Positions 1 through 64,000 of a stretch of DNA of 64,000 nt are shown here, piece by piece. Within the stretch, counting starts at the first letter, position 1. Every line of letters begins with the position of its first letter. The translations under genes were made by a program, and so were the position numbers. The DNA comes from a virus. The notes under the pieces were generated by a model. That model was not told the DNA's origin and did no database searches. It saw only the letters and a list, made by a program, of their open reading frames with translations. The stretch covers positions 74,723 through 138,722 of IMG/VR virus record IMGVR_UViG_3300034073_002480; one strand, given 5' to 3'.

Positions 1-605
1 AATGCAAATGAACAAGCAAAGGATACGTAAAAGCGTAGTCCTTCCAAAATATTTGTTGAAACTAAGGTCAAATATAAAGAGGTATAAAGAGCCTTTTTTT
101 CTATGGTATCTGAGATATTTATAAGTTTGTTATATTGTTCACAAACAGTTAATGATCTTGCAAGAATTTCTTTTGTTGTCAAAATATCATCAAAAACAAG
201 ACTGGGGTTGGTATACACATTTTTTATTATGTATGTGTAACTACGACTATGGATGTTCTCAAAAAACTGCCAGATATTTAAGCAAGATTCAAGTTCAGGT
301 AAAGAGGCATATTGTCCTAATGATTGTAATATAGCTCGTCCTTGCACACTATCCAACAAAATCTGATACTGTAGATTAGACGTGAAGATATGACGTTCAC
401 CTTCAGAAAAATCTGCAAAATCTGATACATCTTTAGTAAGATCAAACTCTTCGGGAATCCAGAAATAACTTAACTGTCTCTTAGACAACACCTCTAACTT
501 AGGATGTTTTTGAACATCATAACGTTGTAAACCTAGATCAGCCCCGAAAAATAGAGGCTGATTTAGATAATCGTTAGTGTTCTTGTAATTAATAACACTA
601 CGCAT
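1..605 (-). CDS. nrdB: Ribonucleotide reductase class Ia beta subunit (runs off the window start)
   Basis: Not in the ORF track. Manual translation from ATG at 605: MRSVINYKNTNDYLNQPLFFG...FWIPEEFDLTKD...QILLDSVQGR...WQFFENIHSRSYTYII (diiron EXXH plus the radical Tyr). Directly follows nrdA. Confidence 0.95.
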   Translation of the reverse strand, partial: MRSVINYKNTNDYLNQPLFFGADLGLQRYDVQKHPKLEVLSKRQLSYFWIPEEFDLTKDVSDFADFSEGERHIFTSNLQYQILLDSVQGRAILQSLGQYASLPELESCLNIWQFFENIHSRSYTYIIKNVYTNPSLVFDDILTTKEILARSLTVCEQYNKLINISDTIEKKALYTSLYLTLVSTNILEGLRFYVSFACSFA

Positions 606-606
606 A

Positions 607-2835
607 TTAGATTGCACAAGCTCCTGAATCACATCCTGATTCTGTTTGGTCTGAGTTCATGTCATAAGTATTGTGATAATACAAAGTTTTGATACCCCAC
701 TTGTAAGCATTGAGAATGTCACGCAATACAATTTCCAACGGAATTTGTTGGTTATCATAGAAAAGAGGGTTATAATTAAGATTAGTAGAAATCGCTTGGT
801 CAAAGAATTTCTGCATAATAGCTACAACTTTAAGATAACCTTCATTATTAGGGATAGACCACAAATACTGATACTCTAACGTATTATATTCAGGTGTCAA
901 GATTTTAATAACAGAAGATTTGGAACCTTTGTTCGTAAGAGCCTGTCTTGGTGGTTCAATACCATTAGTAGCATTAGCGCAAATTGCAGAACTTTCACTG
1001 GGCATAATTGCTGTGAGCGTTGAATTACGCAAACCATCCACAGCAATTCTGTGCCTAAGTTCCTCCCAATCATGTTGCAAATCAAAAGAAGCAAAAGAGT
1101 CTACATCTTTTTTGTAAGTATCTATTGGTAGCAATCCATGTGCGTACTTGGTTTCAGCAAATAAATCACAAGCACCTCTCTCTCTAGCAAGATTATTAGA
1201 TGCTATTAACAACCAATACTGAGTAGATTCCGCAATTTGATGTACTTTTTCTCTGGTATGATTAGAGTCCCATTTTAATCCATTTTTAGCTAACCAGTAA
1301 GCAAAATTGATGTACCCAACACCAATATTGCGCCGTAGAAGAGAAGATTTAGCTGCCATTGTAAATGGATACTCTTGGAGATCCACAATAGAATCAAGAG
1401 AACGCACAATAAGATCAGCAAGCTCTGGCATCTCTTTTTCTATGTTTGGATAACCAAGATTAAAAGCTGATAAAATACAAGTTGCAATTTCACCGTTTGG
1501 ATCATCTAGTGATTGGAAAGTCTCTGTTGGTAGCGTAATTTCGAGGCAGAGGTTGGATTGCCAAATCTTTCTAATAAAAGAACTGTGATAATTAGCATGA
1601 TCAATGTTGAAAATATACAACCGACCTGTCTCTGATCTCTCCGTTACAATTTGCAGTAACAAGTCATAAGCATTTATAGTTGTGCGTGGTACAGAGGACT
1701 GCTCGTACTTCAAATATAAATCCTCAAATTCTGGCAAACCGAAAGCAGCTAATAAATCCTGTACATCATTAGGGTTAAACAGACTTATATCTTGTTTTTT
1801 CAACGCACGGTCATAAAACAATCGTGATAATGCAATACCGTAGTCTAATTTCCTAGCACGATTCTCATCATTACCTTTATTATTTTTGAGTACAAGGTAT
1901 TGATCTACATCTGAATGCCAGAAAGGGTAGAAGAGAGTCGCTGACCCTTTTCTTAAACCACCTTGTGAGCATGAACCAATAGTTGATTCAAACATCTTTA
2001 CAAAACCAACAGCACCAGTATGTTTTACTTCACCATTACGAACAGTGGAACCTAAAGCTCTGATAGCACTGAAGTCCAAACCAATGCCAGCACGTTGAGC
2101 TACATATTTACCAAGCACAGTATTTGATGCAAAAATAGAATCTAAAGAATCATCTACACGAATCAACACACAACTTGAATACTGCTTTGTTGGTGTTCGT
2201 ACACCAGCAAGAATAGGAGTTGCAAGACTGATTTTGTGTAGTGAAATAGCGTCATAGTAGCGCCTTACATAGTCCAATCTTGTCTCTTTTGGGTACTGTG
2301 AAAACAAGACAGCAGCAATCAAAATGTAAGCTACTTGTGGTGTTTCATGATAAGTTTGGTGTACACGATGACGAACCAAATATTTGTCGTAAACTTGCTT
2401 CAAACCAGCGTAGGTAAAATTGAAATCTCGTGTGTGGTCAATAAATGATTCAATTTCCAACCACTCGTCCATAGAATAAAGGGTTAGTAAGTCATCCTGA
2501 TATAATTTCTCTTCTACGTTCTTGGTGATTAAACCCACCAAAGATGTTGGTTCAAATTGTTTATAGACTTTCTTACGAATAGAGGTTAACAACAACCGTG
2601 CTGCTGCCCATTGATAATCAGGAGTACGCGGAGTTATAAGATCAACTGCTGATCTAATTAATAGATCTTGTATGGCATCTGTTGTAATACCATCTGTAAA
2701 CTGTAGACGTGCATTCATTTCGATCTGTGAAATTGATACGTTTTCCACACCAGCACAACATACGGAAAGCATTGAATGTATCTTTTCTACGTTGAGGTTT
2801 TCTGTAGTACCGTCTCGCTTCGTTACAGTTAGCAT
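607..2835 (-). CDS. nrdA: Ribonucleotide reductase class Ia alpha subunit with N-terminal ATP cone
   Basis: VTKRDG ATP cone, SSCVL, SNLCLEI catalytic motif, KTLYY, C-terminal CxxxxC (CDSGAC). Confidence 0.97.
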   Translation of the reverse strand: MLTVTKRDGTTENLNVEKIHSMLSVCCAGVENVSISQIEMNARLQFTDGITTDAIQDLLIRSAVDLITPRTPDYQWAAARLLLTSIRKKVYKQFEPTSLVGLITKNVEEKLYQDDLLTLYSMDEWLEIESFIDHTRDFNFTYAGLKQVYDKYLVRHRVHQTYHETPQVAYILIAAVLFSQYPKETRLDYVRRYYDAISLHKISLATPILAGVRTPTKQYSSCVLIRVDDSLDSIFASNTVLGKYVAQRAGIGLDFSAIRALGSTVRNGEVKHTGAVGFVKMFESTIGSCSQGGLRKGSATLFYPFWHSDVDQYLVLKNNKGNDENRARKLDYGIALSRLFYDRALKKQDISLFNPNDVQDLLAAFGLPEFEDLYLKYEQSSVPRTTINAYDLLLQIVTERSETGRLYIFNIDHANYHSSFIRKIWQSNLCLEITLPTETFQSLDDPNGEIATCILSAFNLGYPNIEKEMPELADLIVRSLDSIVDLQEYPFTMAAKSSLLRRNIGVGYINFAYWLAKNGLKWDSNHTREKVHQIAESTQYWLLIASNNLARERGACDLFAETKYAHGLLPIDTYKKDVDSFASFDLQHDWEELRHRIAVDGLRNSTLTAIMPSESSAICANATNGIEPPRQALTNKGSKSSVIKILTPEYNTLEYQYLWSIPNNEGYLKVVAIMQKFFDQAISTNLNYNPLFYDNQQIPLEIVLRDILNAYKWGIKTLYYHNTYDMNSDQTESGCDSGACAI

Positions 2836-4151
2836 TTATACCTCTTGTTCTAGTGTAAGTTCTTGTGGGATATCGGAGTCAGGTGTAAGTAGCAAAACAC
2901 GACCACCTTGTGCCAGTACTTGTTTGATTTGAATAGCAATATCAAACTCTTCTCGTGAAAAAGGTAGATTATAGTACAGAGTTTTATCTGGTGTATAGTC
3001 TAAAACCTGATCCAAATTACCTTCTGTGATTAAACGTAAATATTCAAGTTCATCGCCAGTAGGTTGTAATGTAATAGTTAGATAATCATGTATCATATTT
3101 GTTGATTCTTGAGATTAGTTGTTCGATGATAGGCACATACATACAGCCAGCTTTGTAATAACCATCAACATACGCTTTGGCAAACGCAAGATCTGGTGAC
3201 GCACGAAAAATAGTTGCATAGTGCTGCAACTGTTCGTGTGATGGGCTTATACCTTTTATTCTGTTATTGAACTCTATCTCTGGCAACATACTTAGCGGTT
3301 GGATATAGTTTCTTTATTATACCATCTATTTTGGTAATATCAACTGTGCTAGGTAGTTTGTCAGTAAGGACTTCAATGTAGTTATTAGGTATAAACCGTA
3401 ACCACAAAAACGGTGACTCTTTTCGGGACTCTTGGTGTTTATAGAATCTAGACATGAGAAAAGTATATCACACAAACATACACTCTTCAATATACAGAGA
3501 ATCAAAAGTGTCAAGATAGTCAATCTTAAGCTCTTCTAACCTAACTCGGTCAAAAGAAGTTAATATTGATTGCAATGGCTGGTCACTACCTATCCTTCTA
3601 CCAACAAGAATATATAACCGTTCAGTAGATTCAAGCTGAGTCCGAAGTTTATCAAAATATGTAATTTTAAGATTATTTATAATGCGAAAAACAGCTTCAG
3701 GAGATTGGTAATTGTTAATACTCCTTGCTAATGCCTCATCGTACTCTTTAAATATTTTCATTGCTCTCTACCATTTGTTATAACATAGGTTCTAACCATT
3801 CAACTTTTAGTCTTAGATCATCAAAGTGAGTATATTTTGCAGACTCTAAAGATTTTATAATCAAAAGACCTGTTTGTTCAGAGAACTCGTCTTCGAGGTC
3901 AAACCATTCATACCCATCATCAGAAAACTGAATAACGTAAGCTTCCTGTGTATGTTTACTACCTTTAAAGGGCTGATAATCTAGACGGTATTGTATCATT
4001 ATTATCCTACCATGTGTTTATCTAGTTTCCACTCAGTGTTCAGCACAACAACCAGATTCTCCAATGTATCTGCAAAGTACATATAACCTTCACAGATACA
4101 ACAGTAGACTGGTTCATCAAAGCTTGTAGAGTCATAAAAGATGTTCATATG

Positions 4152-4970
4152 TCAACTCATTACAAATTTAGTAAAAGATACAGTAAGAATAGGAAAATCC
4201 TTCTTACTATAGACAGCAACCTTAGCTTGATTACCATTGACAATACGGTAGTCTTTCATAATAGGTTCTTGAGTCATAGCTTTGTAGGTTTCAGCGACTA
4301 CTCTACCAAAGCCTTTCATCTTGTTGGAGTCAAGTTTAACACCTTTGAACTCAGCAAGCCACTCAGTTAGCGACCATGTTTGGATATCTGCTGGTGCAAG
4401 AATGTACTCTTCTTCAAGACGATCAGCTTCAGATTTTTCGATCTCTTTAATCAACAAAGTCACACCGTTCATAGATTCATCAGCAACACGTTTTACTGTG
4501 CGCCACGACTTAACCTCTTGCGTCAAACTATCAACACTGTTAATCAAGGAATTGACTGTAGTTGTGAGAGATCGGATGTCACTGTCTTCAGCAAAACCAG
4601 TAACTTGCTTGATCCAATTGTGTAGACCTATACTTGCAAACTGTCTTGCTGTAAATTTAGCGGTGTCATTAGCAGCAGATGACTCGAATGCATAGTAGAA
4701 AATGATGTGTGATGCAGCCTCCGTTGTAACAATTCTAGCTTGTTGCTCCGAGGTTAGCCCCAAGTGGAAAAGCTCACCCTCAAACGTTTTCAGGATTTTT
4801 GAGGCTTGTTTTGCCCTATCGCCCGTCAGCATTTTTCTCACAGTGCTTACATCAACACCACACAATCTTGCCAACCCAGAGATAGATACACCCGTTTGTG
4901 CGCCATCTTTTGACACATAAAACTCAATACCATTCTCATCAACTACAGGCTTTACGATTTCAGTTTGCAT
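4152..4970 (-). CDS. Antirepressor-like DNA-binding protein of a type common in cyanobacteria and their phages
   Basis: N-terminal GIEFYV...GVSISGLARLCGV HTH-like segment, central coiled coil, C-terminal FGRVVAETYK domain. Confidence 0.55.
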   Translation of the reverse strand: MQTEIVKPVVDENGIEFYVSKDGAQTGVSISGLARLCGVDVSTVRKMLTGDRAKQASKILKTFEGELFHLGLTSEQQARIVTTEAASHIIFYYAFESSAANDTAKFTARQFASIGLHNWIKQVTGFAEDSDIRSLTTTVNSLINSVDSLTQEVKSWRTVKRVADESMNGVTLLIKEIEKSEADRLEEEYILAPADIQTWSLTEWLAEFKGVKLDSNKMKGFGRVVAETYKAMTQEPIMKDYRIVNGNQAKVAVYSKKDFPILTVSFTKFVMS

Positions 4971-5036
4971 AATTTTTTGTCGTTTTTAATTTACTTCTTT
5001 AGTATAACACACTTTTTGAAGTTAAGTGCATTAAGT

Positions 5037-7769
5037 TTAGTGAACATCTGCCCAAGTCTTGCCAATCATATATTCCGCAGTTAAAGGTACGTTAAGTTTA
5101 TAATACTGACCAGCTTTTTCAACAGCTTGAAGTGCTAAATCTCCTGCTATAGAATAATAAATCTCATAACCGTCTTGAATCTGATGTGTAGCTGACCAGT
5201 TAGGGTTATCAACACGAAACTCACGAATTTCTTGCAAAACCGTAGAAGAGAAAGGTTTACCTTTTTTATTATATTCCCATTCAGTTACAGGAAAAAACTT
5301 GTGCGTGACTAAATCAACCGTTAGTTCATGCTCGGCTTCATCATGCATAGAGATGGTTTGCTGTGCATAGGATTTGTTTCTGTAATCTTCACTCCAAAAA
5401 TCACAAATCAAACCTACTGTTCTCAGCATACGATCATGTATAACCATTGCACGTTTAGCACAGATAACACCTGCTGATTGAAACAAAGCATTGATCAGTG
5501 AAGATTTAGAACGTGTTGGGATTTTACGACCATCAAGACCTAAAATAAACTTTTGCTGACCAATCTTTTGCCAATATTCTTCAAGCTTAGTTTTAAGTAA
5601 AGCTAAAGGTTTGGCGGATTCCCAGTAGGTTTCATGCACAAGTTTACCTGTATCTACATCTACACCAATAGTCTGCGCTACTTTTTTAGGACTACCTCCA
5701 TATGCACAACAGTAGGCAACGGATTTTGCAGGATCTCTTTTAAACTCATAACCAATAACCTCTGATATTTTTCTAGCTGTAATAGTATGACAATCTTGCC
5801 CTAAATCTTTATCACCTAGTAACGAATTGCAGTAAGGTTGTCCCTCAGTGTCATATCTAAATACATAGTGAGCTTGGATTCTAGACTCAAGCGCTCCGAA
5901 GTCGTATCCCTGTAAATAACAGTTATCCTCTACACCAAATAAAGATCTCATGTTCTCACCATACAAAGATGAAACTCTTGGGATATTGCATATCACACGA
6001 TGCTTCATGCGAGAAGTATTACAACCGTTAGAGTCTGCTGGCGAGGGAATCCTACCATCCTCATAGATACGAGAACTAGCTAGAAAACCTGCATCTGGTT
6101 CATCATCATCATTAAAATCATCATCAGGATCATAGGTATCAAACACAAAACCATTAGATGCAATACTGTTTCTTCTATGATTGTAGGTCAGATATTCTGA
6201 CACTTGTTTTGCATACGGAAACTTATCTGCAATCGCAGAAATAGCAGGATCAATTTCTTTTGACATACCAACCGTTAAAGAAGGGTTAGTATATACTTTC
6301 AAAGGTCGGTCTAACCTATGATTGAGTACCTTATTAATAAACTGTGTATTACTACGAACATCCAATTTCTCGAATCTAAACTTCTTGAATGGTGACACCA
6401 ATGTCTGATCAATATATCGTTGAGCAGTTTCTTGATATTTTTCAGGTGTTAATTTCTTCTTTTTGGTATCAACTGTAAGGTCTTTTTCTTTCCACTGTGT
6501 AGGTATCCAGCCCATACTACATAACCAACCTTTAAGATGAGTTACGTCTTGGATCGAAGCTGGTTCTTGCTGACGCAAAGGTTCTGTTGCTATAGGCAAA
6601 GCATAATCATTCCCTTCTATGTTGGCGTACCATTGGTCATTATTGTAGTGTAAAAAACCGTTATGCTTTTGTACCCAATTCTCAATGTTCACAGATAAAG
6701 TTGGTATGCAAGAAAACGGCACTGTATCTTGCTCTAATGGAACCGTAGAAGAAAATGAGTATAATGAGTCATCAATACGCAACCACAATACACCACTAGT
6801 ATCTTCAACAGGTACGTCACTGTAATCCTCTATAATCCCACCAACGGCTTCTGCATACCGCAACATAGCTTGTGATGGTGAGCCGTCTTTCTTGATTTGT
6901 ACTTTAGGTACTTGTGGTGCTTTCTCGTAGATTAATTGTCGTGCAGGTGGAGTCCACAGTTTCAGTTTAGCTTGTGTTAATGGTTTAGCTGGTATTACAG
7001 GTTCTACAAGTTCCCTGAGAGTTTGCATTTTACCGTCAAGATCTACAAGAAGTTCCTGCGCTAACTTAATGTCAAACTTGAAACCTCTATGTGATTGCTT
7101 GGTAATAATATCACGTACAGCTTGTTCTAACAACAAAGCAGAGTGCCAATTCCAGCCTTCCATCTCTCTTTCTAAGTGTAAAAACAATCGTGCAGTAATA
7201 GCAACGTCTGTCCTACAATAGACAAGCATCTCAGGATGGTAGACACGGAACTCTGCACCTTTGGGGTCGGACTTTATAATCAGCCCTAAGTCTATAGCTT
7301 TTTGTCGCCAGTTGATTTTAGGGAAACCAAATTCTTCACCCCAAGATTCCAAACTATGACCACCATATCGTTCAGAGTTGAGCAGTTTAGACATCACCAA
7401 TGTGTCACGAAACACAATAGGTTTGCCATTGAACATATCTTGTTCAGATGGATCACCAGCTACAAAATAGTCAATACCGAAGTAAGCTTTCAAAACTAAC
7501 CAGTCATAATCTAAACCATTTTGTGCAATAAAAAGTTCAACATCTGCATCTATAAAACAAAGCACATCATATGCAAAGTCTTCATGTGTTGCATAATCTG
7601 TACGAACAAAATTTACTTGCTGACCTGTATCAAGGTCAAGAAAACAGATACAGTGGATAACAAAGTTGTCTTTGATTTTATAAGGTGATTGTGTATAGTC
7701 TACTGATGTGTGATCCAAAAGCCCAGACGCTTCAATATCGAACGCCCATCTACCTTGTGTTTGTATCAT
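5037..7769 (-). CDS. Family A (T7-like) DNA polymerase with 3'-5' exonuclease
   Basis: ExoI FDIEA, ExoII NGLDYD, ExoIII YCRTD; motif A DFGALESR; motif B RDPAKSVAYCCAYG (Tyr at the 762-equivalent position, as in T7); motif C MHDE. Confidence 0.95.
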   Translation of the reverse strand: MIQTQGRWAFDIEASGLLDHTSVDYTQSPYKIKDNFVIHCICFLDLDTGQQVNFVRTDYATHEDFAYDVLCFIDADVELFIAQNGLDYDWLVLKAYFGIDYFVAGDPSEQDMFNGKPIVFRDTLVMSKLLNSERYGGHSLESWGEEFGFPKINWRQKAIDLGLIIKSDPKGAEFRVYHPEMLVYCRTDVAITARLFLHLEREMEGWNWHSALLLEQAVRDIITKQSHRGFKFDIKLAQELLVDLDGKMQTLRELVEPVIPAKPLTQAKLKLWTPPARQLIYEKAPQVPKVQIKKDGSPSQAMLRYAEAVGGIIEDYSDVPVEDTSGVLWLRIDDSLYSFSSTVPLEQDTVPFSCIPTLSVNIENWVQKHNGFLHYNNDQWYANIEGNDYALPIATEPLRQQEPASIQDVTHLKGWLCSMGWIPTQWKEKDLTVDTKKKKLTPEKYQETAQRYIDQTLVSPFKKFRFEKLDVRSNTQFINKVLNHRLDRPLKVYTNPSLTVGMSKEIDPAISAIADKFPYAKQVSEYLTYNHRRNSIASNGFVFDTYDPDDDFNDDDEPDAGFLASSRIYEDGRIPSPADSNGCNTSRMKHRVICNIPRVSSLYGENMRSLFGVEDNCYLQGYDFGALESRIQAHYVFRYDTEGQPYCNSLLGDKDLGQDCHTITARKISEVIGYEFKRDPAKSVAYCCAYGGSPKKVAQTIGVDVDTGKLVHETYWESAKPLALLKTKLEEYWQKIGQQKFILGLDGRKIPTRSKSSLINALFQSAGVICAKRAMVIHDRMLRTVGLICDFWSEDYRNKSYAQQTISMHDEAEHELTVDLVTHKFFPVTEWEYNKKGKPFSSTVLQEIREFRVDNPNWSATHQIQDGYEIYYSIAGDLALQAVEKAGQYYKLNVPLTAEYMIGKTWADVH

Positions 7770-8404
7770 ATTTTTCTCTTGTACGTGCTAGAAAACATTC
7801 AGCATCAAATAGATCAAAATCAAAAAAGATAGCTCTAAAAACTTGACGAACAGATCTACGATCTATAATCTTTTTATCAGGGTTTTTCTTTTCATGTTCA
7901 AAGATTTTAGATTGAAAATACTCACAAACCTCCTCGTAACGATTAACCTTATGCTGCCAAATATCTGCATCTACTTGGTTGTCAAAGAAACGATCATCTG
8001 ATGTTTTATAACCAGTAACCACAGATACTTGCTTGTAAACTGGTCTTGCAATGTTACTCATATACTTTTATATCTCTTTTTCTAGCTTGTTCTGTTCTAC
8101 TCTTGGTTTTACATACAGGACAGATTTCATTGTCTGAAACTAAACTTGCATCACAAGCATAGCACCAGTATTTTTTAGAATACCGAGGTTTTTTCTTTTT
8201 CTCACGATTTGTGAGTGGTATTTGTAATTCATCATCCATTCTCTTCTTCAGATATAATCTCAAAATCTTCAACATCGTAGTCATCAATAAAAGCAACAGA
8301 AAAATCAGAAAATATCTGTTTCTTTAAATCTTTTTGGTTCTCGGCTTCATACTCTTTAGTAACTACACCAGTAAATATGACACGGACTTTGTATGTTTTC
8401 ATAG

Positions 8405-10054
8405 TTAAAAAGAATCAGGACTTTGTGGATCGATCTCTTTTTCTTCTACGGTCACAGGTGTTTCCACCACAGGAACATAGAAAGAAAGGTTGTCTTCTGA
8501 TACCCATTCATCACCATTGTCAGCTAGTTGAAAATAGAATAGTTTTTCTTTTTCTTCTAACTTAGTGGCAACAACATCAACAACTAAACCATTATAAACA
8601 ACAGAGTCACCTACAGCATAAGGACAAGTTGTAGATAGTGCAACAACAAGATTACGTTCATCTTGTGACAACAAACGCATCACATTTTGTTTGAGTTGCA
8701 AAGACCAATCTTTTGTAAGGATACGAAGATCCTGTCTAGTTTTACACCGCACTAATGCATCTGCAAGTCGTGATTCATTGCTTATATGAACTAACAATGA
8801 TGATTCGTTGTCAAACCATGCACTGTTTTCAGGTATAGAATACACAAACTCTTTGTTTACACGATCAACCTCAATAATACACATTTCTCGTAGCTTGATT
8901 AGTGCATCCTCGTATTCAGAGCATTTGTTTATACCTAATTTAGCGCGTAATTCTTTATTAGTATATTTTTGGTGTGGTCGTGATGTTAATACACGGATGA
9001 TTTTATTTGACCATCCTTCGATAACAGGGTCAGCATCTTTTTCAGATTCGATCTCCATATGCCATCTACCACCTTCACCACGAACCATAGCTAAAACTAA
9101 AGTACGTGGTAAACCGTTACGAGGATAAGACTGCATTTCTGTTCTAGTTTGACCTTGTTCATTTTTAATCTTTGCAAACTTAAATAAACCATCATTTGCA
9201 GATGCAATAGAAGAGTGTCCTGAAGCACCACCAACATCCTTAGCACTCTTATTAGCATGGTGAATACAGATCCCTGTACAAAAGCCAGATTTAATAAACA
9301 CCTGTTGTAGACGATACATTAGTGGCGCTACTTCTGCACTGTTTTCAGATATACCAGTACCTGATAACATCATACGCAAACTATCAAAAGTTACAAGAGA
9401 TGGTTTGAAATCATAAATCATCTGCTCTAGCCTTGGAATATCTTCTAGAATATTAAATGACTTCTCAATCCTATATACATCACTGTATTTAAGGAAGGTA
9501 GCATTATCATCATCAAAACCCCGTTCAACCATCTTCATTGCAGCTAAAGACGCACCTTCCTCTAAATTAAAATCAAGTACTTTACCCTTTCTAACAGGTA
9601 TACCTAAAAAACTACCAGAGACAAGAATTGAATACTTTAAGTCTAGAATGTATGTTGACTTGCCACTTTTGCCAGATCCGAAGAAAAGATAAAAAGCAGC
9701 AGGTTGAAAAAATGATGGAACTAACCACTCACCTGCTTCACGACCTGCTTCAAGTATTTCACGAAAACTATAGGAACTTTTAAAGTTAGCGTCTAAAGTT
9801 GACTCTTCAAAGTCTAAATGCTCTTTGATCTGTTTTTCTTTGAATCCAAATTTTTCTACCCAACGCTCATATAATTGCACAATAATCTGGTCAGTAACAA
9901 TCTTACGTTGCAAACCTTTATATTGAGCAATAGTGGCTCTCGCCTTTGCTAAATCCGCAGTATAAGCATCTAGAAAACTATGTGTTGGCACAGTCTGTAT
10001 AATAGGTTCTTCTTCATAAACTTGTTCAGAATAATCAATAAATTCTTCATCCAC
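8405..10054 (-). CDS. SF4/RepA-like (AAA_25) replicative helicase
   Basis: Walker A GSGKSGKS, Walker B VTFDS, IHHANK...GASGHSS; coupled to the primase gene. Confidence 0.85.
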   Translation of the reverse strand: MDEEFIDYSEQVYEEEPIIQTVPTHSFLDAYTADLAKARATIAQYKGLQRKIVTDQIIVQLYERWVEKFGFKEKQIKEHLDFEESTLDANFKSSYSFREILEAGREAGEWLVPSFFQPAAFYLFFGSGKSGKSTYILDLKYSILVSGSFLGIPVRKGKVLDFNLEEGASLAAMKMVERGFDDDNATFLKYSDVYRIEKSFNILEDIPRLEQMIYDFKPSLVTFDSLRMMLSGTGISENSAEVAPLMYRLQQVFIKSGFCTGICIHHANKSAKDVGGASGHSSIASANDGLFKFAKIKNEQGQTRTEMQSYPRNGLPRTLVLAMVRGEGGRWHMEIESEKDADPVIEGWSNKIIRVLTSRPHQKYTNKELRAKLGINKCSEYEDALIKLREMCIIEVDRVNKEFVYSIPENSAWFDNESSLLVHISNESRLADALVRCKTRQDLRILTKDWSLQLKQNVMRLLSQDERNLVVALSTTCPYAVGDSVVYNGLVVDVVATKLEEKEKLFYFQLADNGDEWVSEDNLSFYVPVVETPVTVEEKEIDPQSPDSF

Positions 10055-10937
10055 GATAATCCATCCACAAATACACTAAATCTTGAATCTCGTACTCACA
10101 ATCAGCAATATCAAACCCATCATCAGGTGAAGCACCAGACCGTAGAAAAGAAGGATTGATGACTGTACACTCTAGCCCATTACGCCAGCAAGCATTAGCA
10201 ACCATATGTGATTTTTTCCGACCAGCAGTGTCGTTGTCCTCGAAGTATAGCACACCTCGCAAACCGTAGGAAACCAATCTCCGAGCTGCATTGTCTAAAT
10301 ACTCTGGTGTAAAACAAAAACCAGCAGGTGTAAGACATTCATATGTCTGGTTGGTTACTGATACACAACATTTTTCACCTTCAGCCATCATAATATGGTT
10401 GCCTTCTAAGTCAGCTTTAGGCAGTTCACCACTTATTTCTTCGTTGTAGGTAAATAGATGCTGTTCATTAAATAACAACCATTGTTGTGAACCCGTACCT
10501 GACACATAGTTACTGTTTTTTAGATACTGTGGAGCTACAATCTTCTTACCATCTTTACTGATAAATCTAACTGTCTGGTGATAAGCAGTATAAACATAGT
10601 ATTTACGATCAATCTCCTCATCACGCGCACAACGCACGAAATGGCTCTCCAAGGCAAGCAAAACATCACTAGGTATGTACAGAGGTTCAGAGTCTAAATA
10701 ACGTCTAGCGGCGCGTCTAGGTGTACGTAAATTAGTTTTTATATAGGGCGTGTAACGCGCCACAGAATCACGTATCTTTCTAGTAGAGCAGTCATTAGCG
10801 TAGCATTTATAAGCACCTGTAGAAGCATTGATTTTCAGCTTGTGTGTATGACAAACAGGGCAGTCAACCAACAACCAACTACCTTTTTCTTCTACGTTCT
10901 CTAGTTTTTCTGTGTAGTCAAGGATGTTGAAAGTCAT
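10047..10937 (-). CDS. DNA primase (Zn finger + TOPRIM)
   Basis: CPVC...CYANDC zinc finger; AEGEK, EDNDTAG and DIAD TOPRIM motifs. Confidence 0.85.
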   Translation of the reverse strand: MTFNILDYTEKLENVEEKGSWLLVDCPVCHTHKLKINASTGAYKCYANDCSTRKIRDSVARYTPYIKTNLRTPRRAARRYLDSEPLYIPSDVLLALESHFVRCARDEEIDRKYYVYTAYHQTVRFISKDGKKIVAPQYLKNSNYVSGTGSQQWLLFNEQHLFTYNEEISGELPKADLEGNHIMMAEGEKCCVSVTNQTYECLTPAGFCFTPEYLDNAARRLVSYGLRGVLYFEDNDTAGRKKSHMVANACWRNGLECTVINPSFLRSGASPDDGFDIADCEYEIQDLVYLWMDYRG

Positions 10938-12304
10938 ATATAAGACTCAGTTGTACAGTAAGTGTGATCAGGCATTGCAAACTTTTCTTCTGTCTCCGAA
11001 AAACCATATGTTTGTAGTACAGAATATAGTTTATCTGTGTCTTCCTTTGAAGGATTCAACAACATTATGCCTACAAAAAAGCGTCTAACAGGTTCTGGTG
11101 GTTTTTCAGCAGCAACATATTCTATAGATTCAATACCATCAAAAAAGTAGATATCGTCACCAATGTCAACTCTTTGTGAGCCAATATAAGCTTTAATGGT
11201 AAATAACCAGTATGCAGTACCAATCTTCAAGTATATTTGAAGAGTATCTTGATAGTAACCTTGACCACAATCAAAATAACCAGTATCGTACAAGCCATAC
11301 TTCTTGATATCATTTGCAAATTGTTCTGGTGTTGTTACAGTCTCGTTCTCATAAATGTCAATCATACAGCTACACCTTCATCTAAATCTTCTAAAGCAGC
11401 GTTGTAACCTTCATCAAAACCATCCATCCAACCTATTCTGACACCTGCTAGAAAAGCTTGCTCCATAGTAGTGTGAGGGTTTCCCAACAGATACAAACGA
11501 TAGCGAAACTCTGGTGTCCATATATCGTTGTACACAGCATGGTAATCGTCCCACTCTGCAAAACCTAACATCTGATACACTTCTTGTTCAGTAGGACAAC
11601 CTTGTGCATGGTAGGCTAATAATTTATCTTGTAGTTGTTGTATGTTGTATTCTACCATCTTATACTCTTTGTTGGTAAATTTTATAACTGCACAGCATCA
11701 CATTCTAGAAAGTAGTCAAAATAATCAAGAGCTATATTTTCTTTGAAAAAGTGGTGGTGAATGTAATCAACTTGATCTCCAGTAAGTTCTGTAAGTCCAT
11801 ACAGAAGAGGGTCGATTTCATCTTGCAAAAAGTCAACCGTAGAAAGGAAGGTTAGTGCATCTGGTGGTAGTTGTATTTCAAACCCCAAAGCCTCTGTTTG
11901 CTTGTAATAAGCACGTATATATCTATCAACTTGCATATATTTTCTCCAATAAAGATTCTACTTTTCCTATTAGTAATAGTAAAGTAATGTTTTGATAAAG
12001 TTCTAGATTTTCAGACTGTTCTTCATACAAACGGTTAGCTTTTGATAACCAAGTTTCATAATGCTTTGAATTAGATGTTTGAAACAAAATATCATAGAAA
12101 CAGAGTAGATCTTGTTCTGTAACTAATCTATTGACTTGTAATTGTCGGTAAGCATTGTCAATTTCTTCCTGTGTCCACTCTTTTTCTATGGTCATATATT
12201 TCTATTGTTATATCTGGTTTTTTCTTCTCTTCCTTCTTCTTTTCTGGTTTTGATTGAGCATACCATAAACAAGCTGCCACTACCAAACCACCTATGATCT
12301 CCAC

Positions 12305-13132
12305 TTATTTCTCATTCAAATACACCTGTTTTGGTAAATAATCAGCAATCAAACCGTCCTCTGTAAGGTGACCTATACTGTGTGCTTTAAAAGCTTCATA
12401 GTCAAATTCTTCTTTATAAGCATAGCAACGCGCAATCTCACGAAAATTCTGCCAATACCACATAATGCAACGTTTATCTAAATATACAAGTTTTAGAGTA
12501 CGTGCTGTAGTAAAGACGATAAGAGACTCACAGACTGCATGTTGTTTATTAGTAGCACGGTTGAATCCAGCAGCATAGGCAGCAGCTTGCAAATAGTAGC
12601 CAATATAGAAATCAAGATCATAAAAGGTCTTGACGTTTTTCCAATCGAGAATTACATTTGTAGAACCTGTACCAATCTGCACATCTTGTTCGTTAGTAAA
12701 ACGAGAGCGATCCATGACAGCTACTGCATCCAGAGTACCTCCAAATCCAACTCTTTGGTCACTAGGATCTATCCACAAGATCTTCTTTTCTTGTAGAGGT
12801 AGATCAATCTTACATACAACTTTCTGTATATTGTTATAACGTGTGATTTCTTTCTTGTCTAATTTTGTGAGATCACCAGTCTCAATAGCTTCGTGAATTT
12901 TAGTGCCAGACTTCGCACCTTTTCTTCTATGGATCTCCGCTTCTTCAGCACCCATTTTCTCTACGTTTTTCTGATGCCAAGCACGGATAGCCTCTATGCC
13001 CTTCACGTTGTAGTGATCTTTTAATTTTGTCACAGAGGGGTATCGCATATCTGGTTGGCTGTTATGTATATAGAAACGGGAGTCAGTTGCAGTGTCATTT
13101 ATCTGCGTGATCTGAGAATCATCTAGGAACAT
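12305..13132 (-). CDS. PD-(D/E)XK exonuclease
   Basis: YPSVT, GTKIH, GTLD...ILDWK and YYLQAAAY motifs. Confidence 0.85.
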   Translation of the reverse strand: MFLDDSQITQINDTATDSRFYIHNSQPDMRYPSVTKLKDHYNVKGIEAIRAWHQKNVEKMGAEEAEIHRRKGAKSGTKIHEAIETGDLTKLDKKEITRYNNIQKVVCKIDLPLQEKKILWIDPSDQRVGFGGTLDAVAVMDRSRFTNEQDVQIGTGSTNVILDWKNVKTFYDLDFYIGYYLQAAAYAAGFNRATNKQHAVCESLIVFTTARTLKLVYLDKRCIMWYWQNFREIARCYAYKEEFDYEAFKAHSIGHLTEDGLIADYLPKQVYLNEK

Positions 13133-13808
13133 AGAAGAAAAGGTGAAGTGTTTATTTATTCTAGCACATCGGGACTTATTTCATCTACTAGTTCTTCTTT
13201 GGTGGCAAACAAATGATAATCTTCTATAATCTGTGATCCGTATTTGGTCTTGACACGGTATAATGAGTACCAACCTTCAACCCCATATTCCTCTTCTTGC
13301 AGAACAATACCTTTGTGTATTCTGTTGTTGCTTATAAACCAAACTTCATCTTGTGGTTCTATAACCATTGCTTTAACTCCAGAGCTTTTGCTACAGCATC
13401 TTGTGGGTTATCGAAAACAATATTGAGATCAACGTTAAAAAGTGGCACAGATGGAAGTGGCACACGAATTTCTACAGTTTCATTTGTTGTAGAAATTACA
13501 CAAGCTTTTTCGATACGTAAAGTGTCACGGTTATCTGCTTCTTCTATATACCACACAGTTTGACCAACAACAAAATTATGTAGTGGTGGATCAATAGCTG
13601 CTAACAAAGCTTCTTTTGTTGGAAAAAGTTTATTTGTGCATATGGATTTTTGACTCTCATATAGTTCAACATCGTCTGTACTTGCATAACGTACAGTACC
13701 TCTTCTGATTTTCGGTGTAGAGTCTATATACCACACGATATCGCCAGTTTTATACTTCATCTTCAACCTCAACAATAAAATCAATTACTTTCACAGACAG
13801 AATTAATG

Positions 13809-14087
13809 TCATATAGGTAACTCCATTAACGGTTGCCAGTAACAATCAGTCAAATCTTGTTCGTCACAGCAGATATGGTAGTCATTGAAGTCAGCAGCTA
13901 AGAGATGCCAACATTGATAAACTACAACCTCTTGTGGCACTCCATCTATAATACCTTCGTATTTGTAACCATACTTGCGTTCATAATAAGCTGTGCAGAC
14001 ACAACCACGAAGACCATAGAAAAGAAGGAAATGAGTACCATCCCTTGGTGCTGTGTCTAGTGTTTGCCAGTTATGTGTTGTTGTCAT
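13809..14087 (-). CDS. DUF551-like phage protein (likely start at MTTTHNWQ)
   Basis: WQTLDTAPRDG...YWQPL signature. Confidence 0.65.
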   Translation of the reverse strand: MTTTHNWQTLDTAPRDGTHFLLFYGLRGCVCTAYYERKYGYKYEGIIDGVPQEVVVYQCWHLLAADFNDYHICCDEQDLTDCYWQPLMELPI

Positions 14088-14482
14088 AGTTGTGGTGGTT
14101 GTGGTAAAGGTTGCCAATACAAGGGAGCAGGGTTTAGCATAGGTTGGCAACCAAAGTAATGGTCTGGATAAAAAATCCACCATGTAGGTGCATCGTATTT
14201 TGCGTGTTGCACACCATAAGTAGGATGGTAGACCAACACATACTTTTTGCTCGGTGCTGTAGTTATTGGTTGCCAAGGACTGAATAATTCGGGTAGTTTG
14301 TGTTGTATAAGTAGTTTACGTCCCACTGTATCAGGATCATCAACCCAAGCTTTATGTATGTTAGTTATATAACTCAATACATTGTAAGAAGTTCTCAACC
14401 TTCCTATCAATCTTGTAATACCATGTTCACCAACATCATCATAGTCAACAACTACAACTTCAATTTTATATACGTTTGTCAT
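14084..14482 (-). CDS. Phage protein with C-terminal DUF551-like domain
   Basis: WQPITTAP...YWQPLPQPP. Confidence 0.65.
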   Translation of the reverse strand: MTNVYKIEVVVVDYDDVGEHGITRLIGRLRTSYNVLSYITNIHKAWVDDPDTVGRKLLIQHKLPELFSPWQPITTAPSKKYVLVYHPTYGVQHAKYDAPTWWIFYPDHYFGCQPMLNPAPLYWQPLPQPPQL

Positions 14483-14550
14483 TATTTTCTTCCATATGTT
14501 TGATTAGTTTTTGACAGTGAGTTCGCTATCACAGCAGTAAGTAACGTCTG

Positions 14551-15183
14551 TTAAGACATCGATATCAAGTTACGCACAACCTGTTTTTGTTTCCAATGCT
14601 TTGCAGTGTCTTGTATATGCCCTTGCCTTACAAACTTACCTATGTTCAAACGAAAGTCCTCATAACCAAAAGAACCAGCATTGCGTATGACATAACCTTC
14701 AGTCACAGAGAAATCCAACTTTCTTTCTATGTCTCGTATCTTCTGGCGATCATACAACCCATAGTATAAAACAGGTACAGGGGTAACGCCTAACAACGCA
14801 AACCAGTCTAAAGTGTCAGACCATGATAAACATTGATTAGAATCGTTCCATATAGAAAAACCGTAGAAATAAGTGGTGAGGTTATTATAAAAAATACTGT
14901 GTTTAGCATATACGTTTTCACCGCAAAGTCGCCAATTTACAGGGATATCATGTTGGAAGCCAGTGAATAACTGTTTAACCCAATCTCTACTTTCATGACT
15001 AGCAGAGTCTATACTCCTAGCATGAGAATAGTTAGAGTAAACTGTTGTATTTTCACCATCTAGTTTCTCAGTAACAACTACTGTCATACTTTCAAACTGT
15101 GTATCTGTTTGTAATGTTTTGTCATCACTAGTTGCACTTTGTGACCAAGGTAGATGATAAGTGCGTGGGTATTTAGTATACAT
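14551..15183 (-). CDS. ATP-dependent RNA ligase (Rnl2-like nucleotidyltransferase domain)
   Basis: KYPRTYHLPWS, motif I EKLDGEN, GEN, FYGF, EGYVIR, GKFVR. Confidence 0.85.
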   Translation of the reverse strand: MYTKYPRTYHLPWSQSATSDDKTLQTDTQFESMTVVVTEKLDGENTTVYSNYSHARSIDSASHESRDWVKQLFTGFQHDIPVNWRLCGENVYAKHSIFYNNLTTYFYGFSIWNDSNQCLSWSDTLDWFALLGVTPVPVLYYGLYDRQKIRDIERKLDFSVTEGYVIRNAGSFGYEDFRLNIGKFVRQGHIQDTAKHWKQKQVVRNLISMS

Positions 15184-15506
15184 TTTATTTACCTAATACA
15201 CGTAATCTATGTAAAACCACAGGGAATTTAGAATCCCACTCAGCAGATCCGTAGTATAAATCTTTGTATAAGTTGTAATAAGCTTCAACTTGCTTCAGTA
15301 TCTCTTGTGGATCAGTATTATTATGTTTAAGCACAGAAATAAGTTCCAAAAAACCAGCAGTACGTTCTTTATATATAGATGATTCTAAGGTAAGTTTAAA
15401 ATGTAACCCAAACAAAAAACCTACAATTACACGATGAGCAAAAGGTCGTGTACCCCATGTACACCAACCGATTTTGTTGAGTAAACCCCAAAAGTAATCA
15501 CACATA

Positions 15507-15839
15507 CTATAAGTCCCATATACGTTCTAAACATTTCAATTGATAACAAGGGTACATAGGAGGATAAGGATCTAAATGACCATCAGAATCAAGAGTACAT
15601 TCAAAATCCTCAACATAGAAAAGAACATAAGGCAGTAGATGCCTGTACTCACTACATAACAATGATTGCATGGTGGATAATACTAATTCTTGTGCTGTGT
15701 GGAACACAAAAATAAAACCAGTATCTTTGCACTCTACAAGTTTTTCTAACCAACTACGGCATTCTGCTTCTATGTCACAATCGCGATATAGTTGTACAGA
15801 TTTATCTTGCTCTGTATATAGAATTTCTAGTTTAGCCAT
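15507..15839 (-). CDS. Hypothetical protein, paralog of 43950..44270
   Basis: TAQELVL...EYRHLLPYVLFYVE versus TGQELVL...EYKHLQPYVTFLVD. Confidence 0.6.
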   Translation of the reverse strand: MAKLEILYTEQDKSVQLYRDCDIEAECRSWLEKLVECKDTGFIFVFHTAQELVLSTMQSLLCSEYRHLLPYVLFYVEDFECTLDSDGHLDPYPPMYPCYQLKCLERIWDL

Positions 15840-18785
15840 GTATAATCCACACTAGTAAAGATAAAACTACAAATTTTTCAAACATATCGGCTCTGGTGCA
15901 GGTGGCATATCATCAATAGGTGGTAGAGAAGGAATAGTATCATCGTCATCGCCCATATTATTATAACCTCACAGTTTTTGTTTTTAAATAGTCGTATATA
16001 TCAAAACCATCTGGTGATACCCATTGAACCCAGTATGCTTCGCCATCATCTTCAGTCGGGTATACCCAATTATTTAATGCAGCATATACAGCAAGTTCTT
16101 CTTGTGGTCTTGCTTTGTATAAATAACCTCTACATATTTCTCTTGCCAGTAGAAAGTCTCTATGTTCCAACAAAGCATGAAAGACACGTATAGCTTCTTG
16201 TTCATTTCCAAGATCATAAATAAAAGGTTGTGGTGTCCAATTATCATACCAAAATACAATGCGGTATTTACCCATAGTCATATTCTGTAGCTCCTAATTC
16301 CTTGGTTATCTGTAAAAAGTATCTATGTGTGAAGCACAACCAACAATCAAAATCATTTGTAGCTCTTGGTGTCAGCAACTCATGTATTGAAGACCATAGA
16401 AGAGAAAGCGTTTGCTCTGTAATAGGTAGTATAGCTCTCCACCAACCATCATCTATACTGTACAATGAAAGACATTGCCAAGGTTCTTTATGACGACCAC
16501 CACCCAAATGATGTCGTGTCAGCGCTAGTTCATTGTATTGTCTGTTATATAAATGCAAAGCATCAGATGGTGTAACTTTTACCACACAAGCATATGTTTC
16601 ACTGTACACATCACCAGAATTACCTATTCTTTTTCTATGGTATGTTTGTCCTAACAAAGGATCTAATTCTTCAGGAGACATTGTGTATAAGTTGTACATA
16701 TTCTCTTCAATGAGTTGTAGGTTACTCATACAACTACCTCTTTCTGCCAATAACAAACACCAATTACACCTATATATGATTCCTGTTGTTTAGAGTCTAC
16801 GCCTAGAGTGTCATCAAACAAACGGCATCTCTTATGCCCACCATCGTTGTAGAAATAAGGGCAGATATGCATCTTGTAATCCCAACACACGGACTCAGGT
16901 GGTACTTGCGTTAGTTTTATAATCATACTCAGGCTCCATCAAGTTTATCAACCATCTTACACGAAATGAACACTGCCAACGATCAGAAATATAGGACAGA
17001 TCACCTTTGATAGATTCTTCGTCAGTCATCTCTAACAAACCCAAACCATCACCATGATCTACAGGTGGAGAAGCTGTGTAACCATAAGTCTCGAAACCCG
17101 ACCTATAATCAGGATCTCTAGCCAACAATACAAGCTCGTAATGTCGCTTGAGCCATAGAAGAAAAGGTTGGAGCTTCTGTTTGATTTGTTGTAGAGACAG
17201 TGGTTCCAGTACAGCATTATAACCAAAAGAATCCATCAACACACAGAAGTCTTTGTGTTTCTTACAACTATATCTAGGTCTGCGGTTACGTCTTTTGTAG
17301 CGTATAGACAACTGGTTGTATTCGTCACTTCTTTTTCTTCTACGGTTCTTGCACTTACGTTTGTAAAAGTAAGTAAACCAAGGATCGTTACAGGACATAT
17401 TACCGACCTCTGTATAATTTATTTATAATAGGTACACACGATAAGAAGTAGTGGTTAGCTCTTACAACAGAATTATCTACATCGTATAATTCTTTATGTA
17501 GATCCAACAACTGCTCATGGTTTAAACCAGCTTCTATATCTAAATGTCTAATAAAGTCTCTGTCATAAGATCTGATAGCATCACCAAAATACATCTCTAG
17601 CAACACTGCATCAGCTAGGCTTTGAAAATACATAGCTATACCTTTTTCTCTGCACATTGTTGTTTCATAGGAACCTCGGATCGGTGCATCTTTCGTAAGA
17701 TCCTTGAAGTAAACAGAATATTGTGTAAGACGAGTAACTAGATCCTTACCTTTGTTACTGACAGGATCATCTTGATTTACTATAGCTATATTGTTTAAGG
17801 CAGGTGATTTCAGATTGTATTTGTCTGTATTTCTTTCTATGTATAGTTTTACAAGAACAGAAGATAGTATACCGACAAGAAAATAATCATCTGTGATCTC
17901 ATGGATCTCCAAACGTCCTTTTCTCCAACCATAGTGTTTCTTTAGCTCCAGTATGAACCCTTTTGGTTTGTTACCTTTTATATACTGCTCTAGAGTTATT
18001 ACAGGTGTGGTAAAATCCATACCTTGCTTAAGTAACCAATCATACATCATAATTAATTCACAGGTACTAATATTAAATGTGTATCTTCGTCTTCTATGGT
18101 TTCACCAGACCATGTGTTATAAGGTTCATAACCAGCTAAGCCTATACATGCTAGAGGGCTGTAAGCATTACCTTCAGCATCTTTTTGTATAATGATTTCT
18201 TTGTCGAGATCAGCTTCAGTTGTTTCTGCTAATAAATCACGTAGTGTCATATTACACCTCTATATCTGGTTCATGGTTAGCAACCCATTGTGCGTACCAC
18301 TCTGGGTTTGTTTTTAATTCTTGATGTATAATCTGCCAACACTGGTATATACGATCTCTTACGTCTGTACCATTGCTATCGGTGTCAAAGTCTTCGTAAT
18401 CAAAACAAGCGCCCCAAATAGCGTTCTGTATATCTTTCGGCGGTACATTGCCATACTTCATGGGTTGATCCATAACACTTGTGAGATGTTTAGCTTGATT
18501 TCTTGACATGTTTATATAACCAATCTATATATTTAAAAGATTCCCCTCCGAAATCAACTAGTCCTTGATGACTAGAGTGTAGGGCTTCGTGGGCAGGTGC
18601 ATATAGCGCAGGGTGTCGTTGCAAAAAAGATGACAAATCTTCTTCATATCTCTGACAAAAAGGTATCTCGTAGTTGTAGGTATAATGCCAATAACCACCA
18701 AGAAATCGGTCAGATACACGAGCTACATAGATGTAACCGTTATCTAAAACCCATACAGTTATACGAGGTTTACTTAACATTTTTT

Positions 18786-18992
18786 CTATGGCTCTAATAT
18801 ATATGACCAATGTGTAGGTTTATTGAACCGTTCTATTTTGCAAGTAACCCAACCTGTTAAATCCCACTTTTCAGGATCATTAGAATCAAACCATCTACTC
18901 ACTTCTACAACAGGTATTGTGTGGTCTAAAAAAGATGCTAATAATATCCATTCACCATCTTTAGGTGCAGTTTCAATAGGTTGCCAATTCAT
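18786..18992 (-). CDS. DUF551-like phage protein
   Basis: WQPIETAPKDG...PTHW. Confidence 0.7.
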   Translation of the reverse strand: MNWQPIETAPKDGEWILLASFLDHTIPVVEVSRWFDSNDPEKWDLTGWVTCKIERFNKPTHWSYILEP

Positions 18993-19324
18993 GATTTACC
19001 TCAAAATAAACTAATATATTATTGTCAATATCATAATCAAGGCTTACAAAATTCTGCGTTATTACAATAATTTGTGTAATAGCATGAAGTAATTTATCCT
19101 GATTACCAAGACTTATACGACAATAGTTTGGTTCTTCGTACTCGCACGAAAAATCATTTTTGAGAAAACATTTTTTCAAAGTAGGTAGTAGTGTTTTCTC
19201 TAAATACTCTTTTTCTTCTGCTGACTCGAATACAAGTACAATACTTTGATAGTTTAACGGCATAATAACACCATAGAAAAAACAAAAGACGCTGCCGAAA
19301 CAACATCTTTCTTTTATTTATAAA

Positions 19325-19396
19325 TAGGCGCGGTTGGATTCTAACCAACATACCATCTGTTATGAGCAGAGTTCCTTGACTGTCGGACACGCGCCC
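19325..19396 (-). tRNA. tRNA with CAT anticodon (elongator Met or Ile2); CCA not encoded
   Basis: Minus strand GGGCGCG...CGCGCCT-A acceptor stem; anticodon arm TCTG-CTCATAA-CAGA; T arm GTTGG-TTAGAAT-CCAAC. Confidence 0.85.
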
Positions 19397-19627
19397 AAAT
19401 GAAGGTTATACGTTACCTACAAACGTGAAATGTCGAACCGATCCTAGCAAGAGAGGTGTTCTCGTCCACGCCAACTGTACCGAGATTATGATCCACAAGG
19501 CTATTATTGGCAGCCCTTATGCTACTTCCTGAAGAGTGTTTTTCATACAAGATCGCTTTTTTCATGTCAGCCGACATTGGTTTTAACAGGGGACTCCTAA
19601 GAGCGCGTAGCTGTTATTGTGTATAGG

Positions 19628-20068
19628 TTAGAAAGGCACATCTAGGTCTGAAGATGGTGGTGCTGCTGGTGCTGAAGGACGTTTGGTTGTTGCTGTAGAT
19701 TCAACAGCAGACTCATTATCAAACTTACGATCCAATAATACAATATCTGAAGGATTCTTGATTAAGAGTTCAGTTTTAGTAGAACCATCATTGGCTTGAT
19801 AGGTACGAGTTACCAGATTGCCAAGCACAAACAAACGGCAAGGATTTTCAGCAGTATGTTTATGGATTTTCTCTGCCAGAGCTATACCAAGTTTATTCCA
19901 GATTTCAACAGTGATCCATTCAGCAGGAGCATATTGTTCACCTTCTGCTTTCTTTTCACCGTTTAAAGCACGAACTTTAACCTTTAAAACAGCACTACCT
20001 GAGTCAAAATACTTAAGCTCAGGATCTTGTGAAACAGTAGCATCAGAAAGTGTAATTTTGATAGACAT
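19628..20068 (-). CDS. ssb: Single-stranded DNA-binding protein
   Basis: DPELKYFDSG...WITVEIW...GNLVTRTY OB fold; acidic C-terminal DLDVPF. Confidence 0.9.
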   Translation of the reverse strand: MSIKITLSDATVSQDPELKYFDSGSAVLKVKVRALNGEKKAEGEQYAPAEWITVEIWNKLGIALAEKIHKHTAENPCRLFVLGNLVTRTYQANDGSTKTELLIKNPSDIVLLDRKFDNESAVESTATTKRPSAPAAPPSSDLDVPF

Positions 20069-20088
20069 AGTTTTTTGTTAGTTATTGT

Positions 20089-20409
20089 TTAGATTTGATG
20101 TGTACCTTCAACATTACGTTGTTCACGTTGTTGAGTGCGATGATTTAACCAGTGTAATGCTTCTTCAAGCTTGGTGATAGCAAGTGCATTTTCACGACAG
20201 GCAAACTTAGAAGATTGGTAGTATTGAATCCTTTGCAAAGCGGCAGCAATTACAGTTTCAACAAAAGCACCATTAGGTTGTTGGCGTTCAGCACCACGAC
20301 CTAAAGCACCATCTTGCCAATCGATCCGTAATCCAGTTCCAACTACATAACCACCAGCAGGATTTCCATCAGGATCATTATAGTTTTTAAATTCAAATGT
20401 ATCAATCAT
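20089..20409 (-). CDS. tad1: Tad1-family anti-defence sponge protein
   Basis: WQDG...NGAFVE...RIQYYQSSKFACRENALAITKLEEALHWLNHRTQQREQRNVEGT matches the Tad1 pattern (FQEG...NG...CRENAMAITKL.E.LMWL.KRT.DRE..GIEGT). Confidence 0.85.
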   Translation of the reverse strand: MIDTFEFKNYNDPDGNPAGGYVVGTGLRIDWQDGALGRGAERQQPNGAFVETVIAAALQRIQYYQSSKFACRENALAITKLEEALHWLNHRTQQREQRNVEGTHQI

Positions 20410-20450
20410 TATAATCTCTTTAGTGGTTTATTTTTCCATAGTGTGTAGTT

Positions 20451-20478
20451 ATTATAGCATACTGATAGTGGTTGTCAA
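20451..20478 (-). promoter_or_regulatory. Consensus sigma70-type promoter upstream of tad1/ssb
   Basis: Minus strand TTGACA-16 nt-TATAAT with extended -10 TG. Confidence 0.8.
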
Positions 20479-20899
20479 GCGTAAGCATCCATTTCTGGGT
20501 AAATAGGTTCATCATCTGGTTGTACAGCAATATCTGGTACATAGAAATCAGTACCTAATAACCAATCTAGAATTGGTACATTACCAGCTTGAGGTTCAAA
20601 TTTAGTCATAAACAAATTAATATCTATTTCTGACACTTGATAATCAACCAACCATTCTTGGTAAGAGTAGTAAGATACTACCCCAAAAGAAAGTTCAGCA
20701 TCATCAGTAGGTAAATAATAGAAATAGTTATCTACAGATACACACAAAGATGCCCAATCTTCTTTATTATATAATCGCCAACCTCTAGATGTAGGCAACT
20801 CAGGATTATTGCTAGGATTAGAGTTGTAAATAACAAGGAGCATATTAAGTACCACACAACAACAAGTAGTAATTAGAAGGGTACTACCAATCCTTGTGA

Positions 20900-21805
20900 T
20901 TACACGGTCAAACCAGCTTCTTTAGCTTTAGCACCCAAAGAAACACCCAGAGCTTTAAGGTCATCAGTCGCCATAGAAAGAAAAATAGTAGGATCTCTCT
21001 CTTCTATGGCTTTGATTTCGGTATCAGTTAACAGACCAGCACCTAATAGCGCACCTTCGATCTCACGAATCCTAGCAGCATACTTTTTCTTAGTCTCTGT
21101 TTCAGGGTCTACACCATCAGACAGATATTGTGCCAACACAATACCAGTTTGAGGTGTAATCACAAACAAAGGTTCAGTGAACAAACCACCTTCTGATTTA
21201 TCGCAGACGCAGTTATGTGCGCGATCTTGGATATCAAATACAAAATCCATTTCGTAAGGAAAATTACTATTTTGTTGTGTACCTAAGCCAAGTTTTACGA
21301 CTTGCTTACGACCATTTACCTCTTGTTGTTCATGTTTGATATCAGATCTAGCTGTGATAATCACATGGACTTTAGCGCTAATAACTTTCTTGACAAAGCG
21401 CAAATGACCTGCTTTTGCTTTACCCCAGTCGGTGTAACGACCACCAAGTTTTTGCTGTAATTCTTTGACGTACTCCCACTCGTGGGTTGCTGAGTCTAGA
21501 ATCACAGCATCATAGCCGTTCTGCTCTGCAAGTTCAATAGCTTTGATATAGTCATCCGATGTTACATCTTGGGAAGACACTTCAATAACATCATATTCAA
21601 AACCCTCAAGTTCAGGCATATCAACTTTCAATGATGCACGACCATTTTCTGTATCTAATACAAGAACCTTACCATTGTTAGTTAAACCTTTAGCTAGTAG
21701 TAAGCTACTTCCAGTCTTACCACTTCCCGTTTGTCCTGTAATCAAACAACGTAGTTTTTTACTGACTTTCGTTGCTTTCTTAATACTAGCTGCTGTAATT
21801 GCCAT
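20900..21805 (-). CDS. Sak4-like (AAA_24) recombination ATPase
   Basis: GQTGSGKT Walker A, LDTENG, ILDSATHEW, YEMD; lies near ssb. Confidence 0.75.
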   Translation of the reverse strand: MAITAASIKKATKVSKKLRCLITGQTGSGKTGSSLLLAKGLTNNGKVLVLDTENGRASLKVDMPELEGFEYDVIEVSSQDVTSDDYIKAIELAEQNGYDAVILDSATHEWEYVKELQQKLGGRYTDWGKAKAGHLRFVKKVISAKVHVIITARSDIKHEQQEVNGRKQVVKLGLGTQQNSNFPYEMDFVFDIQDRAHNCVCDKSEGGLFTEPLFVITPQTGIVLAQYLSDGVDPETETKKKYAARIREIEGALLGAGLLTDTEIKAIEERDPTIFLSMATDDLKALGVSLGAKAKEAGLTV

Positions 21806-22143
21806 GTGTTTATTGTATCTCTTGTAGTTTGTTGTAGTAAGGTAGCAAAGGATTGGATTGTGCTAGAAAAACATCTAACACCACGAACTTTCTCTGCCAC
21901 CATACAGATTGAGAAGCGAGAGCGCGTGAAAAACCCCAACCTTCAGATATAACCGAGAAATCGATCTCAGATGCATTATATAAACGCACAGTATGCTGTA
22001 GAGGATCATAAGACTGGATCGTGTACACCGAAGGATACCACAAACCATTACTATATGATCCCATCAGGACAGCATCTTTAGCGGTGTACATTACGCACTT
22101 GGTTTTTGGCTCGAACATACTTAGTTGTAGAAACGACTAGTAT

Positions 22144-22153
22144 ATTATAGCAC
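22144..22153 (-). promoter_or_regulatory. Extended -10 promoter
   Basis: Minus strand TGTGCTATAAT upstream of the 21810..22118 ORF. Confidence 0.5.
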
Positions 22154-22597
22154 ATCGTCTAAGAAACCTGCATTGTCATCAGGTGTAGGTTCAACCGTTT
22201 GCATTGTCACCCTCCTTTTTGTACACCCGTTGCTTGGCTACTTCTTTCTGTAGCCGAGACACCAAACGTCTGATAGCAACCAAAGTAGTTGTGTTTAGAT
22301 TAAAAGGCTTAAGAAATTTGTCTTCAATCTCTACAATAAATTCTTCAGAGAAAGCTTCAGTAGGTTCCCACAGATAAGAGCCACCAGTTAATGTGTGGTA
22401 GTAATAGTTGTGCAAGAACACAAGATACTTAACCTTCACAGGCTCATCCAACGTAGAAAAGAAGGTGGCAGCTTGGGTTAAACCTTGTTCTTGGATTTCT
22501 GTTGCAAGCGTGTTCAAATTGATTTCCGTGTTCGGTGGTTGTTTTGCAAGATAAGCTTGCAGTACAGATGCGGAAATTTTAGTTGCCATATTTGTAG

Positions 22598-23005
22598 TTA
22601 TTTACTGTTATAAAGTGTAGATGCTAATCTACCATCATATTGGTCAGGATAATTGTCTTTCAAAAATGCCATCCATTCGCGGATACTTAGGAAGTCATTC
22701 TCTACCAACAACTGTTGCAAAGCGTTGGTATCAAGTTGTTCTTGTGGTTGCAAAAAAGACTCTAGTAGATGTATCTTTTGCTGATATCGCTCAACAGCCC
22801 CAGAATCGCGCAGTAACGCCTGTGTTTGTCGATAGGATGTCAACAGACGTTCGATTGTTTTCTGTGCCTTGACGGGTTGTTTTTGGCTCAATCCATAAGC
22901 TATATCTTGCTTGAGAACCACAAGATCGTCCAATCGATTTTTATCACCCGCTAAACGTGCTTCGCGGATACCTACTGTGATTTGTTCGAGAATGTTAGTC
23001 ATCAA
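22598..23005 (-). CDS. GatB/YqeY-like protein
   Basis: IREARLAGDK N-terminus and MAFLKDNYPDQYDG C-terminus, typical of phage YqeY-like proteins. Confidence 0.55.
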   Translation of the reverse strand: MMTNILEQITVGIREARLAGDKNRLDDLVVLKQDIAYGLSQKQPVKAQKTIERLLTSYRQTQALLRDSGAVERYQQKIHLLESFLQPQEQLDTNALQQLLVENDFLSIREWMAFLKDNYPDQYDGRLASTLYNSK

Positions 23006-23832
23006 ATCCTACCTCAACAGCAACAAAAGCTAGATCCTCTCCTTCGGTACGGATAGGTTTGACTACCACACTATAAGTAGATAGTAGGTCATCAACTAGT
23101 TCACCATCTGTTTTATCCACCAATTCCAGAGTATGTTGATACCACACCTTTGTCTTGCGTTCGACAGGCACAATAGCTGTCGTATCTTGCTGTGTTGTCA
23201 GCACATCTTGTAACTGTACAAAGAGATTGTATACATATTGACCTTGTGCAGCATAAGACTCTGGATCTTCTGATTGATAGAGATCTACCCATAGTTGGGA
23301 AAAAGACTCAGCATCATACTCTTGTGTAAGATCGAGACCTACAGCTTTACTGAGAGCAAGCACTAAGTCTTGTGGAGTTGGTTGACCACCTTTCTTTCTA
23401 CGGTTCTTGGATAAAGCTGCCATATTGTTTTCGTTTTATTATTGTGTATAGACTGTAGATTAACGTCTTCAGACAGACAAAATAAGTTAAAAACCTAATT
23501 CTGACTTCGCTTCTATAGTTTTTTGTGGTAAAGCATAATCGTAAGCAGTTTGCATCTGTAGTACAAAATCATCGGTTAAACCACGTAATACAGCTTCCAG
23601 AATATAAGGCATAAGTGTTTCATGAGCTTTACTGATAATCTGTTGTGGATCAGCTTGTGGTTGGTTCCTATACAATACACCAATAACTGTACTCACAGGT
23701 TTATCTTTGTTCTCTAATTGCAGACGAGCATTTTCAATCTGCCGTAAATGCATACGGATAATGTTTACCAAATGTGTATTTTCTAGCATGACGATAGGAG
23801 TCAACCCATCTTGTGTTTTGTGGTTATAAAAA

Positions 23833-24183
23833 TCAGCCATGTAAATCTATCTCCTGTTTATAAATACCAATAGAAAAATCAATAAGAGAGTTATCGGAAA
23901 AATGTTTAACTGCGGGACAGTTGTGGCTATCACTATCATATAGTAACACTTTTAACCAATCATTTTTTGTAGCTAATAAACTAAACATTTTTACTACTAA
24001 GTAATCATTAGTACCTAAATAAATATCTTGAGCTTCAAGATCTAACTGTAAAAGATTGTGGATTAATTTCTGTACATAAGTAGGATGTAATCCAACACCA
24101 AAGTTATCAAAAACAATATCACCAGACTCAATTTTCTGACATAGAAAAGAGGTTTTCTTTTTACCTATAACAACTATTAACAT
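23833..24183 (-). CDS. Degenerate fragment resembling the C-terminal part of an ABC/AAA_21 ATPase
   Basis: IVFDNFGVGLHP...IYLGTNDY resembles hhhDEPExxLHP...hhhTTHS. Confidence 0.4.
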   Translation of the reverse strand: MLIVVIGKKKTSFLCQKIESGDIVFDNFGVGLHPTYVQKLIHNLLQLDLEAQDIYLGTNDYLVVKMFSLLATKNDWLKVLLYDSDSHNCPAVKHFSDNSLIDFSIGIYKQEIDLHG

Positions 24184-24675
24184 CTCATACCTGTATAAGA
24201 GTTACCATTGTGTGCAGTGTTTAATGCTTCTTGTTGATCCGCAGGAAAAGAAGGATCAATCTCGTGGGTAAACACTAAATCAAGATGTTTTTCTATCATA
24301 GACATAGTTTCAGGGGTTGCACCTTCACGATGATCGATAGTTTGCTTTAGTTCAAAATACCCCTTTAACCAGTAGCAGAAGTCTCTAGCCGTCATTTGTT
24401 TATCTCCAATAGTTCTATTAAATCTTGTTGGTCGGATATATGAAAATCAATATAATCTTCATATACGTCTAGATTGTCAGCATTAAAAGTTATAAAGGTT
24501 AATCTTACTAATTTTCTGTATGGTTCTCCTATATTTGTTTCCTGTAAAGAGACTACTTTAATATGTTTAATAATACCATCTTCAATCAGAAAGACTTTAT
24601 CATCAATCTTAAATACAAGACGTAGCCCATCATATATTAAAGCTGGATGATCTCGATAGTTCTCAAATACTTTAT

Positions 24676-24882
24676 TCATAAATGCCCTAGCGGTTGTAAT
24701 AAATCAGAGATAGGTAGCCAGTGTGTAGGTTCGTGAAACAAACATGAAACAACTTTTTGACAAGATTCAAGCCATAAACCAGACTCTACTTCATAAAAAG
24801 CTTTCCACACATCATAACCATCATATATTAACACATCTGTACCATTTAAAGGTGCAGTAGAAATAGGTTGCCAGTTAATCAT
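24676..24882 (-). CDS. DUF551-like phage protein
   Basis: WQPISTAP...PTHWLP. Confidence 0.7.
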   Translation of the reverse strand: MINWQPISTAPLNGTDVLIYDGYDVWKAFYEVESGLWLESCQKVVSCLFHEPTHWLPISDLLQPLGHL

Positions 24883-25142
24883 AGTTCACATCTGTGAGGA
24901 TAAATTATAGGTTGCCAGAGAGAATTAACAGGATTAGGATCACAAATATCATACCAACAATTATTACAAGGGGAGTCTATATGCCAATAACTATATCTCG
25001 AATGTCTTTCACCTTTATTATCTACAAAAGAAAACTCTTCTGATTCTTCATACCAAGCCGTATAAACAGAACCTTCATAGTAAAATAAAATATGAGTACC
25101 ATCTTTTGGAGCAGTATCTAGTGTTTGCCAGTTATTTGTCAT
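24879..25142 (-). CDS. DUF551-like phage protein
   Basis: WQTLDTAPKDG...LWQP. Confidence 0.65.
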   Translation of the reverse strand: MTNNWQTLDTAPKDGTHILFYYEGSVYTAWYEESEEFSFVDNKGERHSRYSYWHIDSPCNNCWYDICDPNPVNSLWQPIIYPHRCEL

Positions 25143-26233
25143 AACAAGTAGTCCTTTATCATCGAAACAACTTCTTCTTCTATGGTTTGACGGTCTGGTG
25201 TACGTGGTAGCTTTGTGTTGTTTTTTGCTGTTTCGAGGTCTAACATCAAACCATCTACCTGTACCATCAAAGCACCGTATTCGACTTCACCATTCCGTAT
25301 AGATCTGATATAATCAGCATCACCAGCTACACGACGATCTGGTATTACACCCTGACCGTTCAAAATCTCGATACCAGATTTTAACAAACGATAAGCATGA
25401 CCAGCATGTTTCGCGTCCATTCCACATTTTTCTTCTATGGCAGCACGTTTACTATTCCTGTTTGCTTTCCAACTATGAAACGCATCATATTCTTGCTTAG
25501 CTTGCCTATAGCGTTGAGTATTATGTAGTAAAGTCATAAACTCATCTGTACTACGTGTGTAATACTGTACAGCATCTAACAATTCAGGTTTGATTTTATA
25601 CTGCTTTAATACACTCTTGAAATCAATGTGTGCAAATATTTCATCACGGATACTATGGTATTGTGCCGCGTCATCAATCAGAATGTAAAGAAACTCCAAG
25701 AAAGCGTTTAACTGTTCTTTGCGTAGTGGGTTGTCCTCAAGACCATAATCTTTAGGATTAGGTGGTGTATTAAAGAAGTCGGTATTAGCATGGTAGGCTT
25801 GCAACCAACCTCTGTGTGTTTTTACACGTTTGATTTGTGCATAAGCATAACCTGAGTAGCTATGGTAAACCTTCGTAGAAAGAAACAACTCACGTAATGC
25901 AATAAGACGATCTGCTAGTTGTGTTTTTACAACATAATGTTCAGATGCAACCCACAATAGTTCCAGAATATTCGGGTTGTTGAGTAAAGCTAAATGCACA
26001 TATTTCTTGAGATTGTAAATCTGTGAATCTGTGTTGGTTAAAACAGGATATAGACAGTCAGGATCTACAAAAGAGTCAAGCTGGTCGAAATTAGAATCAC
26101 CGAAGAAATACTGAACTGGTGGTATACAGATCCCCTTGTAGTCGTAATCAGACTCAGGGTTGTCAATACCGTACAAACGAGAACCTGTAAGTGTTAGGAG
26201 TATTGTACAGGATTCAACTTCTTTTCTTTTCAT
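25139..26233 (-). CDS. Pol-beta-superfamily nucleotidyltransferase (RlaP/YcgL-like)
   Basis: GSRLYG...SDYDYKGI, NPNILELLW, KHAGHAYRL. Confidence 0.85.
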   Translation of the reverse strand: MKRKEVESCTILLTLTGSRLYGIDNPESDYDYKGICIPPVQYFFGDSNFDQLDSFVDPDCLYPVLTNTDSQIYNLKKYVHLALLNNPNILELLWVASEHYVVKTQLADRLIALRELFLSTKVYHSYSGYAYAQIKRVKTHRGWLQAYHANTDFFNTPPNPKDYGLEDNPLRKEQLNAFLEFLYILIDDAAQYHSIRDEIFAHIDFKSVLKQYKIKPELLDAVQYYTRSTDEFMTLLHNTQRYRQAKQEYDAFHSWKANRNSKRAAIEEKCGMDAKHAGHAYRLLKSGIEILNGQGVIPDRRVAGDADYIRSIRNGEVEYGALMVQVDGLMLDLETAKNNTKLPRTPDRQTIEEEVVSMIKDYLL

Positions 26234-27351
26234 TTTTCTTTTTTCCTTTACCTGATTCAGACCTGAAACTAACTTTCACATCGTAACCATGAGCTACTAT
26301 TTTCTGTTCATCTGTCTGTGTGTTAATACAAACATCAGATACGAAGATATTGCCCAACCAATAATCAATCTGTTGTGCTGCGGTGTAAGCATCTACAACT
26401 TTATAAAACTGGATATCTTTTAAAGAAGGATACAGCACCAAATCACCAGCGATATCAGTTTTTACTAGTTTGTTGAAATAACCATATCTATAGTGTAGCT
26501 TGAACACAAAGTAACAAACACCAGATGCTAACTGCACATCTTTCACAGGAGGTATGTCAAATGCAGTTTGTATATCTCTTTCACGGAAATCGAAGTAAAA
26601 ACTATCATGCTTTTTGAAATAGGCATGAATAGCATCGAAAGACCATAGAAAAGAAGGTGCGGAGTCCATATACTCTATTGCTCTACCTTCATAATCATAT
26701 TTTATGACTTTTTTAGGTTTATCATCAATAAGAAAAGGATAGACGGAACCGCAGAAGAATAGATACTGTAGCTTGTTGCACAAAGGTAATTTGGCTATAC
26801 CCTCTGGTAAAGAACCAACCACCACTTTTTTTCTATGGTCTTCATATCTTACGAAATGGTCGAGTGATGATATTTGGTATAGTACAGGATCGTAATAATC
26901 TTTAATTTTACTGTGAATCTGCATTGTTGGTTAGTCTCTTTAAAGAAGCCCACTCAGAGTTCCAGAATTTAACTTTAACTCCATTTGTAAACTCAAGAAT
27001 AAACTCCCTACCAGAATAGTCAAGATCACCTCTACAATTAAATTGTATGTCAAAAGGAGTTTCGTATTTGATATTATCTTCAGTCTCGTATGTAGCTGTT
27101 TTGACTATATCACCAAAGATAGAGCGACACATTTCGGTAAGTTTAGAATCAATAGACATCGTTAACCTCCCACTTATCTTGTTGTATTTCCAATAATCGT
27201 TCACATAGATCTAACTGCATCTGCAAAGCATCTATCTCAAAAGCTTGTTCTGCAACTATGTCAGACAAACCAAACAGACGTAGTAAAAAATTTTTAATCA
27301 TAACCATAGAAAAGAAGTGGATAGTTATTAGCCACCCACTTTGTAGTTTAT

Positions 27352-27786
27352 TTAGTCTTCGTCTTCATTAGGATCTGTGAAATCAGTATCGCAGTAGTTC
27401 TCATCCTCATCCTCATCCTCATCCTCATCCTCATCCTCATCCTCAGAGTCAGAGTTAGAGTCAGAGTCAGAGTCAGAGTTAGAGTCAGAGTCTAACTTAT
27501 ATTTTAAATAGTCGATCAAATCAGTAGCTATTTGTTCTGGAATAGAAGATGCAAGAATGTTGTGTGTTCTGTGATTTACAATCTCTCCAACTTTTTCTTC
27601 AAAATCAGAGAAGAAATGCACAGGTAGTTTTGATTTTGGTTCTCGAATCTTCAACAAAGTAATCTCTCTTAATAAAGCCACAACTTCGTCTTGTCGTTGC
27701 AGTAACAAACCATGTACAAGATTGTACTGGCGTTGTAGTTGTTCTTTGGCGGTTTCAAGTTCTGCGATTTTTTGTTTGTTAAACAT
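27352..27786 (-). CDS. Coiled-coil protein with a highly acidic low-complexity tail
   Basis: ORF ends in (DS)n(ED)n. Confidence 0.7.
   Translation of the reverse strand: MFNKQKIAELETAKEQLQRQYNLVHGLLLQRQDEVVALLREITLLKIREPKSKLPVHFFSDFEEKVGEIVNHRTHNILASSIPEQIATDLIDYLKYKLDSDSNSDSDSDSNSDSEDEDEDEDEDEDEDENYCDTDFTDPNEDED
27401..27490. repeat. Compound hexamer microsatellite (TCATCC)7 followed by (TYAGAG)8
   Basis: Read directly from the sequence; in frame within the 27352..27786 CDS. Confidence 0.9.
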
Positions 27787-28494
27787 TGGTAAGTACCTTC
27801 TTTTGTTGTTGTTTTTGGTTATGAGAGCGAGGTGTGTAATCTACAGGTAGTCCCAAAGGCTGTACCAATCTGACAACCGAAGCCCAGTCATTGTTGCGGA
27901 TAGCATGTACAGTTTTTTGCACATCTTCCTTCATGCGGATTGCTTGGACTACAGCTTGTACTCCGACTGCTTTGACTCGACTACGCGCACCAGAGATTTT
28001 GCCTTTATACTGTAGCACAAAACCAGTTGCTTCGATCTGTTGAGCTTCTTGTGGTGTCACGATAGCTGTATCACGTTTAAGGAAACGCAACCAGTTAGCT
28101 GCTTTAGCACGGATATCGTAAGCTACAGCATCTTTCCATCTATTGACTTTACCAATTTGCTTGTTCTGACTTTTACCTGCTGCCATTTTGTTGTTATGTA
28201 GGTTTACTAGATACGAGAGTTTGAAGGGTTTTCTTTCCCCGCAGGTTAATACTCTCTGTCGTAATCTATATCCATATATTCTCTAGATTCGTTATACTCT
28301 ACTTCTAAAGCACCATATAGTTTCTCAAGTTTAAGACACTCTGAACGCCAAAATTCTGTTGTTTCCCTACTTTCTTTTAGTAAGAGTTCAAGACGCTCTA
28401 TTTTCGCTTTTTTACCTCTAACTTTAGCCATAATACACCAACAAAACATACAAACCAAAACTAACAGTCAAAAGTTGATCTGCAATTTTCATAG

Positions 28495-29244
28495 CTAGAA
28501 CTCCTGATACAAACCATAGGCAGGAACATGAACACACAATGAACCACCAGTGTTTCCGCACCCTGTGTCTATAACTCTCTGATGTTTGCCACAACTTAGA
28601 ATATGATAATGCCCTGCAACACGTACAGCAGGAAGACCGTAGAAAGAAAGGGGTTCATCTGATGACCACCAATCTACTCTTTTGTTATCACGATCTAACA
28701 GACCATACAAAGCTTCTTGTTTGTGGTGTTTAGATGGTTGTTCAAGATTAGTTTTTATGTTGAAATAAGCATGACTGCACAAGAAACTTACTGTGGTATC
28801 ATGCTGTAAGTCATAAGATTCGATAACTACATGATAGGGTAATCCCGATAACCAGTTGTGGATCTCCTTCTTTTCTTCTATGGTCAGGGTGTTTATAAAT
28901 TGCGAGATAGTATAATCCAACCCATAGTTAACCTTGACTGGGTTTGGTCTTGTACCTACCAGATGATGCTTAAGCCAGCGCATTAATTTTTCTTGATGAT
29001 TAGATTGTAAAAGAATATCACCATGTTGTTCTACACAATTTTTGATAATAAGATAAGTTTGTAGAGGATCACTATAAGGTGGGTAATTCTTTTCGTGGTC
29101 GTCTAGCCGTGAATCCCAGCAGTCTGCTAAAAATACTAGCTGTGTAGATTCTGGTGGATATTCACCTTTAATCCAGTCTAAAGCATCTTGCAGCTTTCTA
29201 TGTTGACTATGTATATCCGAGACAAAACAGACTACTTTATCCAT
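28495..29244 (-). CDS. Calcineurin-like metallophosphoesterase
   Basis: SDIH, LADCWD, SNHQ, SHA, GHYH and IDTG motifs. Confidence 0.85.
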   Translation of the reverse strand: MDKVVCFVSDIHSQHRKLQDALDWIKGEYPPESTQLVFLADCWDSRLDDHEKNYPPYSDPLQTYLIIKNCVEQHGDILLQSNHQEKLMRWLKHHLVGTRPNPVKVNYGLDYTISQFINTLTIEEKKEIHNWLSGLPYHVVIESYDLQHDTTVSFLCSHAYFNIKTNLEQPSKHHKQEALYGLLDRDNKRVDWWSSDEPLSFYGLPAVRVAGHYHILSCGKHQRVIDTGCGNTGGSLCVHVPAYGLYQEF

Positions 29245-29359
29245 GTTTTTGTGTTATAATAATATTGAGGAACTTAAATAGTCTGATCCACTATTGAAAT
29301 TAGCAACTAACTAGGCTACGTTCCTTTTATTTTTAGTTAGATTAGTTAGTGAGAAAATT

Positions 29360-30157
29360 ATGTATAGTTTGCAAGACTGCTATAAAACACCGAAAGATTC
29401 AGATCTTTGTAAGTTTGGCGTTTATTGTATTGAAAATATTAATAGTGGTAAGCAGTATATAGGAAGTACATCTGGTAGTTTTTCTAAAAGATTTCGAGAA
29501 CATTTCAACGCTTTAAAAAATAACAAACATCATTCTCAGATATTGCAAAGAAGTTTCAACAAACATGGTATTGAGTCTTTCTCTTTAAAAATTTTAGAAG
29601 AAGTTGATACGAAAGATTATAAAATACTAAGAGCTAGAGAGCAGTATTATTTAGACACTCTAAAACCTGAGTACAACATACTTCCTAATGCTGAATCTTT
29701 TTCTGGTTACAAATATTCTGAAGAACGTAAGAAGAAACAGGTTAATGTTCTACGTTCTAAGTTTGCCGCTAAAGATTGTGGTGTTAAGTACCACCCTACA
29801 GATGGTAAATGGAGTGTACATATCTCCGTTACAGATTTTAAAATGAGTAATCTAGGTTATTTTAAAACTAAAGAGGAAGCACTAACAGCTAGGAAACAAG
29901 CAGAGGTTGTATTCTGGACGGAGGAGTTTGATAATCTGCCTACAGAAGAAAAGAAAATAATTGCTAAAAAATACAAGAAATCTATAGTCCGTGCTGATTG
30001 CACATCTGGTTACAGGTACATATCCATAAGTAGTGCCAGAATAGGCGGTAAATGTTGGAAATTTTTCTATAAACGAAAGCTGATACAGTCTTTCTATACA
30101 CTTGAAGAGGCTGTTGACTTCAGAGACAAATACCTCGAAGAAAACAACCTCGTCTAA
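29360..30157 (+). CDS. Free-standing GIY-YIG homing endonuclease with AP2-like DNA-binding repeats
   Basis: GVYCIEN...YIGST, REQYYLD, YN; C-terminal GVKYH...KWSVHI...LGYFKTKEEA AP2-like modules. Only large plus-strand gene; TGTTATAAT upstream at about 29252. Confidence 0.85.
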   Translation: MYSLQDCYKTPKDSDLCKFGVYCIENINSGKQYIGSTSGSFSKRFREHFNALKNNKHHSQILQRSFNKHGIESFSLKILEEVDTKDYKILRAREQYYLDTLKPEYNILPNAESFSGYKYSEERKKKQVNVLRSKFAAKDCGVKYHPTDGKWSVHISVTDFKMSNLGYFKTKEEALTARKQAEVVFWTEEFDNLPTEEKKIIAKKYKKSIVRADCTSGYRYISISSARIGGKCWKFFYKRKLIQSFYTLEEAVDFRDKYLEENNLV

Positions 30158-30165
30158 AGTGTAGA

Positions 30166-30960
30166 TCATGGTAGTTGAAAAGGTGCTAACACATGGGTTT
30201 GGTAGTGATCTGTATTAGAAGAATTACCTTGGATATCAGGCATCTGCCAACCTATGATACCATAACCTTTACCATACAAACAGATATTCCTTAGTTGCTG
30301 AGCTAGTAACATCGCGTTCTGCATATTGCCCCAGTATGTCTCTGGTGAACTTGTACTAGCACCACATCCACGTTGATCTACACCTAATTCTGGAGCTTGA
30401 TCTACGTTGTCATTTCTCATGTTAATATCGTGTTGACGAAAATCTTCGCCAAATCCAGTGCCATTGTAGATACCCATAGCAGACGACCATCCATCTAGAA
30501 TATTGTTTCCTGCATCTAGGTATAGCCAGTTTGTTTGACGTGCATCTGTGAAAGAATCTGGGTCTGGTTTTAAAATATTCATAATACGATTACGTGTTCT
30601 AATATTATCCACGCATGAGATAATGATCAGGTCTTGTGTACCTACTTTTTTCATCAGTTTCTCTAAGAGTCTCTTGTTAGCGAAAGAAGCCCAAAAATCA
30701 ACGTTACCGACATTATAATGTTGTTGTAGTTTACGTTGTAGCACAGCACCTTTTTGTTCACCCAAATCTCTATAGCAGAAATTTTGGCGCACTGTGTTAG
30801 ATTGAGAGACTGTATCAGCATCTATCAACACAATTAATGGTGACTGCAACCTTTTAAGTTCACCATAATGACCTACTATCCGCCCTAAACTATCGGCAAA
30901 ATAACTACCTGTACCACCACATCCTACCAGTGCAATCACAGGTTTATTGAATCTTAACAT
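30166..30960 (-). CDS. ThiF/E1 ubiquitin-like activating enzyme
   Basis: VGCGGTGS, DADTVSQSNTVRQNF, CVDNIRTR, WLYLDAGN; candidate catalytic Cys in RGCG. Confidence 0.9.
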   Translation of the reverse strand: MLRFNKPVIALVGCGGTGSYFADSLGRIVGHYGELKRLQSPLIVLIDADTVSQSNTVRQNFCYRDLGEQKGAVLQRKLQQHYNVGNVDFWASFANKRLLEKLMKKVGTQDLIIISCVDNIRTRNRIMNILKPDPDSFTDARQTNWLYLDAGNNILDGWSSAMGIYNGTGFGEDFRQHDINMRNDNVDQAPELGVDQRGCGASTSSPETYWGNMQNAMLLAQQLRNICLYGKGYGIIGWQMPDIQGNSSNTDHYQTHVLAPFQLP

Positions 30961-31612
30961 AATAATTAGCTCCCTCTTGGTAATAATCTGTATCTGGGGA
31001 GGACGACCATATAATAGATCTAGGCTTTTCTACTACATTCAACATATCACCCCAATATTTGGGATCTATTTCAGAACCTGTTTGTATTTTTGTGAAATCC
31101 TGTGCAACAGCTTTCAGATATTGTGGATAGGTGGTGGAATCTTGGTTTGTGAGGTCTCGATTGTGAATAGATTGCATGTAGCCATTGTAAACACTTGATG
31201 GACTTTTATTGTTATAAGCAACATCTCCATTACACCAATCACCATAATTACCTATGTTTCCAAGTTTGAGTGGTTTAAGGCAGTCAACAGTGTCATAACC
31301 AAACAAAGGTCTGTTACCATTACTGTATAACACCATAAAATGTCTTGGGATTGGCATTTGCAACGACTCTACTACGTCCTCGCTTTTCACCTTTCTGCTT
31401 AACAGACAGCTGTTATTGATTGCCCCTGCTCTACGACAGGTTTTGTCACGCAAAGAGCAGTCTAAACAGTACTTGAGAAAAAAATCTTCGGCATCAGATT
31501 TAATGCAGCTATAATAAAATGGTACTACAATGGGTTCAAACACGAACATTATAGTGTGTTTAAATATTACAGCAGTCTGGCAATGCGATGGTATTTCATA
31601 CTGTTGTGCCAT
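30944..31612 (-). CDS. Prokaryotic E2-like conjugating enzyme (Prok-E2_D / PRTRC protein B-like)
   Basis: PLKLGNIGNYGDWCNG resembles the PxxNxxxxGxxCxG motif; YMQSIHNRDL resembles FFxSxFNxDL; located between JAB and E1. Confidence 0.65.
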   Translation of the reverse strand: MAQQYEIPSHCQTAVIFKHTIMFVFEPIVVPFYYSCIKSDAEDFFLKYCLDCSLRDKTCRRAGAINNSCLLSRKVKSEDVVESLQMPIPRHFMVLYSNGNRPLFGYDTVDCLKPLKLGNIGNYGDWCNGDVAYNNKSPSSVYNGYMQSIHNRDLTNQDSTTYPQYLKAVAQDFTKIQTGSEIDPKYWGDMLNVVEKPRSIIWSSSPDTDYYQEGANYYVKIQ

Positions 31613-31614
31613 AA

Positions 31615-32583
31615 CTAATAACCACTACCGTAGAAGAAAGGATCGGCAACGTCCACACTATTATAGCGGTCGTAAGTAAAAAGATCCGCATATTGCACGT
31701 CTGCTGTAAGAAGGTCTGACAATACTGCTGGTAGCTCTTTTTCGATATCAGCTACAGTCACAGAAGGGTTAGCTAACATAATGTTTTCCAAAGCAGTCTT
31801 TAGTTTTTCAGCTAGACTCTTAGTATAAACAACACCACTTTTCGCTGGTTGTAGCCATTTTGTAGTTGTATTTCCTTTTTGCCACACAGGTGCTTGATAT
31901 ACAAAGCGTTTTACTTGAGTTTCACATACAGGTGCATACGCGGTATGTGTGTACGTCTGTAGTTCCGAATCTACAGGAAGGTCAATGAAGTCCCATGCTT
32001 GTGGAAAATAACGATAATTTGCGTAGCCGTTATTAGCAACTACTGTAGTACGGATTCGGTAGTCCATATCTGTTTGTCTGCCTGTAGGTATAGAGACAAT
32101 ACCATACAACAACGGAGTCTTCATTTCGTTGGTATCATCAACACCACTAGGAGATGGCATATCAAAAGGATGTAGATGAAAATGTGCATACAAAACCCAA
32201 CCATTAGCAACTAATGACTCCCGTGTATACTGTAGACCATCAAGTCCGTATAAGGGTAATGCATAGTTATAAGTAACAGATGCACCTGTCACTGTTTGAC
32301 TACCAACAACACAAATGAAGTCACCATCACGTTTGTAGTAACGACATTCAACTTCCGTTCCCTGTGCTAAATAATGCATAAAGAACGTGACCATTTGGTT
32401 CCACAGTCTGCGCGGAATCTTATGTTGTGGATTACCAACAAAACACTGCATAATAGCAGGATCAATTTTGTCATCAGTTGTGTAGTCACTGTACACAAAG
32501 TAAGAGCCGAGTTCTGTTACTTTCTCTTCTATGTAGTGACCAGTATTTAGCTGGTGGATTTCCGTTGTTTTTGTGGTTGTCAT
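31615..32583 (-). CDS. JAB/MPN metallopeptidase (PRTRC protein A-like)
   Basis: KIPRRLW...FF, catalytic E (TEVE), JAMM motif HLHP...SGVD. Confidence 0.8.
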   Translation of the reverse strand: MTTTKTTEIHQLNTGHYIEEKVTELGSYFVYSDYTTDDKIDPAIMQCFVGNPQHKIPRRLWNQMVTFFMHYLAQGTEVECRYYKRDGDFICVVGSQTVTGASVTYNYALPLYGLDGLQYTRESLVANGWVLYAHFHLHPFDMPSPSGVDDTNEMKTPLLYGIVSIPTGRQTDMDYRIRTTVVANNGYANYRYFPQAWDFIDLPVDSELQTYTHTAYAPVCETQVKRFVYQAPVWQKGNTTTKWLQPAKSGVVYTKSLAEKLKTALENIMLANPSVTVADIEKELPAVLSDLLTADVQYADLFTYDRYNSVDVADPFFYGSGY

Positions 32584-32604
32584 AATTCCTCTTAAAGACT
32601 ATAG

Positions 32605-32637
32605 AAAAAGAGGGGTGAGCTTTCAAAACCCACCCCT
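32605..32637 (-). terminator. Intrinsic terminator between Ubl and JAB genes
   Basis: Minus strand AGGGGTG...CACCCCT hairpin followed by CTTTTT. Confidence 0.7.
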
Positions 32638-32643
32638 ATAGGA

Positions 32644-33015
32644 TTAACCTAAGCGACCAGCAGGACGCTCAGGATCAGGGATTGCAACGGTTACAGGTGT
32701 TTGAGGAGTAACCGCATACTTAGCACTCAGTTCTGCGAAAGTAAGTGTAGGGTTAATCACAAAGATTTTACCCGCAACTATGTATTGCGCTGTGTAATTA
32801 TCTTGAAGAGTGATACCAGCGATCTTCGCTTGACCTGCTGCGAAATCAGCATAGGTTTGGTTGGGGTCATATTGAAACTGACCAGCGGAGGTGAAGCCAA
32901 ATCGAACTTCAGCACTGTTGTCAGCTTGGACTACAGTGGATACTGCAATAGGGGTAGGAGCAGTTTGTGTAGTAGAGGTAGAGAACTTAGAAAGGAGGTT
33001 GTTTAAGAAAGACAT
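32644..33015 (-). CDS. Putative ubiquitin-like (beta-grasp) protein; likely start MSFLNN
   Basis: Small protein ending ...PAGRLG with a C-terminal Gly; first gene of the JAB-E2-E1 operon. Confidence 0.6.
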   Translation of the reverse strand: MSFLNNLLSKFSTSTTQTAPTPIAVSTVVQADNSAEVRFGFTSAGQFQYDPNQTYADFAAGQAKIAGITLQDNYTAQYIVAGKIFVINPTLTFAELSAKYAVTPQTPVTVAIPDPERPAGRLG

Positions 33016-33044
33016 AGTTTTGTGTTTGTTGTTGTGCATATGGA

Positions 33045-33690
33045 TTACAGATGCAAACAATTACTTCTGATTACTCAGTACTCGAACCTCTTTCACTATC
33101 TTGTTACTTCAGAGTTGTTTACAGCTTTTGACAGCATTGTATCCTCCTACTTGTTACCCAGTTACTTCGTTGCTGACATCTTCATCAGGGCAGGGTATTT
33201 GCATCTGCAAGATCTAGATTTACTCTGTGCGCTTGTGTAAAGTATCTAATCTATAAAGTGCTTCACACAAGGAGAAGGTATAACCCTCTTGACTGTGTAG
33301 TCTAAACAACTACACAGTGAGGAGAGCTATACCAACCAACAATTATTGACAATTTGTTAATACAGTACTGGGCAATCTCTTACTTGTTACTTTCACTATC
33401 TTGTTACTTTCACTGCAAGCAGTTACTTTGTTCCCCAGCTACTTTGTTACTTCAGAGTGGTTTTCCCATATAACTCCTGACAACAGGGTGTTGGTTGTTA
33501 TAGGTTCGAGATTTACTATGTGCAATCTATGGCGTATCTAATCTCTAAAGTCCAACCATAGAAAGAGAGAATCAGTCCGTTACATTATATAGTGTGAAGC
33601 TACTGCCAACTATACAATATTAATAGGACAACCAACCCTCTTATCTAGACTGTTTTTACACAATCCAGATAGGAGAATTGTTGATTACAA
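33045..33690 (-). ncRNA. Large structured non-coding RNA or leader with two related modules
   Basis: No credible ORF; duplicated modules with covarying stems and G-U pairs favouring the minus strand; six GTTACTT repeats; 15-bp long-range stem 33045-33059/33196-33210. Confidence 0.6.
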
Positions 33691-33847
33691 CAAACTAGAA
33701 ATTAAAATATAATAGGGACAGCACTACACCCTCAGGATCGGAAGTATACTATATAACATAGTTCTAGCTGTTGTCTGCATTTAGTAGTAATCGCAATAAA
33801 ACAAAATCAGCTTAAGAAGCATCAAAGTCAAAATATATTTCAAACAT

Positions 33848-34273
33848 TTAATTATTATCCTGCATTGCACTGTTGTTAAAATAAAAACGTTCTGCTTGCT
33901 GTCTTACTTTTTTCTCAGGAACATCATGTACATTCTCAAAGTCACCATCAGCAATCAACACAAAGTATTGTACACCTAAATCTGTGGCAATCTTAATGTA
34001 AGGCTCCAACTCTTTTTTAGTTGTAGTCGTGTTGCTGACTATAGTGATATAACCATCTTGCAGTGACTTCTTAACTTCTGTCATACACCATTCATGTGCT
34101 GTCTGCAAGTAACGTGGATTCCAAGGTTCATCATTGTCAACAAACCACCGATCTGCTTCAAATTTCTTAGCTGCATAACCTAAGTCATAACCAGACATAT
34201 ATACTAAAAAATCAGCAAATGTTGACTTTCCTGAACCTGATACACCACGTAAGATTATAAGAACTGGTTGCAT
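33848..34273 (-). CDS. P-loop kinase (AAA_33, polynucleotide-kinase-like)
   Basis: LRGVSGSGKST, EAD, AHEWC, VSNT, NVHDVP. Confidence 0.8.
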   Translation of the reverse strand: MQPVLIILRGVSGSGKSTFADFLVYMSGYDLGYAAKKFEADRWFVDNDEPWNPRYLQTAHEWCMTEVKKSLQDGYITIVSNTTTTKKELEPYIKIATDLGVQYFVLIADGDFENVHDVPEKKVRQQAERFYFNNSAMQDNN

Positions 34274-34492
34274 AACTACCCCTTTGCAAATATTTCTGGT
34301 TTGTTTAAAAGTAAACCTAGCATATTACCCATCATAGCTTGCGAATGTTGCATTGAATCTGCACGTAATTTTTTATTGTCAATATCAAGTTCTTCACAAC
34401 GCTCTACTAAATGGTCAATACACTCTAGAAGATATTCAACGTGTTCATCATTTAATCTGTGTGGATTAGACCATAAAATGTTACGAATTTCT

Positions 34493-35041
34493 TTAACTGT
34501 CATAGCTATACCACTCAGGTTGTTGATTGATTGTCCAAGTAGGACGTTTGTTGTTTTTGAATACCTTGGCACACATATAGTCCCGATAAGCTTGTACAGC
34601 TACAGCCAATGGTTCTTTCGATTTGTACTTGGCTTTGACTTCCTCATACATAGCAAGAGGCACATCTGTCATACCTGATGGCAACCGTAGAAGAGAATGG
34701 GTTTTGTTGAAACTGGTAATAACTAAGCCTGTCATAGTACCATTGTTACCTTTCTTTTCCCATATAGCTTGCAATGCTTTGAGGTGTGTTAAAGTCCACA
34801 TAAAATTATCTTGAGACTGACGAACCCATACACAAGTAGGATGGTTTACAAAAGCTTTTTTGTAGATAAAGTACTTTTGGACATAACACAGACCATCTTT
34901 CTCTTCTACGGTCACATGCGGTGACAAATGATAAGCTGTTGACAACATCTGCGATGCTTCAAGGCGGATTTTACCTAAATGCTCATCACAATATAAAGAT
35001 GCTGCTGTGGCAGGATCAGGGTCAAGGAAGAATAGGTTCAT
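34493..35041 (-). CDS. Pyrimidine dimer DNA glycosylase / endonuclease V-like family protein
   Basis: MNLFFLD..P, CDEH..K..LEASQMLSTA, NHPTCVWVR, AYRDY. Confidence 0.75.
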   Translation of the reverse strand: MNLFFLDPDPATAASLYCDEHLGKIRLEASQMLSTAYHLSPHVTVEEKDGLCYVQKYFIYKKAFVNHPTCVWVRQSQDNFMWTLTHLKALQAIWEKKGNNGTMTGLVITSFNKTHSLLRLPSGMTDVPLAMYEEVKAKYKSKEPLAVAVQAYRDYMCAKVFKNNKRPTWTINQQPEWYSYDS

Positions 35042-35278
35042 TTACATTGATCTCCCATTTAAGAAATAATAACTGTACTACATACCGTTTCCAATATAGA
35101 GTAGAGTGTGGGTCGTCAAACTTACAAACAACCAATATAGGATAATTATTAATCATTATTGACACATAGAAAGTAAGTCTTATACCAGTGTGATACTCTA
35201 GATACCATTGCCAATTCTTAACACATACTGTCAGTTTCATTTCTTCTATGGTAGGGGGCTGTTAACCCCCTTTATTAT

Positions 35279-35668
35279 TTACTTACCAGCGTACTTAGCG
35301 TTGTATTCTGCTTCAAGTTCTTCAAGAGACTTAGCTTTTTTAGCTTCTTGACGTTTAGCATGAATCAACTCTCTTAACTCACGTTCTTCAGCAGATTCTT
35401 GAGCAGCAGTGCGACTTGCATCTTGTTGATCGAGCTTATATTGCAAAACACTGACAATGATATCACGTTCTAATTGCAAAGTAGTGTTAGCGGCTGTTTT
35501 AGTACGCAAATAACCTTGTTGACCAGATTGTGCAATTTGTGCATCTCTTGCCAATGCAGCTTGGTTCAATGTCTCTACAGGAAGATCAAACAAATCTTCA
35601 GTTGTTAGAACACCTTTACCTAAACCAGAAAAACGAACCTTTTGTGCTAAAGCTTGGATAAAAGACAT
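35279..35668 (-). CDS. Conserved phage helical protein
   Basis: KGVLTTEDLFDLP motif; directly downstream of the 721 aa ORF. Confidence 0.6.
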   Translation of the reverse strand: MSFIQALAQKVRFSGLGKGVLTTEDLFDLPVETLNQAALARDAQIAQSGQQGYLRTKTAANTTLQLERDIIVSVLQYKLDQQDASRTAAQESAEERELRELIHAKRQEAKKAKSLEELEAEYNAKYAGK

Positions 35669-35739
35669 AATTTTGTTGTTTGTTGTTGTGTGTTTACAAG
35701 AAAGACGGTTTTACGGATGACCGACAACCCCGCAAAGCG

Positions 35740-37875
35740 CTATACCTTGACTCGTAGTACACGTTGGCTTGCGCCTGTAACACGAACCAAGAAGTCATTT
35801 CTCAATGTAGAAGAGAAGCCTAAACCTGATAGCTGTTGTTGAGAAGGTTCAACCAACAACCGTCTACCCAAGATTTCAAATACCTTCCGATGTGGGTACA
35901 AAGATTCAACTAAAAACTCATTGTAAAACCCACGAACAACAGGATCATTGTTTAGTGCTTTTTCCAACACAAAGAAGAAGTGCTTATTACCTTTTTGATC
36001 ACCATTATGCCAGTAGTTCGGTGACAATAGTGCTACAGATACAGGTTGCCAAGTATTTGTGGTTAAACCCCAAACTTCTTTGCTTTGTACTGTGCTATTA
36101 GATTCTAGAGATTCAATAAACTGAATACCTGTTGTCTTGTTAAAAACAAACTTTGCTACAGTGATATTTTGTTCAGGTCGAAGGTCAGCACTGTAATGAT
36201 ACTTATATATTACGCCATCATATTCAATCTCTGCTGAAAAACCACCGTTAGAATTTCGTGACTCAAAGTTGTTGACGTAAAAATGGTAGATCCCTTCTGG
36301 CATTTTCGCAAGATCATGGTAGACAATGTTTTCAACAGCAATTTCACCATCAGGATGGATAATATCTACATCTAAGATACCTGAAGCTGGTGATCTATAT
36401 CTTACATCTCTACCTCTATATGTGCGGAAATAGATGTGTTCACTACTACCACCTTCAATCTCGGCATGAGCATCAAAGTCTATATTGTTATTGCCAGATT
36501 CGTTCCACATTATAGAGAACCGCAACACACCAGTTACCGAACCACCTGCTTTTTCTACGTTGCGTTTGATAATAGAGTCAGTAACATCTCCTGTATAGTA
36601 CCAGCTAAAGTTATTAGCCCAACGTGTTAGTGGTTTAGCATCAGGATTTGTAGGTGCGATCAACGAGAAAAGATTATTGGTGTGTTTGTTTTCCAACAAA
36701 ATGTCTACAGATGTAGACTTCGGTAGAATGTTATTCAAGAAATCATCAATAGTGACTTCAGCAATCCTTGCCAACTTTTTGGGATCGGTAGGTGTATCTT
36801 GCTTCAACAAACCAAAAACAGACTTGACGTTAGATGTTAGGGATCTATTCAACCACAGAACATCATTAGCCGATATGTCTTCCTGAACTGCGTATCGTCT
36901 TGCAAGAGAGTCAACCAACCCTTCTTCTACGGCTGTTTTTTCAGCTTCAGCGATTTGGCGTTGAGAAACCATAGCTGTTGTACGTTTGTAGTTTTGAGGA
37001 GCTACAACAGATTCGTATTTACGCACTGCAATATCGAGGTCAACATCTTTGCTGATGTCAATAAGTAGAGTACCGATGGCAGAATTACGGATTTTAGCAA
37101 CACTGACACCAACTCTTTGAGCAGCAACCCAGTAATAATTCTCTACTTGTTGTGGTGTGAGAACCGTAGAAATAAAGGTTTGCTGTTCTTGTAAGAAAGT
37201 TTCTAGTGTTGCTTTGTACTCTACACCTTTGTATAAACCTTGGTCAATAAGTTCCAACACAGTCTGCACAGTTTGTGTATCAAACTCGTCTAATGCACGT
37301 TTAAACACATTGCGAGGGTCTCTGTAGTCCTGTGGTGTACGTCCTGTAACATAAGAACGAGGGACTTCCAAATACAAGTGTTCCCATTCGATTGTGTTTA
37401 CAAGCTTCTGTGTTGTAGGGTCTAGCACACGCTGAATATTAGACCTTAAACCTAGTTTCTGTGATTCGGGAATAAATACATCACGGATCTTACAGCAATA
37501 TACAAGGTCACGCATGTTGTTGATAACCGACTGCCACATAGGATCGTCAACCGTGAAGTCCCAAATAGACCACAAGTTATAATCAACATCAATAGCTACA
37601 ATGTGACCGTAATTCTTGATAAAAGAACGGCAAGCATTACAGTTGTGCGACTGACGTTCTGCACCAGCAGGGAAAGATTCGAGATAAGTGTCCCACAAAG
37701 ATTGTCGATCCATATCTACAACATACAACTGACGACCTGCTGCGGTAATCTGTGCAAAATTGGACTGGAAAACACGCACAAATTGGTTGAAAGTCATTGG
37801 TTGTTTTCTACCAGCGAAACGCTCACCCTCTACGGCAATCATTTCTCTGTCAACAGTCTGTTCAATAAAAAGCAT
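35740..37875 (-). CDS. Large conserved phage protein (HNCxxC motif; C-terminal TerD/YfaP-like beta domain)
   Basis: HNCNACRSFI; LRFSIMWN...DFDAH...LDVD...VENI. Start moved to MLFIEQ because a terminator occupies 37893-37919. Confidence 0.6.
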   Translation of the reverse strand: MLFIEQTVDREMIAVEGERFAGRKQPMTFNQFVRVFQSNFAQITAAGRQLYVVDMDRQSLWDTYLESFPAGAERQSHNCNACRSFIKNYGHIVAIDVDYNLWSIWDFTVDDPMWQSVINNMRDLVYCCKIRDVFIPESQKLGLRSNIQRVLDPTTQKLVNTIEWEHLYLEVPRSYVTGRTPQDYRDPRNVFKRALDEFDTQTVQTVLELIDQGLYKGVEYKATLETFLQEQQTFISTVLTPQQVENYYWVAAQRVGVSVAKIRNSAIGTLLIDISKDVDLDIAVRKYESVVAPQNYKRTTAMVSQRQIAEAEKTAVEEGLVDSLARRYAVQEDISANDVLWLNRSLTSNVKSVFGLLKQDTPTDPKKLARIAEVTIDDFLNNILPKSTSVDILLENKHTNNLFSLIAPTNPDAKPLTRWANNFSWYYTGDVTDSIIKRNVEKAGGSVTGVLRFSIMWNESGNNNIDFDAHAEIEGGSSEHIYFRTYRGRDVRYRSPASGILDVDIIHPDGEIAVENIVYHDLAKMPEGIYHFYVNNFESRNSNGGFSAEIEYDGVIYKYHYSADLRPEQNITVAKFVFNKTTGIQFIESLESNSTVQSKEVWGLTTNTWQPVSVALLSPNYWHNGDQKGNKHFFFVLEKALNNDPVVRGFYNEFLVESLYPHRKVFEILGRRLLVEPSQQQLSGLGFSSTLRNDFLVRVTGASQRVLRVKV

Positions 37876-37892
37876 AGTTTTTCCTATGAAAT

Positions 37893-37919
37893 AAAAAAGC
37901 AGCAAGATACGTTTGCTGC
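37893..37919 (-). terminator. Intrinsic terminator
   Basis: GCAGCAA/TTGCTGC stem plus T6 on the minus strand. Confidence 0.65.
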
Positions 37920-38268
37920 ATATAAATAAACCTTGGAGAACTTTGTGCCTAGCACGACCCTTCCACCGTATCTAATGGTTGAGTCAACGAAATTTATAGC
38001 GAATCTAGAAATGTAGCAAACCTAGCTTCAATAACTGCAATCTGTTGAAGTCTTGTAATAGCTTCTTGAGTAGTTTGAAAGTATTCACGTTTTTGGAATG
38101 ACAAAAAGAAATTTTCATCATCAGCCCACACAGAAATATTAGGATCTTGTGTATCAAACGACTTCACCTTCTCTCGCATCTCTGGTGTGTAACCATCAAA
38201 GACAAAAGATTTGGCGTAGTCGGTTTTCTTGTTAGACTCCCATTTATGGGATGATAGTTTTATGTTAA

Positions 38269-39648
38269 TCACGACTCAATCTCCTCTGTGTCAACATAGT
38301 CTGGTCGATCTTTCATAAACCCTTCCATAGCAAGAAAGTACCAGTTTTTCTCTTTCAAGAACCAAGTCTTACCTGCATGATCAACACGTACAACTACACC
38401 TTCAGGGAATTGGTTAGGAAATGTGGATTGCAAAGACAAAGATTCAACATAACTGATTAAATCTTTAGCACCAAAACTAGATAAAGTTGGATGATAATTA
38501 TGACTGACATGAAGTTCAGGTACATGATCTACACCTAGTTCAGCACATCTTGCCTTGACAGCATCCCACGATAGATCCCATTGGTAGCCATCCTCATTGG
38601 TGACAGCTATTCTGTACACATACGCTTTAGCTGTACCGTTAGGGACACCGTAGTTGTAAGTGATTTCAGAACCATACTGCTTAATGAACTTCTTGTCACC
38701 TGTTACTGCCGTATTATGAGGTGGCATTATATGCTTATCAGGAGCAACCCAACCTACAATCTCATAATACAGTGTCTCACCTTTACGCAAAAACGGTAGC
38801 AAACGGTCAGCAATAGCCCAACGAAAGTCATCAGAGCCATAGTAGCCTGTATTACCACTAGCTTTCTTCAAGATGACACGGCGAGTACCATTTTGAGGTA
38901 TATAACCCTTGATGGTATGCTTTGTTTTCTCTTCTATGGTTTGTCTAAACCAATTCCACATTTTATTGACTGGTCGCCAAGGTGTGTTTACATTTAGATA
39001 ACGAAAGACCGTAGAAATAAAGGGGTTGTAGACTTCTTGTTCTGTGTAAGCTAAACTAACCCGACCCGATGTTCCGTGCTGCTTCTCAGTAATAGTAACA
39101 GTAGCGCCAACAGGTATTTTGTGTATGTTCCTGCGGAAATTTTCTGTTTCTACATGTTCAGGGAATTGAATCTTAGCTTTCAACCGAGGTTTGTCTTTTT
39201 TGTTTGTGGTTTTTGCTAATCTTGTAGCTGGTGTTTCATACTTCTTACAGATTTCCACACCACCGATCTCTGTGAAACCATAACCAGCTTGCAGAACAGA
39301 ACGATCAAATTCTAGAAAATCAAGAGAAGACAAAGGCATCACTAAACCATTAGACTTGTAGGAACGTAAATTCAACGCTCTGATTCTACCATTAGGGTCG
39401 AGATAACCAGTACCAATTCGCTGACGCACACCATCAATTTCTTCAAAGCGCTCATATAAACCATTGGCTTCACAGTATTCCTTTGACAAACAACCATCAG
39501 TTTCAAAAAACACAACAAGGTCGTCTGGTTTGTAGTTACCAATACCCACAACTACATGTGTATTGCAAACAACAGCTATTTCTAACCGATCTGCGTTAGG
39601 GTGTGGGAGAATAGCTTGTACAGGTGTAATAATAGCTTGGTAAGACAT
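38269..39648 (-). CDS. RNA ligase, DRB0094-like, with N-terminal OB domain
   Basis: HPNADRLE, SNGL, motif I EKQHGTS, YYEIVG, EGVVVR, LKEK. Confidence 0.85.
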   Translation of the reverse strand: MSYQAIITPVQAILPHPNADRLEIAVVCNTHVVVGIGNYKPDDLVVFFETDGCLSKEYCEANGLYERFEEIDGVRQRIGTGYLDPNGRIRALNLRSYKSNGLVMPLSSLDFLEFDRSVLQAGYGFTEIGGVEICKKYETPATRLAKTTNKKDKPRLKAKIQFPEHVETENFRRNIHKIPVGATVTITEKQHGTSGRVSLAYTEQEVYNPFISTVFRYLNVNTPWRPVNKMWNWFRQTIEEKTKHTIKGYIPQNGTRRVILKKASGNTGYYGSDDFRWAIADRLLPFLRKGETLYYEIVGWVAPDKHIMPPHNTAVTGDKKFIKQYGSEITYNYGVPNGTAKAYVYRIAVTNEDGYQWDLSWDAVKARCAELGVDHVPELHVSHNYHPTLSSFGAKDLISYVESLSLQSTFPNQFPEGVVVRVDHAGKTWFLKEKNWYFLAMEGFMKDRPDYVDTEEIES

Positions 39649-39917
39649 TATTTATACCAATCCTCTTCAATTTTATTTACAACAGCACCTTTGTAGAAGT
39701 TGTATATATCTGAAAGCAACATCATAGTGCAAAGGATAAGAAATACTGTCTTCATTTCATCTGTCCTCCAATATATACAACGATGGCGATCCATAGCAAA
39801 TGTTTGATCTGCACAAGTTCTCGGTAGTCAGCATTATACAACAGAGAACTACTCATTGTGAAATAACCTGTTAGGTTCACCGCTAAAATAATACCCAGTA
39901 CAATACAAACACCGATT

Positions 39918-40238
39918 TTAATCATTGAGACCACTTCTCCGTAGGTTAAGTTTAGGTACACGGCACGATGCTGAGTTCTGTGACCACAAAGAGCCAGAAC
40001 ATTCTAACTGCAATAATTGTTTGCTTGCATCTCTAGCAGTACAAGACACATAGGAGTCACCATCTGTATCCCACTGGCTACAGTTAACTGCGGTGATCTC
40101 GTTCTGTTGTGCGAACAAAGCAAGATTCTGCGTAGCTATATGTTGCTCTTGCATTTTACCATAGATGTGAAAAGGCAGTGCAATTACAATCACACAAATA
40201 ACTAAAAGACCATTAACACGCATATTAAACTCCATCAA
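39918..40238 (-). CDS. Membrane-anchored Cys-containing protein
   Basis: N-terminal hydrophobic helix; CxxxDTDGDSYVSCT...LEC...C. Confidence 0.55.
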   Translation of the reverse strand: MMEFNMRVNGLLVICVIVIALPFHIYGKMQEQHIATQNLALFAQQNEITAVNCSQWDTDGDSYVSCTARDASKQLLQLECSGSLWSQNSASCRVPKLNLRRSGLND

Positions 40239-41876
40239 TATTTGTAGGAAAACCTGAAAACTCTTGCTTAGCCATCTTTGTTACAACAATCTGCATATTA
40301 CCATACAAAGCTGATAACTGTTTTGTAATCTGTTTTAGCTCTGCGATTTGTGTTGCAGTTAAAGAATCAACATACTCACATAACAACATATGATCACGAG
40401 CTTGTCTAAATGTAGCTCCAGCTATAAGTTCAGTACCAGAACCACGTAGAAAAGAAGGTTCCTCTGGTCTCTGGTTATCATCAAGTATCATTATACAAAG
40501 TCCTCTTCTTTAAGATCAAACTTACATACAATTTCTGGTAGACGATGAATAGTATTATAAGTATTTACAGATCCAATACCTGTAAACAACAGAAATGCAA
40601 TAGGTTGCCAAATCCATCCTAAGACAAGCATATTAGCAACGACTAAACATACACCGATAAACGTGTAGAGGTCAGAGATTGTTTTATACTTCTCACGAAA
40701 ATTATAGACCTGCACAAAATCAATCAACGCATTATATTTTTTAAGTCTTATACCCTCTTTTAACACAGGCTCAGAGATAGAACCTGCAATAAACAGAATC
40801 AAAGACCAGACAAGTTGCAAATACACAAGGAAGAGTTGTAGCGTCAGGAGAAGTGGTGTTGCAGGTAAGAACAAGGTAGATGCTAAAGCAGTATAAACAC
40901 TACCAGATACAATATAAGAACTTAGTAAACCGTTCTTTTTAGTGTTAGCGTAGGCGCGAAGATAGGAGAATGTCATTATTGTTTACCAATCGTTCTCGAA
41001 AGAACCTAAATTTTTACTGAGGATGCGCTCTTTTGTAGCTATTATGGAGATACAATTCTCATTTTCATCGTTGTATTCTGCAATTTCATCTGCGTAATCT
41101 TCAAGGAAAGAGTACACATCAACAACTTCATAACGATTAAAATCTTGAAACTTATAAATCTCCTCAAAAGTGCCATCAGATCGCACAAGAAAATCCTGTG
41201 TAACCCATTCATGATTCCGTAGAAAAGAAGGTAGTGCTTGGTACAAAGCCCAACGTTCATCTAACGGTTTATTGGTATCAACAAGATAAGCTTCTACTCT
41301 AGATTTAGTCTCTTTTACTTTTTCTTTGCAGAAACAAATAGCAGCTTGGAGTTGCATCGTACTAAAAGAGGTTTCCATATTAACCCCCTAACATAGTGAA
41401 TGTTAACCAATCCACACCGTAGCCAGACAACGACCCAAACTGTGATAAATCCCGCTTAGCTTCCTCTTCTACAGCATCCAGTACAGAGTCCATAGTTTCT
41501 GCCCATGTTGTGATACGAACAGGGAAGGTCTTGGCAATCCGTAATCTATGGTAATCAGTATACGCATACGCCGACACGAAAACCGTAGCTTCGATTACAG
41601 GTGGTAAAGGTGATAAATGAAAAAGCTCTACTGAAAACAGATAACTACCAAAGTGTTGTTGTAGGTCGTTGCGTAGGCTATTCTCCGCTATAGACTGGAT
41701 TTGAGGGTAAGTCAGAGGTCTTAACGATTCCTCTTCTATGTCCACTACCAGAATTGAGGTAGGTTCAAAGTCTGAACCATTACGATAACCACGACCAGTT
41801 ACAGCAAATTGTCTTTTACGAGCAAATGGAGTGCCTATATACTGAGGGTCAAGTGTCAAAGATGTAGTTGTCTGCA

Positions 41877-42683
41877 TTAGAAGAATATGCTCCTTATGAT
41901 GATAAACATAATTAAACTGAAAAAGCACAAAAAGAAAACACCGAGTATATTACCCACAACAGAGTTCTCAGCAACTACTGTGTTTGTAGGGTAGTAAGTA
42001 TTAGGTAATACAATAGGTGCTGTATAGCCAAAAGGCACTACAACAGGTACAGTACGATTACCACCATCTGAGAAAATTGTGACATACCGAGTTTCTGTAC
42101 GACCACCGCTTGTATTAGGTAGCCTGTATTCTGGCAGATATGTTGTTGGTGTCGATGGTTTTGTTTTTGTTGTCGCTGTTACAGGTCTTTCTATAGGGCG
42201 ACTACTGTACGATGAATTGTATGACGACCCGAACGTAGAAGATGAGTTGCTGGATGAACTACTTGTTGCTGGCTTTGTCTGGCTTGATGATGAGCTAGAT
42301 CGCGAGTAACTTGTAGATGACTTCGATGACGATGATGGTGCAGATTTGAAAGATGAACTCGAACTTGAAGATTTACCACTAGAACTTGAGCTTGACGATC
42401 TTGCTTCCACAGGCATTGGTAAATTACAGAGTAGAAAACCAACAATAGTAAGTTGTGTTAATCTTTTAAGCATACAATAAGGCTCTTGGTGTATAGGTTT
42501 AGGTTTAGATGTCAAATGAAAAGCAGAACAGTTAGGACATTTGTAAGCTGTTAAACCAAATCTTGCACCCTCTTGTTCTGCTGTGTACCGACTATTGTAC
42601 GTTGTCTTCTGGAGACAAGACCGTATGTGTATTTGCGTTGTTCGCAGTAGTTGGTGTTTGTTTTTTGTACGTGCCAAAACCAA
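41877..42683 (-). CDS. Ser-rich membrane/secreted protein, in frame with an upstream small YxCxxC domain
   Basis: Signal-like MLKRLTQLTIVGFLLC...VEA, poly-Ser tract, C-terminal TM helix. Confidence 0.6.
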   Translation of the reverse strand: MVLARTKNKHQLLRTTQIHIRSCLQKTTYNSRYTAEQEGARFGLTAYKCPNCSAFHLTSKPKPIHQEPYCMLKRLTQLTIVGFLLCNLPMPVEARSSSSSSSGKSSSSSSSFKSAPSSSSKSSTSYSRSSSSSSQTKPATSSSSSNSSSTFGSSYNSSYSSRPIERPVTATTKTKPSTPTTYLPEYRLPNTSGGRTETRYVTIFSDGGNRTVPVVVPFGYTAPIVLPNTYYPTNTVVAENSVVGNILGVFFLCFFSLIMFIIIRSIFF

Positions 42684-42916
42684 TACCTCGTCTGTATTTG
42701 TTATTAGCTTTTATGTGATTTTTGTTTACGAAATGTTGGTAAATGTGTGTTGTGGAACAAAGGTAGTTGTGGCTGTTGTCTTGCAAGGGCAAGCATTTTT
42801 GCCAAGCATCGATCTGTGTCGGACATATTAGTATCGCACCGTATAACCTATTATTAAGTATAAAAGGACAGAACCTATAACGAAAGTAGATAAAATACCG
42901 TAGAAAAGAAAGGGCA

Positions 42917-43810
42917 TTAGACAGACCTCAGTGATGGATATAGGTTGATTTTAGTGTCACAAAACAAAGACCGTAGAAGAGAAGGTGGTATGTAACGGTC
43001 AAAAGTTTGCATTACTTGCCAACTCGGTGCTTGCTTGAAGACCTGCACAAGTTCATTGCAACTACGATCAGGGTTAATCTTCTGTTCGTATAAGTCACAT
43101 AAAGTATCTTGATAATCCCACAATGTTTCCTGTATATCTGCTGACAACTGGAAGTCCAAACGCAAAGCAAACTTCAAAGCTCGGAGGATACGTGTAGGAT
43201 CAGCGCTAAAACGATCTATAGGACGACCTACAGTGTGGATGAATTTCTCTTCTATGTGTATGCGACCGTGATAAGGATCGATAATACCCGATGTCATAGC
43301 ATTTATAGATTTCCAGTAGTCTTCTGATCCAAAATGATTTCTGAAACGTACAGGATAATCAACCCACCACAAGTCTTCTAAGGACTCCAGTGGTATAGCC
43401 ATAGCGTTCATTGTGTTGTCGCGCCTTGCCAGATCCTGTTCAATAGTAACGTCAGGTGTATTCACAACAGTAACAGGAACTACATTATCTTGTGTATAGT
43501 CAGCATCAGCTTCGCGTCTTGCCAGTACAAAGTCAATTACTTGACCTGCAATCTTCGCTTTGATGACACCCATTTGCCAAGAAGTAGTGTTACTGTCATC
43601 AGGCATTTGATACGCTGACTGGCAGAAAAACAAATGGTGATATTCGGGAGCAGGTAGAATAACTTGTGCGCCGTTGTCAAGTAAAAACTCCAACAGCGAA
43701 GCATAAGTAGTACCTGTCACACAAATGTCAATGTCTTTTGTATGTTCACCAGTAAATAATGACCGAACGAAACCGCCAACTAAGTAAAATTGCATATTAG
43801 TAAAAACCAC
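42917..43810 (-). CDS. tRNA nucleotidyltransferase (CCA-adding / poly(A) polymerase class II)
   Basis: VGGFVR, DID, DLARRDNTMNAMA, DPYHG, DPTRILRA. Confidence 0.9.
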   Translation of the reverse strand: MVFTNMQFYLVGGFVRSLFTGEHTKDIDICVTGTTYASLLEFLLDNGAQVILPAPEYHHLFFCQSAYQMPDDSNTTSWQMGVIKAKIAGQVIDFVLARREADADYTQDNVVPVTVVNTPDVTIEQDLARRDNTMNAMAIPLESLEDLWWVDYPVRFRNHFGSEDYWKSINAMTSGIIDPYHGRIHIEEKFIHTVGRPIDRFSADPTRILRALKFALRLDFQLSADIQETLWDYQDTLCDLYEQKINPDRSCNELVQVFKQAPSWQVMQTFDRYIPPSLLRSLFCDTKINLYPSLRSV

Positions 43811-43949
43811 ACTACATCTATGTAAACAACAAGTCCAGCTATAATGATAATATCTGGATCAAATAGGTAAGAATCAGGTTTTGCCATAGCTGTATAGATG
43901 CCAACCATAGAAGAGAAGATCAGCATATATAAAATCTGTATTTCTACGT

Positions 43950-44270
43950 TCATACACACCCCAACAATATATCACAGCAGTCATCATAAACAGATGGTGG
44001 ATATATACCACTAGAGCGCATATTAGTGTCAAATTTCACTTCAGTCCCGTCAACCAGAAAAGTAACGTAAGGTTGAAGATGCTTATACTCTTTATACAGT
44101 AAGGCACGGAACATGTACAATACTAACTCTTGACCAGTAACGAGGTAAGGGTTTTCAACACCTTCAGTTATATAGCCCAAATAAGTTTCACAAACTTCTT
44201 TAATTTTGAAGTCCTGAAAGCCATAATCAGATGGTGGTACGGAACGATAGTCTACAGTTAATTTACTCAT
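43950..44270 (-). CDS. Hypothetical protein, paralog of 15507..15839
   Basis: Shared TxQELVL...EYxHLxPYVxFxV motif. Confidence 0.6.
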   Translation of the reverse strand: MSKLTVDYRSVPPSDYGFQDFKIKEVCETYLGYITEGVENPYLVTGQELVLYMFRALLYKEYKHLQPYVTFLVDGTEVKFDTNMRSSGIYPPSVYDDCCDILLGCV

Positions 44271-44949
44271 CAGTTGCTAACCATTGCTCTATATAGTTTT
44301 TGTCTTGTGAAAAAATCGGTATCTGCCGATCTACAAACCAACCGTTTTCACTTTTGATGACACAACGACCACGTTTATAATAAGGTTCAAAGTCGTTGAA
44401 GTTTATCTTGTGTTCTTGCCACAACATTTCTTGGATCTGAGCGCAAGATTTATTTTGTAGTTGATTGTGAGAAAAATGTGCTTGACCTAACATCTGGATA
44501 GCATTACGTGTAGCATCTTGCTGCCTATGGTAGAAATAGTTATTGACTTCAGCTTCAGGCAGAACAAAAGCACGAGAATCAAAATAAACTTGACCACCTA
44601 AATAAGAAGAGAAAGCTACAGATGCAATAGCTGCTGAGATCGACACAATCTTTTGGATATTGTTGTCAAACCAAGCTTCAGAGTTAAGCTTTTTGTAATT
44701 GTGTAGTAGCAAAGAGATTTCATCTGACTGCACAAATTGCACAACACTGGTTTGTACTTCTTCAGCTAAAACTAATGCTGTGTGATCCATAGCTGCCATA
44801 AAATCAGTGTCCCAAGGTCGCTGCATATTACGGGTTAATGTGTGAGCTGCTCTGATGTCAAGACGAACTACAAGCGGCAACCTGCGAGTTAAATACTTTC
44901 TTTCTACGTTCTCGTATGTTTTCATACGGTCGCCTAAGCTATTTTTCAT
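44263..44949 (-). CDS. Thg1-like tRNA(His) guanylyltransferase / 3'-5' polymerase
   Basis: LGDRMKTYE, RLD...H, QSDEIS, FDSR, RQQDATRN. Confidence 0.9.
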   Translation of the reverse strand: MKNSLGDRMKTYENVERKYLTRRLPLVVRLDIRAAHTLTRNMQRPWDTDFMAAMDHTALVLAEEVQTSVVQFVQSDEISLLLHNYKKLNSEAWFDNNIQKIVSISAAIASVAFSSYLGGQVYFDSRAFVLPEAEVNNYFYHRQQDATRNAIQMLGQAHFSHNQLQNKSCAQIQEMLWQEHKINFNDFEPYYKRGRCVIKSENGWFVDRQIPIFSQDKNYIEQWLATDE

Positions 44950-45150
44950 AAACCACCACCGATCTCAAATTTAAAAGTTGGCACACAAGTATAACCTAAA
45001 CCAACAAGATACTCTCTTGCTTCCTCTACATCATCGTTTTTATAAAACTTTAAAAGATTTGGTTTCTCTAGAAGAGGTGAGCCGTACCAAACAGAGTCAG
45101 TAACAGGCATGTCAAAATCACCATAAACCACAAGTTCTACAATTTGTATG

Positions 45151-45747
45151 CTAAGCACCATAACCTCCAACAATAAAAGCTTGTACAGGCAAACGAAAAA
45201 AGTGCGATAAAACACGTAAATCATGTATATCAATAATCTCATTCTCTACATATTCTCTTAGTGCTTCTCCTGAAGAGTAGATTAAATCTGGTTTACTGCC
45301 GTTTAGATCCTCCCAAGTTAGCCCTCTTTCTTCTAGCAAATGATCAATAAAGTCAACCGTAGAAGAAACGGCTGTAGGGTAATGTTCAGCCTCGTAGTCA
45401 GCAATGATAAGCGACAATAAGTAAGCAAATCTACCTTCCTCTGAATCTATAGGTGAGTCAAAATACTGTTCAAACACGGCAAGTGCTAGTTCATAGTCAG
45501 CATCATTTTGTAATTGCCGCAGTTGGTATGTTTCGTAGGTCATCTCTACAAGTAATTCTTTTACTGTTGTTTCCACTAGATGTCCAGTATCTTTCTGGTA
45601 CAAAGGTAATTTGTTATAACCATATTGATGTAGATTATCACCTTCATACACAAAAAGTTTGTCAGATTTTGGGAATTTGACAGTAATACAATCTGCTTTT
45701 TCTTTCAATAATCGCAAATCATCAACAGACATTAGTTTGTAGATCAT
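45151..45747 (-). CDS. Protein with a HigA-like antitoxin domain and no adjacent toxin
   Basis: DYELAL...LLSLIIADYEAEHYP...HLLEERGL...LSHFFRLPVQAFI. Confidence 0.65.
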   Translation of the reverse strand: MIYKLMSVDDLRLLKEKADCITVKFPKSDKLFVYEGDNLHQYGYNKLPLYQKDTGHLVETTVKELLVEMTYETYQLRQLQNDADYELALAVFEQYFDSPIDSEEGRFAYLLSLIIADYEAEHYPTAVSSTVDFIDHLLEERGLTWEDLNGSKPDLIYSSGEALREYVENEIIDIHDLRVLSHFFRLPVQAFIVGGYGA

Positions 45748-46573
45748 AATAAATCAAACACCTTTTTGAATAAAACTAATGAGTCATCGTACCATAAGAC
45801 CTGATCTTTTAGAGATCTATTATAACTGTATGGTCTATGGTTAAAACATAAAGACTCAAACTGCTTCAGATTTTCTCTAGTTATTTCTGTCAAATCTTCT
45901 TTTCTATGGTCTTCAAAAGGTGTAGGACAAGAGCATCCTGAATCAGTAGCATAGTAAAGTTTGTTTGTTTCAGTGTCTTTAAAAACAACCAGCATATCAA
46001 ATTCATAGGAGTCAGCTACGTCTACGTTATCTATGATCTGTAAACCAAAATGTTCTGGATTATAGTATATGTTTTTCATCTTATTAACGACCCAAAAGTA
46101 TAAAACAAAGACATACCCAACAACCCCATAGAAAAGAAAAGCTGCTGTGCTTCATTGTTGCGTAGCAGATGACACAAAAACAAAGCACAAAAAAACACCA
46201 GCGATAAGCCAGTGTTGAAATTGATAGTTGTGATTAATTGTTGCATAGCTACTTAACCGTAAAAATATGCAATACTAAGACAATATTGGATACACCTAAC
46301 ATCACTGCTTGTAATAGAATACCTTCTTCTGATCTTGCTCTACCAGAGAACAAAACCATACTTGTGTACATCATAACAGCATAATCAACTGAAAAAACAA
46401 TAGCTTGTTGTATAGACATCTTAATTTTTAGCTCCACATACAGTACATTCACCTGTGGTTTGATCTACTTCACCGCCAGACTGTTCTTTGTTACCATTAG
46501 AATCTTTACGCCCAGTTTCACGTGTGCAATAATAAGTCATAATTTGTTAATCCTCTAATTTAAGTGTACAAAT

Positions 46574-46598
46574 AAAAAGCAGGGTTGTTAGCCCTGCT
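46574..46598 (-). terminator. Intrinsic terminator
   Basis: GCAGGG/CCCTGC stem plus T5. Confidence 0.7.
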
Positions 46599-46609
46599 GT
46601 GTGTATTAT

Positions 46610-48916
46610 TTATGCTTCTGTGTATTTGATCTCAATGTCAAAAGCCTTGTAGAAAGACTCTAATAACCGAAACCAAGTAGGATGTGGTTGGTTGTCTACC
46701 ATAAGACCTAACCGAGCAGGGTTGAACAAATCTTGGACTTCCTCTACTTTAAAAGTAGGATTAGTACGTTTCAACATATCTTTCTGTTGGTTAGGGGTAA
46801 GACACTCCCATGTCTCATCAGATACAAGCTTCTGAGTATACAAACGTAGTAAAACATGGCGGAGTTCCAACCAAGTTTGTTTTGTTGCGTCACCTAAAGA
46901 GCCTATGACTATCCCTTTCAGATATTCATATATGACAGGTAAAGATACAGGTTGGAGATTTTTACTGTCACAGAAAACAGGCGACCCGCAACGTACAGTC
47001 TGCTTCGCCATAAATTTGATGTGGTCTTCCACCGTGTATTTATTACGATTTTGCTTCACACCAGATTTTTTTGTCTTTGGTGTTTCGAGTTGCAACCATT
47101 CTGCATGATTTTTCTGTAACCACTTATGGCATCGTGTTACAATCTCGTTGTAGTCCTTAAGCAACAGCAAACAGTCAGGGTTTGTTTGGAGTTCTACTAT
47201 CGGTGTATAACTGTCAATAATTCTACGGAACATAGGATTGAAGTCACCACGACCATTTACAGACCCTAATACACCATTCTGGTATCGCAAGTCACAAGCG
47301 GAAAAAGCACGACAAGCTGCTTGGATCTCTCTTGTTTTGTCAAGAGGATCAGCCAATAAGCGTAGTATATGTTTGCCTTTTTGTCTTACGACAGTTTTAT
47401 AGTTGTCTACGCGAGAATCGTAATCCTCACACTTGTAAACCGCACCCATAGAAGAGAAATGAGCTTTGCCAAGTAGTATAGACTCAGACGACCAGCTACC
47501 ATCTTTGAGGCGAATATCCATCCATACACGGTTAGTTTTATCTACACTGTTGTTGTACTGTGAACCAGTGTCAGCGTGTGAAAGACCTCTTGCCGTAGAT
47601 TGCATTGTGTCCTTTGTATGCTGAATCGCAGCAATACGAAACCTACAAACTGTCTCTTGTACAACAGATTTGCCGTTCTGTGTTAACAACGAACCATCAG
47701 GTCGCAGTTTGTGGATTAGTGCTACAAAAGAGTCGCTATACCCACCATTAAACATCTGCGCTTGAAAACCTTCAAAGCCATTGCGTACTTTGTACTTAGG
47801 CTCTTGCTTCTCTACATGTTGTGGCTTCTCTGTCCTTGACAGAAAATGTGTAGTATATTTTGCAGTTGTTGGGTTGTAGGACTGAATTGAACAGAATGAC
47901 CATAGATGGTTTGCCACAGGTTTATCTGCAAGAACCATTTCAATGCGAGTTACATCAATATCAACACCATCTTCTGTTGTGTACTTAGCCGCAGTGTGTT
48001 CTGGGACATAAGGTAGATAAAAGAGTTCTTGGTTGAAAACCTCTTGCTTTTCTGTAGCGTTGTATTCCAACGGTGAGGATGACTTACGACTATTGGTATT
48101 TAACGCTGCTCTGCCACGTATAACCAAAGTCTCTTTCTTGGAAACCCGTAGTTCGTTTTTGTTGTTGAGTGTTGGGTGGTCAGCAGGGTTGTACACAACC
48201 TTTGGCAACCAATCTACTTTGATAAGAAGTGGTGTGTCAAGAGGAATAGGATTTTGTAACTCGAACTCCTTGTTAATAGACTGCAACCATTCTGTAATAG
48301 GTTGTTCTGAGAGCCAATTTGTATAGGCTTCGGGGTCAATGTGATCTGCTTGTCTTACCTTTTGGTCACGTACATCTTGACCATTGAACACCAACCTATG
48401 CTCCACAAGTGTGTTGTCATCTTGGAGAGGTACAATGACATCCTCAACCGTAGAAGATAAAGGTTGTGGTTCATCGACAATTTCTACTTGTGGTTTTTTG
48501 GACTCCACGAAATACAACCATTGTTGTTTTGCTGCTGTATCATTGGACACATTGACAGTGAAACCCATGTTAGCTTTGTAGAAATCAAAGAACTCATCTG
48601 CAAGTTCTGGGTATTCCTTCAAAGCAGCAAAAATAAGTTTCTTACAACCTTTGTCAGAGTCAACAGGGAAGTCAATAATAGGTACAGCAGGTTTTTCTTC
48701 TACGGTCTGTACTGTTGCTTCCTGTGTTTGCTCTTGTTCTACAAATAACAACCATTGTTGGTAGCTTGTTTCATTGGAAGCTCTTGAAAATGGTTGTCCA
48801 GTATTCTGTTTGTAAAAATCAAAAAATTGTTGTTTAGTTTCAGGATGATCTGTTAAATGAAACTGCACAAGCTTCTTAGCACCTTGGATACCGTTAGGGA
48901 AGTCAATTGTAGGCAT
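46610..48916 (-). CDS. 768 aa protein: two N-terminal ~65 aa repeats plus a region weakly resembling the N-terminal half of RNA polymerase beta
   Basis: Repeat IDFP...KKL...FFDFYK.N.G...SN.T...QQWL.FVE occurs twice; RpoB-like motifs in colinear order (see findings). Confidence 0.45.
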   Translation of the reverse strand: MPTIDFPNGIQGAKKLVQFHLTDHPETKQQFFDFYKQNTGQPFSRASNETSYQQWLLFVEQEQTQEATVQTVEEKPAVPIIDFPVDSDKGCKKLIFAALKEYPELADEFFDFYKANMGFTVNVSNDTAAKQQWLYFVESKKPQVEIVDEPQPLSSTVEDVIVPLQDDNTLVEHRLVFNGQDVRDQKVRQADHIDPEAYTNWLSEQPITEWLQSINKEFELQNPIPLDTPLLIKVDWLPKVVYNPADHPTLNNKNELRVSKKETLVIRGRAALNTNSRKSSSPLEYNATEKQEVFNQELFYLPYVPEHTAAKYTTEDGVDIDVTRIEMVLADKPVANHLWSFCSIQSYNPTTAKYTTHFLSRTEKPQHVEKQEPKYKVRNGFEGFQAQMFNGGYSDSFVALIHKLRPDGSLLTQNGKSVVQETVCRFRIAAIQHTKDTMQSTARGLSHADTGSQYNNSVDKTNRVWMDIRLKDGSWSSESILLGKAHFSSMGAVYKCEDYDSRVDNYKTVVRQKGKHILRLLADPLDKTREIQAACRAFSACDLRYQNGVLGSVNGRGDFNPMFRRIIDSYTPIVELQTNPDCLLLLKDYNEIVTRCHKWLQKNHAEWLQLETPKTKKSGVKQNRNKYTVEDHIKFMAKQTVRCGSPVFCDSKNLQPVSLPVIYEYLKGIVIGSLGDATKQTWLELRHVLLRLYTQKLVSDETWECLTPNQQKDMLKRTNPTFKVEEVQDLFNPARLGLMVDNQPHPTWFRLLESFYKAFDIEIKYTEA

Positions 48917-48938
48917 TGGTAATCTCCACTTTGGGGAT

Positions 48939-48965
48939 AAAAAGTGAAGGTGGTCAAACCTTCAC
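48939..48965 (-). terminator. Intrinsic terminator or attenuator just upstream of the 768 aa gene
   Basis: GTGAAGGT/ACCTTCAC stem plus T5. Confidence 0.6.
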
Positions 48966-49052
48966 GGAAAAACAGGACAAAAACAATAATGTGTTGATGT
49001 AGAGGTGACTAAGCTCTTGAGAGTGCAGTGTAACAACTGCACAATCAGGGGT

Positions 49053-49751
49053 CTAGTTCTTTTCTTGACTACGGAGTCTATTATACTCCGACAGATAAGT
49101 GTTACCAAATAAGCGGCGATACTCATCTTTGGTGTTGAGGAACTGCTCCTCAAACCACTCCAAAAATACAGGTGTGTAGTTAGAGTCACCGATTGCAATC
49201 AGATGCAACAGAAGCGAGATAGTAGGGTTGGACAGGAACGAATGTTGCTGGTTGAGTTCTACAATAGCATTGAACACTGATGCGTAGTCAGTGATGATTA
49301 TATCCTTAAAAGTCTGTGTCAAGTTGTAGGTAATAGATGTTGGTAATACATAATCCTTGCCAATTCTGATAGCTGACTCTGCTGTTGTTTCCCAACTGTC
49401 TTCTACAATGAAAGTGTCATCTTCAGTGTTGTGTACGATTTTGTACTGCCCGATCAACTTGTAGCCTATGTCAGACATCTTTTTTGATGCTGTAGCTTCT
49501 ACTGTGCGCTTACCGTCTAGTGAACGGATACTGATTTTATCAGGTTGTGTAACAGTATAGTTAGTGTCTACTAGCACTGCAAAGTTCAAAGTGTGGATTG
49601 TTTCACCATCATTTTCTTCTACGGTTGACTCAATGCGAAAAGGTAGTGAACCTGCACTTTTAGCGTTATTAGGATCGTGGTAATTAACAAGAAAAGCAAC
49701 AGGCTTTGTGAGTTTTTGCTTGTCGTTGAATGAAAGTTTTGTGACTGCCAT
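49053..49751 (-). CDS. Hypothetical protein
   Basis: 232 aa ORF in the operon direction; no motif recognised. Confidence 0.7.
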   Translation of the reverse strand: MAVTKLSFNDKQKLTKPVAFLVNYHDPNNAKSAGSLPFRIESTVEENDGETIHTLNFAVLVDTNYTVTQPDKISIRSLDGKRTVEATASKKMSDIGYKLIGQYKIVHNTEDDTFIVEDSWETTAESAIRIGKDYVLPTSITYNLTQTFKDIIITDYASVFNAIVELNQQHSFLSNPTISLLLHLIAIGDSNYTPVFLEWFEEQFLNTKDEYRRLFGNTYLSEYNRLRSQEKN

Positions 49752-49972
49752 ATTTTTGTTCTGCCCTTAGATGGTTTTGTACGGTAATCACCACTGAAAT
49801 TATACTGATTTTAGATTTATTTCTAGTGGTTTGTGTGCTATAATAATGAGCGAAAGTGAGTGAGTGAACCTGATAAGGCTTGTTTAAAGTTTTATCAGGT
49901 GAGTAAATAAACGGTGGTTTGTGTAACAAAGCTTCGGAAATACGAGTGCCATTGGTGTGTCTACTTTTGTTA

Positions 49973-50377
49973 TCAACTTAAAGTAAGTTTTGCCCAGTTG
50001 TCTAGTAAACCATTTTGTTGAGCTTTCACTAAAATAGCTGCTTGTGTAGTTGCAGTGATTGCAATGTTTTTCTGTTTAAGTTCAGTAATTGTTTCATCTA
50101 AATCTCCAAGTGAAACAGATTGTTCCACAAGAAAACCGAAATCAGCGCAATAACTACCTTGAGGTAAATCCAAAGCTTCGTCAAAACCGTGTTTAGTAGA
50201 ATCCCAAACTGTAACCTTTTGCTTCACAAAAGGTAGTTCTAAAGATATAAGCTCAGCATCTGTTAAATCAGCCATAGAACGTAAAAGAGAAGCAAGGTTG
50301 GAGGCAACAGGTGATTTTACGTTAGAAGCTAACTCAGCCCACTCTGTAAGCTCTGCTGACATAATGTTTGGTTTCAT
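49973..50377 (-). CDS. Hypothetical protein whose C-terminal half weakly resembles RNAP alpha-CTD
   Basis: FDEALDLPQGSYC...SLGDL...ELKQKN...AILVKAQQNGL versus IEELELSVRSYNC...TIGDL...LLKIKN...EIKEKL..LGL. Confidence 0.35.
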   Translation of the reverse strand: MKPNIMSAELTEWAELASNVKSPVASNLASLLRSMADLTDAELISLELPFVKQKVTVWDSTKHGFDEALDLPQGSYCADFGFLVEQSVSLGDLDETITELKQKNIAITATTQAAILVKAQQNGLLDNWAKLTLS

Positions 50378-50379
50378 GT

Positions 50380-50487
50380 TTACTCATCCTTATTTATATT
50401 GCTAAACACTTCAATTGTCTGTCCCAATACTAGAATAATTAAAGGACTACACACAAACAAAGTTACTAAAACGACTAAAGTTGTCAT
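50380..50487 (-). CDS. 35 aa hydrophobic peptide MTTLVVLVTLFVCSPLIILVLGQTIEVFSNINKDE
   Basis: Manual translation; AAGG just before the ATG; stop codon adjacent to the next start. Confidence 0.55.
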   Translation of the reverse strand: MTTLVVLVTLFVCSPLIILVLGQTIEVFSNINKDE

Positions 50488-50489
50488 TA

Positions 50490-50810
50490 CCTTGTTTTTG
50501 TTTTGCTGGACTACCCCTATCCCTGCTGTTGTTGTAGCAAGTTACCGACTTTGGCACGGTTACAGATAACTCAATTCTGTAGTTAGGTTACAGCAATCTC
50601 TTAGTTCGCAGCTACTTTAGCTTTGACAGGTCGTAAGCAGTGACAAGCGAAGACGCTGTGTGATTTACAACCGTGAGATCCGAAAGAACTACTTACCACT
50701 CGCTGTATGACAGCCACCTGTAACTCTTTAACAGGTCGGTATTGAGGGTTGGCGCGTTACCGCTACCTTTCACCCGTTGGGCTTTGCTCTTTGCTTGCCC
50801 TCTCTCGATG
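50490..50810 (-). ncRNA. ~320 nt structured 5' leader or ncRNA
   Basis: GC-richer, ORF-free tract with consecutive hairpins, directly downstream of a consensus-like promoter. Confidence 0.55.
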
Positions 50811-50815
50811 TAACT

Positions 50816-50844
50816 AATATAAACTGATGACTAGAGAATAGCAA
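50816..50844 (-). promoter_or_regulatory. Sigma70-type promoter
   Basis: TTGCTA-17 nt-TATATT on the minus strand, AT-rich upstream, preceded by a terminator. Confidence 0.7.
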
Positions 50845-51005
50845 GCATTTTGTTAATACTGTAATAATTAGAAATGTTTGGTAATTTTTACTTATGATTG
50901 CAAGAAATTTTAGGGATTTTAGTAATGATTTTTGGGCTTTCAGCGCTTTGTAAATTCAAAATGATCTCTTATATATAGATATGCAAACAACAGCCTAGCA
51001 AGCAA

Positions 51006-51039
51006 TAAAAAAGCGCTTTACATTCAATCGTAAAGCGCT
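51006..51039 (-). terminator. Intrinsic terminator
   Basis: 10-bp AGCGCTTTAC/GTAAAGCGCT stem plus T tract. Confidence 0.75.
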
Positions 51040-51439
51040 CGATCATCTATATATAGTGCAAAATCAAACAGGCAAAGAAACTCGTTTAATTTTCCCTAAA
51101 AAGTCAGTTTGTGCCTGAGCAGCTATATTTTGATAAACTGCTTGTTGTTGTTTTTCAATTTCTGCCAGAACTGCATCTAAACCACGTTCTAGAGCAGCTA
51201 ATCTTCTCTGTTTTGTTCGTTCTGACTGGTTATGTCGTTCAATGGCAGCAGCTTGTTGTGCTGCTTTTGCAACAGCAAGGTCAGCATAGAACTTGCAAAC
51301 ACGGTTGTGAAATGTAGCACGACCTCGATCTGCTAGATTGTGAGGGACAGTGTACCACAACAACACACGACCACTACGTTTTACTACCAAAGCAAACTCT
51401 ACAACGTTTGCAGACTTTGTTTCGTGTAGAACGTGATAC

Positions 51440-51628
51440 TTAGATACTTGCATTTTTAAACTCCACATAATCATCAACAGCGTTTTCAAAATCAACTTGT
51501 AGTTGGTCAGGATCATAGCCTTGAAAAGTAATAATGTCAGTAGTATTTAACAACCGACCGTAGTATAAACCTGTTTCAGGGTAGTATTCATAGTGACCTA
51601 CCCAACCTTTATAACTACTTGTGACCAC
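51440..51628 (-). CDS. HicB-like antitoxin N-terminal domain, orphan (start uncertain)
   Basis: YKGWVG...YYGRLLNTTDIITFQG...FENAVDDY; no DNA-binding domain and no hicA. Confidence 0.75.
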   Translation of the reverse strand: MVTSSYKGWVGHYEYYPETGLYYGRLLNTTDIITFQGYDPDQLQVDFENAVDDYVEFKNASI

Positions 51629-52249
51629 GTTCAGCCTCCCTGAAGTAAATGACAAGAAAAACACAAACAAGCAGAAATATAACAGTCTCAAGGGAGACAC
51701 AAAATATATGCCGTAGAAAAGAGGTATCAGATAAAATCATAATCTATAGCTTGCACAGTATAAGTAGGATTATCATCACAAACACCGAACCATTGCCAGC
51801 TAACTGCACGAATCCGAAGGCTTATCTTATGTACAAGAGCGTACATATTTTCTACCTCTTCATGAAAATCATCTGGTGTCATGTCAATCAGCAAAGCAGG
51901 ATCTATATTCAGTCTGATTGATGGTACAGCTTTTTTGAATCCACAAACCGCAGACATAATAGTGTCTAGTTCGAGAGGTAGAGAGAACAAGATATCGTCA
52001 TTTGGTTGTTGTACAAATGCAGTTGCATATTGACCATCAGGGAACTTTGCTTGATGTACACCTGTGTAGCTAAATTCAAGCTCTGGGTATTGTTCCTTAC
52101 CTAACTCTATATCACTGTAGCAGCTACCGTCTTTAGGCACAACAACAGTAAACTGTAGATGAAACAAATGCTTATAGTTAGGTCGGGGATCTGGTATAAG
52201 TGTGAAACGGTTGTCAATCATAGTTTATGTGTTCCATTTGTTTGTTATA

Positions 52250-52322
52250 GGAGTGTGTTGTGTATTTTGGTCACTCCTCACGATGTCCTGCTGTAAAAAC
52301 AAGACACCGTAAGGAAAGATCA
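52250..52322 (-). repeat. Intergenic structured element, copy A
   Basis: TGA-TCTTTCCTTAC-[stem]-GTGAGGAGT-RACCAA...ACACTCC, shared with 60114..60180. Confidence 0.7.
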
Positions 52323-53020
52323 AATTTCTGGTAGATACTTTGACTCAATATAATCTGCTGGTATTACACAAGGATAAGGTACATGGAACTCAATACCTGT
52401 TATATCTTTGTATCTTGAACCTCCATATCTTTGCACAATGATTTGAGAATCTTGTAGAAATGGAAAGTCTTTCTTGGCAACAGTGACCAACTCCTGAATA
52501 GCAGATATATTTTTACCATAGTGGTCAGGTAAAATAGCTGCGTTGTTGTTGTAGCATATAAGTTTTTTCATATCAAAACTTAGGTTGTTTTATATAATCT
52601 AAACGTTCAAAAAAAGAAGCTTCAATTGTAGTCAATTCTTGTAGACGTTCATCTAAAGTTTCTTGTAATAGATAAACTTCTTTATTAGAATCTCTGAAAC
52701 CTAACCACCAACCAAGATGACTTTTTGTTAAAACAACATTACTATCTGTGATATTGCGGTCAAACCAAAATTGTAGTAAAAAAGCTTCAGTAGGATCTAA
52801 ATCTTGAATAGCGAAATCATCATCTCCAATACGAATTGCTGTGTAGTTACGATTGTCAGCAACAACAACTCGGAAAAATTTTAGATTTGGGGTATCCATA
52901 TAAAACCTCTATTGATTAGTAACAGTAAAGCATAATCAACATAGAAAAGAAAGCAAAAGACATAAAAGTTAACAATGTCCAAACCCGATTATTTCAGGTT
53001 TATATCTGTTTAATTTCAGT

Positions 53021-55096
53021 CTAAAACTCTTCATCGTAGTCAGGCAGGTATAAATCATCCTCTTTATCTACAGATGGCAACTCATAAGTACCATTAAAAA
53101 TCTGCGATAGTAAGTTTTTAGCTTCCTCTGCCCATGATAGACCCTCAAGACCTACAGAGTAACCTTCAACAATTAGATCAGAGGTTTCCGCTTTTTCAAG
53201 TAGTTTGTTGTCAATAAATTTATCTACATCTGTGTGAGAAATCCAGTAGGAAGTTACAGGATTTTTCTGCCCTTGTCTATGGCATCTGCCCTCTAGCTGC
53301 TCGTTGAGATTCCAGTCTCTATCAACCAAGATAACTTTACAAGCAGAGAACAAGTTGATACCAACACCTCCAGCTTGTGCCATTGCTACAATACAATCTA
53401 AATTTTTGCTCTGAAAAGCATCAAACATAGGTTGACGTTGTTTTTGAGGTGTAGAGCCTGTCAACAAACCAACAGAAAAACCAGCATTTTGTATAGCTTC
53501 TGTTAATTTTTCTGCTGTGTCACGGAAAGTGGTAAACAACACAACCTGCTCACCAGAATCACCATCAACACCTTGTAGAATAGAGAGTGCCATATCTAAC
53601 GAGGTTTCGATTTTCGCAATAGAACCTGCATGTCTAAGATGGTTGAGTAATACTAATTCCCAACCTTCATTAGAAATCTCGGAATCAGCTACACGTTGAT
53701 TGTATTCTGCTTGAAGTTCTAAAAATACACGGTTGTATTCTTTTTGTGCTTCTGGTGATAACTCACCTTCAACTACTTCTCTAGTAAAAGGTGGTAAAAC
53801 AAGAACATCTTTTTTCTTTCTACGAATCATAACAGGCTGTTCTTTTGTCAGAATGTCGTGTAGCTCTTTTAAATGCCCTTGAGACAACGAACCATATCGG
53901 TCGTAGAATTTTTTCTTATTGTTTGCCAGAGGATGTTTCAACCCTTTGAGGATAGGTAGAATATCCAAAGGCGCACCGTTTTTAATAGGAGTAGCAGACA
54001 TTGCGATGTTAGCGATCAAGTGTGGTGATTCACACAACGCCAACCACTTCTTAGTCCTTTGACTACCAAAATTTTTAAACGCATGACACTCATCAGTGAT
54101 TAGAACAAACTTACGATTAATGCTTGTAGCTAAAGGAATACGTCCTGCTGTTTGTCCAACAACTTGTATTTTGCAACCAACATATTCTGCTTCTCGATAC
54201 CAATTAGACATTGTGGAAATTGGTACGATGCAGATGATATCACAATCAAATACTTGCTGATAAGTAGCAGCAGCTTTGAGACTCTGAATCGTCTTACCAA
54301 GCCCTAAATCGTCACCTACAAGAACTTTCTCATGCTCAAAAATAAACCGTACACACTCTTTCTGGTAATCATGTAGCAACCAACCATTTGCCAGAGGTTC
54401 ATCTAGTCGTGCTACTTTGAGCAATTTGTTGACCCTAGCCTGTTGTGCTTCCTTGCGGATCTCAAGTTCAAGTGCAGCCAATTTTCTTCTTTTCTCTTGT
54501 TCTGCCTTAGAAGCCAAAACTTCGGGGGCATAATCAAAATGTGTGCTAGGTAGCACTTGTTGCAAAGCGTCCAACCAGTCCAATGGCAACTGCCAGTATT
54601 TAGTAGGTTCTCCCAAGTACTTAGCTACAGTATGACCTTGCACTTGTATAGTCTTGATTGCTTTTACCCAAGGGTAGAAGTTAGACGGCATCTGGACTGT
54701 AAGTAGACTGTCTTGGAGAAAAACTCGACCCATAGAAGATAAAGTAGCAGGTGGTAGCTTTGTTACAACAGGTTGATAAGGGTAGAGTCGTTCACGTTCT
54801 CGTAACCAGATATCTAACTCCCCTGTTGTTGGTAGTTTTATACCAGCAGGTGCAAGTTGACGGTTATTATGCCGCCACAGAATTTTAAGAATCTTTTGTG
54901 TCTGTAGATCAGACAGTCGCTGTTTTGCTGCTTGTCGGGCAATAGATGTACCAAATACAGTAGATGCACCATCAAACCCAATATTGTTACGTTGAGAAGC
55001 ATTATCAGGGTCGTTGCGTAGCATAATTGCTAGTGCTGCCTCAATTTCTGGGTGATTCTGGTTAGCTGTGATGTCAAATGTTACAGTTGTAGTCAT
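53021..55096 (-). CDS. SNF2-family helicase/translocase
   Basis: DDLGLGKT, DECH, SATPIKN, RRKKKDVL, GINL, QLEGRCHRQGQ. Confidence 0.92.
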   Translation of the reverse strand: MTTTVTFDITANQNHPEIEAALAIMLRNDPDNASQRNNIGFDGASTVFGTSIARQAAKQRLSDLQTQKILKILWRHNNRQLAPAGIKLPTTGELDIWLRERERLYPYQPVVTKLPPATLSSMGRVFLQDSLLTVQMPSNFYPWVKAIKTIQVQGHTVAKYLGEPTKYWQLPLDWLDALQQVLPSTHFDYAPEVLASKAEQEKRRKLAALELEIRKEAQQARVNKLLKVARLDEPLANGWLLHDYQKECVRFIFEHEKVLVGDDLGLGKTIQSLKAAATYQQVFDCDIICIVPISTMSNWYREAEYVGCKIQVVGQTAGRIPLATSINRKFVLITDECHAFKNFGSQRTKKWLALCESPHLIANIAMSATPIKNGAPLDILPILKGLKHPLANNKKKFYDRYGSLSQGHLKELHDILTKEQPVMIRRKKKDVLVLPPFTREVVEGELSPEAQKEYNRVFLELQAEYNQRVADSEISNEGWELVLLNHLRHAGSIAKIETSLDMALSILQGVDGDSGEQVVLFTTFRDTAEKLTEAIQNAGFSVGLLTGSTPQKQRQPMFDAFQSKNLDCIVAMAQAGGVGINLFSACKVILVDRDWNLNEQLEGRCHRQGQKNPVTSYWISHTDVDKFIDNKLLEKAETSDLIVEGYSVGLEGLSWAEEAKNLLSQIFNGTYELPSVDKEDDLYLPDYDEEF

Positions 55097-55561
55097 TGTT
55101 TTTGTCCTAATGTGTTTGTTTTTCTACGGTGGATTAGTGTACCACCACGCCCTGCTAGGTACAGGGACGACTCCTTTTGTTTTATTTGCGTGGAGTCAGC
55201 AAAGTTAATCTACTTTTTTCAAATGTTCAAAAGCTTCTTGCCAGTTAACTCTGGACAATGCAGCGTTGATAAGGTCAGTTTGCATTGGATTGGTATTGTC
55301 AATGGGAAGTACAACAGATTCTACCCATTCTTGAAAGTCATCTTGGTTATCATGACTTCTTGTAGTAGAAAGGTGTCGTTGATTGTTCCCGATCTCCAAA
55401 ACTACTAAAAAAGTTTCGTAGTTTGTGTAGCCTTGATATGACTGGTCTTGCATGGAAAATAACCTAAAAATTTAATGTGCTGTTAGTTTATGCTTATATT
55501 GTCTAGCTGTTAATATAGACGTAATAATTCGTAACAATTAAACCTGAAAAAAGAAAGAAAT

Positions 55562-55672
55562 GCACTGTATGGGCTTTAAAACACGTTATAAGACACAATA
55601 CGATCTAAATGATAAAAGATAGCTCTAAGACATTTTCCTGTCTTATAACGCGATATAACCGCTATACAGTGC
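55562..55672. repeat. Long imperfect inverted repeat
   Basis: GCACTGTAT/ATACAGTGC outer arms and CGTTATAAGACA/TGTCTTATAACG inner arms. Confidence 0.75.
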
Positions 55673-55989
55673 GATCTATAAGTAAATATAGATCATGTTT
55701 GAAGGAATACAGAGGTCATCTGCATACCAACCTCTGGATTTGATCTCGGTAGTCTTAAAAGATACAGTGTAGTCTGTGACAACCATACCTACTATAGTAT
55801 GACCATATTGCTCATGCCATACATGAGCAAGTTCTGCTAAATCCGTCTCAAACCAAGGATCAGGGTAGATAGTGACCATAGAAGAAAAGTGGGTAGGTAA
55901 CAGTTTCCCACGACCGCTTGTGCAGTACACAAGGGTTTCGGCTACCACTGTTGAGGTAGCCTCGTCAGGTGGTGTGCAAAGCACGGTAG

Positions 55990-57228
55990 CTACAATCGTG
56001 TTATTGTACCTCCCGATTTTTGTACACAAGTAGCAACATCAGGCTGGACGCGCCAATCACCTGACAAATCGACAAAGTGTACCTTGCAAGTAGCGTCAGG
56101 AGGTAATTGTTGAAAATTACGGATTTCACCGTCAGATAGCAGAACAATCTCTGACCTATGCAAATCTGGTTCTTGCTGCAAGATATCCCAAGCTGTACAA
56201 ACTACTTGTCCGTAAGATGTACCTTGAAAGTAGTTGTTTGTGTTGCAGACATGCAGCATGATGTCCTGTGCATTGTCCTTTGTGACTTGACCCTTGTAGA
56301 AGAAGTCATTACCAAACATTGCCAGATGCAGAGTGTCACCATGCTGGACTACTGATTGTATGCTGTCAAGCAACACAGCAGCAGCAGTCTTGTCACGTTG
56401 ACCTTGCATAGAAGAAGAACAATCTAACAACAAGAAACGAGCGAACTTCCTACGAGCTTTCTTTTGTGGTACAAGAACCTGTGATTGATTAGCTACTAAA
56501 CGTGCTAGTCTAGTATTGGTGTCATACACATACTCCGACCGAGCCATAAACCGAGCTTCTTGTAGTGACCTATTGGATCTTTGTTGAGCGAAGTCGGTGC
56601 GTTCTGTTGTATCTTTGTTTTTGCCTTTATTGTAGGCGAGTTTTTCTTTGAGAACCAACGCAATGTCAGCTACTTGTCCTAAAGCCTTGCGGATTTTACT
56701 GCTATGCAGACGGATGTCATCAATCTGTTCTTCTGTTCCGAGCATAGTAGACAGAAACCCAGAACCTTCTGATGCTTCTGCTTTGTCTTTGCTACGACCA
56801 AAACAAGGTACACAGTGATTGTCAGGTGACTCTACTCTATCTTTTTTGCTGGTTGATGGTAAACCGCCAGCTGCAAAAGCTTCGTTTATTTTCAGAATGT
56901 CATCTTCTATGGTATGAGACTGCACCCATCCAGACTTGATGCAGTGCAACACAAATTCCTTGACGGTGGCATCATAAGCAATCTGTTTGTCTGTAACACC
57001 TACAGGATCATACTTGAACGACCAACTACCTGTGTTTGCCAAAACGTGTGCCACATGCTCACGATAGACCGTAGAAGAAAAATCATGGTACTTCGACTTA
57101 CCAATAAGTAGGTGATATAAATCTTGCACGATAGTGTAGTCAAAGTGTAACCCACCAGTGGATTTGCAACGGAGGTCATATTCCGAGGGGATTTCTAACT
57201 GTGTAGGGTTGGCAATTCTGTGTGTCAT
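55990..57228 (-). CDS. VWA (MIDAS) domain protein, ViaA-like (start approximate)
   Basis: LLDCSSSM (DxSxS), GTS, LLSDG; adjacent to the MoxR ATPase. Confidence 0.8.
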   Translation of the reverse strand: MTHRIANPTQLEIPSEYDLRCKSTGGLHFDYTIVQDLYHLLIGKSKYHDFSSTVYREHVAHVLANTGSWSFKYDPVGVTDKQIAYDATVKEFVLHCIKSGWVQSHTIEDDILKINEAFAAGGLPSTSKKDRVESPDNHCVPCFGRSKDKAEASEGSGFLSTMLGTEEQIDDIRLHSSKIRKALGQVADIALVLKEKLAYNKGKNKDTTERTDFAQQRSNRSLQEARFMARSEYVYDTNTRLARLVANQSQVLVPQKKARRKFARFLLLDCSSSMQGQRDKTAAAVLLDSIQSVVQHGDTLHLAMFGNDFFYKGQVTKDNAQDIMLHVCNTNNYFQGTSYGQVVCTAWDILQQEPDLHRSEIVLLSDGEIRNFQQLPPDATCKVHFVDLSGDWRVQPDVATCVQKSGGTITRL

Positions 57229-57232
57229 GTTC

Positions 57233-58360
57233 TCATGCCTCCACAAAAGTAGTGTCAGTGAAAATCTGCCACTGATACAGACGCTTACCAAACATTGACT
57301 GTAAACGTTCTACAGACTCAGGGTCAGTGTCTTCAAAAGCATAGCAGAGGTTTTTCACTTTCATATCAAGCTTCTGCATATGTGGCAGGGAAATATCCCC
57401 GATATTTAGTTCTGCAAGACTTTCAATCATCTCACAGATGTCTAGATCTTCTGCAATAATTTCTGGTTCAGGTGTAGGTGGTTCTGGGTCTATCCACCAT
57501 GTTTCTGCATCACGGAAGTACATCTGCATAGGCTCAGGATACGCCCATTGTGTGTCAAGAAAGTGTTGTAGTGTAAGTTGTTGTCCTGTACTTGCTGCCC
57601 ATGCTTCTGTTGTGGATAACAAGTGCAAAGCAGAACGGGGTGACATATAATCGTGGTTGCTCTTGTATTTTGCGTGTGCTTGTTGCAAAGCAGAAGCATA
57701 CAACGCGGATACTTGGTAGTCAAGATGCGGCTTGACTTTCTCTAATAAATCTTGCCAGCAGCCTGTATCGCGGAGTTGTGCTGCCGACCATTGGAGTTGA
57801 TAAGCTAACGGAAAGCGCTGCAAAAGAGCGTCTACCGTATTGCGAGATTCTTCACTGACAGAATCAAGAACCTCTGCTTTACTTTTGTTCGTTAAGCAGA
57901 TCAACCACTCACACTTCGAGGTGTAAGTTTGTAGTGGTGTGCGAAATTCACCTGATGTAAGAGTCTGCTTCATTTCGACTAACGCAGACAACTGTGCGTC
58001 AAAGAGTTCTTCAAACACCACATAGCGGCTTGCCAACCACGATGATTCAACATTGTAGATGAAATTAGGTAGTTGGTCGCCGCGTATCCCTGCCCAGATT
58101 TTCGTGGAGTCAGCTCCTCCACAGTCAAGAAGGTCACTGCTGTAATCAGGTATAGTCTGCGCCAACAGTTCGAGAAAGTGGTAGGTCATTTCGGATTTAC
58201 CGAAACCTCCCTTACCATACACGACAAGATTACGACCTGCCAGCCATGCTTGATACATGACCTGCGCGTATTCCTGCCACATCACGAACTTGGAGTTTTG
58301 AAAGTGATCAACTACTTTATTGTATGGTAGTAGATGAATTTTATTCTGCACTGATAGCAT
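57233..58360 (-). CDS. MoxR/RavA-like AAA+ ATPase
   Basis: GKGGFGKS, VFEELF, LTN, ALLQRF, SPR. Confidence 0.8.
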   Translation of the reverse strand: MLSVQNKIHLLPYNKVVDHFQNSKFVMWQEYAQVMYQAWLAGRNLVVYGKGGFGKSEMTYHFLELLAQTIPDYSSDLLDCGGADSTKIWAGIRGDQLPNFIYNVESSWLASRYVVFEELFDAQLSALVEMKQTLTSGEFRTPLQTYTSKCEWLICLTNKSKAEVLDSVSEESRNTVDALLQRFPLAYQLQWSAAQLRDTGCWQDLLEKVKPHLDYQVSALYASALQQAHAKYKSNHDYMSPRSALHLLSTTEAWAASTGQQLTLQHFLDTQWAYPEPMQMYFRDAETWWIDPEPPTPEPEIIAEDLDICEMIESLAELNIGDISLPHMQKLDMKVKNLCYAFEDTDPESVERLQSMFGKRLYQWQIFTDTTFVEA

Positions 58361-58782
58361 AGCGTCTTTGCCCTGAAATAAAAATGAATTTATTCTATTT
58401 TACTGTTTTATAGTGCTTTATAACCAATAACTTAATAAATGTTTACAAAAGTAAACCCTTGCAAAATTCATTAAGTTATCAGATAAAAATCATGTGTGAT
58501 GTCTACTCTATATTGTTCAGAATGTATAGCATTAGTCTCCAACTACTAGAACGTTGACAGCAGAACCAACAATGCGTTGTATATCTTCTTGGTAGAGTAA
58601 AGCACTAGAAGAGTATAAAATGTAAACAATCAAATCACCATCAACTGAAGCTACTCTTTGACAAGTATCAAAACTGCCATACTCATCTTCAAGATCTATG
58701 ACTGCTTGTTCGATAGCTTTGGCTGCCATTGAATTGTTTTTTACTGTGATTAGAATGTGCATATGTGTAGTTAATAAAGAAC

Positions 58783-58809
58783 AAAAAAGGTAGGGCTTAC
58801 AACCCTACC
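58783..58809 (-). terminator. Intrinsic terminator
   Basis: GGTAGGG/CCCTACC stem plus T6. Confidence 0.7.
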
Positions 58810-59248
58810 ACATAGAAGAGAAGTGTAGATTACCAAAGTTTTGTCAAAACAAAACCAGACTCGATGCGTGAGAAACGAAAGTAGTTGAGAATTGCTTCTA
58901 ACGTATTGTAGAATTGATCTTCTGTCTGGTAAACAAAACTAGGGTATACCGAGAACATGACTACAACTTGGTTGAACCTATCGTGACAACCAGATGCTTT
59001 ACTACCAGCATCAACACGAATGACTTCTGAAACCAGAATTTCTAAATCACTGTAATATGCAAGAAAATATTCGTCTACTTGCTCTGGTGTAAACCTATCT
59101 GGGAAATTAGCCTTCAAAGAAGCTGCAATACAAGAAGCGATAGAGAAAGGTGAATAACTAGCTGTAGCCCCAGTATCTTTATGGCAAGCAGCTACTTGTA
59201 CGGTTGTGAAATTAACTTGCATTTGTTTTTATCCTTGTAGAATATGAA

Positions 59249-59310
59249 CACTGTTTCGGGTTGGATGATTAAAAGACCCTCATCAGATGGTGCAGTACAC
59301 CATGACAGTG
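59249..59310 (-). ncRNA. Type III hammerhead ribozyme (HH1)
   Basis: CACUG-UC^-AUGGUG(UACUG)CACCAU-CUGAUGA-GGGU(14 nt)ACCC-GAAA-CAGUG: full catalytic core, three stems, GUC cleavage site. Confidence 0.92.
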
Positions 59311-60113
59311 ACCATAGAAGAGAAGTGTGTTGTGTTTCTCTTCTATGTTGTAGTTAGTTGTCTTGTTGTGTGAGATCGTGGATAATCAAGTAGTCACAGT
59401 CAATATGATAAACACGATAAGCTCTATCGGTGTTACGAGAAAATTCCACACAATAGATATCTGTACGAGCAGGCAACGGATGCACATAAGCTAGATGCTC
59501 CTGTACTGATGCTTGCAACTGCAACGCCATATAAATGCAACGTGCATGATAGTCAGAGTTAATAGTTACCAAACAATCCGCACTTTTTTCTGTCAACGAT
59601 GGTTTGTACTGCAACCGCGACAGAATAGTGTACAAGAGGTCGTTCTGACCTGCGTGGTTTTCAGAGCAGTACCAGTACAATGCTTGATAATAATCTGCAT
59701 AAGTGAGAGTTGAAATTTGCTTGACCGTAGAAAGAAATAGTTCAGACATTGTATTAACCTAGTGCGTAGTCTACGAGTTTGTTGTAATCTGTAAATACTG
59801 CTTTGAGTTGTTCTGTACCATCTGGTGCTACCCAAATTAAATACCAAAAACCCATAAAGCGAAAGTAGGTGAGATAAGCTACTGTGTTTTGCATGATAGA
59901 AAGAAAGTTTTATGATCAGATCATCTAGATAAACTTAAATACGAATAGCAACTGCAAAAGTAAACTCACGCCAGAAATAATCAAGAGTTTGGCAAACGAA
60001 AGGTGTCATCAACAGCAGACCACGTTTTGTATCGTGTTTGACTGCTTCAAGATAAAACCACATTTCTGCTAATGCAGATGTCTGTAAGATATAAAGCATT
60101 GTGTTTTGTCCTT

Positions 60114-60180
60114 GGAGTGTAGAAATTGGTTACTCCTCACAACAGGCTACATATAAATAACCTGTTGTAAGGAAAAATCA
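60114..60180 (-). repeat. Intergenic structured element, copy B
   Basis: Same flanks as 52250..52322 with a different but fully paired inner stem. Confidence 0.7.
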
Positions 60181-60807
60181 ATCGTCAATATTTGCGGCAG
60201 ATAACTGCGTTACAACAGTCTTGGTTTGTAGTCCAAAATAGACGGTCTCTTTGTTGTCATAGCAAGCGGAGTATAAATCACCAACAGGTTTGATAAATAG
60301 AAGATCAGCCTCATTCTCATCTGCAAAAGTGTCAGCAGCCCAGTGTACTTCAATTGGCACAGGTAGCAACCAATCATTGCAGTACCAAACGTTACCTAAC
60401 TCCTGTTGTTGCACAGCGCTGCGGATATAAGCATCATCATTGACCTGCGGGAGTTCGAGATCCATGAAGAACGCAAGCAATAATGCAGGGTCAGTTTGTT
60501 CTTGTAATACACGCTTGAATACACCCCATTGTGTTGTTACAAGCAGTATATCAGGCTGTTTAGCTTCTTCTGGCATCCAATCTTCATTGCAGAATGAAAA
60601 GGTGCATTCAATAGCTGCAATGAACTCACCGTTGTCTCCCTGTTTGGTGTTCTGGTACTCAATGACTGCTTCAACTTGTGGCTTGTATTGGACTGGTACA
60701 AAGATGCTGGTAGTGTTAGCGCCGTATTTGTCGTTGTTGTAAGAATTGGTAAGCATAGCAGTTTTTGTCCTGTGTATAAAAAAGAAGTGTACTGGTTATT
60801 TAGCTAC

Positions 60808-60848
60808 CAACTAACAAGGGAGTTACTTGTCACCTGCACAGTGTTATA
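60808..60848 (-). repeat. 41-bp intergenic direct repeat, copy 1
   Basis: 39/41 identical to 61474..61514. Confidence 0.9.
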
Positions 60849-61011
60849 TTTCCTCTATACACTCCCAAGGAGTTATAAAGTGAAGGAATTGCACCAGCAG
60901 TGGTGCTAGTTCCACATAGAGTGGAGGTTGTGCGTTGCTGTAGCGCAGAACCAATGCTGCGCCTTTTGTGTAAACCATTAAACTCATTATTTTATCCTTA
61001 TGTATATTTGT

Positions 61012-61061
61012 TGCTGTTTCGCTACTAGAGTAGCTCATCAGGGGTTAGTAACCCGACAGCA
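61012..61061 (-). ncRNA. Type III hammerhead ribozyme (HH2)
   Basis: UGCUG-UC^-GGGUU(ACU)AACCC-CUGAUGA-GCUAC(UCUA)GUAGC-GAAA-CAGCA. Confidence 0.93.
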
Positions 61062-61473
61062 GACCATAGAAGAGAGTTGTTAGCTTCTCTTCTATGTTGG
61101 TGTGTTATTTATAAGTGTCAACTGCTTTACCGTCAACAAAAGTAAATTCACGAAACAAAACTGCACCATCGTCTTCGGGGTCAAGTGTTGGATCTTCATA
61201 CCAAGCTATGTATATAGCTGTATTTTCTACATGGGCGATAGAGGTTAGTAGCAACCCCTCGTACTCCACACAAATAGCTTGTGCTGCTTCTTTGATGACT
61301 GGAGGGATATCTGCGTGCCAGTCGTAAACTGCGGTGTCAATATACTCCTCTTCGTCTTGTAATAAGTACCAATCTGCATCAAACTGGTCTTCAATCATTT
61401 GGTCTTCTGTTGTATGTGTCATTTTTTTTCTCCTGTAAAAGAATTGTACAACTTTTGACTACTTTAGTGCAGT

Positions 61474-61514
61474 CAACTAACAAGGGAGTTACTTGTCACC
61501 TGTGCAGTGTTATA
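61474..61514 (-). repeat. 41-bp intergenic direct repeat, copy 2
   Basis: 39/41 identical to 60808..60848. Confidence 0.9.
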
Positions 61515-61947
61515 GATAGTTCTGCAAGTCTAGATGTAATACTCGGTAATGATTGTTCACACGTTCAAACTCCTCAGTATCAGTAAGAGCTATGTAGATT
61601 TCTAATTCCCGATCACTAGATAATGCAGTGCAAACCTCTTCAACTGTAGCCCAACCTGAACCAATTACTGCCTTAATCTCTTTTAATAACTCTGACATAA
61701 CTAATAACCTATCGATCTATTTGTGCCGTACTATATTAACCCTATAAGCTATATATAGCAATGGTTACATCCTGATTTGTTACAAAAAGACATAAATCTT
61801 ATTATAAGTTCATTAAATAACCTGATATCTAGATGAATTTCAGTCAAATATCGTATATGGTTGTTGTTTGGTATCATAGGATACATTTCTGTATCTGCAA
61901 AGAAAAAAAGTACCTTGTAGGGTACGTCCATGACCATAGAAGAGAAG

Positions 61948-62697
61948 TTAGGTAGTTATATACAAACCATTGGTGTTCTTAACATTCTTATTTGTTGTAG
62001 TAAACCATTGGTTAAGGTCAGTAGCTTTAGCTTTCTTAAACATACCTAGAGAGTCATATATACCCTGTAGCTTGTTTTTAATATCTTTTAATGTATAAAA
62101 AGAATTAAGTTGAAATTCTACATATACAGCTTGTTGTAGATCTTGTTGAATCTCTGGTCTTGCATCTGCTAATGCTTGTTTGATTCTAGTAGGATTAAGA
62201 CCTAATGCTTTCATTTTCTTGACACCTAGCAGATTGTAAGCATCACGGATATCAGGGGCGTATACTTGTAACTGATCTACTGTTATATCACCTGCATCAT
62301 ATAACTCTACAACATCTTTAAAAACAGTTGATCCACCTTTATCTTTAACAACCTGCCTCAAAGCCGATCTACAATTAAAAAATGGTAATGTCTTCTTGTA
62401 TTGAAGGATATCAGGTAGTACAAGTTGTGAGTTCTTAGTACAATACAGTTTAGAGTTATTGTAAGGAGGTTTAAACAAACTGATGTAGTAAGTCTCGTAA
62501 ATCTCTACATCTAACTCAGACTCTAATTCTATATATTGAATATTGCCACGATCAATATCTACCTTCCATTCAGTCCCTTCAAGCTTATCTTCTATGTGAT
62601 ACCTAATACGACTTAGTAGATTGTTAGTTTTACCGATGTAAAGTAATTTACCACTACTATTATGAAGAAAATAGACTGCTTTTATAGATTGTGTCAT
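61948..62697 (-). CDS. GIY-YIG domain protein with an unrelated C-terminal helical domain
   Basis: AVYFL...LYIGKT..L..R...E.YYI....PPYN. Confidence 0.75.
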   Translation of the reverse strand: MTQSIKAVYFLHNSSGKLLYIGKTNNLLSRIRYHIEDKLEGTEWKVDIDRGNIQYIELESELDVEIYETYYISLFKPPYNNSKLYCTKNSQLVLPDILQYKKTLPFFNCRSALRQVVKDKGGSTVFKDVVELYDAGDITVDQLQVYAPDIRDAYNLLGVKKMKALGLNPTRIKQALADARPEIQQDLQQAVYVEFQLNSFYTLKDIKNKLQGIYDSLGMFKKAKATDLNQWFTTTNKNVKNTNGLYITT

Positions 62698-62698
62698 A

Positions 62699-63499
62699 TT
62701 AATCTACCTTGTAGAAATAAACAATACCGTTTTTGTCAGTTTGGGTAGGATAACCCATGTCATACATAAGCGCTTTAATTACAGGTAGAGTCAGTTCGGG
62801 AATTTCTGCACAAGCTTCTCGCAGGTATTTAAGAGGGATACGGATCTTAGGTCTACCTTTACCCTTCTTGAAATAATCTTCAACAATATCTTGTAGTTTT
62901 TGTTGATACTGATTTGAATGTTTTTCTTTAGCTACGAGATAGCGTTTTAAACCATTCATCAGCGTAGAAAGAGGGATATTCCTTGTACCAAAAAACTGCT
63001 CTAAATCTAGTGATAAATACAGTAGCGTATTGGTTTCAGCAGTAAGTAATTCATCTTTATAGTACACCATATTGTCTTCACCTAAAGAATAATCAACTAC
63101 TAAATCTTTATGATCCAAAAAGAATTTAGCCAACGTAGTTTGATTAATCCTATAGTTTTCAATACTTTGTAGCTTACGAATAGATTGTTCACCCTGCTTA
63201 TGTGCTATTTTATAGACTTGTAATTCATGCTTGAGTTCTGCCATTAGTCTATTATTTTCTGCCATAGCTTGCTCATTACGTTCAAGAGCAACCAAAGTAG
63301 ATTTAAAGTTATCACTTAAACTAATATAAGAGTCAAGAATAGTAGATACAATAAACCGATCATTATCAACCTCTACTTGGTCAAGAATAGCTACTGTATC
63401 AATTGGTGTTTTGTCTAAACTACTATTAACTTTGGCTACCACATCTGGATCTGCTGATTTCATAAAATACCTCTCATAAATATATCTATATTGTAACAT
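62699..63499 (-). CDS. Hypothetical coiled-coil protein
   Basis: 266 aa ORF with a heptad-rich centre. Confidence 0.65.
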   Translation of the reverse strand: MLQYRYIYERYFMKSADPDVVAKVNSSLDKTPIDTVAILDQVEVDNDRFIVSTILDSYISLSDNFKSTLVALERNEQAMAENNRLMAELKHELQVYKIAHKQGEQSIRKLQSIENYRINQTTLAKFFLDHKDLVVDYSLGEDNMVYYKDELLTAETNTLLYLSLDLEQFFGTRNIPLSTLMNGLKRYLVAKEKHSNQYQQKLQDIVEDYFKKGKGRPKIRIPLKYLREACAEIPELTLPVIKALMYDMGYPTQTDKNGIVYFYKVD

Positions 63500-63529
63500 A
63501 TTTACTTAGGTATTTTGCAAGGTATAGCT

Positions 63530-63592
63530 ACCTAACTAAAGTCAAAAAATACCCTTACCTATGGCAGAAAATCACCTAACTAAAGTCAAAAA
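63530..63592. repeat. 19-bp direct repeat pair (ACCTAACTAAAGTCAAAAA), 44-bp period
   Basis: Copies at 63530 and 63574; partial copy at 63606. Confidence 0.85.
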
Positions 63593-64000
63593 TATCCTCA
63601 AACATACCTAACAAAATAGTAACGCTAGAATCAGGGTTTGAGGTATTTATGGGACGATTTTTTTACACTTGGTATACTGCTGCTCATCCTTCAGAAAGGG
63701 AGATAAACGTGACCGATAGGGAACATCCTTTTAGAAGTAGGTTTAACAGTTACAAAAAAATAATATTTTGCGGCGTTAAAAAAATTCCCCTACATAAAAA
63801 TAAAAAACTACCTAGTAAAAATTTAAGTAGTTTATAAAAATTCTGATGTAATAGGTATATACACCAAAGACCATATAAAAAATCCTACCGTAAAAAAAAA
63901 ATAAAAAAAATTCCCCTAAAAAATAAAAAATAAAAAAAATCCTGCCATAAAAAATACAACAGACCATAGAAAGAAAGGGTAGTGTTATACCATGCAACCT

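What the first reader, a model, noticed from the sequence alone, without database searches (positions are those of the whole stretch)
95..63978. Window-wide dispersed ~13-bp motif CCRTAGAARAGAA written into coding sequence
Seen: the core CCRTAGAA, usually followed by purine-rich RAGAAR, occurs about 38 times on + (e.g. 1333, 5240, 6743, 10140, 11837, 14014, 16394, 17153, 26643, 27304, 28637, 31628, 34685, 39009, 41217, 42898, 42971, 43905, 47446, 48448, 55876, 57069, 59312, 61064, 61934, 63964) and about 22 times on - (e.g. 8444, 12925, 17338, 21002, 25178, 28876, 34904, 38932, 48698, 49617). That is roughly one per kb; a back-of-envelope base-composition estimate gives only about 4. It sits inside essential genes in different frames and both orientations, leaving peptide scars (FSST, PSFLR, LSFYG, TVEEK, AIEEK), so it is not a protein-level motif. 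It is non-palindromic and is not cyanobacterial HIP1. It also flanks terminators and forms inverted pairs next to both ribozymes. Inference: a genome-wide binding or recognition site for a phage protein (genome organisation/protection, packaging or ejection, nicking/modification, Chi-like recombination or self-marking).
Basis: partly seen in the sequence, partly recalled or inferred. Interest (0 to 1): 0.85.

Follow-up and report, generated by a model that had tools for sequence, protein, structure and literature searches.

The report
Evenly spaced phage replication word
A freshwater cyanophage-like virus writes a 16-letter DNA word through its genes about every 1.5 kb on each strand, most likely as landing and start sites for its own primase, and related phages carry different words of the same design.

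Summary
CCRTAGAA occurs 62 times in the window (38 on +, 24 on −) against 2.8 expected. The wider family MCRTAGAA occurs 92 times against 9.2 expected. The full word is about 16 nt: A-M-C-R-T-A-G-A-A-R-A-R-A-A-R-G. It is the top k-mer of the 138.7-kb virus, survives a synonymous-codon null, and lies in all five stop-free frames. A 72%-identical relative keeps 34 of 51 alignable sites, against 13.5% for random 8-mers. Sites are evenly spaced on each strand separately (CV 0.57 and 0.65; null 0.99), and the two strands are placed independently. Four distant lineages, including the cultured Pseudanabaena phages PA-SR01 and Pam2, carry different words of the same design. The only non-structural proteins shared by the four whole genomes compared are a zinc-ribbon/TOPRIM primase of T7 gp4 type and its helicase. 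The word also maps onto the published T7 primase template layout (2+3+8+2). None of 401 cyanobacterial genomes is enriched for it. The best reading, at about 0.5, is a hard-wired primase site; no experiment exists. The scan had already noted this word on another window of this genome, and analogous words in other phage groups.

The parts
10047..10937 (-). Candidate reader: 296-aa zinc-ribbon + TOPRIM primase (P0001)
   Evidence: Cys4 ribbon, invariant EGEKC, DxDxxG and a distal Asp; AF2 pLDDT 83.5; best Foldseek hit is the T7 gp4 primase fragment 1NUI
8405..10054 (-). Adjacent 549-aa DnaB/RepA-like helicase (AAA_25), overlapping the primase gene by 8 nt
   Evidence: shared with G006, G007 and PA-SR01
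59313..59347 (.). Inverted pair of two word copies (hairpin) upstream of a hammerhead-like cassette
61065..61096 (.). Inverted pair of two word copies (hairpin) upstream of a hammerhead-like cassette
92..107 (-). word copy, CC head
1332..1347 (+). word copy, CC head
1431..1446 (-). word copy, AC head
2468..2483 (+). word copy, CC head
2505..2520 (-). word copy, AC head
2778..2793 (-). word copy, AC head
5239..5254 (+). word copy, CC head
6608..6623 (-). word copy, AC head
6742..6757 (+). word copy, CC head
8437..8452 (-). word copy, CC head
8474..8489 (+). word copy, AC head
10139..10154 (+). word copy, CC head
10883..10898 (-). word copy, AC head
11836..11851 (+). word copy, CC head
12177..12192 (-). 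word copy, CC head
12918..12933 (-). word copy, CC head
13128..13143 (+). word copy, AC head
14013..14028 (+). word copy, CC head
14718..14733 (-). word copy, AC head
14860..14875 (+). word copy, CC head
15612..15627 (+). word copy, AC head
15761..15776 (-). word copy, AC head
16393..16408 (+). word copy, CC head
16626..16641 (-). word copy, CC head
17152..17167 (+). word copy, CC head
17331..17346 (-). word copy, CC head
17828..17843 (-). word copy, AC head
18085..18100 (-). word copy, CC head
18777..18792 (-). word copy, CC head
19270..19285 (+). word copy, CC head
20538..20553 (+). word copy, AC head
20970..20985 (+). word copy, CC head (inverted pair with the next)
20995..21010 (-). word copy, CC head (inverted pair with the previous)
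22450..22465 (+). word copy, AC head
23389..23404 (-). word copy, CC head
24138..24153 (+). word copy, AC head
25171..25186 (-). word copy, CC head
25426..25441 (-). word copy, CC head
26642..26657 (+). word copy, CC head
26824..26839 (-). word copy, CC head
27303..27318 (+). word copy, CC head
28636..28651 (+). word copy, CC head
28869..28884 (-). word copy, CC head
29189..29204 (-). word copy, AC head
29741..29756 (-). word copy, AC head
31627..31642 (+). word copy, CC head
32520..32535 (-). word copy, AC head
33555..33570 (+). word copy, CC head
34684..34699 (+). word copy, CC head
34897..34912 (-). word copy, CC head
35163..35178 (+). word copy, AC head
35237..35252 (-). word copy, CC head, next to a GC-rich hairpin
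36546..36561 (-). word copy, AC head
36918..36933 (-). word copy, CC head
37163..37178 (+). word copy, CC head
38925..38940 (-). word copy, CC head
39008..39023 (+). word copy, CC head
40443..40458 (+). word copy, AC head
41216..41231 (+). word copy, CC head
41727..41742 (-). word copy, AC head
42232..42247 (+). word copy, AC head
42897..42912 (+). word copy, CC head
42970..42985 (+). word copy, CC head
43243..43258 (-). word copy, AC head
43904..43919 (+). word copy, CC head
43935..43950 (-). word copy, AC head
44895..44910 (-). word copy, AC head
45356..45371 (+). word copy, CC head
45895..45910 (-). word copy, CC head
46125..46140 (+). word copy, CC head
47214..47229 (-). core match without the purine tail, possibly a chance copy
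47445..47460 (+). word copy, CC head
48447..48462 (+). word copy, CC head
48691..48706 (-). word copy, CC head
49610..49625 (-). word copy, CC head
50271..50286 (+). core match with an atypical tail
51710..51725 (+). word copy, CC head
52938..52953 (+). word copy, AC head
54729..54744 (+). word copy, CC head
55115..55130 (-). word copy, CC head
55875..55890 (+). word copy, CC head
56898..56913 (-). word copy, CC head
57068..57083 (+). word copy, CC head
58809..58824 (+). word copy, AC head
59311..59326 (+). word copy, CC head (arm of the hairpin)
59334..59349 (-). word copy, AC head (arm of the hairpin)
59724..59739 (+). word copy, CC head
61063..61078 (+). word copy, CC head (arm of the hairpin)
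61083..61098 (-). word copy, AC head (arm of the hairpin)
61933..61948 (+). word copy, CC head
62583..62598 (-). word copy, AC head
63963..63978 (+). word copy, CC head

Best explanation
The word is a strand-specific replication signal. Most probably it is the extended template site at which the phage's own T7-gp4-class primase (window 10047-10937, - strand), working with the adjacent DnaB-like helicase (8405-10054, - strand), binds single-stranded DNA and starts Okazaki-fragment primers.

Favoured polarity (model B). The word strand is itself the lagging-strand template and follows the layout measured for T7 primase:
- a 2-nt 5' flank (M-C);
- a trinucleotide with a central pyrimidine (R-T-A, the A cryptic);
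- an 8-nt A-rich discriminator (GAARARAA);
- a 2-nt distal element that avoids C (R-G).
The predicted primer is pppA-Y-G-K(-U).

Alternative polarity (model A). The complementary strand is the template (5'-..TTCT-A-YGGT-3'), and the purine tail AGAARARAARG is an 11-nt primer.

Because such a long site almost never arises by chance, the genome has to carry it at Okazaki-fragment intervals on both strands, even through coding sequence.

Shown: enrichment, selection on individual sites, per-strand regular spacing, lineage-specific words that travel with the primase-helicase pair, and the primase fold.
For: (1) The word is real and selected.
- 62 core sites against 2.8 expected and 92 MCRTAGAA against 9.2 expected in the window; it is the top k-mer of the genome.
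- The codon-preserving null gives 34.7 +/- 3.4 against 114 observed.
- 34 of 51 alignable sites are kept in relative G001, against 13.5% of 107,864 random 8-nt windows. The 30-nt flanks are only 70% identical, while the 16-nt word is 82% identical.

(2) The pattern is strand-wise, as expected for something read on single strands.
- Per-strand CV is 0.57 and 0.65 in G000, 0.65 and 0.62 in G001, and 0.59 and 0.60 for G007's own word, against a null of about 0.97-0.99 +/- 0.10-0.13. In the window it is 0.47 and 0.69.
- Pooled CV equals the rotation null in G000 and G001, so the two strands are placed independently.
- Seven control words in G000 are not regular.
- Mean per-strand gaps are 1.4-2.3 kb, and the largest gaps are smaller than under the null.
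- Sites are not tied to genes: they are uniform within genes, sense/antisense is 74/79, and 102 of 198 genes have none against a Poisson expectation of 107.

(3) The word co-varies with the primase lineage.
- Loci with 77%, 70% and 53% primase identity keep the same word.
- Lineages at 26-29% identity each have their own word of the same head-plus-A-rich-tail design. G007: WGTCCGAAAYAAWWAGG, 101 copies, 52+/49-. L123 and L124: GTAAGAAAA.., 13+/14- in L123. G006: GNTAGAAA, 181 copies. PA-SR01 and Pam2: RCAGAAAARRA.
- The proteins shared by G000, G006, G007 and PA-SR01 (tblastn, E<=1e-4) are 8 of 198: terminase large subunit, head protease, major head protein, three unknowns in the structural block, the helicase and the primase. 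The DNA polymerase is not shared.
- Negative control: Aeromonas phage phiA047 has a related polymerase (46% identity) but gave no tblastn hit to P0001 and has a separately annotated 'DNA primase' gene. It has no such word; its top 8-mer is SD-like AAGGAGAA, z = 9.

- Invariant Cys4 ribbon, EGEKC, DxDxxGxxK and a distal Asp.
- AF2 pLDDT 83.5.
- The leading Foldseek hits are TOPRIM primases or primase-helicases: T7 gp4 fragment 1NUI (E 1.8e-5), Twinkle, further T7 gp4 chains, then Aquifex, Pseudomonas and Bacillus DnaG.

(5) The architecture fits published T7 biochemistry (PMC12839067, abstract and section 3 part 1): pentanucleotide + 8-nt A/T-rich discriminator + 2-nt -10 element, C at flank positions 9-10 abolishes binding, positions beyond 10 have almost no effect, and site intervals are about 1-6 kb.
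- In G000 and G001, information runs through flank positions 1-10 and drops to 0.06 and 0.10 at position 11.
- 94% of G000 sites have more than 4 A+T in positions 1-8.
- Only 10% have a C at positions 9-10, against about 34% that I estimate from base composition.

(6) It is not a host signal. Among 401 cyanobacterial genomes the maximum is 13 copies in 3.3 Mb, against 56 in this 139-kb phage.
Against: - No experiment, and no read-level data, connects the primase to the word. Every argument is correlative.
- Regular spacing is not reproduced for the shorter words of G006 and PA-SR01: it is significant on one strand only, under some definitions.
- The 10-nt flank fits only the G000 clade and L123/L124. 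It is 13 nt in G007, about 8 in PA-SR01 and about 4 in G006. Only 37% of G000's distal dinucleotides are among T7's four favoured ones, and the commonest, AG, is not one of them. I made this mapping after seeing the paper.
- The polarity is undecided between models A and B.
- Known DnaG-class primases need only 3-5 specified nt (PMC2910064 passages), so a 16-nt requirement would be unprecedented.
- Both strands are populated along the whole genome. T7's candidate sites were sought on one strand per side of the origin.
- P0001 fails Pfam's thresholds (Toprim_3 E = 0.16; no Toprim_2, DnaG zinc ribbon or Prim-Pol hit). TM-scores to 1NUI are low (0.33 and 0.39), with large rmsd, perhaps from the relative placement of the two domains.
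- The association rests on five lineages and one negative control.
- Analogous 'primase' readings for crAss-like words were priced at 7-9 in 100 by later checks of this scan.
Confidence: 0.5

Rival explanations
1. The word is read by another part of the replisome or recombination machinery on single strands, for example the DnaB-like helicase (loading, pausing or fork restart) or a recombination-dependent replication start, and not by the primase itself.
For: The helicase travels with the words exactly as the primase does. It has about 370 residues outside its AAA_25 core with no family assignment. The strand-wise spacing fits any factor that tracks along one strand.
Against: I know of no precedent for a replicative helicase reading a 16-nt word. 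The 2+3+8+2 fit to the T7 primase template is specific to a primase.
Confidence: 0.13
2. The word is a duplex-DNA binding site for a phage protein that organises, condenses, protects or packages the genome.
For: The word is a selected, phage-specific, dispersed site. Six head or packaging-block proteins, three of unknown function, are shared by the four whole genomes compared. G007 has an excess of close inverted pairs: 21% of + sites have a - site within 60 bp, against 5% expected.
Against: Regularity is a property of each strand separately, and the strands are mutually independent in G000 and G001. A duplex binder would be expected to give pooled regularity. A packaging motor moves one way and predicts one orientation, but the counts are 98/88, 52/49 and 13/14. 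No candidate DNA-binding protein was identified.
Confidence: 0.15
3. The word marks site-specific single-strand nicks, as in phages T5, phiKMV-like phages, tf and Rembedalsseter.
For: Those motifs are also asymmetric, 9 nt or longer, lie inside genes and are conserved among relatives (PMC11780129 passages). Two GIY-YIG endonuclease genes lie in the window.
Against: In Rembedalsseter all 13 copies are on one strand. Here there are 186 copies on both strands in equal measure. Opposite-strand copies lie as close as 26-31 bp, which would put nicks on both strands within a few helical turns. The GIY-YIG genes are not among the proteins shared with the other lineages. No dedicated nickase was found among the 43 window proteins scanned against Pfam and/or PHROGs.
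Confidence: 0.12
4. The word is read by a host enzyme (a Chi-like signal for RecBCD/AddAB) or is a host uptake or signature sequence that the phage mimics.
For: Chi and uptake sequences are likewise asymmetric, dispersed, present in both orientations and frame-independent. This comparison is recalled, not tested here.
Against: Among 401 cyanobacterial genomes sampled the maximum is 13 copies of CCRTAGAARARAA in 3.3 Mb, and counts mostly resemble the reversed-pattern control. The word is about 16 nt, against 5-8 nt for Chi. There is no polarity switch along the genome. Each phage lineage has its own word.
Confidence: 0.05
5. The word is a by-product: a miniature mobile element, a mutational bias, or a codon or peptide preference.
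For: None beyond the repetition itself.
Against: Information is at background outside the 16 nt. The word occurs in five frames and both orientations, survives the codon-preserving null, and is retained at orthologous positions 5-fold above background.
Confidence: 0.02

Closest known systems
Extended template site of T7 gp4 primase (multiple-site recognition model; PMC12839067, abstract and section 3 part 1 read)
   Same: A 2-nt 5' flank, a trinucleotide with a central T, an 8-nt A(/T)-rich stretch and a 2-nt distal element that does not tolerate C. Nothing beyond flank position 10 matters. Site intervals are in the kb range. The enzyme has a zinc-binding domain plus a TOPRIM domain. G007's word even starts with T7's own G-T-C.
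   Different: In T7 the flank is a loose preference that picks about 26 of 177 pentanucleotide sites, and there is no over-represented word. Here the whole 16 nt is nearly fixed, 20- to 30-fold over-represented, conserved site by site and evenly spaced on both strands. The primase is also a separate polypeptide from the helicase. The trinucleotide would be R-T-A, and the commonest distal dinucleotide is AG.
Trinucleotide initiation sites of DnaG-type primases (E. coli DnaG, T4 gp61, T7 gp4; PMC2910064 passages read; the individual triplets other than GTC are recalled)
   Same: The site is read on single-stranded template by a zinc-binding domain, with a cryptic 3' nucleotide and a central pyrimidine. 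Primers are 4, 5 or 11 nt, which fits either the 5-nt head (model B) or the 11-nt tail (model A).
   Different: Those sites have three to five specified bases and are abundant by chance. None is known to be written into a genome as a long, spaced word.
Nick-associated motifs of phages (Rembedalsseter WACTRTGAC and 60 relatives, PMC11780129 passages read; T5, phiKMV-like and tf as cited there)
   Same: An asymmetric motif of 9 nt or more, inside genes, enriched and conserved within a phage group.
   Different: Those motifs are on one strand only and in far fewer copies (13 in Rembedalsseter). Here both strands carry the word at about 1 per 1.5 kb each, with close opposite-strand pairs.
Chi sites and DNA uptake sequences (DUS/USS) - recalled, not read here
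   Same: Dispersed, non-palindromic, in both orientations, frame-independent, sometimes paired as terminator-like hairpins.
   Different: Those are host-genome properties read by host machinery. This word is not enriched in any of the 401 cyanobacterial genomes sampled, and it is lineage-specific among phages.
Stoperators of Cluster A mycobacteriophages - recalled, not read here
   Same: A 13-14-bp asymmetric site repeated some 25-35 times through a phage genome.
   Different: Stoperators are mostly intergenic and oriented with transcription. Here 82% of sites lie in genes and sense/antisense is 74/79.
Evenly spaced strand-specific words noted by this scan in other phage groups (e1-2317616, e1-2002118, e1-1937818, e1-3432851, e1-6056214, e1-6056227, e1-5625135)
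   Same: The same phenomenology: long asymmetric words, regular per strand, written through genes, with lineage-specific 'dialects'.
   Different: Different phage groups, different words and mostly other primase types (as summarised in those notes). None of those notes was checked here.

Membership tests
Template recognition site of a DnaG/T7-gp4-class primase | The genome encodes a primase with a zinc-binding domain and a TOPRIM catalytic domain | tested here: met
   P0001 has invariant Cys4, EGEKC, DxDxxG and a distal Asp. The model's best structural matches are the T7 gp4 primase and DnaG. Pfam thresholds are not reached.
Template recognition site of a DnaG/T7-gp4-class primase | The site contains a trinucleotide with a central pyrimidine and a 3' cryptic base | tested here: inconclusive
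   R-T-A on the word strand, or C-T-A on the complement, can be read that way. The other lineages give GTC, GTA, NTA and RCA. This is compatible but not diagnostic, because such triplets are common.
Template recognition site of a DnaG/T7-gp4-class primase | T7-type extended site: a 10-nt 3' flank that is A/T-rich at positions 1-8, avoids C at 9-10 and shows no signal beyond 10 | tested here: met
   Met for G000 and G001: information drops to 0.06 and 0.10 at position 11, 92-94% of sites have A+T > 4, and 10-12% have a C at positions 9-10. L123 and L124 are similar. Not met in length by G007 (13 nt), PA-SR01 (8) or G006 (4).
Template recognition site of a DnaG/T7-gp4-class primase | Sites are spaced at Okazaki-fragment scale on the lagging-strand template | tested here: met
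   Mean per-strand gaps are 1.4-2.3 kb with CV 0.57-0.65 in G000, G001 and G007. Spacing is not regular in G006 or PA-SR01. Which strand lags is unknown.
Template recognition site of a DnaG/T7-gp4-class primase | Primers are actually started at the site | not testable with these tools
   All sequencing runs found are held as contigs only. No biochemistry is available.
Localized single-strand nick motif (T5, phiKMV-like, tf, Rembedalsseter) | All copies lie on one strand | tested here: not met
   98 on + and 88 on - in G000, with 9-16 per strand in every 20-kb bin.
Localized single-strand nick motif (T5, phiKMV-like, tf, Rembedalsseter) | Physical strand breaks at the motif in virion DNA | not testable with these tools
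   No raw reads are available.
Host-read signal (Chi, DUS/USS) | Over-represented in the host chromosome | tested here: not met
   Among 401 genomes of the cyanobacterial phylum the maximum is 13 copies per genome. The host itself is unknown, so this covers only the genomes sampled.
Host-read signal (Chi, DUS/USS) | Chi-type strand bias that switches with replication direction | tested here: not met
   There is no polarity switch along 138.7 kb.
Stoperator-type repressor sites | Orientation tied to the direction of transcription, and mostly intergenic | tested here: not met
   74 sense, 79 antisense and 33 intergenic of 186 sites.
Miniature mobile element | Conserved flanks, terminal repeats or target duplications, with variable presence at orthologous positions | tested here: not met
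   No information outside the 16 nt. 34 of 51 sites are retained at orthologous positions.

The most novel reading that the evidence does not exclude
A family of cyanophage-like siphoviruses, including the cultured Pseudanabaena phages PA-SR01 and Pam2, has turned the loose trinucleotide code of lagging-strand priming into a lineage-specific 'primase promoter'. The word is about 8-17 nt long and is hard-wired every 1.5-2 kb on each strand through coding sequence. Okazaki start points would then be genetically fixed and predictable from sequence. The primase would prime efficiently only on its own genome, which amounts to self-restricted replication, and the word would co-evolve with the zinc-binding domain.
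Probability: 0.4. Interest if true: 0.85.

Novelty: new variant of a known kind. Interest (0 to 1): 0.72.

Why it matters
Where Okazaki fragments start is usually treated as stochastic, governed by a 3-nt code and replisome kinetics. A genome that fixes its priming sites as a long, conserved, evenly spaced word would show three things:
- Primase specificity can be expanded to promoter-like length.
- Replication can impose amino-acid 'scars' on essential proteins.
- A phage can restrict priming to its own DNA.

It would also give a sequence-only way to predict priming sites and to pair primases with their recognition words across uncultured phages. Two cultured relatives, PA-SR01 and Pam2, carry a word of the same design, so the idea can be tested at the bench.

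Tried and rejected
- Rfam at the gathering threshold over the whole window and at E<=1 over 58800-61600 found no ribozyme or other family near the word. The two weak hits are far below their gathering scores.
- megablast of 12 kb against cultured phages found no match.
- The search for related loci with the DNA polymerase in viral contigs found no relative.
- The first motif scan of viral contigs returned 70 stretches. All were single matches, and only one contig (G001) appeared more than once, with three stretches.
- Single exact 9-mers in 12-kb pieces, used as a baseline against 23 unrelated loci, did not discriminate: one control had a 10-copy word. I dropped that baseline.
- L128's apparent word is a CRISPR-like tandem array with a 66-bp period, so I excluded it. 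G010, L089, L091, L095, L101 and L122 have primase similarity of 29% or less, several of them over only part of the protein. They show no clear dispersed word and were left out of the lineage count.
- The look-up of sequencing runs listed 24 runs, all kept as assembled contigs, so molecule ends, nicks and RNA-DNA junctions could not be examined.
- Read laying on four runs printed 40 of 642 variant positions. None of the 40 lies in a word, but only about one would be expected by chance. It is uninformative either way.
- The purine-only-primer idea (a two-letter alphabet, as for T7's A/C primers) fits G000 but fails for G007, whose tail contains T and C.
- Literature: four searches found no description of this word or of evenly spaced priming words in phages. 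A fifth found the nick-motif paper. Tables S1 and S2 of PMC12839067, which list the T7 templates, could refine the comparison.

Full report
WHAT IS THERE. The window is the last 64 kb of a 138,722-bp viral record, G000:C1:74723-138722. It has 36-41% G+C, and nearly all its genes are on the - strand. CCRTAGAA occurs 62 times (38 on +, 24 on -) against 2.83 +/- 1.78 in dinucleotide-preserving shuffles, and none of 100 shuffles came close. Genome-wide there are 114 copies, 65 on + and 49 on -. Aligning them shows information over about 16 nt, A-[C/A]-C-R-T-A-G-A-A-R-A-R-A-A-R-G, and none outside that span. An unbiased k-mer ranking puts the two forms of this word first in the genome. Of all single-base variants of the core, only A at the first position is tolerated: ACRTAGAA occurs 72 times, 24 of them with the purine tail, and every other variant has at most 2 copies with the tail. 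The working definition is therefore MCRTAGAA, with 186 copies in the genome and 92 in the window against 9.16 expected.

IT IS SELECTED AT THE DNA LEVEL. With 198 ORF-based gene calls (90% coding), 94 of the 114 core sites lie in genes. 37 are sense and 57 antisense, and they occupy all five frames that do not create a stop. Shuffling synonymous codons within each gene keeps every protein and each gene's codon usage. It gives 34.7 +/- 3.4 copies (maximum 45 in 300 shuffles) against 114 observed, and that null still contains the 20 unshuffled intergenic copies. A second viral record, G001 (131,991 bp), is syntenic with G000 at about 72% identity over 54.5 kb of alignable DNA. It has 67 core copies against 8 for the reversed control pattern, and the same word tops its k-mer list. 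Of 51 G000 sites in alignable DNA, 34 keep the core at the orthologous position, against 13.5% of 107,864 random 8-nt windows. The 30-nt flanks of the sites are no more conserved (70%) than the genome average, while the 16-nt word is 82% identical. Where sites differ, the changes are often A/G at the R positions or C to A at the first position, which the consensus allows.

THE SPACING IS REGULAR ON EACH STRAND SEPARATELY. For MCRTAGAA the coefficient of variation of gaps is 0.57 (+, n = 98) and 0.65 (-, n = 88) in G000, and 0.65 and 0.62 in G001. Random placement gives 0.99 +/- 0.10 (P < 0.001). The largest gaps are also smaller than expected. In the window alone the values are 0.47 and 0.69. 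The pooled CV (0.73 and 0.81) equals what one obtains by rotating one strand's sites against the other's, so the two strands are placed independently. Each strand carries 9-16 sites in every 20-kb bin, with no polarity switch. Seven control words of similar frequency show no regularity. The pattern is not a gene-structure artefact. Sites are spread uniformly along genes, 102 of 198 genes have none (Poisson expectation 107), and sense, antisense and intergenic counts are 74, 79 and 33. Mean per-strand gaps are 1.4-1.6 kb.

A CANDIDATE READER. No Pfam Toprim_2, DnaG zinc-ribbon or Prim-Pol model matches the genome. However, the 296-aa ORF at 10047-10937 (-) overlaps the start of a DnaB/RepA-like helicase gene (8405-10054; AAA_25) by 8 nt and has a weak N-terminal hit to a PHROG 'DNA primase' family. 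It has sub-threshold zinc-ribbon and Toprim_3 hits. In an alignment of 18 homologues it has an invariant Cys4 ribbon, EGEKC, DxDxxGxxK and a distal Asp. Its AlphaFold2 model (pLDDT 83.5) matches the T7 gp4 primase fragment 1NUI best (E 1.8e-5), followed by Twinkle, other T7 gp4 chains and the Aquifex DnaG zinc-binding plus polymerase domains. TM-scores are low (0.3-0.4), perhaps because the two domains are placed differently. I take it to be a divergent primase of the T7 gp4/DnaG class.

THE WORD CHANGES WITH THE PRIMASE LINEAGE. Loci whose primase is 77% (L120), 70% (G001) and 53% (L121) identical keep the same word. Relatives found through the primase alignment at 26-29% identity lack it, but each has a dominant word of its own:
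- G007: (A/T)GTCCGAAAYAAWWAGG. The core GTCCGAAA has 101 copies against 3 expected, 52 on + and 49 on -. Per-strand CV is 0.59 and 0.60, pooled 0.82.
- L123 and L124: GTAAGAAAA followed by purines. L123 has 13 on + and 14 on - in 20.8 kb, with per-strand CV 0.64 and 0.59 against 0.93 pooled, though with low power.
- G006: G-N-T-A-GAAA, 181 copies, with all four N variants enriched.
- The cultured Pseudanabaena phages PA-SR01 and Pam2: (G)RCAGAAAARRA. CAGAAAAGAA occurs 24 times against 1.0 expected in PA-SR01 and 15 against 0.4 in the Pam2 part.

All of these are a short specific head followed by an A-rich tail that begins GAA(A). Regular spacing is not reproduced in G006 or PA-SR01, whose words are short and diluted by chance copies. 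The proteins of G000 that have a tblastn match (E<=1e-4) in all of G006, G007 and PA-SR01 are 8 of 198: the terminase large subunit, a head protease, the major head protein, three unknowns in the structural block, the helicase and the primase. The DNA polymerase is not shared. The zinc and catalytic residues of the primase are intact in every lineage. As a single negative control I used Aeromonas phage phiA047. It is the closest cultured relative by polymerase (46% identity). It gave no tblastn hit to P0001 and has a separately annotated primase gene. It shows no such word in 100 kb; its top 8-mer is the Shine-Dalgarno-like AAGGAGAA.

NOT A HOST SIGNAL. CCRTAGAARARAA occurs 56 times in the phage. 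Among 401 genomes sampled from the cyanobacterial phylum the maximum is 13 in 3.3 Mb, and most counts resemble the reversed control.

HOW IT MOST LIKELY WORKS. DnaG-type primases read a template trinucleotide through their zinc-binding domain. The 3' base is cryptic, and primers are 11, 5 or 4 nt long (PMC2910064, passages). A 2026 study of T7 primase (PMC12839067, abstract and section 3 part 1) found that the effective template has four parts:
- a 2-nt 5' flank;
- G-T-C;
- an 8-nt A/T-rich 'discriminator';
- a 2-nt '-10 element' (TA, TG, GA or GG).

C at flank positions 9-10 abolishes binding, positions beyond 10 have almost no effect, and candidate sites lie about 1-6 kb apart.

Read as template, the word here is M-C | R-T-A | GAARARAA | R-G. 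In G000 and G001 the information content runs through flank positions 1-10 and falls to 0.06 and 0.10 at position 11. 92-94% of sites have more than four A+T in positions 1-8. Only 10-12% have a C at positions 9-10, against about 34% that I estimate from base composition. The position -1 A, the head and the cryptic base then give a 5-nt copied stretch and a predicted primer pppA-Y-G-K(-U).

The fit is less good elsewhere. The flank is 13 nt in G007 (whose head is T7's own GTC), about 8 in PA-SR01 and about 4 in G006. The commonest distal dinucleotide, AG, is not among T7's four. I made the mapping after reading the paper. The opposite polarity (model A) also fits the published numbers: the template would be the complement, starting at C-T-A, and the 11-nt purine tail would be the primer. 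I cannot separate the two models by computation.

Under either model a site of this length is too rare to arise by chance. That would explain why the genome has to carry it at Okazaki-scale intervals on both strands, and why intergenic DNA holds 18% of sites although it is 10% of the genome. The inverted pairs (59313-59347, 61065-61096, and 20970-21010) would be two priming sites, one per strand, placed together in free space. This last point is my inference.

RIVALS.
- Nicking. Known nick motifs are on one strand only and far fewer (13 of 13 on one strand in Rembedalsseter; PMC11780129 passages). Here both strands carry the word, and opposite copies lie 26-31 bp apart. Two GIY-YIG endonuclease genes exist but are not shared with the other lineages.
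- A duplex-binding organiser or packaging signal. This does not explain per-strand regularity with independent strands, nor the equal strand counts. It cannot be excluded, because three shared structural-block proteins are of unknown function.
- Another single-strand reader, such as the helicase. This remains open.
- A host-read Chi-like or uptake signal. This is weakened.
- A mobile element or compositional artefact. This is excluded.

CAUTION. Nothing here is experimental. The sequencing runs that hold this phage are freshwater, lake-water and subsurface metagenomes from several studies. All are available only as contigs, so molecule ends could not be read. The association of word and primase rests on five lineages and one negative control. 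This scan has reported similar evenly spaced words in other phage groups, and later checks priced the primase reading low for the crAss-like ones, at 7-9 in 100. An earlier follow-up on another window of this same genome reached the primase idea before me (e1-6147404); I re-derived the statistics independently. New in my own calls are:
- the site-by-site conservation test;
- the strand-independence test;
- the lineage-specific words in G006, G007, L123/L124 and PA-SR01/Pam2;
- the shared-protein intersection;
- the host-phylum scan;
- the mapping onto the T7 template layout.

I put the primase reading at about 0.5.

NOVELTY. Four literature searches found no description of this word or of spaced priming words in phages. 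The nearest items in print that I read are the T7 multi-site recognition model and the nick-associated motif of Rembedalsseter (found, read). If the primase reading holds, this is a new variant of a known kind: a primase recognition site expanded to promoter-like length and hard-wired into the genome.

Noticed in passing
window 59200-59360 and 60950-61110, - strand: Two cassettes consisting of a word hairpin followed by a hammerhead-like core (CUGAUGA ... GAAA with paired stems and a GUC), upstream of the next gene's start. Rfam calls neither of them, at the gathering threshold or at E<=1.
   Followed up: partly
window 14551-15183, 25139-26233, 38269-39648, 42917-43810, 44263-44949 (all - strand): A scattered set of genes that looks like RNA repair or tRNA repair: two RNA-ligase-like proteins, an RlaP nucleotidyltransferase, a poly(A)-polymerase/CCA-adding-type head domain and a Thg1-like 3'-5' polymerase.
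   Followed up: no
window 29360-30157 (+) and 61948-62697 (-): Two GIY-YIG endonuclease genes. The first is the only sizeable + strand gene in a long - strand block, as expected of a homing endonuclease.
   Followed up: no
window 4152-4970 (-): A 272-aa protein with no Pfam or PHROG match (and, for Pfam, not scanned) that is 74% identical to a region of Pseudanabaena phage PA-SR01. That is far above the 27-51% seen for the other shared proteins and suggests recent exchange.
   Followed up: no
window 48466-53191: Contigs of two metagenome runs (X5, X13) join 48466 to 53191 with 33 other letters between. Some strains therefore appear to lack about 4.7 kb here (tables 5 and 5c).
   Followed up: no
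L128 519-1644: A CRISPR-like array of about 18 repeats with a 66-bp period on a metagenome contig that also encodes a distant (20% identity) primase homologue.
   Followed up: no
window 19324-19397 (-): A tRNA-Met gene (anticodon CAT), with a word copy about 40 nt away at 19270-19285.
   Followed up: no
PA-SR01 MT234670.1 110061-112356: The primase homologue lies under two overlapping 'hypothetical protein' CDS in the deposited annotation, and my ORF extraction there returned only 6 aa. In Pam2 the orthologue is a single CDS annotated as DNA primase. This may be a frameshift or an annotation difference.
   Followed up: no
G007, whole record: 21% of + strand word copies have a - strand copy within 60 bp, against 5% expected. 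Inverted word pairs are therefore much commoner there than in G000 or G001.
   Followed up: no

What the first reader, a model, noticed from the sequence alone, without database searches (positions are those of the whole stretch)
33045..33760. ~700 nt internally duplicated structured RNA directly upstream of the Ubl gene
Seen on the minus strand: two related modules (about 33690-33370 and 33340-33045). Each has UCUCCU-[hairpin of different sequence]-AAGAGGGUU, then ACUUUA(G/U)AGAUUAGAUAC...GCACA(U/G)AGUAAAUCU(C/A)GA with a compensatory G-C to U-A change, then AAAC(C/A)ACUCUGAAGUAACAA and AAGUAACAAGAUAGUGAAAG. AAGUAAC recurs six times (33103, 33161, 33386, 33403, 33422, 33446). A 15-bp stem (33045-33059/33196-33210) closes a multibranch domain. 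G-U pairs support the minus strand, and a possible -10 lies near 33745-33760. Inference: a large phage ncRNA presenting repeated protein-binding motifs (CsrB-like sponge or scaffold), possibly functionally coupled to the ubiquitin-like system.
Basis: partly seen in the sequence, partly recalled or inferred. Interest (0 to 1): 0.75.

Follow-up and report, generated by a model that had tools for sequence, protein, structure and literature searches.

The report
Modular pseudoknotted RNA before phage Ubl gene
The 830-base gene-free stretch in front of a freshwater phage's ubiquitin-like gene encodes a previously uncatalogued, repeated, pseudoknot-containing structured RNA whose helices are kept by compensating mutations in related phages, and it most likely controls that gene's messenger RNA.

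Summary
Window 33016-33847 (minus strand) has no ORF. It lies between an AAA_33 kinase-like gene and a 123-aa beta-grasp (Ubl) gene, and it holds two homologous modules of about 300-345 nt.

The only related phages I could reach carry the same module in the same place, with different copy numbers:
- L005: one copy
- this window: two copies
- L009: three copies, one of them truncated

Each full module contains:
- a long P1 hairpin
- a variable hairpin
- an H-type pseudoknot (Pa/Pb) with invariant loops
- a closing helix around an A-rich domain with AAGUA(A/G)C repeats

A CA-rich, unstructured leader without a Shine-Dalgarno sequence then runs into the Ubl AUG.

Covariation is strong for so few sequences. 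In the pseudoknot 98.8% of cells pair and 7 of 15 pairs carry compensatory changes. In P1 94.4% of cells pair and 10 of 22 pairs do. Slid controls gave at most 2 such pairs. G-U pairs place the RNA on the gene strand.

Rfam 15 has no matching family. There is no terminator between the RNA and the Ubl ORF, and a strong one follows the ORF, in 3 of 3 lineages.

My best reading (0.5) is a new cis-acting leader or intercistronic RNA of the Ubl mRNA. The CsrB-like sponge idea is not supported as stated. Function and transcript ends remain untested.

The parts
33016..33847 (-). Whole ORF-free RNA region between the AAA_33 gene and the Ubl gene
   Evidence: No sense-strand open stretch longer than 32 aa, with 14-26 stops per frame. 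No Rfam family matches. Homologous intergenic regions exist in L005, L008 and L009.
33699..33847 (-). 5' spacer. It has no module, but it contains a block conserved with L009 (about 33745-33774) that in L009 follows a truncated first module. It also holds a weak promoter-like site at 33777-33748.
   Evidence: Alignment A3; consensus scan. The promoter is not established.
33631..33682 (-). Module A, P1 long hairpin. The strands are 33660-33682 and 33631-33653. The outer stem is formed by the conserved UUCUCC and GAGGG.
   Evidence: Alignment A5 and pair counts. RNAalifold predicts it independently. The DNA variants 33664, 33666 and 33637 in run X10 all keep their pairs.
33571..33630 (-). Module A variable hairpin region (S2). 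It ranges from 7 to 86 nt across modules.
   Evidence: L008 and L009 differ here by a replaced hairpin.
33497..33570 (-). Module A pseudoknot core. Pa pairs 33555-33563 with 33526-33533. Pb pairs 33540-33545 with 33508-33513. The core starts with the pyrimidine tract plus TCTATGGT.
   Evidence: Alignment A4 and pair counts with pseudoknot notation. Covariance model R1 scores it at E = 6.4e-18.
33327..33503 (-). Module A closing helix (33489-33503 with 33327-33341). It encloses a small hairpin and the A-rich repeat domain, with AAGTAAC at 33446, 33422, 33403 and 33386. Its 3' strand overlaps the outer 5' strand of module B's P1.
   Evidence: Inverted repeat I3, 15 nt at 93%. RNAduplex gives -21.8 kcal/mol, reached by 3 of 200 shuffles. 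Repeat positions.
33279..33333 (-). Module B, P1 long hairpin
   Evidence: Inverted repeat I1, 25-nt arms. Pair counts. Two compensated pairs against L009 module 3.
33204..33278 (-). Module B pseudoknot core. Pa pairs 33261-33270 with 33233-33242. Pb pairs 33248-33253 with 33215-33220.
   Evidence: Inverted repeat I11. R1 scores it at E = 1.2e-15.
33045..33210 (-). Module B closing helix (33196-33210 with 33045-33059) around the A-rich domain, with AAGTAAC at 33161 and 33103
   Evidence: Inverted repeat I6. RNAduplex gives -25.6 kcal/mol, reached by 2 of 200 shuffles. Repeat positions.
33016..33044 (-). CA-rich leader without a Shine-Dalgarno sequence, predicted to be unstructured, running into the Ubl AUG
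   Evidence: Sequence. The fold of leader plus ORF start leaves it unpaired. The same kind of leader occurs in L005 and L009 and upstream of other genes of this phage.
32644..33015 (-). 123-aa ubiquitin-like (beta-grasp) protein gene
   Evidence: AF2 model, pLDDT 62.3, with a b-b-a-b-b-a-b core. Foldseek best hits are SUMO2, ubiquitin, the parkin Ubl and the bacterial Ubl 8tyx, at E about 2e-3 and TM 0.6-0.7. C-terminal Gly is nearly invariant in 23 sequences.
32611..32637 (-). Intrinsic terminator directly after the Ubl ORF
   Evidence: 12-bp stem plus T tract. An equivalent terminator follows the Ubl gene in L009 and in L005.
31615..32583 (-). 322-aa protein with an invariant H-x-H-x7-S-x2-D (JAMM-type) motif; a probable JAB peptidase
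   Evidence: Invariant H136, H138, S146 and D149 in A6. Atlas neighbours carry Prok-JAB in 31-44% of members. No Pfam hit.
30944..31612 (-). 222-aa Cys/His-rich protein of unknown family; an E2-like role is not shown
   Evidence: No family found. Only 4 database relatives.
30166..30960 (-). ThiF-type E1-like protein
   Evidence: Pfam ThiF at 4.8e-13. PADLOC CBASS E1-E2 models down to 3.6e-8.
33848..34273 (-). Upstream AAA_33 (polynucleotide-kinase-like) ATPase gene. In L005 and L009 the first module begins within about 5 nt of its stop codon.
   Evidence: Pfam AAA_33 at 3.6e-10 and phrog_2071 at 2e-28. Sequences.

Best explanation
This is a previously uncatalogued family of modular structured RNA. 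It is made from the gene strand as the long 5' leader or intercistronic part of the phage's Ubl mRNA.

The unit is one module of about 220-350 nt, present here twice. A module contains:
- a long P1 hairpin
- a variable hairpin
- an H-type pseudoknot whose loops are almost invariant
- a closing helix that holds out an A-rich domain with AAGUA(A/G)C repeats

The last module ends 29-42 nt before the AUG. Those nucleotides form a CA-rich, unstructured leader without a Shine-Dalgarno sequence.

The inferred mechanism is cis control of the Ubl message. An unknown factor would be read by the invariant pseudoknot pocket and/or the repeats. It could be a protein of the Ubl pathway, a host RNA-binding protein or a small ligand. 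Binding would set how much Ubl is translated, or how long the [RNA + Ubl] transcript lives, up to the terminator just after the ORF. Copy number (1, 2 or 3) would tune the strength of that control.

Shown: the RNA structure, the strand, the modularity, the exclusive position before the Ubl gene, and the absence of an intervening terminator.
Inferred: co-transcription, the cis action and the existence of a bound factor.
For: Structure:
- Pseudoknot Pa+Pb: 6 modules, 15 pairs, 84 cells, 98.8% paired, 7 pairs with changes on both sides. None of 500 shuffles reached the observed value for four of the five measures; 5 of 500 did for further pair types. Partner-slid controls gave 26-52% paired and at most 1 such pair.
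- P1: 5 modules, 22 pairs, 108 cells, 94.4% paired, 10 compensated pairs. Slid controls gave at most 2.
- RNAalifold predicts P1 and Pa independently.
- A closing helix sits at the same place with unrelated sequence in 5 of 5 full modules. In 4 of the 5 it is more stable than all but 0-3 of 200 shuffles.
- Three DNA variants inside module A's P1, from another lake sample, all keep their pairs.

Strand: 19 G-U cells. There is no sense ORF, and 1- and 4-nt indels against L009 rule out coding on either strand.

Link to the Ubl gene:
- The module sits directly upstream of the Ubl gene in 3 of 3 lineages that have upstream sequence.
- Model R1 finds only these modules in G000 (138.7 kb) and G001 (132 kb).
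- Pattern scans of IMG/VR find only G001.

Transcription unit: no terminator-like site lies between the RNA and the ORF, and a strong terminator follows the ORF, in 3 of 3 lineages. In L005 and L009 the first module starts within about 5 nt of the upstream stop codon, which leaves no room for a promoter in the gap.

Leader: it is predicted to be unpaired.

No known family: Rfam 15 gives nothing at gathering level on the window, and only scattered sub-threshold hits at E up to 10 or up to 5 on the region and on L005 and L009.
Against: - Only three phage lineages and six modules are available, and paralogous modules are not independent. No R-scape-grade statistic is possible.
- Transcription is not shown. 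Contigs from two RNA libraries (X15, X19) and from a third library only guessed to be RNA (X16) cover parts of the region. They are contigs, DNA carry-over cannot be excluded, and they also cover neighbouring genes.
- No expression platform was found. There is no alternative terminator and no sequestered start site.
- 300-nt modules with a repeat domain are much larger than ordinary riboswitch or operator leaders.
- L009 module 1 and L009 module 3 lack the AAGUA(A/G)C repeats, so the repeats cannot be essential to every module.
- The first 12 nt of the type-A core coincide with a word that is strongly over-represented across the phage genome. This hints at a trans or DNA-level connection that the cis model does not explain.
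Confidence: 0.5

Rival explanations
1. The modules are a trans-acting ncRNA. They would be cut out of the transcript, or act while still attached to it, and serve as a sponge, decoy or scaffold for a protein or for other RNAs. Candidates are a factor that binds the AAGUA(A/G)C repeats, or whatever recognises the genome-wide (pyrimidine tract)-TCTATGGT word that opens the type-A pseudoknot core.
For: - The module size, ornate fold, tandem copies and variable copy number resemble free-standing ornate RNAs more than operators.
- AAGUA(A/G)C is enriched in 4 of 6 modules.
- The word T[CT]T[TC]TCTAT[GA][GT] occurs 38 times in G000, against 2.3 in Markov shuffles.
- 22 of those copies are antisense within ORFs that I called crudely, so the mRNAs carry the exact complement of the RNA's core 5' segment.
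- Codon choice shows the word is selected at nucleotide level: 19 of 32 I-E-K/R tripeptides use ATA-GAA-A[AG]A, against about 4 expected.
- Each of the three RNAs keeps one module with an intact TCTATGGT.
Against: - There is no terminator or recognisable processing site between the modules and the ORF.
- The CUAUGG part of the word is the 5' strand of Pa. In L009 module 2 it mutated together with its partner, so RNA pairing is what selection preserved there, not the word.
- Type-B modules lack the word.
- The repeats are missing from 2 of 6 modules.
- GGA-type CsrA sites are not enriched.
- The word occurs on both strands, which fits a DNA-level signal at least as well.
Confidence: 0.25
2. The RNA is a working part of the Ubl pathway itself. 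It could be a scaffold, a sensor or even a substrate that brings together the Ubl, the E1, the JAMM-motif protein and the 222-aa protein. The pathway would then be RNA-gated.
For: The RNA shows exclusive and conserved adjacency to this operon in 3 of 3 lineages. The operon contains an uncharacterised Cys/His-rich 222-aa protein with no family.
Against: There is no direct evidence. Adjacency is equally explained by cis regulation. I recall no RNA partner for the Bil, Bub or CBASS-type Ubl systems, and none turned up in the passages and abstracts I saw.
Confidence: 0.1
3. The repeats act at the DNA level, as iterons of a replication origin, an array of protein-binding sites, or promoters. The apparent RNA structure would then be incidental.
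For: The region is long and gene-free and holds clustered direct repeats. It contains one copy of a genome-wide over-represented word that also occurs as inverted pairs elsewhere.
Against: - Compensatory changes and G-U pairs are strand-specific RNA signatures.
- The helices keep their pairing while their sequences diverge completely, for example Pa of type A against type B, and the closing helices.
- The number and positions of the repeats are not conserved between homologues.
- The cumulative GC skew does not turn at this position.
Confidence: 0.05
4. It is a self-cleaving ribozyme, a mobile RNA element or a decaying duplication with no present function.
For: Tandem units and one truncated unit (L009 module 1) show turnover by duplication and deletion.
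Against: - No known ribozyme, intron or retron RNA family matches, even at E up to 10.
- No reverse transcriptase or transposase lies next to it.
- The loops are invariant and the stems compensated across lineages whose Ubl proteins are only 62-64% identical, which argues for purifying selection.
Confidence: 0.05

Closest known systems
Autoregulatory leader of phage T4 gene 32 mRNA (recalled knowledge, not from a call)
   Same: A phage mRNA leader in which a 5' pseudoknot is followed by short A-rich repeats and an unstructured translation-initiation region. It controls the gene immediately downstream.
   Different: The T4 element is under 100 nt and single-copy, and its repeats are not enclosed by a helix. 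The regulated protein there is an ssDNA-binding protein that binds its own leader. Here the modules are 220-350 nt and occur 1-3 times, the gene is a Ubl, and no binding partner is known. There is no sequence relation.
Tandem riboswitch and T-box leaders, for example tandem glycine aptamers or multi-T-box leaders (recalled)
   Same: Repeated complete sensing units lie in one leader upstream of one gene. Unpaired nucleotides are invariant around covarying stems, and a pseudoknot is part of the conserved core.
   Different: No Rfam riboswitch or T-box model matches. No terminator/antiterminator or start-site-sequestering platform was found. The modules are larger and carry a repeat domain.
Large ornate phage-associated RNAs GOLLD and ROOL (Rfam)
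   Same: They are large, multi-domain, pseudoknotted RNAs of unknown function found in phages, prophages and lake metagenomes.
   Different: The Rfam models do not match. GOLLD and ROOL are single RNAs of about 600-800 nt, usually near tRNAs, with their own ends. This one is a tandem of smaller units fused to an mRNA.
CsrB/RsmZ-type protein sponges
   Same: A non-coding RNA with many copies of a short motif.
   Different: The defining GGA motifs in hairpin loops are absent (8 GGA against 10.6 expected). The repeated word here is AAGUA(A/G)C. It lies mostly in predicted single-stranded A-rich stretches and is not present in every module.
Type III toxin-antitoxin RNA arrays (ToxI and relatives; recalled)
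   Same: Tandem pseudoknot-forming RNA repeats lie directly upstream of a small protein gene on a mobile or phage-related element, and the copy number varies.
   Different: ToxI-type repeats are about 34-45 nt, and a terminator separates them from an endoribonuclease toxin gene. Here the units are about 300 nt, there is no intervening terminator, and the protein has a beta-grasp Ubl fold.
BilABCD, Bub and CBASS Cap2/Cap3 ubiquitin-like operons (context of the RNA)
   Same: The operon has a Ubl with a C-terminal Gly, a ThiF-type E1 and a JAMM-motif protein. This is the set described for Bil: Ubl, E2, DUB and E1 (passages of 10.1101/2023.09.04.556158).
   Different: This operon is encoded by a lytic-looking freshwater phage, not a bacterium. 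The Ubl has a single beta-grasp domain, whereas BilA has two. The gene order differs and an E2 has not been identified. No RNA element is mentioned in the Bil preprint (0 occurrences of 'RNA' in its main text).

Membership tests
Any Rfam 15 family (including GOLLD, ROOL, OLE, HEARO, raiA, riboswitches, T-box, known ribozymes, Y-RNA-like) | Score at or above the family's gathering threshold with its covariance model | tested here: not met
   0 matches in the 64-kb window at gathering level. At E up to 10 the region gives only mir-8338, MIR6143, U12 and RT-2, at 13-25 bits against thresholds of 40-80. L005 and L009 give nothing in the RNA region.
CsrB/RsmZ-type CsrA sponge | Many GGA (A(N)GGA) motifs, mostly in hairpin loops | tested here: not met
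   8 GGA in 832 nt against 10.6 expected from composition; 1 A.GGA.
CsrB/RsmZ-type CsrA sponge | Independent transcript with its own promoter and terminator | tested here: not met
   No terminator-like site between the RNA and the Ubl ORF in 3 of 3 lineages. Transcript ends were not measured.
Type III TA antitoxin RNA (ToxI-like) | Tandem direct repeats of about 34-45 nt followed by a terminator and an endoribonuclease toxin gene | tested here: not met
   The units are 220-350 nt. There is no intervening terminator. The downstream protein has a beta-grasp fold.
Riboswitch (tandem) | Conserved aptamer with covarying stems and invariant unpaired positions | tested here: met
   The pseudoknot core has 38 invariant columns of 76, and 7 of 15 pairs are compensated.
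Riboswitch (tandem) | Expression platform (a terminator/antiterminator or occlusion of the start site) that overlaps the aptamer | tested here: not met
   No terminator before the ORF. The leader and AUG are predicted to be unpaired.
Riboswitch (tandem) | Specific ligand binding | not testable with these tools
   Needs in-line probing or ITC.
T4 gene-32-type autogenous translational operator | Pseudoknot followed by an unstructured repeat-bearing leader that reaches the start site | tested here: inconclusive
   The pseudoknot, the A-rich repeats and the unstructured leader are all present. However, the repeats lie inside a closing helix and not in the leader proper.
T4 gene-32-type autogenous translational operator | The regulated protein binds its own leader | not testable with these tools
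   Needs a gel shift or filter binding with the Ubl or the other operon proteins.
Replication-origin iterons | Regularly phased direct repeats conserved in number and position, with no RNA-type covariation | tested here: not met
   Repeat spacings are irregular (8, 16, 19 and 17 nt in module A). Repeats are absent from 2 of 6 modules. The helices covary and contain G-U pairs.
Ubl-E1-JAB conjugation operon (context) | Beta-grasp protein ending in Gly, a ThiF-type E1, a JAMM peptidase and an E2 | tested here: inconclusive
   The beta-grasp fold and C-terminal Gly and ThiF are met. The JAMM motif is seen only as invariant residues plus Atlas neighbours, with no Pfam hit.

The most novel reading that the evidence does not exclude
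The RNA is an integral partner of a viral ubiquitin-like conjugation system. Its invariant pseudoknot and repeat domain would bind a pathway protein or a signal and gate Ubl supply or conjugation. Its core 5' segment would also tie it to a regulatory word present in about 40-50 copies across the phage genome. That would make it the first RNA component known for any prokaryotic or viral Ubl pathway.
Probability: 0.15. Interest if true: 0.9.

Novelty: new variant of a known kind. Interest (0 to 1): 0.7.

Why it matters
Prokaryotic and phage ubiquitin-like conjugation systems have only recently been recognised, and nothing is known about how their Ubl supply is controlled.

This region offers a conserved RNA of several hundred nucleotides, with a pseudoknot, welded to the Ubl gene of widespread freshwater phages. 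The phage sequence is held by runs from 14 studies, most of them freshwater or lake metagenomes. That gives a concrete handle for experiments. If the RNA senses a ligand or a pathway protein, it could reveal what the phage system responds to.

Independently of function, it is a new ornate RNA fold with clear covariation. It has a natural series of one, two and three copies, which is useful for structural and evolutionary study.

As a sequence family it is new: it has no Rfam match. The general kind, a long structured phage leader or ornate phage RNA, is already known.

Tried and rejected
Homologue searches
- Close homologues by DNA: blastn of window 32000-35000 against 50,697 GenBank phages gave no match.
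- tblastn of the Ubl and of the JAMM-motif protein against the same set gave no match.
- IMG/VR scans with the Ubl protein, a 20-nt repeat word, the AAA_33 protein, the Ubl alignment, the 322-aa alignment and the E1 alignment returned one kin record only (G001), or only distant AAA_33 genes (L002-L004, 37% identity) that lack the RNA.
- The GTDB genome scan with the core pattern gave 2 hits (L012, L013). On reading them they lack the Pa stem and every flanking feature, so I treat them as chance.
- The metagenome scan gave 5 loci. Only L008 and L009 have usable upstream sequence. L006 and L007 have 91 nt, and L010 has none.

Ideas tested and dropped
- rRNA mimicry: the repeats and the pyrimidine tract reminded me of the 16S 3' end. 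I tested this against E. coli rrsH (L022). The best local scores were 20-23, against shuffle means of 20-21; 24-88 of 100 shuffles reached them. Rejected.
- Coding potential on either strand: rejected.
- CsrA-type sponge: rejected.
- Whole-module RNAalifold: it misaligned the 3' halves and cannot model the pseudoknot. I used it only as independent support for P1 and Pa.
- The S2 hairpins are not individually more stable than shuffles.

RNA libraries
- Contigs of X15 (32938-33315), X16 (33020-33347) and X19 (33230-33568, with a 50-nt skip) overlap the RNA. X16 is only guessed to be an RNA library.
- They are contigs, they also cover other genes, and DNA carry-over is possible. Parts without cover mean nothing. 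I do not count this as proof of transcription.

Literature
- Two searches for a phage Ubl-linked RNA and one for phage structured-RNA surveys turned up nothing on this element.
- PMC10690425 (passages seen) predicts 8,495 candidate RNAs from IMG/VR 3. Its main text has 0 occurrences of 'ubiquitin'.

Not done
- The fold of the 222-aa protein could not be predicted.
Full report
WHERE IT IS. The window is the 3' 64 kb of a 138.7-kb IMG/VR virus record (G000). Nearly all genes lie on the minus strand. The finding sits in an 832-nt stretch, 33016-33847, with no sense ORF longer than 32 aa.

Upstream is a 141-aa AAA_33, polynucleotide-kinase-like ATPase (33848-34273). Downstream, in this order:
- A 123-aa gene (ATG at 33015).
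- An intrinsic terminator (32637-32611).
- A 322-aa protein with invariant H-x-H-x7-S-x2-D. Its Atlas neighbours carry Prok-JAB in 31-44% of members.
- A 222-aa Cys/His-rich orphan protein.
- A ThiF-type E1 (Pfam 4.8e-13).

The 123-aa protein models as a beta-grasp fold (pLDDT 62.3). Its best structural matches are SUMO2, ubiquitin, the parkin Ubl and a bacterial Ubl. These are weak (E about 2e-3) but consistent, with TM 0.6-0.7. It ends in a nearly invariant Gly. 'Ubl gene' is therefore a fair label.

AAGTAAC is not over-represented in the window as a whole (16 found, 17.2 expected). However, 6 of the 16 copies sit on the minus strand within 350 nt of this region.

HOMOLOGUES. The phage has no cultured relatives. 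A two-block pattern taken from the region found one IMG/VR record, G001 (locus L005). An alignment of 23 Ubl sequences found five metagenome loci. All show the same gene order: AAA_33, gap, Ubl, terminator, JAMM-motif protein, 222-aa protein, E1. L005 has one extra small ORF.

The gap holds one module in L005 (390 nt). It holds three in L009 (809 nt; the first is truncated and lacks the closing helix and repeats). L008, a contig that ends inside the gap, holds at least two. The module is therefore the unit, and the window carries a tandem pair that is orthologous to L009 modules 2 and 3.

ANATOMY OF A MODULE. Each module has five parts:
1. P1, a hairpin of 22-25 bp. Its outer stem is formed by the conserved UUCUCC and GAGGG.
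2. A variable region of 7-86 nt that forms a hairpin when it is long. L008 and L009 are otherwise identical here but carry different hairpins.
3. A pyrimidine tract followed by an H-type pseudoknot. The 5' strand of Pa comes first, then loop 1 with invariant ACUUUA, then the 5' strand of Pb, then AGAUA(C/U). The 3' strand of Pa follows, then a loop with invariant GCACA, then the 3' strand of Pb, then GA(A/U)C(C/U)U.
4. A closing helix whose sequence differs completely between module types. It encloses a short hairpin and an A-rich stretch with 2-6 AAGUA words, mostly AAGUA(A/G)C.
5. After the last module, 29-42 nt of CA-rich, unpaired leader without a Shine-Dalgarno sequence run into the AUG.

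Other genes of this phage also have CA-rich, SD-less leaders. That leader is therefore probably an ordinary strong initiation region in this host.

STRUCTURE IS UNDER SELECTION. On the six distinct cores, with Pa and Pb written as a pseudoknot, 98.8% of 84 cells pair and 7 of 15 pairs have changes on both sides. No shuffle of 500 reached the observed percentage paired, compensated pairs, compensated cells or covariation score. Sliding the partners by 1-3 columns drops pairing to 26-52%, with at most 1 compensated pair.

On five P1 hairpins, 94.4% of 108 cells pair and 10 of 22 pairs are compensated. Slid controls gave at most 2. RNAalifold finds P1 and Pa on its own. Closing helices are more stable than all but 0-3 of 200 shuffles in 4 of 5 full modules; L005's 8-bp version is not.

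In a lake-water DNA run, three variants inside module A's P1 change A-U to G-U, G-U to A-U and U-G to U-A. Nineteen G-U cells would be mismatches on the other strand, so the RNA is read from the gene strand.

Caveats: six modules from three lineages is a small and partly paralogous sample. The shuffle control does not correct for relatedness. Whole-region folding energy is unremarkable (z = -2.9 against -2.5 for the other strand).

NOT A KNOWN FAMILY. Rfam 15 gives no match at gathering level in the window. In permissive mode it gives only scattered hits far below threshold, on the region and on L005 and L009. A covariance model of the core (R1) finds only the two window modules and the L005 module in the two near-complete phage genomes (E = 1e-15 to 1e-19; the next best hit is at E about 0.8). 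It finds nothing in three distant AAA_33-bearing contigs. A degenerate core pattern finds only G001 in IMG/VR and two chance hits in 185,579 species genomes.

HOW IT PROBABLY WORKS. In 3 of 3 lineages there is no terminator-like site between the RNA and the Ubl ORF, and a strong terminator lies directly after the ORF. In L005 and L009 the first module begins within about 5 nt of the upstream stop codon. Transcription must therefore enter from upstream, or from within the AAA_33 gene.

The simplest reading is that the modules are the leader or intercistronic part of a short, discrete [RNA + Ubl] message and act on it in cis. The invariant loops of the pseudoknot look like a binding pocket. The A-rich repeats and CA-rich leader look like a platform for a single-strand-binding factor or for the ribosome. 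I could not find an expression platform, so the switch itself is inferred, not shown. I give this reading 0.5.

A trans-acting, processed RNA gets 0.25. An RNA that is itself part of the Ubl machinery gets 0.1.

AN UNEXPLAINED LINK. The pyrimidine tract plus TCTATGGT that opens the type-A core is one of the most over-represented words in the phage:
- T[CT]T[TC]TCTAT[GA][GT] occurs 38 times, against 2.3 in 30 Markov shuffles.
- TTCTATGGT has 40 other copies.
- TCTATGGT has 49 copies in all, most of them preceded by a pyrimidine tract.
- The word lies on both strands. Sense copies often sit 6-45 nt before start codons and just after terminators, including the one after the Ubl gene here and in L009.
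- 17 of 22 antisense copies are read as (T/N)-I-E-(K/R). Codon choice shows nucleotide-level selection: 19 of 32 such tripeptides use the word's codons, against about 4 expected.
- G001 shows a weaker enrichment, 19 against 7 for the control.

Each of the three RNAs keeps one module with the intact word. In L009 module 2 the word was lost together with compensating changes in Pa, so pairing was what selection kept there. Whether the word is a promoter, a protein site or a pairing target of the RNA is open.

EXPRESSION. The sequence is held by runs of 14 studies, mostly freshwater and lake DNA metagenomes. Contigs from two metatranscriptome libraries overlap the RNA. They also overlap neighbouring genes, and contigs can show neither level, strand nor ends. 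One RNA-library contig skips the 50-nt P1 hairpin of module B between TCTCCT direct repeats. This could be a reverse-transcription or assembly artefact, or a real variant.

NOVELTY AND VERDICT. The RNA is real, structured, modular and specific to the Ubl operon of a small group of uncultured freshwater phages. As a family it is new to Rfam, and new to the literature as far as I could search it (supplements closed). Its general kind, a long structured phage leader or ornate RNA, is known. Function and transcript boundaries need experiments.

Noticed in passing
Whole record G000, for example window 32598-32609, 33555-33566 and 19270-19281 (minus); also G001: A word of about 16 nt, a pyrimidine tract followed by TCTATGGT (or TCTATGTT), is massively over-represented on both strands. 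There are 38-49 copies against about 2 expected. It often sits just before start codons or after terminators, sometimes as inverted pairs. Inside genes it is held by codon choice. Its meaning is unknown.
   Followed up: partly
window 30166-33015 (minus); L005 5944-9159; L009 1748-4651: The operon is phage-encoded and consists of a Ubl, a JAMM-motif protein, an orphan 222-aa Cys/His-rich protein and a ThiF E1. The Ubl and the 322-aa JAMM-motif protein have no relative in 50,697 GenBank phages; the E1 and the 222-aa protein were not searched there. L005 carries an extra 126-aa ORF (6368-6748) between the Ubl and the JAMM-motif gene.
   Followed up: partly
window 29360-30157 (+): A GIY-YIG/AP2-type homing endonuclease gene lies on the opposite strand directly after the E1 gene. 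It is one of the very few plus-strand genes in the window.
   Followed up: no
window 33270-33319: A 289-nt contig from an RNA library (X19) joins 33269 to 33320. It skips the P1 hairpin of module B between TCTCCT direct repeats. This may be a reverse-transcription or assembly artefact over a stable hairpin, or a natural deletion variant.
   Followed up: no
window 35669-35700, 21806-21835, 29245-29275 and 55097-55125 (upstream of minus-strand genes): Several genes have CA-rich leaders without a Shine-Dalgarno sequence, like the Ubl leader. Others use AAGAGG. This suggests a host with weak SD dependence.
   Followed up: no
window 50378-51063 and 46080-46609: Two further stretches of 686 and 530 nt have no ORF of 90 aa or more. 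They were not examined for RNA structure. Rfam found nothing in them at gathering level.
   Followed up: no
window 33848-39648 (minus): The neighbourhood upstream of the RNA is rich in nucleic-acid repair genes: the AAA_33 kinase-like gene, a pyrimidine-dimer glycosylase-like gene (34493-35041) and an RNA ligase (38269-39648). A tRNA-Met lies at 19324-19397.
   Followed up: no
window 33534-33543 and 33242-33251 (minus): The invariant GAUUAGAUAC of the pseudoknot is identical to a 10-nt stretch of E. coli 16S rRNA (positions 785-795 of rrsH). By the shuffle test this is no more than chance.
   Followed up: yes

What the first reader, a model, noticed from the sequence alone, without database searches (positions are those of the whole stretch)
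59222..61100. Two hammerhead ribozymes in identical 'motif hairpin - ribozyme - RBS' cassettes
Seen: both minus-strand elements have the invariant core (CUGAUGA, GAAA, GUC cleavage triplet, G-C closing stem II) with different but fully paired stems and a shared loop I UACUR. Each follows a stop codon and a hairpin formed by two inverted copies of the dispersed CATAGAAGAGA motif (59313-59347; 61065-61096), and each precedes AAGGAUAAAA and an ATG (59222; 60987). Established: hammerheads leave 5'-OH and 2',3'-cyclic phosphate ends. Inference: protein-independent processing of the early polycistronic mRNA, with a 5'-OH-protected downstream message and a hairpin-protected upstream 3' end, physically linked to the genome-wide motif.
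Basis: partly seen in the sequence, partly recalled or inferred. Interest (0 to 1): 0.85.

Follow-up and report, generated by a model that had tools for sequence, protein, structure and literature searches.

The report
Hairpin-plus-hammerhead cassettes between phage genes
Two self-cutting hammerhead RNA motifs, each right after a hairpin and just before the next gene's start, lie between small genes of an uncultured phage; this is a known kind of phage element, and its fixed layout suggests that it cuts a multi-gene message into separately capped pieces.

Summary
Both minus-strand elements (window 61012-61061 and 59249-59310) are canonical type III hammerheads. The core is complete and the cleavage triplet is GUC. 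Rfam RF00008 matches them full-length at 39.7 and 33.0 bits, below its 48.5-bit cut-off. They are the only two in the 138.7-kb genome, against 0.07 expected by chance. Six more copies of the cassette turned up: one in the only related complete phage and five on metagenome contigs. Across all eight, 11 of 18 stem pairs covary and the core never changes. The layout is fixed: stop codon, a hairpin of 11-15 pairs, 0-3 nt, the hammerhead, then 21-26 nt carrying a ribosome-binding site and the start codon. The layout is not special to this phage. Of 104 assessable unrelated viral hammerheads, 83 have a stable hairpin ending within 3 nt upstream, against 91 of 545 random positions. Most likely this is self-cleavage of a polycistronic phage mRNA, an idea already in print (Perreault 2011). 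I saw no RNA data. Whether a 5'-OH end protects depends on the host, and "early" is unverified. The hairpin arms match the dispersed motif, but it is the pairing that is conserved. New members of a known kind; moderate interest.

The parts
61105..61422 (-). Upstream ORF of cassette A (105 aa, no family hit); stop codon at 61105-61107
61065..61096 (-). Hairpin A. The 11-bp arms are 61086-61096 and 61065-61075, both exact copies of the dispersed motif. The loop is 10 nt and A/C-rich. Three nt separate it from stem III.
   Evidence: dG -14.5 kcal/mol
61012..61061 (-). HH-A, a type III hammerhead; predicted cleavage between 61055 (C17) and 61054
   Evidence: RF00008 39.7 bits; descriptor; MFE fold is the three-way junction; own model 61.5 bits
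60985..60999 (-). AAGGATAAAA ribosome-binding box (60990-60999) and ATG (60985-60987) of the 47-aa ORF
   Evidence: the same AGGAYAAAA box precedes the start codon in 6 of 8 cassettes
60844..60987 (-). Downstream ORF of cassette A (47 aa from the RBS-linked ATG; no family hit)
59354..59749 (-). Upstream ORF of cassette B (131 aa). A homologue lies before the ribozyme-free hairpin in G001 and before the L229 cassette.
59313..59347 (-). Hairpin B. The 12-bp arms are 59336-59347 and 59313-59324. The loop is 11 nt and A/C-rich. Two nt separate it from stem III.
   Evidence: dG -15.3 kcal/mol
59249..59310 (-). HH-B, a type III hammerhead with a 14-nt loop II; predicted cleavage between 59304 (C17) and 59303
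   Evidence: RF00008 33.0 bits; descriptor; fold; own model 70.5 bits
59220..59236 (-). AAGGATAAAA box (59227-59236) and ATG (59220-59222) of the 130-aa ORF
58830..59222 (-). Downstream ORF of cassette B (130 aa, no family hit). Homologues at 91% and 62% identity follow the cassette on L230 and L207.
58789..58809 (-). Intrinsic-terminator-like hairpin with a T-run that closes the unit after the 130-aa ORF. A single motif copy (58811-58821) lies directly 5' of it.

Best explanation
Each element is a constitutive, protein-independent RNA-processing cassette inside a co-directional phage operon.

Proposed sequence of events:
1. RNA polymerase transcribes through the stop codon of the upstream gene, then a hairpin of 11-15 pairs that has no U-tract, then the type III hammerhead, which starts 0-3 nt after the hairpin.
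2. The hammerhead folds and cuts after C17 of its GUC triplet (61055|61054 and 59304|59303).
3. The upstream RNA then ends in the hairpin plus a 9-10-nt tail carrying a 2',3'-cyclic phosphate.
4. The downstream RNA starts with a 5'-OH nucleotide that is already base-paired in stem I. It carries the folded ribozyme body as a 5' cap-like structure, followed 21-26 nt later by the RBS and start codon.

The operon is thereby cut into pieces whose decay and translation no longer depend on each other. Here the pieces would be about 0.8 kb, 1.75 kb and 0.5 kb.

Shown here: the motif, its conservation, its covariation, and the fixed architecture, both in this phage clade and in unrelated phages.

Inferred: cleavage in vivo, the fate of the products, and whether the benefit is stabilisation, insulation or both.
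For: Ribozyme identity
- The core is complete, the triplet is GUC and stem II closes with G-C.
- RF00008 matches over the full model at 33.0, 39.7 and 44.1 bits.
- The minimum-free-energy folds of all three genomic copies give hairpin plus three-way junction, with z-scores of -4.3, -3.4 and -5.4.
- There are two hits in the genome against 0.07 expected.

Selection
- There are 8 family members: window x2, G001 x1, and metagenome contigs L207, L210, L229, L230 and L238.
- 99.3% of 139 pair cells are standard pairs.
- 11 of 18 pairs change on both sides.
- The covariation score is 0.615, against 0.233 in shuffles (0 of 500 reach it) and at most 0.143 in the slid controls.
- Core columns are invariant.

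Architecture
- Stop codon to hammerhead is 40-48 nt in 8 of 8.
- The hairpin ends 0-3 nt before stem III in 8 of 8.
- A start codon lies 21-26 nt downstream in 7 of 8, and 6 of those have an AGGAYAAAA box.

Hairpin selected as RNA
- G-U pairs occur in 3 members, and L210 has a matched deletion in both arms.

Generality
- 120 viral loci were picked only by a hammerhead pattern. 113 carry a strict hammerhead.
- 24 carry two or more, always on one strand.
- Of 104 assessable unique ribozymes, 90 have an upstream hairpin of -8 kcal/mol or better. 83 end within 3 nt (random positions 91 of 545) and 64 abut directly (random 21 of 545).
- Only 7 of the 90 hairpins are followed by a U-rich tract.
- 88 of 104 have an ORF stop within 80 nt upstream (random 135 of 545). 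The median distance to the next start is 22 nt.
- Against ribozyme-free co-directional intergenic regions of the same loci: 36 of 37 versus 185 of 318 have such a hairpin, Mann-Whitney p 7e-5 (first 80 loci only).

Literature
- Clustered hammerheads flanking genes in prophages cleave about 2-kb polycistronic transcripts in vitro, and were proposed to process phage mRNAs (PMC3088659, passages; review PMC6765202, passages).
- The synthetic hammerhead insulator RiboJ raised transcript abundance about twofold in E. coli (PMC6206723, abstract).
Against: - No RNA evidence of any kind was available, so cleavage is untested.
- All Rfam scores are below the curated 48.5-bit cut-off.
- Loop sequences are not conserved: loop II ranges from 4 to 18 nt, and UACU is in loop I in only 5 of 8 members. 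A loop-loop tertiary contact, and therefore fast cleavage at cellular Mg2+, cannot be asserted.
- HH-C in G001 is followed by a bidirectional terminator and not by a gene.
- G001 has the same motif hairpin without any ribozyme at the junction orthologous to cassette B. The ribozyme is therefore dispensable there.
- Predicted RBS accessibility is not consistently changed by cleavage. The mean unpaired probability changes by 0.12 or less in 5 of 6 cassettes.
- In hosts with RNase J, a 5'-OH end may destabilise rather than protect (recalled, not tested).
Confidence: 0.6

Rival explanations
1. The cassettes are mainly mobile regulatory junctions, in the manner of the promoter/stem-loop cassettes (PeSLs) of T4-type phages. 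On this reading the conserved hairpin arms and ribozyme act as short homologies at which small accessory genes are swapped, and RNA cleavage is secondary. This does not exclude the best explanation.
For: - The cassette stays conserved where both flanks are unrelated. HH-C versus L238: arms 100%, ribozyme 96%, flanking ORFs at the background level of 54-65%. HH-A versus L210: ribozyme 94%. L207 versus L229: arms 100%, ribozyme 81%, leader 90% (unrelated segments give about 50-60% with this scoring).
- Gene combinations differ. The 130-aa gene family follows three different upstream genes, and the 131-aa family precedes two different downstream genes.
- Against L230, homology starts at the 3' arm: loop 15% identical, 3' arm 100%.
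- In DNA contigs of relatives, homology breaks cluster at 59304-59348 and 61011-61075 (loose ends).
- The G000 region between the GIY-YIG gene and the AAA gene holds about 3 kb of ORFs that G001 lacks.
- PeSL papers exist (PMC2839356, PMC4122927; search listing only).
Against: - Purifying selection on a functional RNA, together with ordinary gene turnover, gives the same pattern.
- Arms of 11-12 nt are short for homologous exchange.
- The joints have short sides (23-40 nt) at 80% likeness and may be repeat artefacts.
- There are only 8 members.
- Covariation shows selection on the RNA fold, which a pure DNA recombination site would not need.
Confidence: 0.25
2. Cleavage is a down-regulating cut. 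The 5'-OH downstream fragment is a preferred substrate of a host 5'-exonuclease such as RNase J, as with the glmS ribozyme in Bacillus. The cassette would then lower expression of distal genes relative to proximal ones.
For: - The position between cistrons fits equally well.
- The nearest isolated relatives by capsid protein are Pseudanabaena cyanophages, at 33% identity over 90% of the query. Cyanobacteria have RNase J (recalled).
- HH-C sits before a terminator with no gene to protect.
Against: - After cleavage the 5' nucleotide is base-paired in stem I in all 8 members. That would hinder 5'-end-dependent nucleases (inference).
- 7 of 8 cassettes are followed by a well-placed start codon, and 6 of those 7 have a clear RBS box. 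That suggests the downstream gene is meant to be expressed.
- The host is unknown.
Confidence: 0.12
3. The two same-strand hammerheads excise the 1,751-nt segment between the cut sites (61054 to 59304). That segment has the 5'-OH and 2',3'-cyclic-phosphate ends that an RtcB-type ligase, or the ribozyme's own reverse reaction, could join into a circular or spliced RNA, as in retrozymes and viroid-like RNAs.
For: - There are two type III hammerheads in direct orientation.
- The end chemistry is that of the ribozyme class (established).
- Perreault 2011 raised this possibility for clustered prophage hammerheads (passage).
Against: - Perreault 2011 report that they could not detect spliced or circular products.
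- G001 carries a single hammerhead in the whole genome by descriptor and model. On the metagenome contigs only the held loci were scanned: L207, L210 and L238 whole, but 6 of 23 kb of L229's contig and 14 of 21 kb of L230's. One was found in each.
- No RNA data.
Confidence: 0.04
4. The motifs are chance look-alikes or decayed, inactive relics.
For: - Rfam scores are below the gathering score.
- The whole-window Rfam scan reported nothing.
Against: - 0.07 are expected per shuffled genome and 2 are observed.
- The core is invariant and there are compensatory changes in 11 of 18 pairs over 8 members.
- The negative is a filter loss, because the same model matches when a short stretch is given.
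Confidence: 0.03

Closest known systems
Type III hammerhead ribozymes clustered between genes of prophages and phages (Perreault et al. 2011, PMC3088659; Rfam RF00008)
   Same: The catalytic core, the three-helix type III topology and the GUC site are the same. So are the intergenic position, the occurrence of several copies on one strand flanking single genes or short gene blocks, and the proposed role in cutting polycistronic phage RNA (passages).
   Different: - These copies score under the Rfam cut-off.
- They belong to a small family seen only in this phage clade: 8 members, and none in 185,579 prokaryote genomes by the cassette pattern.
- The hairpin that abuts stem III, and the fixed distances to the stop and start codons, are not mentioned in the main text of that paper (term search). 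Its supplements were not seen.
RiboJ, a synthetic hammerhead-based 5'-UTR insulator used in bacterial circuits
   Same: A hammerhead placed just upstream of an RBS removes the upstream RNA context and leaves a structured 5'-OH leader. RiboJ raised transcript abundance about twofold and protein 2-10-fold in E. coli (PMC6206723, abstract).
   Different: From recall, RiboJ is engineered from a plant satellite RNA ribozyme, and its extra hairpin lies downstream of the ribozyme. Here the extra hairpin lies upstream and stays with the upstream fragment. This is a resemblance in how it works, not membership.
PeSL cassettes (promoter-early stem-loops) of T4-type phages (PMC2839356, PMC4122927; search listing only)
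   Same: Both are short conserved regulatory cassettes with a stem-loop. Both sit between small variable ORFs in a hyperplastic region and are conserved while the flanking genes differ.
   Different: PeSLs are promoter-terminator composites with no ribozyme. No promoter was identified in these cassettes. A recombination role is not shown here.
Intrinsic (Rho-independent) terminators and intercistronic stabiliser stem-loops
   Same: A stable hairpin just after a stop codon can block 3' exonucleases.
   Different: The motif hairpins lack the U-tract (one search flagged only the opposite strand of hairpin B). They are followed immediately by the ribozyme, so the 3' end would be made by RNA self-cleavage rather than by termination or a host RNase.

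Membership tests
Hammerhead ribozyme, type III (Rfam RF00008) | Core strand C3-U4-G5-A6-N7-G8-A9 between stems I and II | tested here: met
   CUGAUGA is present in both window copies and is invariant in all 8 family members.
Hammerhead ribozyme, type III (Rfam RF00008) | Core strand G12-A13-A14 followed by the A15.1-U16.1 pair, and a cleavage triplet N-U-H | tested here: met
   GAAA then the stem III 3' strand. The U16.1-A15.1 pair is invariant. The triplet is GUC in 8 of 8.
Hammerhead ribozyme, type III (Rfam RF00008) | Three helices around the core, with stems I and II closed by loops and stem III open | tested here: met
   The MFE folds show it. 99.3% of 139 cells are paired, and 11 of 18 pairs have compensatory changes spread over all three helices. 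No type I or type II arrangement exists in G000 or G001.
Hammerhead ribozyme, type III (Rfam RF00008) | Score at or above Rfam's curated gathering score (48.5 bits) | tested here: not met
   33.0, 39.7 and 44.1 bits. This is an operational cut-off of one seed-based model and not a biochemical criterion. The matches span model positions 1-54 with E of 5e-6 to 1e-9 for the sequence searched.
Hammerhead ribozyme, type III (Rfam RF00008) | Loop I - loop II tertiary contact that gives fast cleavage at physiological Mg2+ | not testable with these tools
   The loops vary: loop II is 4-18 nt, and UACU is in loop I in 5 of 8. No conserved complementary loop pair was evident.
Hammerhead ribozyme, type III (Rfam RF00008) | Site-specific self-cleavage giving 5'-OH and 2',3'-cyclic phosphate ends | not testable with these tools
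   No RNA run holds the locus. A bench assay is needed.
Intrinsic terminator | G+C-rich hairpin followed directly by a U-tract on the transcribed strand | tested here: not met
   On the minus strand the motif hairpins are A/U-rich and are followed by the stem III strand, not by a U-run. True terminator-like sites lie at 58809-58789 and 61925-61910.
PeSL-type mobile regulatory cassette | Conserved cassette at the borders of gene replacements between related phages, containing a promoter | tested here: inconclusive
   The cassette is conserved with unrelated flanks in 3 pairs and joins different gene combinations. No promoter was found in it. There are only 8 members.

The most novel reading that the evidence does not exclude
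The hairpin-hammerhead unit may be a portable 'gene connector' of phages.

At the RNA level, the hairpin stacked on the short open stem III would be a functional part of the ribozyme module. It would define a nuclease-resistant 3' end without any host enzyme.

At the DNA level, the conserved cassette would be the junction at which small accessory genes are exchanged. In this clade the arms are copies of a motif scattered about 80 times over the genome.

If so, the abutting-hairpin architecture found here in about 80% of sampled phage type III hammerheads would give the long-sought function of bacterial and phage hammerheads a concrete, testable form.
Probability: 0.25. Interest if true: 0.7.

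Novelty: new member of a known kind. Interest (0 to 1): 0.4.

Why it matters
What the thousands of hammerheads in bacteria and phages actually do is still called unresolved in the 2019 review I read (passages).

This locus adds no new ribozyme class. It does give an unusually clean anatomy:
- the distances to the stop and start codons are fixed;
- a hairpin abuts stem III, and its pairing is kept by compensatory changes;
- there is a natural control, the same hairpin without the ribozyme at the orthologous junction of the sister phage.

The same hairpin-then-ribozyme layout recurs in most sampled hammerheads of unrelated phages. That turns 'mRNA processing' into a specific hypothesis that a bicistronic reporter can test: a hairpin-capped 3' end made without host RNases, and a ribozyme-capped 5' end.

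These would also be natural, compact insulator parts for operon design.

Tried and rejected
Rfam filter losses
- Rfam on the whole window at gathering threshold gave 0 matches. A 2.5-kb E-value search showed no hammerhead.
- Both are filter losses and not evidence of absence, because 81-91-nt searches find both.
- The genome search on the window's own genome found HH-A only.

Pattern scans that returned only chance matches
- Motif plus ribozyme pattern in viral contigs: 70 stretches, 0 real hammerheads.
- The cassette pattern in genome contigs: 29 stretches, 0 real.
- In metagenome contigs: 41 stretches, of which 5 are real cassettes and 1 (L244) is a spurious descriptor hit.

Searches for relatives
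- The 192-aa ORF found no related locus.
- The capsid alignment found only G001 and a 6.5-kb fragment.
- blastn of the 7-kb region against isolated phages gave no match.
- The two Pseudanabaena phages nearest by capsid (33% identity) gave no hammerhead: best RF00008 score 11.4 bits, in a search with limited first-look sensitivity. L229 and L230 were not searched there because they are not held.

Other negative results
- Type I and type II descriptors found nothing in G000 or G001.
- My own covariance model without filters found no third copy in the window; the next best score is 12.1 bits.
- PHROGs and Pfam gave no hit for the flanking small ORFs. The protein atlas gave nothing for the 130-aa ORF.
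- RBS unmasking by cleavage showed no consistent predicted change, so I rejected it as a general mechanism.
- The conserved element at 60761-60849 has no Rfam hit and no significant fold.

Expression
- No RNA holder is listed. The single read-laying run therefore used DNA contigs of X5-X8 only. Parts without cover, and the short-sided joints, are not used as evidence of absence.

Literature
- Searches found no paper describing a hairpin abutting phage hammerheads.
- The library lacks many subscription papers, and supplements are closed. The alignments and figures in Perreault 2011's supplements may show it.

Superseded counts
- Searches used only the first 80 of the 120 loci. One search repeats the counts on all 120. 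One search was not repeated.
Full report
WHAT IS THERE

The window is the last 64 kb of a 138,722-bp uncultured virus record, G000, which is 38% G+C and estimated complete. Genes in this part run on the minus strand.

There are two type III hammerheads, HH-A at 61012-61061 and HH-B at 59249-59310. Each has CUGAUGA, GAAA, a GUC cleavage triplet and a G-C pair closing stem II.

Each follows the stop codon of an ORF (105 aa and 131 aa). Each is preceded by a hairpin whose arms are inverted copies of CATAGAAGAGA (61065-61096 and 59313-59347). Each is followed by AAGGATAAAA and an ATG (60987 and 59222).

IS IT MORE THAN CHANCE?

Rfam's whole-window scan gave nothing, and so did a 2.5-kb permissive scan. 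That is a filter loss. On 81- and 91-nt stretches, RF00008 matches both elements over the whole model, at 39.7 and 33.0 bits. Both are below the 48.5-bit gathering score.

A structural descriptor requires the core, three uninterrupted stems and N-U-H. It finds exactly these two sites in the genome on both strands. In 60 dinucleotide-preserving shuffles it finds 0.07 per genome, and none as strong.

Type I and type II descriptors find nothing. A covariance model of the family, run without filters, finds no third copy in the window. The minimum-free-energy folds are hairpin plus canonical three-way junction.

RELATIVES AND COVARIATION

The clade is rare.
- The AAA-ATPase gene 0.9 kb downstream found one related complete phage, G001 (132 kb, 74% protein identity, syntenic).
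- The capsid protein found only G001 and a fragment.
- The nearest isolates are two Pseudanabaena cyanophages at 33% capsid identity. They show no hammerhead in a search of limited sensitivity.

G001 has one hammerhead, HH-C. It lies behind the same motif hairpin, after a 118-aa ORF. It is followed by a bidirectional terminator instead of a gene.

A cassette pattern scan of metagenome contigs gave 41 stretches. Five of them (L207, L210, L229, L230, L238) are true cassettes. The same pattern found none in 185,579 prokaryote genomes.

Over the eight members the core is invariant. Of 139 pair cells, 99.3% are standard pairs. Eleven of the 18 pairs change on both sides: 6 of 8 in stem I, 3 of 4 in stem II and 2 of 6 in stem III. 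The covariation score is 0.615, against 0.233 in shuffles (0 of 500 reach it) and at most 0.143 when partners are slid. One stem I pair runs C-G, U-G, U-A across members.

Two caveats apply. There are only eight related sequences. And the stems were partly defined by requiring pairing.

THE CASSETTE

The spacing is fixed.
- Stop codon to hammerhead is 40-48 nt in 8 of 8.
- The hairpin has 11-15 pairs, at -11 to -17 kcal/mol, and ends 0-3 nt before stem III.
- The next start codon lies 21-26 nt after the ribozyme in 7 of 8. Six of those have an AGGAYAAAA box.

The hairpin behaves as an RNA helix. Three members use G-U pairs, which would be mismatches on the other strand. L210 keeps perfect pairing through a matched one-base deletion in both arms, which takes it away from the motif consensus.

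The hairpins have no U-tract on the transcribed strand. Genuine terminator-like sites lie at 61925-61910 and 58809-58789. These bracket a unit of about 3.1 kb, which the two ribozymes would cut into pieces of about 0.8, 1.75 and 0.5 kb.

THE SAME LAYOUT IN UNRELATED PHAGES

Results on all 120:
- 113 carry a strict hammerhead.
- 24 carry two or more, always on one strand. In the first 80 loci the spacings were 307-1951 nt.
- There are 109 unique ribozymes, of which 104 are assessable.
- 90 of the 104 have a hairpin of -8 kcal/mol or better in the 45 nt upstream.
- 83 end within 3 nt of the ribozyme, against 91 of 545 random positions.
- 64 abut it directly, against 21 of 545 random positions.
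- Only 7 of the 90 hairpins are followed by a U-rich tract.
- 88 have an ORF stop within 80 nt upstream, against 135 of 545 random positions.
- The median distance to the next start is 22 nt.

I also compared against ribozyme-free co-directional intergenic regions of the same loci, using the first 80 loci only. There, 36 of 37 versus 185 of 318 have such a hairpin (p 7e-5). So the enrichment is real but smaller than the comparison with random positions suggests.

The sample is biased to one stem III sequence and contains related contigs. The hairpin sequences in these phages are unrelated to this phage's motif.

MOST LIKELY MECHANISM

The cassette is transcribed as part of an operon. With 0-3 nt between hairpin and ribozyme, no promoter fits between them.

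The hammerhead cuts itself. The upstream RNA keeps the hairpin plus a 9-10-nt tail with a cyclic phosphate. The downstream RNA begins with a paired 5'-OH nucleotide and the folded ribozyme body, then the RBS.

This matches the published proposal that clustered prophage hammerheads process long phage transcripts, and their shown in vitro cleavage of about 2-kb RNAs (PMC3088659, passages; review passages). It also resembles the engineered RiboJ insulator, which raised transcript levels about twofold in E. coli (PMC6206723, abstract).

The abutting hairpin may also stack on the short open stem III, or keep terminating ribosomes away from the ribozyme. Both ideas are inferences.

Whether a 5'-OH end is protective depends on the host's RNases (recalled knowledge: RNase E versus RNase J). 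Predicted RBS accessibility is not consistently altered by cleavage.

EVIDENCE AGAINST, AND OPEN POINTS

- No RNA run holds the locus, so cleavage and 'early' timing are untested.
- The loops are not conserved, so fast kinetics cannot be assumed.
- HH-C has no downstream gene.
- G001 has the motif hairpin without a ribozyme exactly where G000 has cassette B plus two extra ORFs.

A SECOND, NON-EXCLUSIVE READING

The cassette is conserved where its flanks are not (where unrelated segments score about 50-60%).
- HH-C versus L238: ribozyme 96%, arms 100%, flanks at background.
- HH-A versus L210: ribozyme 94%.
- L207 versus L229: ribozyme 81%, leader 90%.

The 130-aa gene family follows three different upstream genes.

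Against L230, similarity begins at the 3' arm of the hairpin. DNA contigs of relatives lose similarity at 59304-59348 and 61011-61075. Those alignments are short-sided and made at 80% likeness, so this is weak.

This looks like the modular shuffling described for PeSL cassettes of T4-type phages (search listing only). Purifying selection on the RNA combined with gene turnover would look the same.

THE DISPERSED MOTIF

The motif is real and unexplained.
- Counts with at most 1 mismatch: 41 in the window against 1.65 expected, 78 in G000 and 49 in G001.
- Genic copies lie in both orientations and in several frames. That points to a DNA-level signal.
- Intergenic copies mostly place UCUCUUCUAUG in the mRNA.
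- Inverted pairs occur only at the two ribozymes in G000.

I could not assign it a function.

VERDICT

These are genuine hammerheads: new members of a known kind, in a known genomic role. The added value is the precisely conserved hairpin-ribozyme-RBS architecture and its generality. I did not find that generality described in the searchable literature.

Noticed in passing
whole window and genome; e.g. window 58811-58821, 61935-61945: The dispersed motif has the consensus (A)cCATAGAAGAGAAagt. It has 78 copies with at most 1 mismatch in G000 and 49 in G001. Inside genes it lies in both orientations and in several frames. Intergenic copies mostly read UCUCUUCUAUG in the mRNA. Two copies lie directly 5' of the terminator-like hairpins at 58809-58789 and 61925-61910. 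Its function is unknown.
   Followed up: partly
L072 7933-7965 (= G001 79210-79242), + strand: The related phage has the same motif hairpin without any hammerhead, directly before the RBS of the AAA-ATPase gene. This is the junction where G000 has cassette B plus the 130-aa and 76-aa ORFs. It is a natural 'hairpin only' control.
   Followed up: partly
window 60761-60849: The intergenic stretch between the 47-aa and 192-aa ORFs has the highest contig depth in relatives, and many homology breaks occur at its edges. It has no significant fold and no Rfam hit. It may be a conserved promoter or another junction element.
   Followed up: partly
window 60118-60170, minus strand: A perfect 18-bp intercistronic hairpin lies between the 192-aa and 54-aa ORFs (z -5.4). 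It has no ribozyme and no motif (it also appeared as a weak mir-280 look-alike).
   Followed up: no
viral loci L081-L200: Many unrelated viral contigs carry 2-3 type III hammerheads on one strand at gene-length spacing, each abutted by a G+C-rich hairpin. One recurrent hairpin family with a GUGUCUUCAAAGACAC-like stem is shared by many contigs.
   Followed up: partly
window 61948-62697 and 53021-58360, minus strand: The neighbourhood is replication-type. It holds a GIY-YIG endonuclease-like gene (only its first ~104 residues match a 588-aa protein in G001), an AAA-like gene, a VWA-domain gene and an SNF2 helicase. The small ORFs between them have no family.
   Followed up: partly
method note, window 59249-59310 and 61012-61061: cmscan with default or 'permissive' filters on 2.5 kb or more missed both hammerheads, which it scores at 33-40 bits on stretches under 100 nt. 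Negative Rfam scans of whole windows therefore do not exclude short ribozymes.
   Followed up: yes
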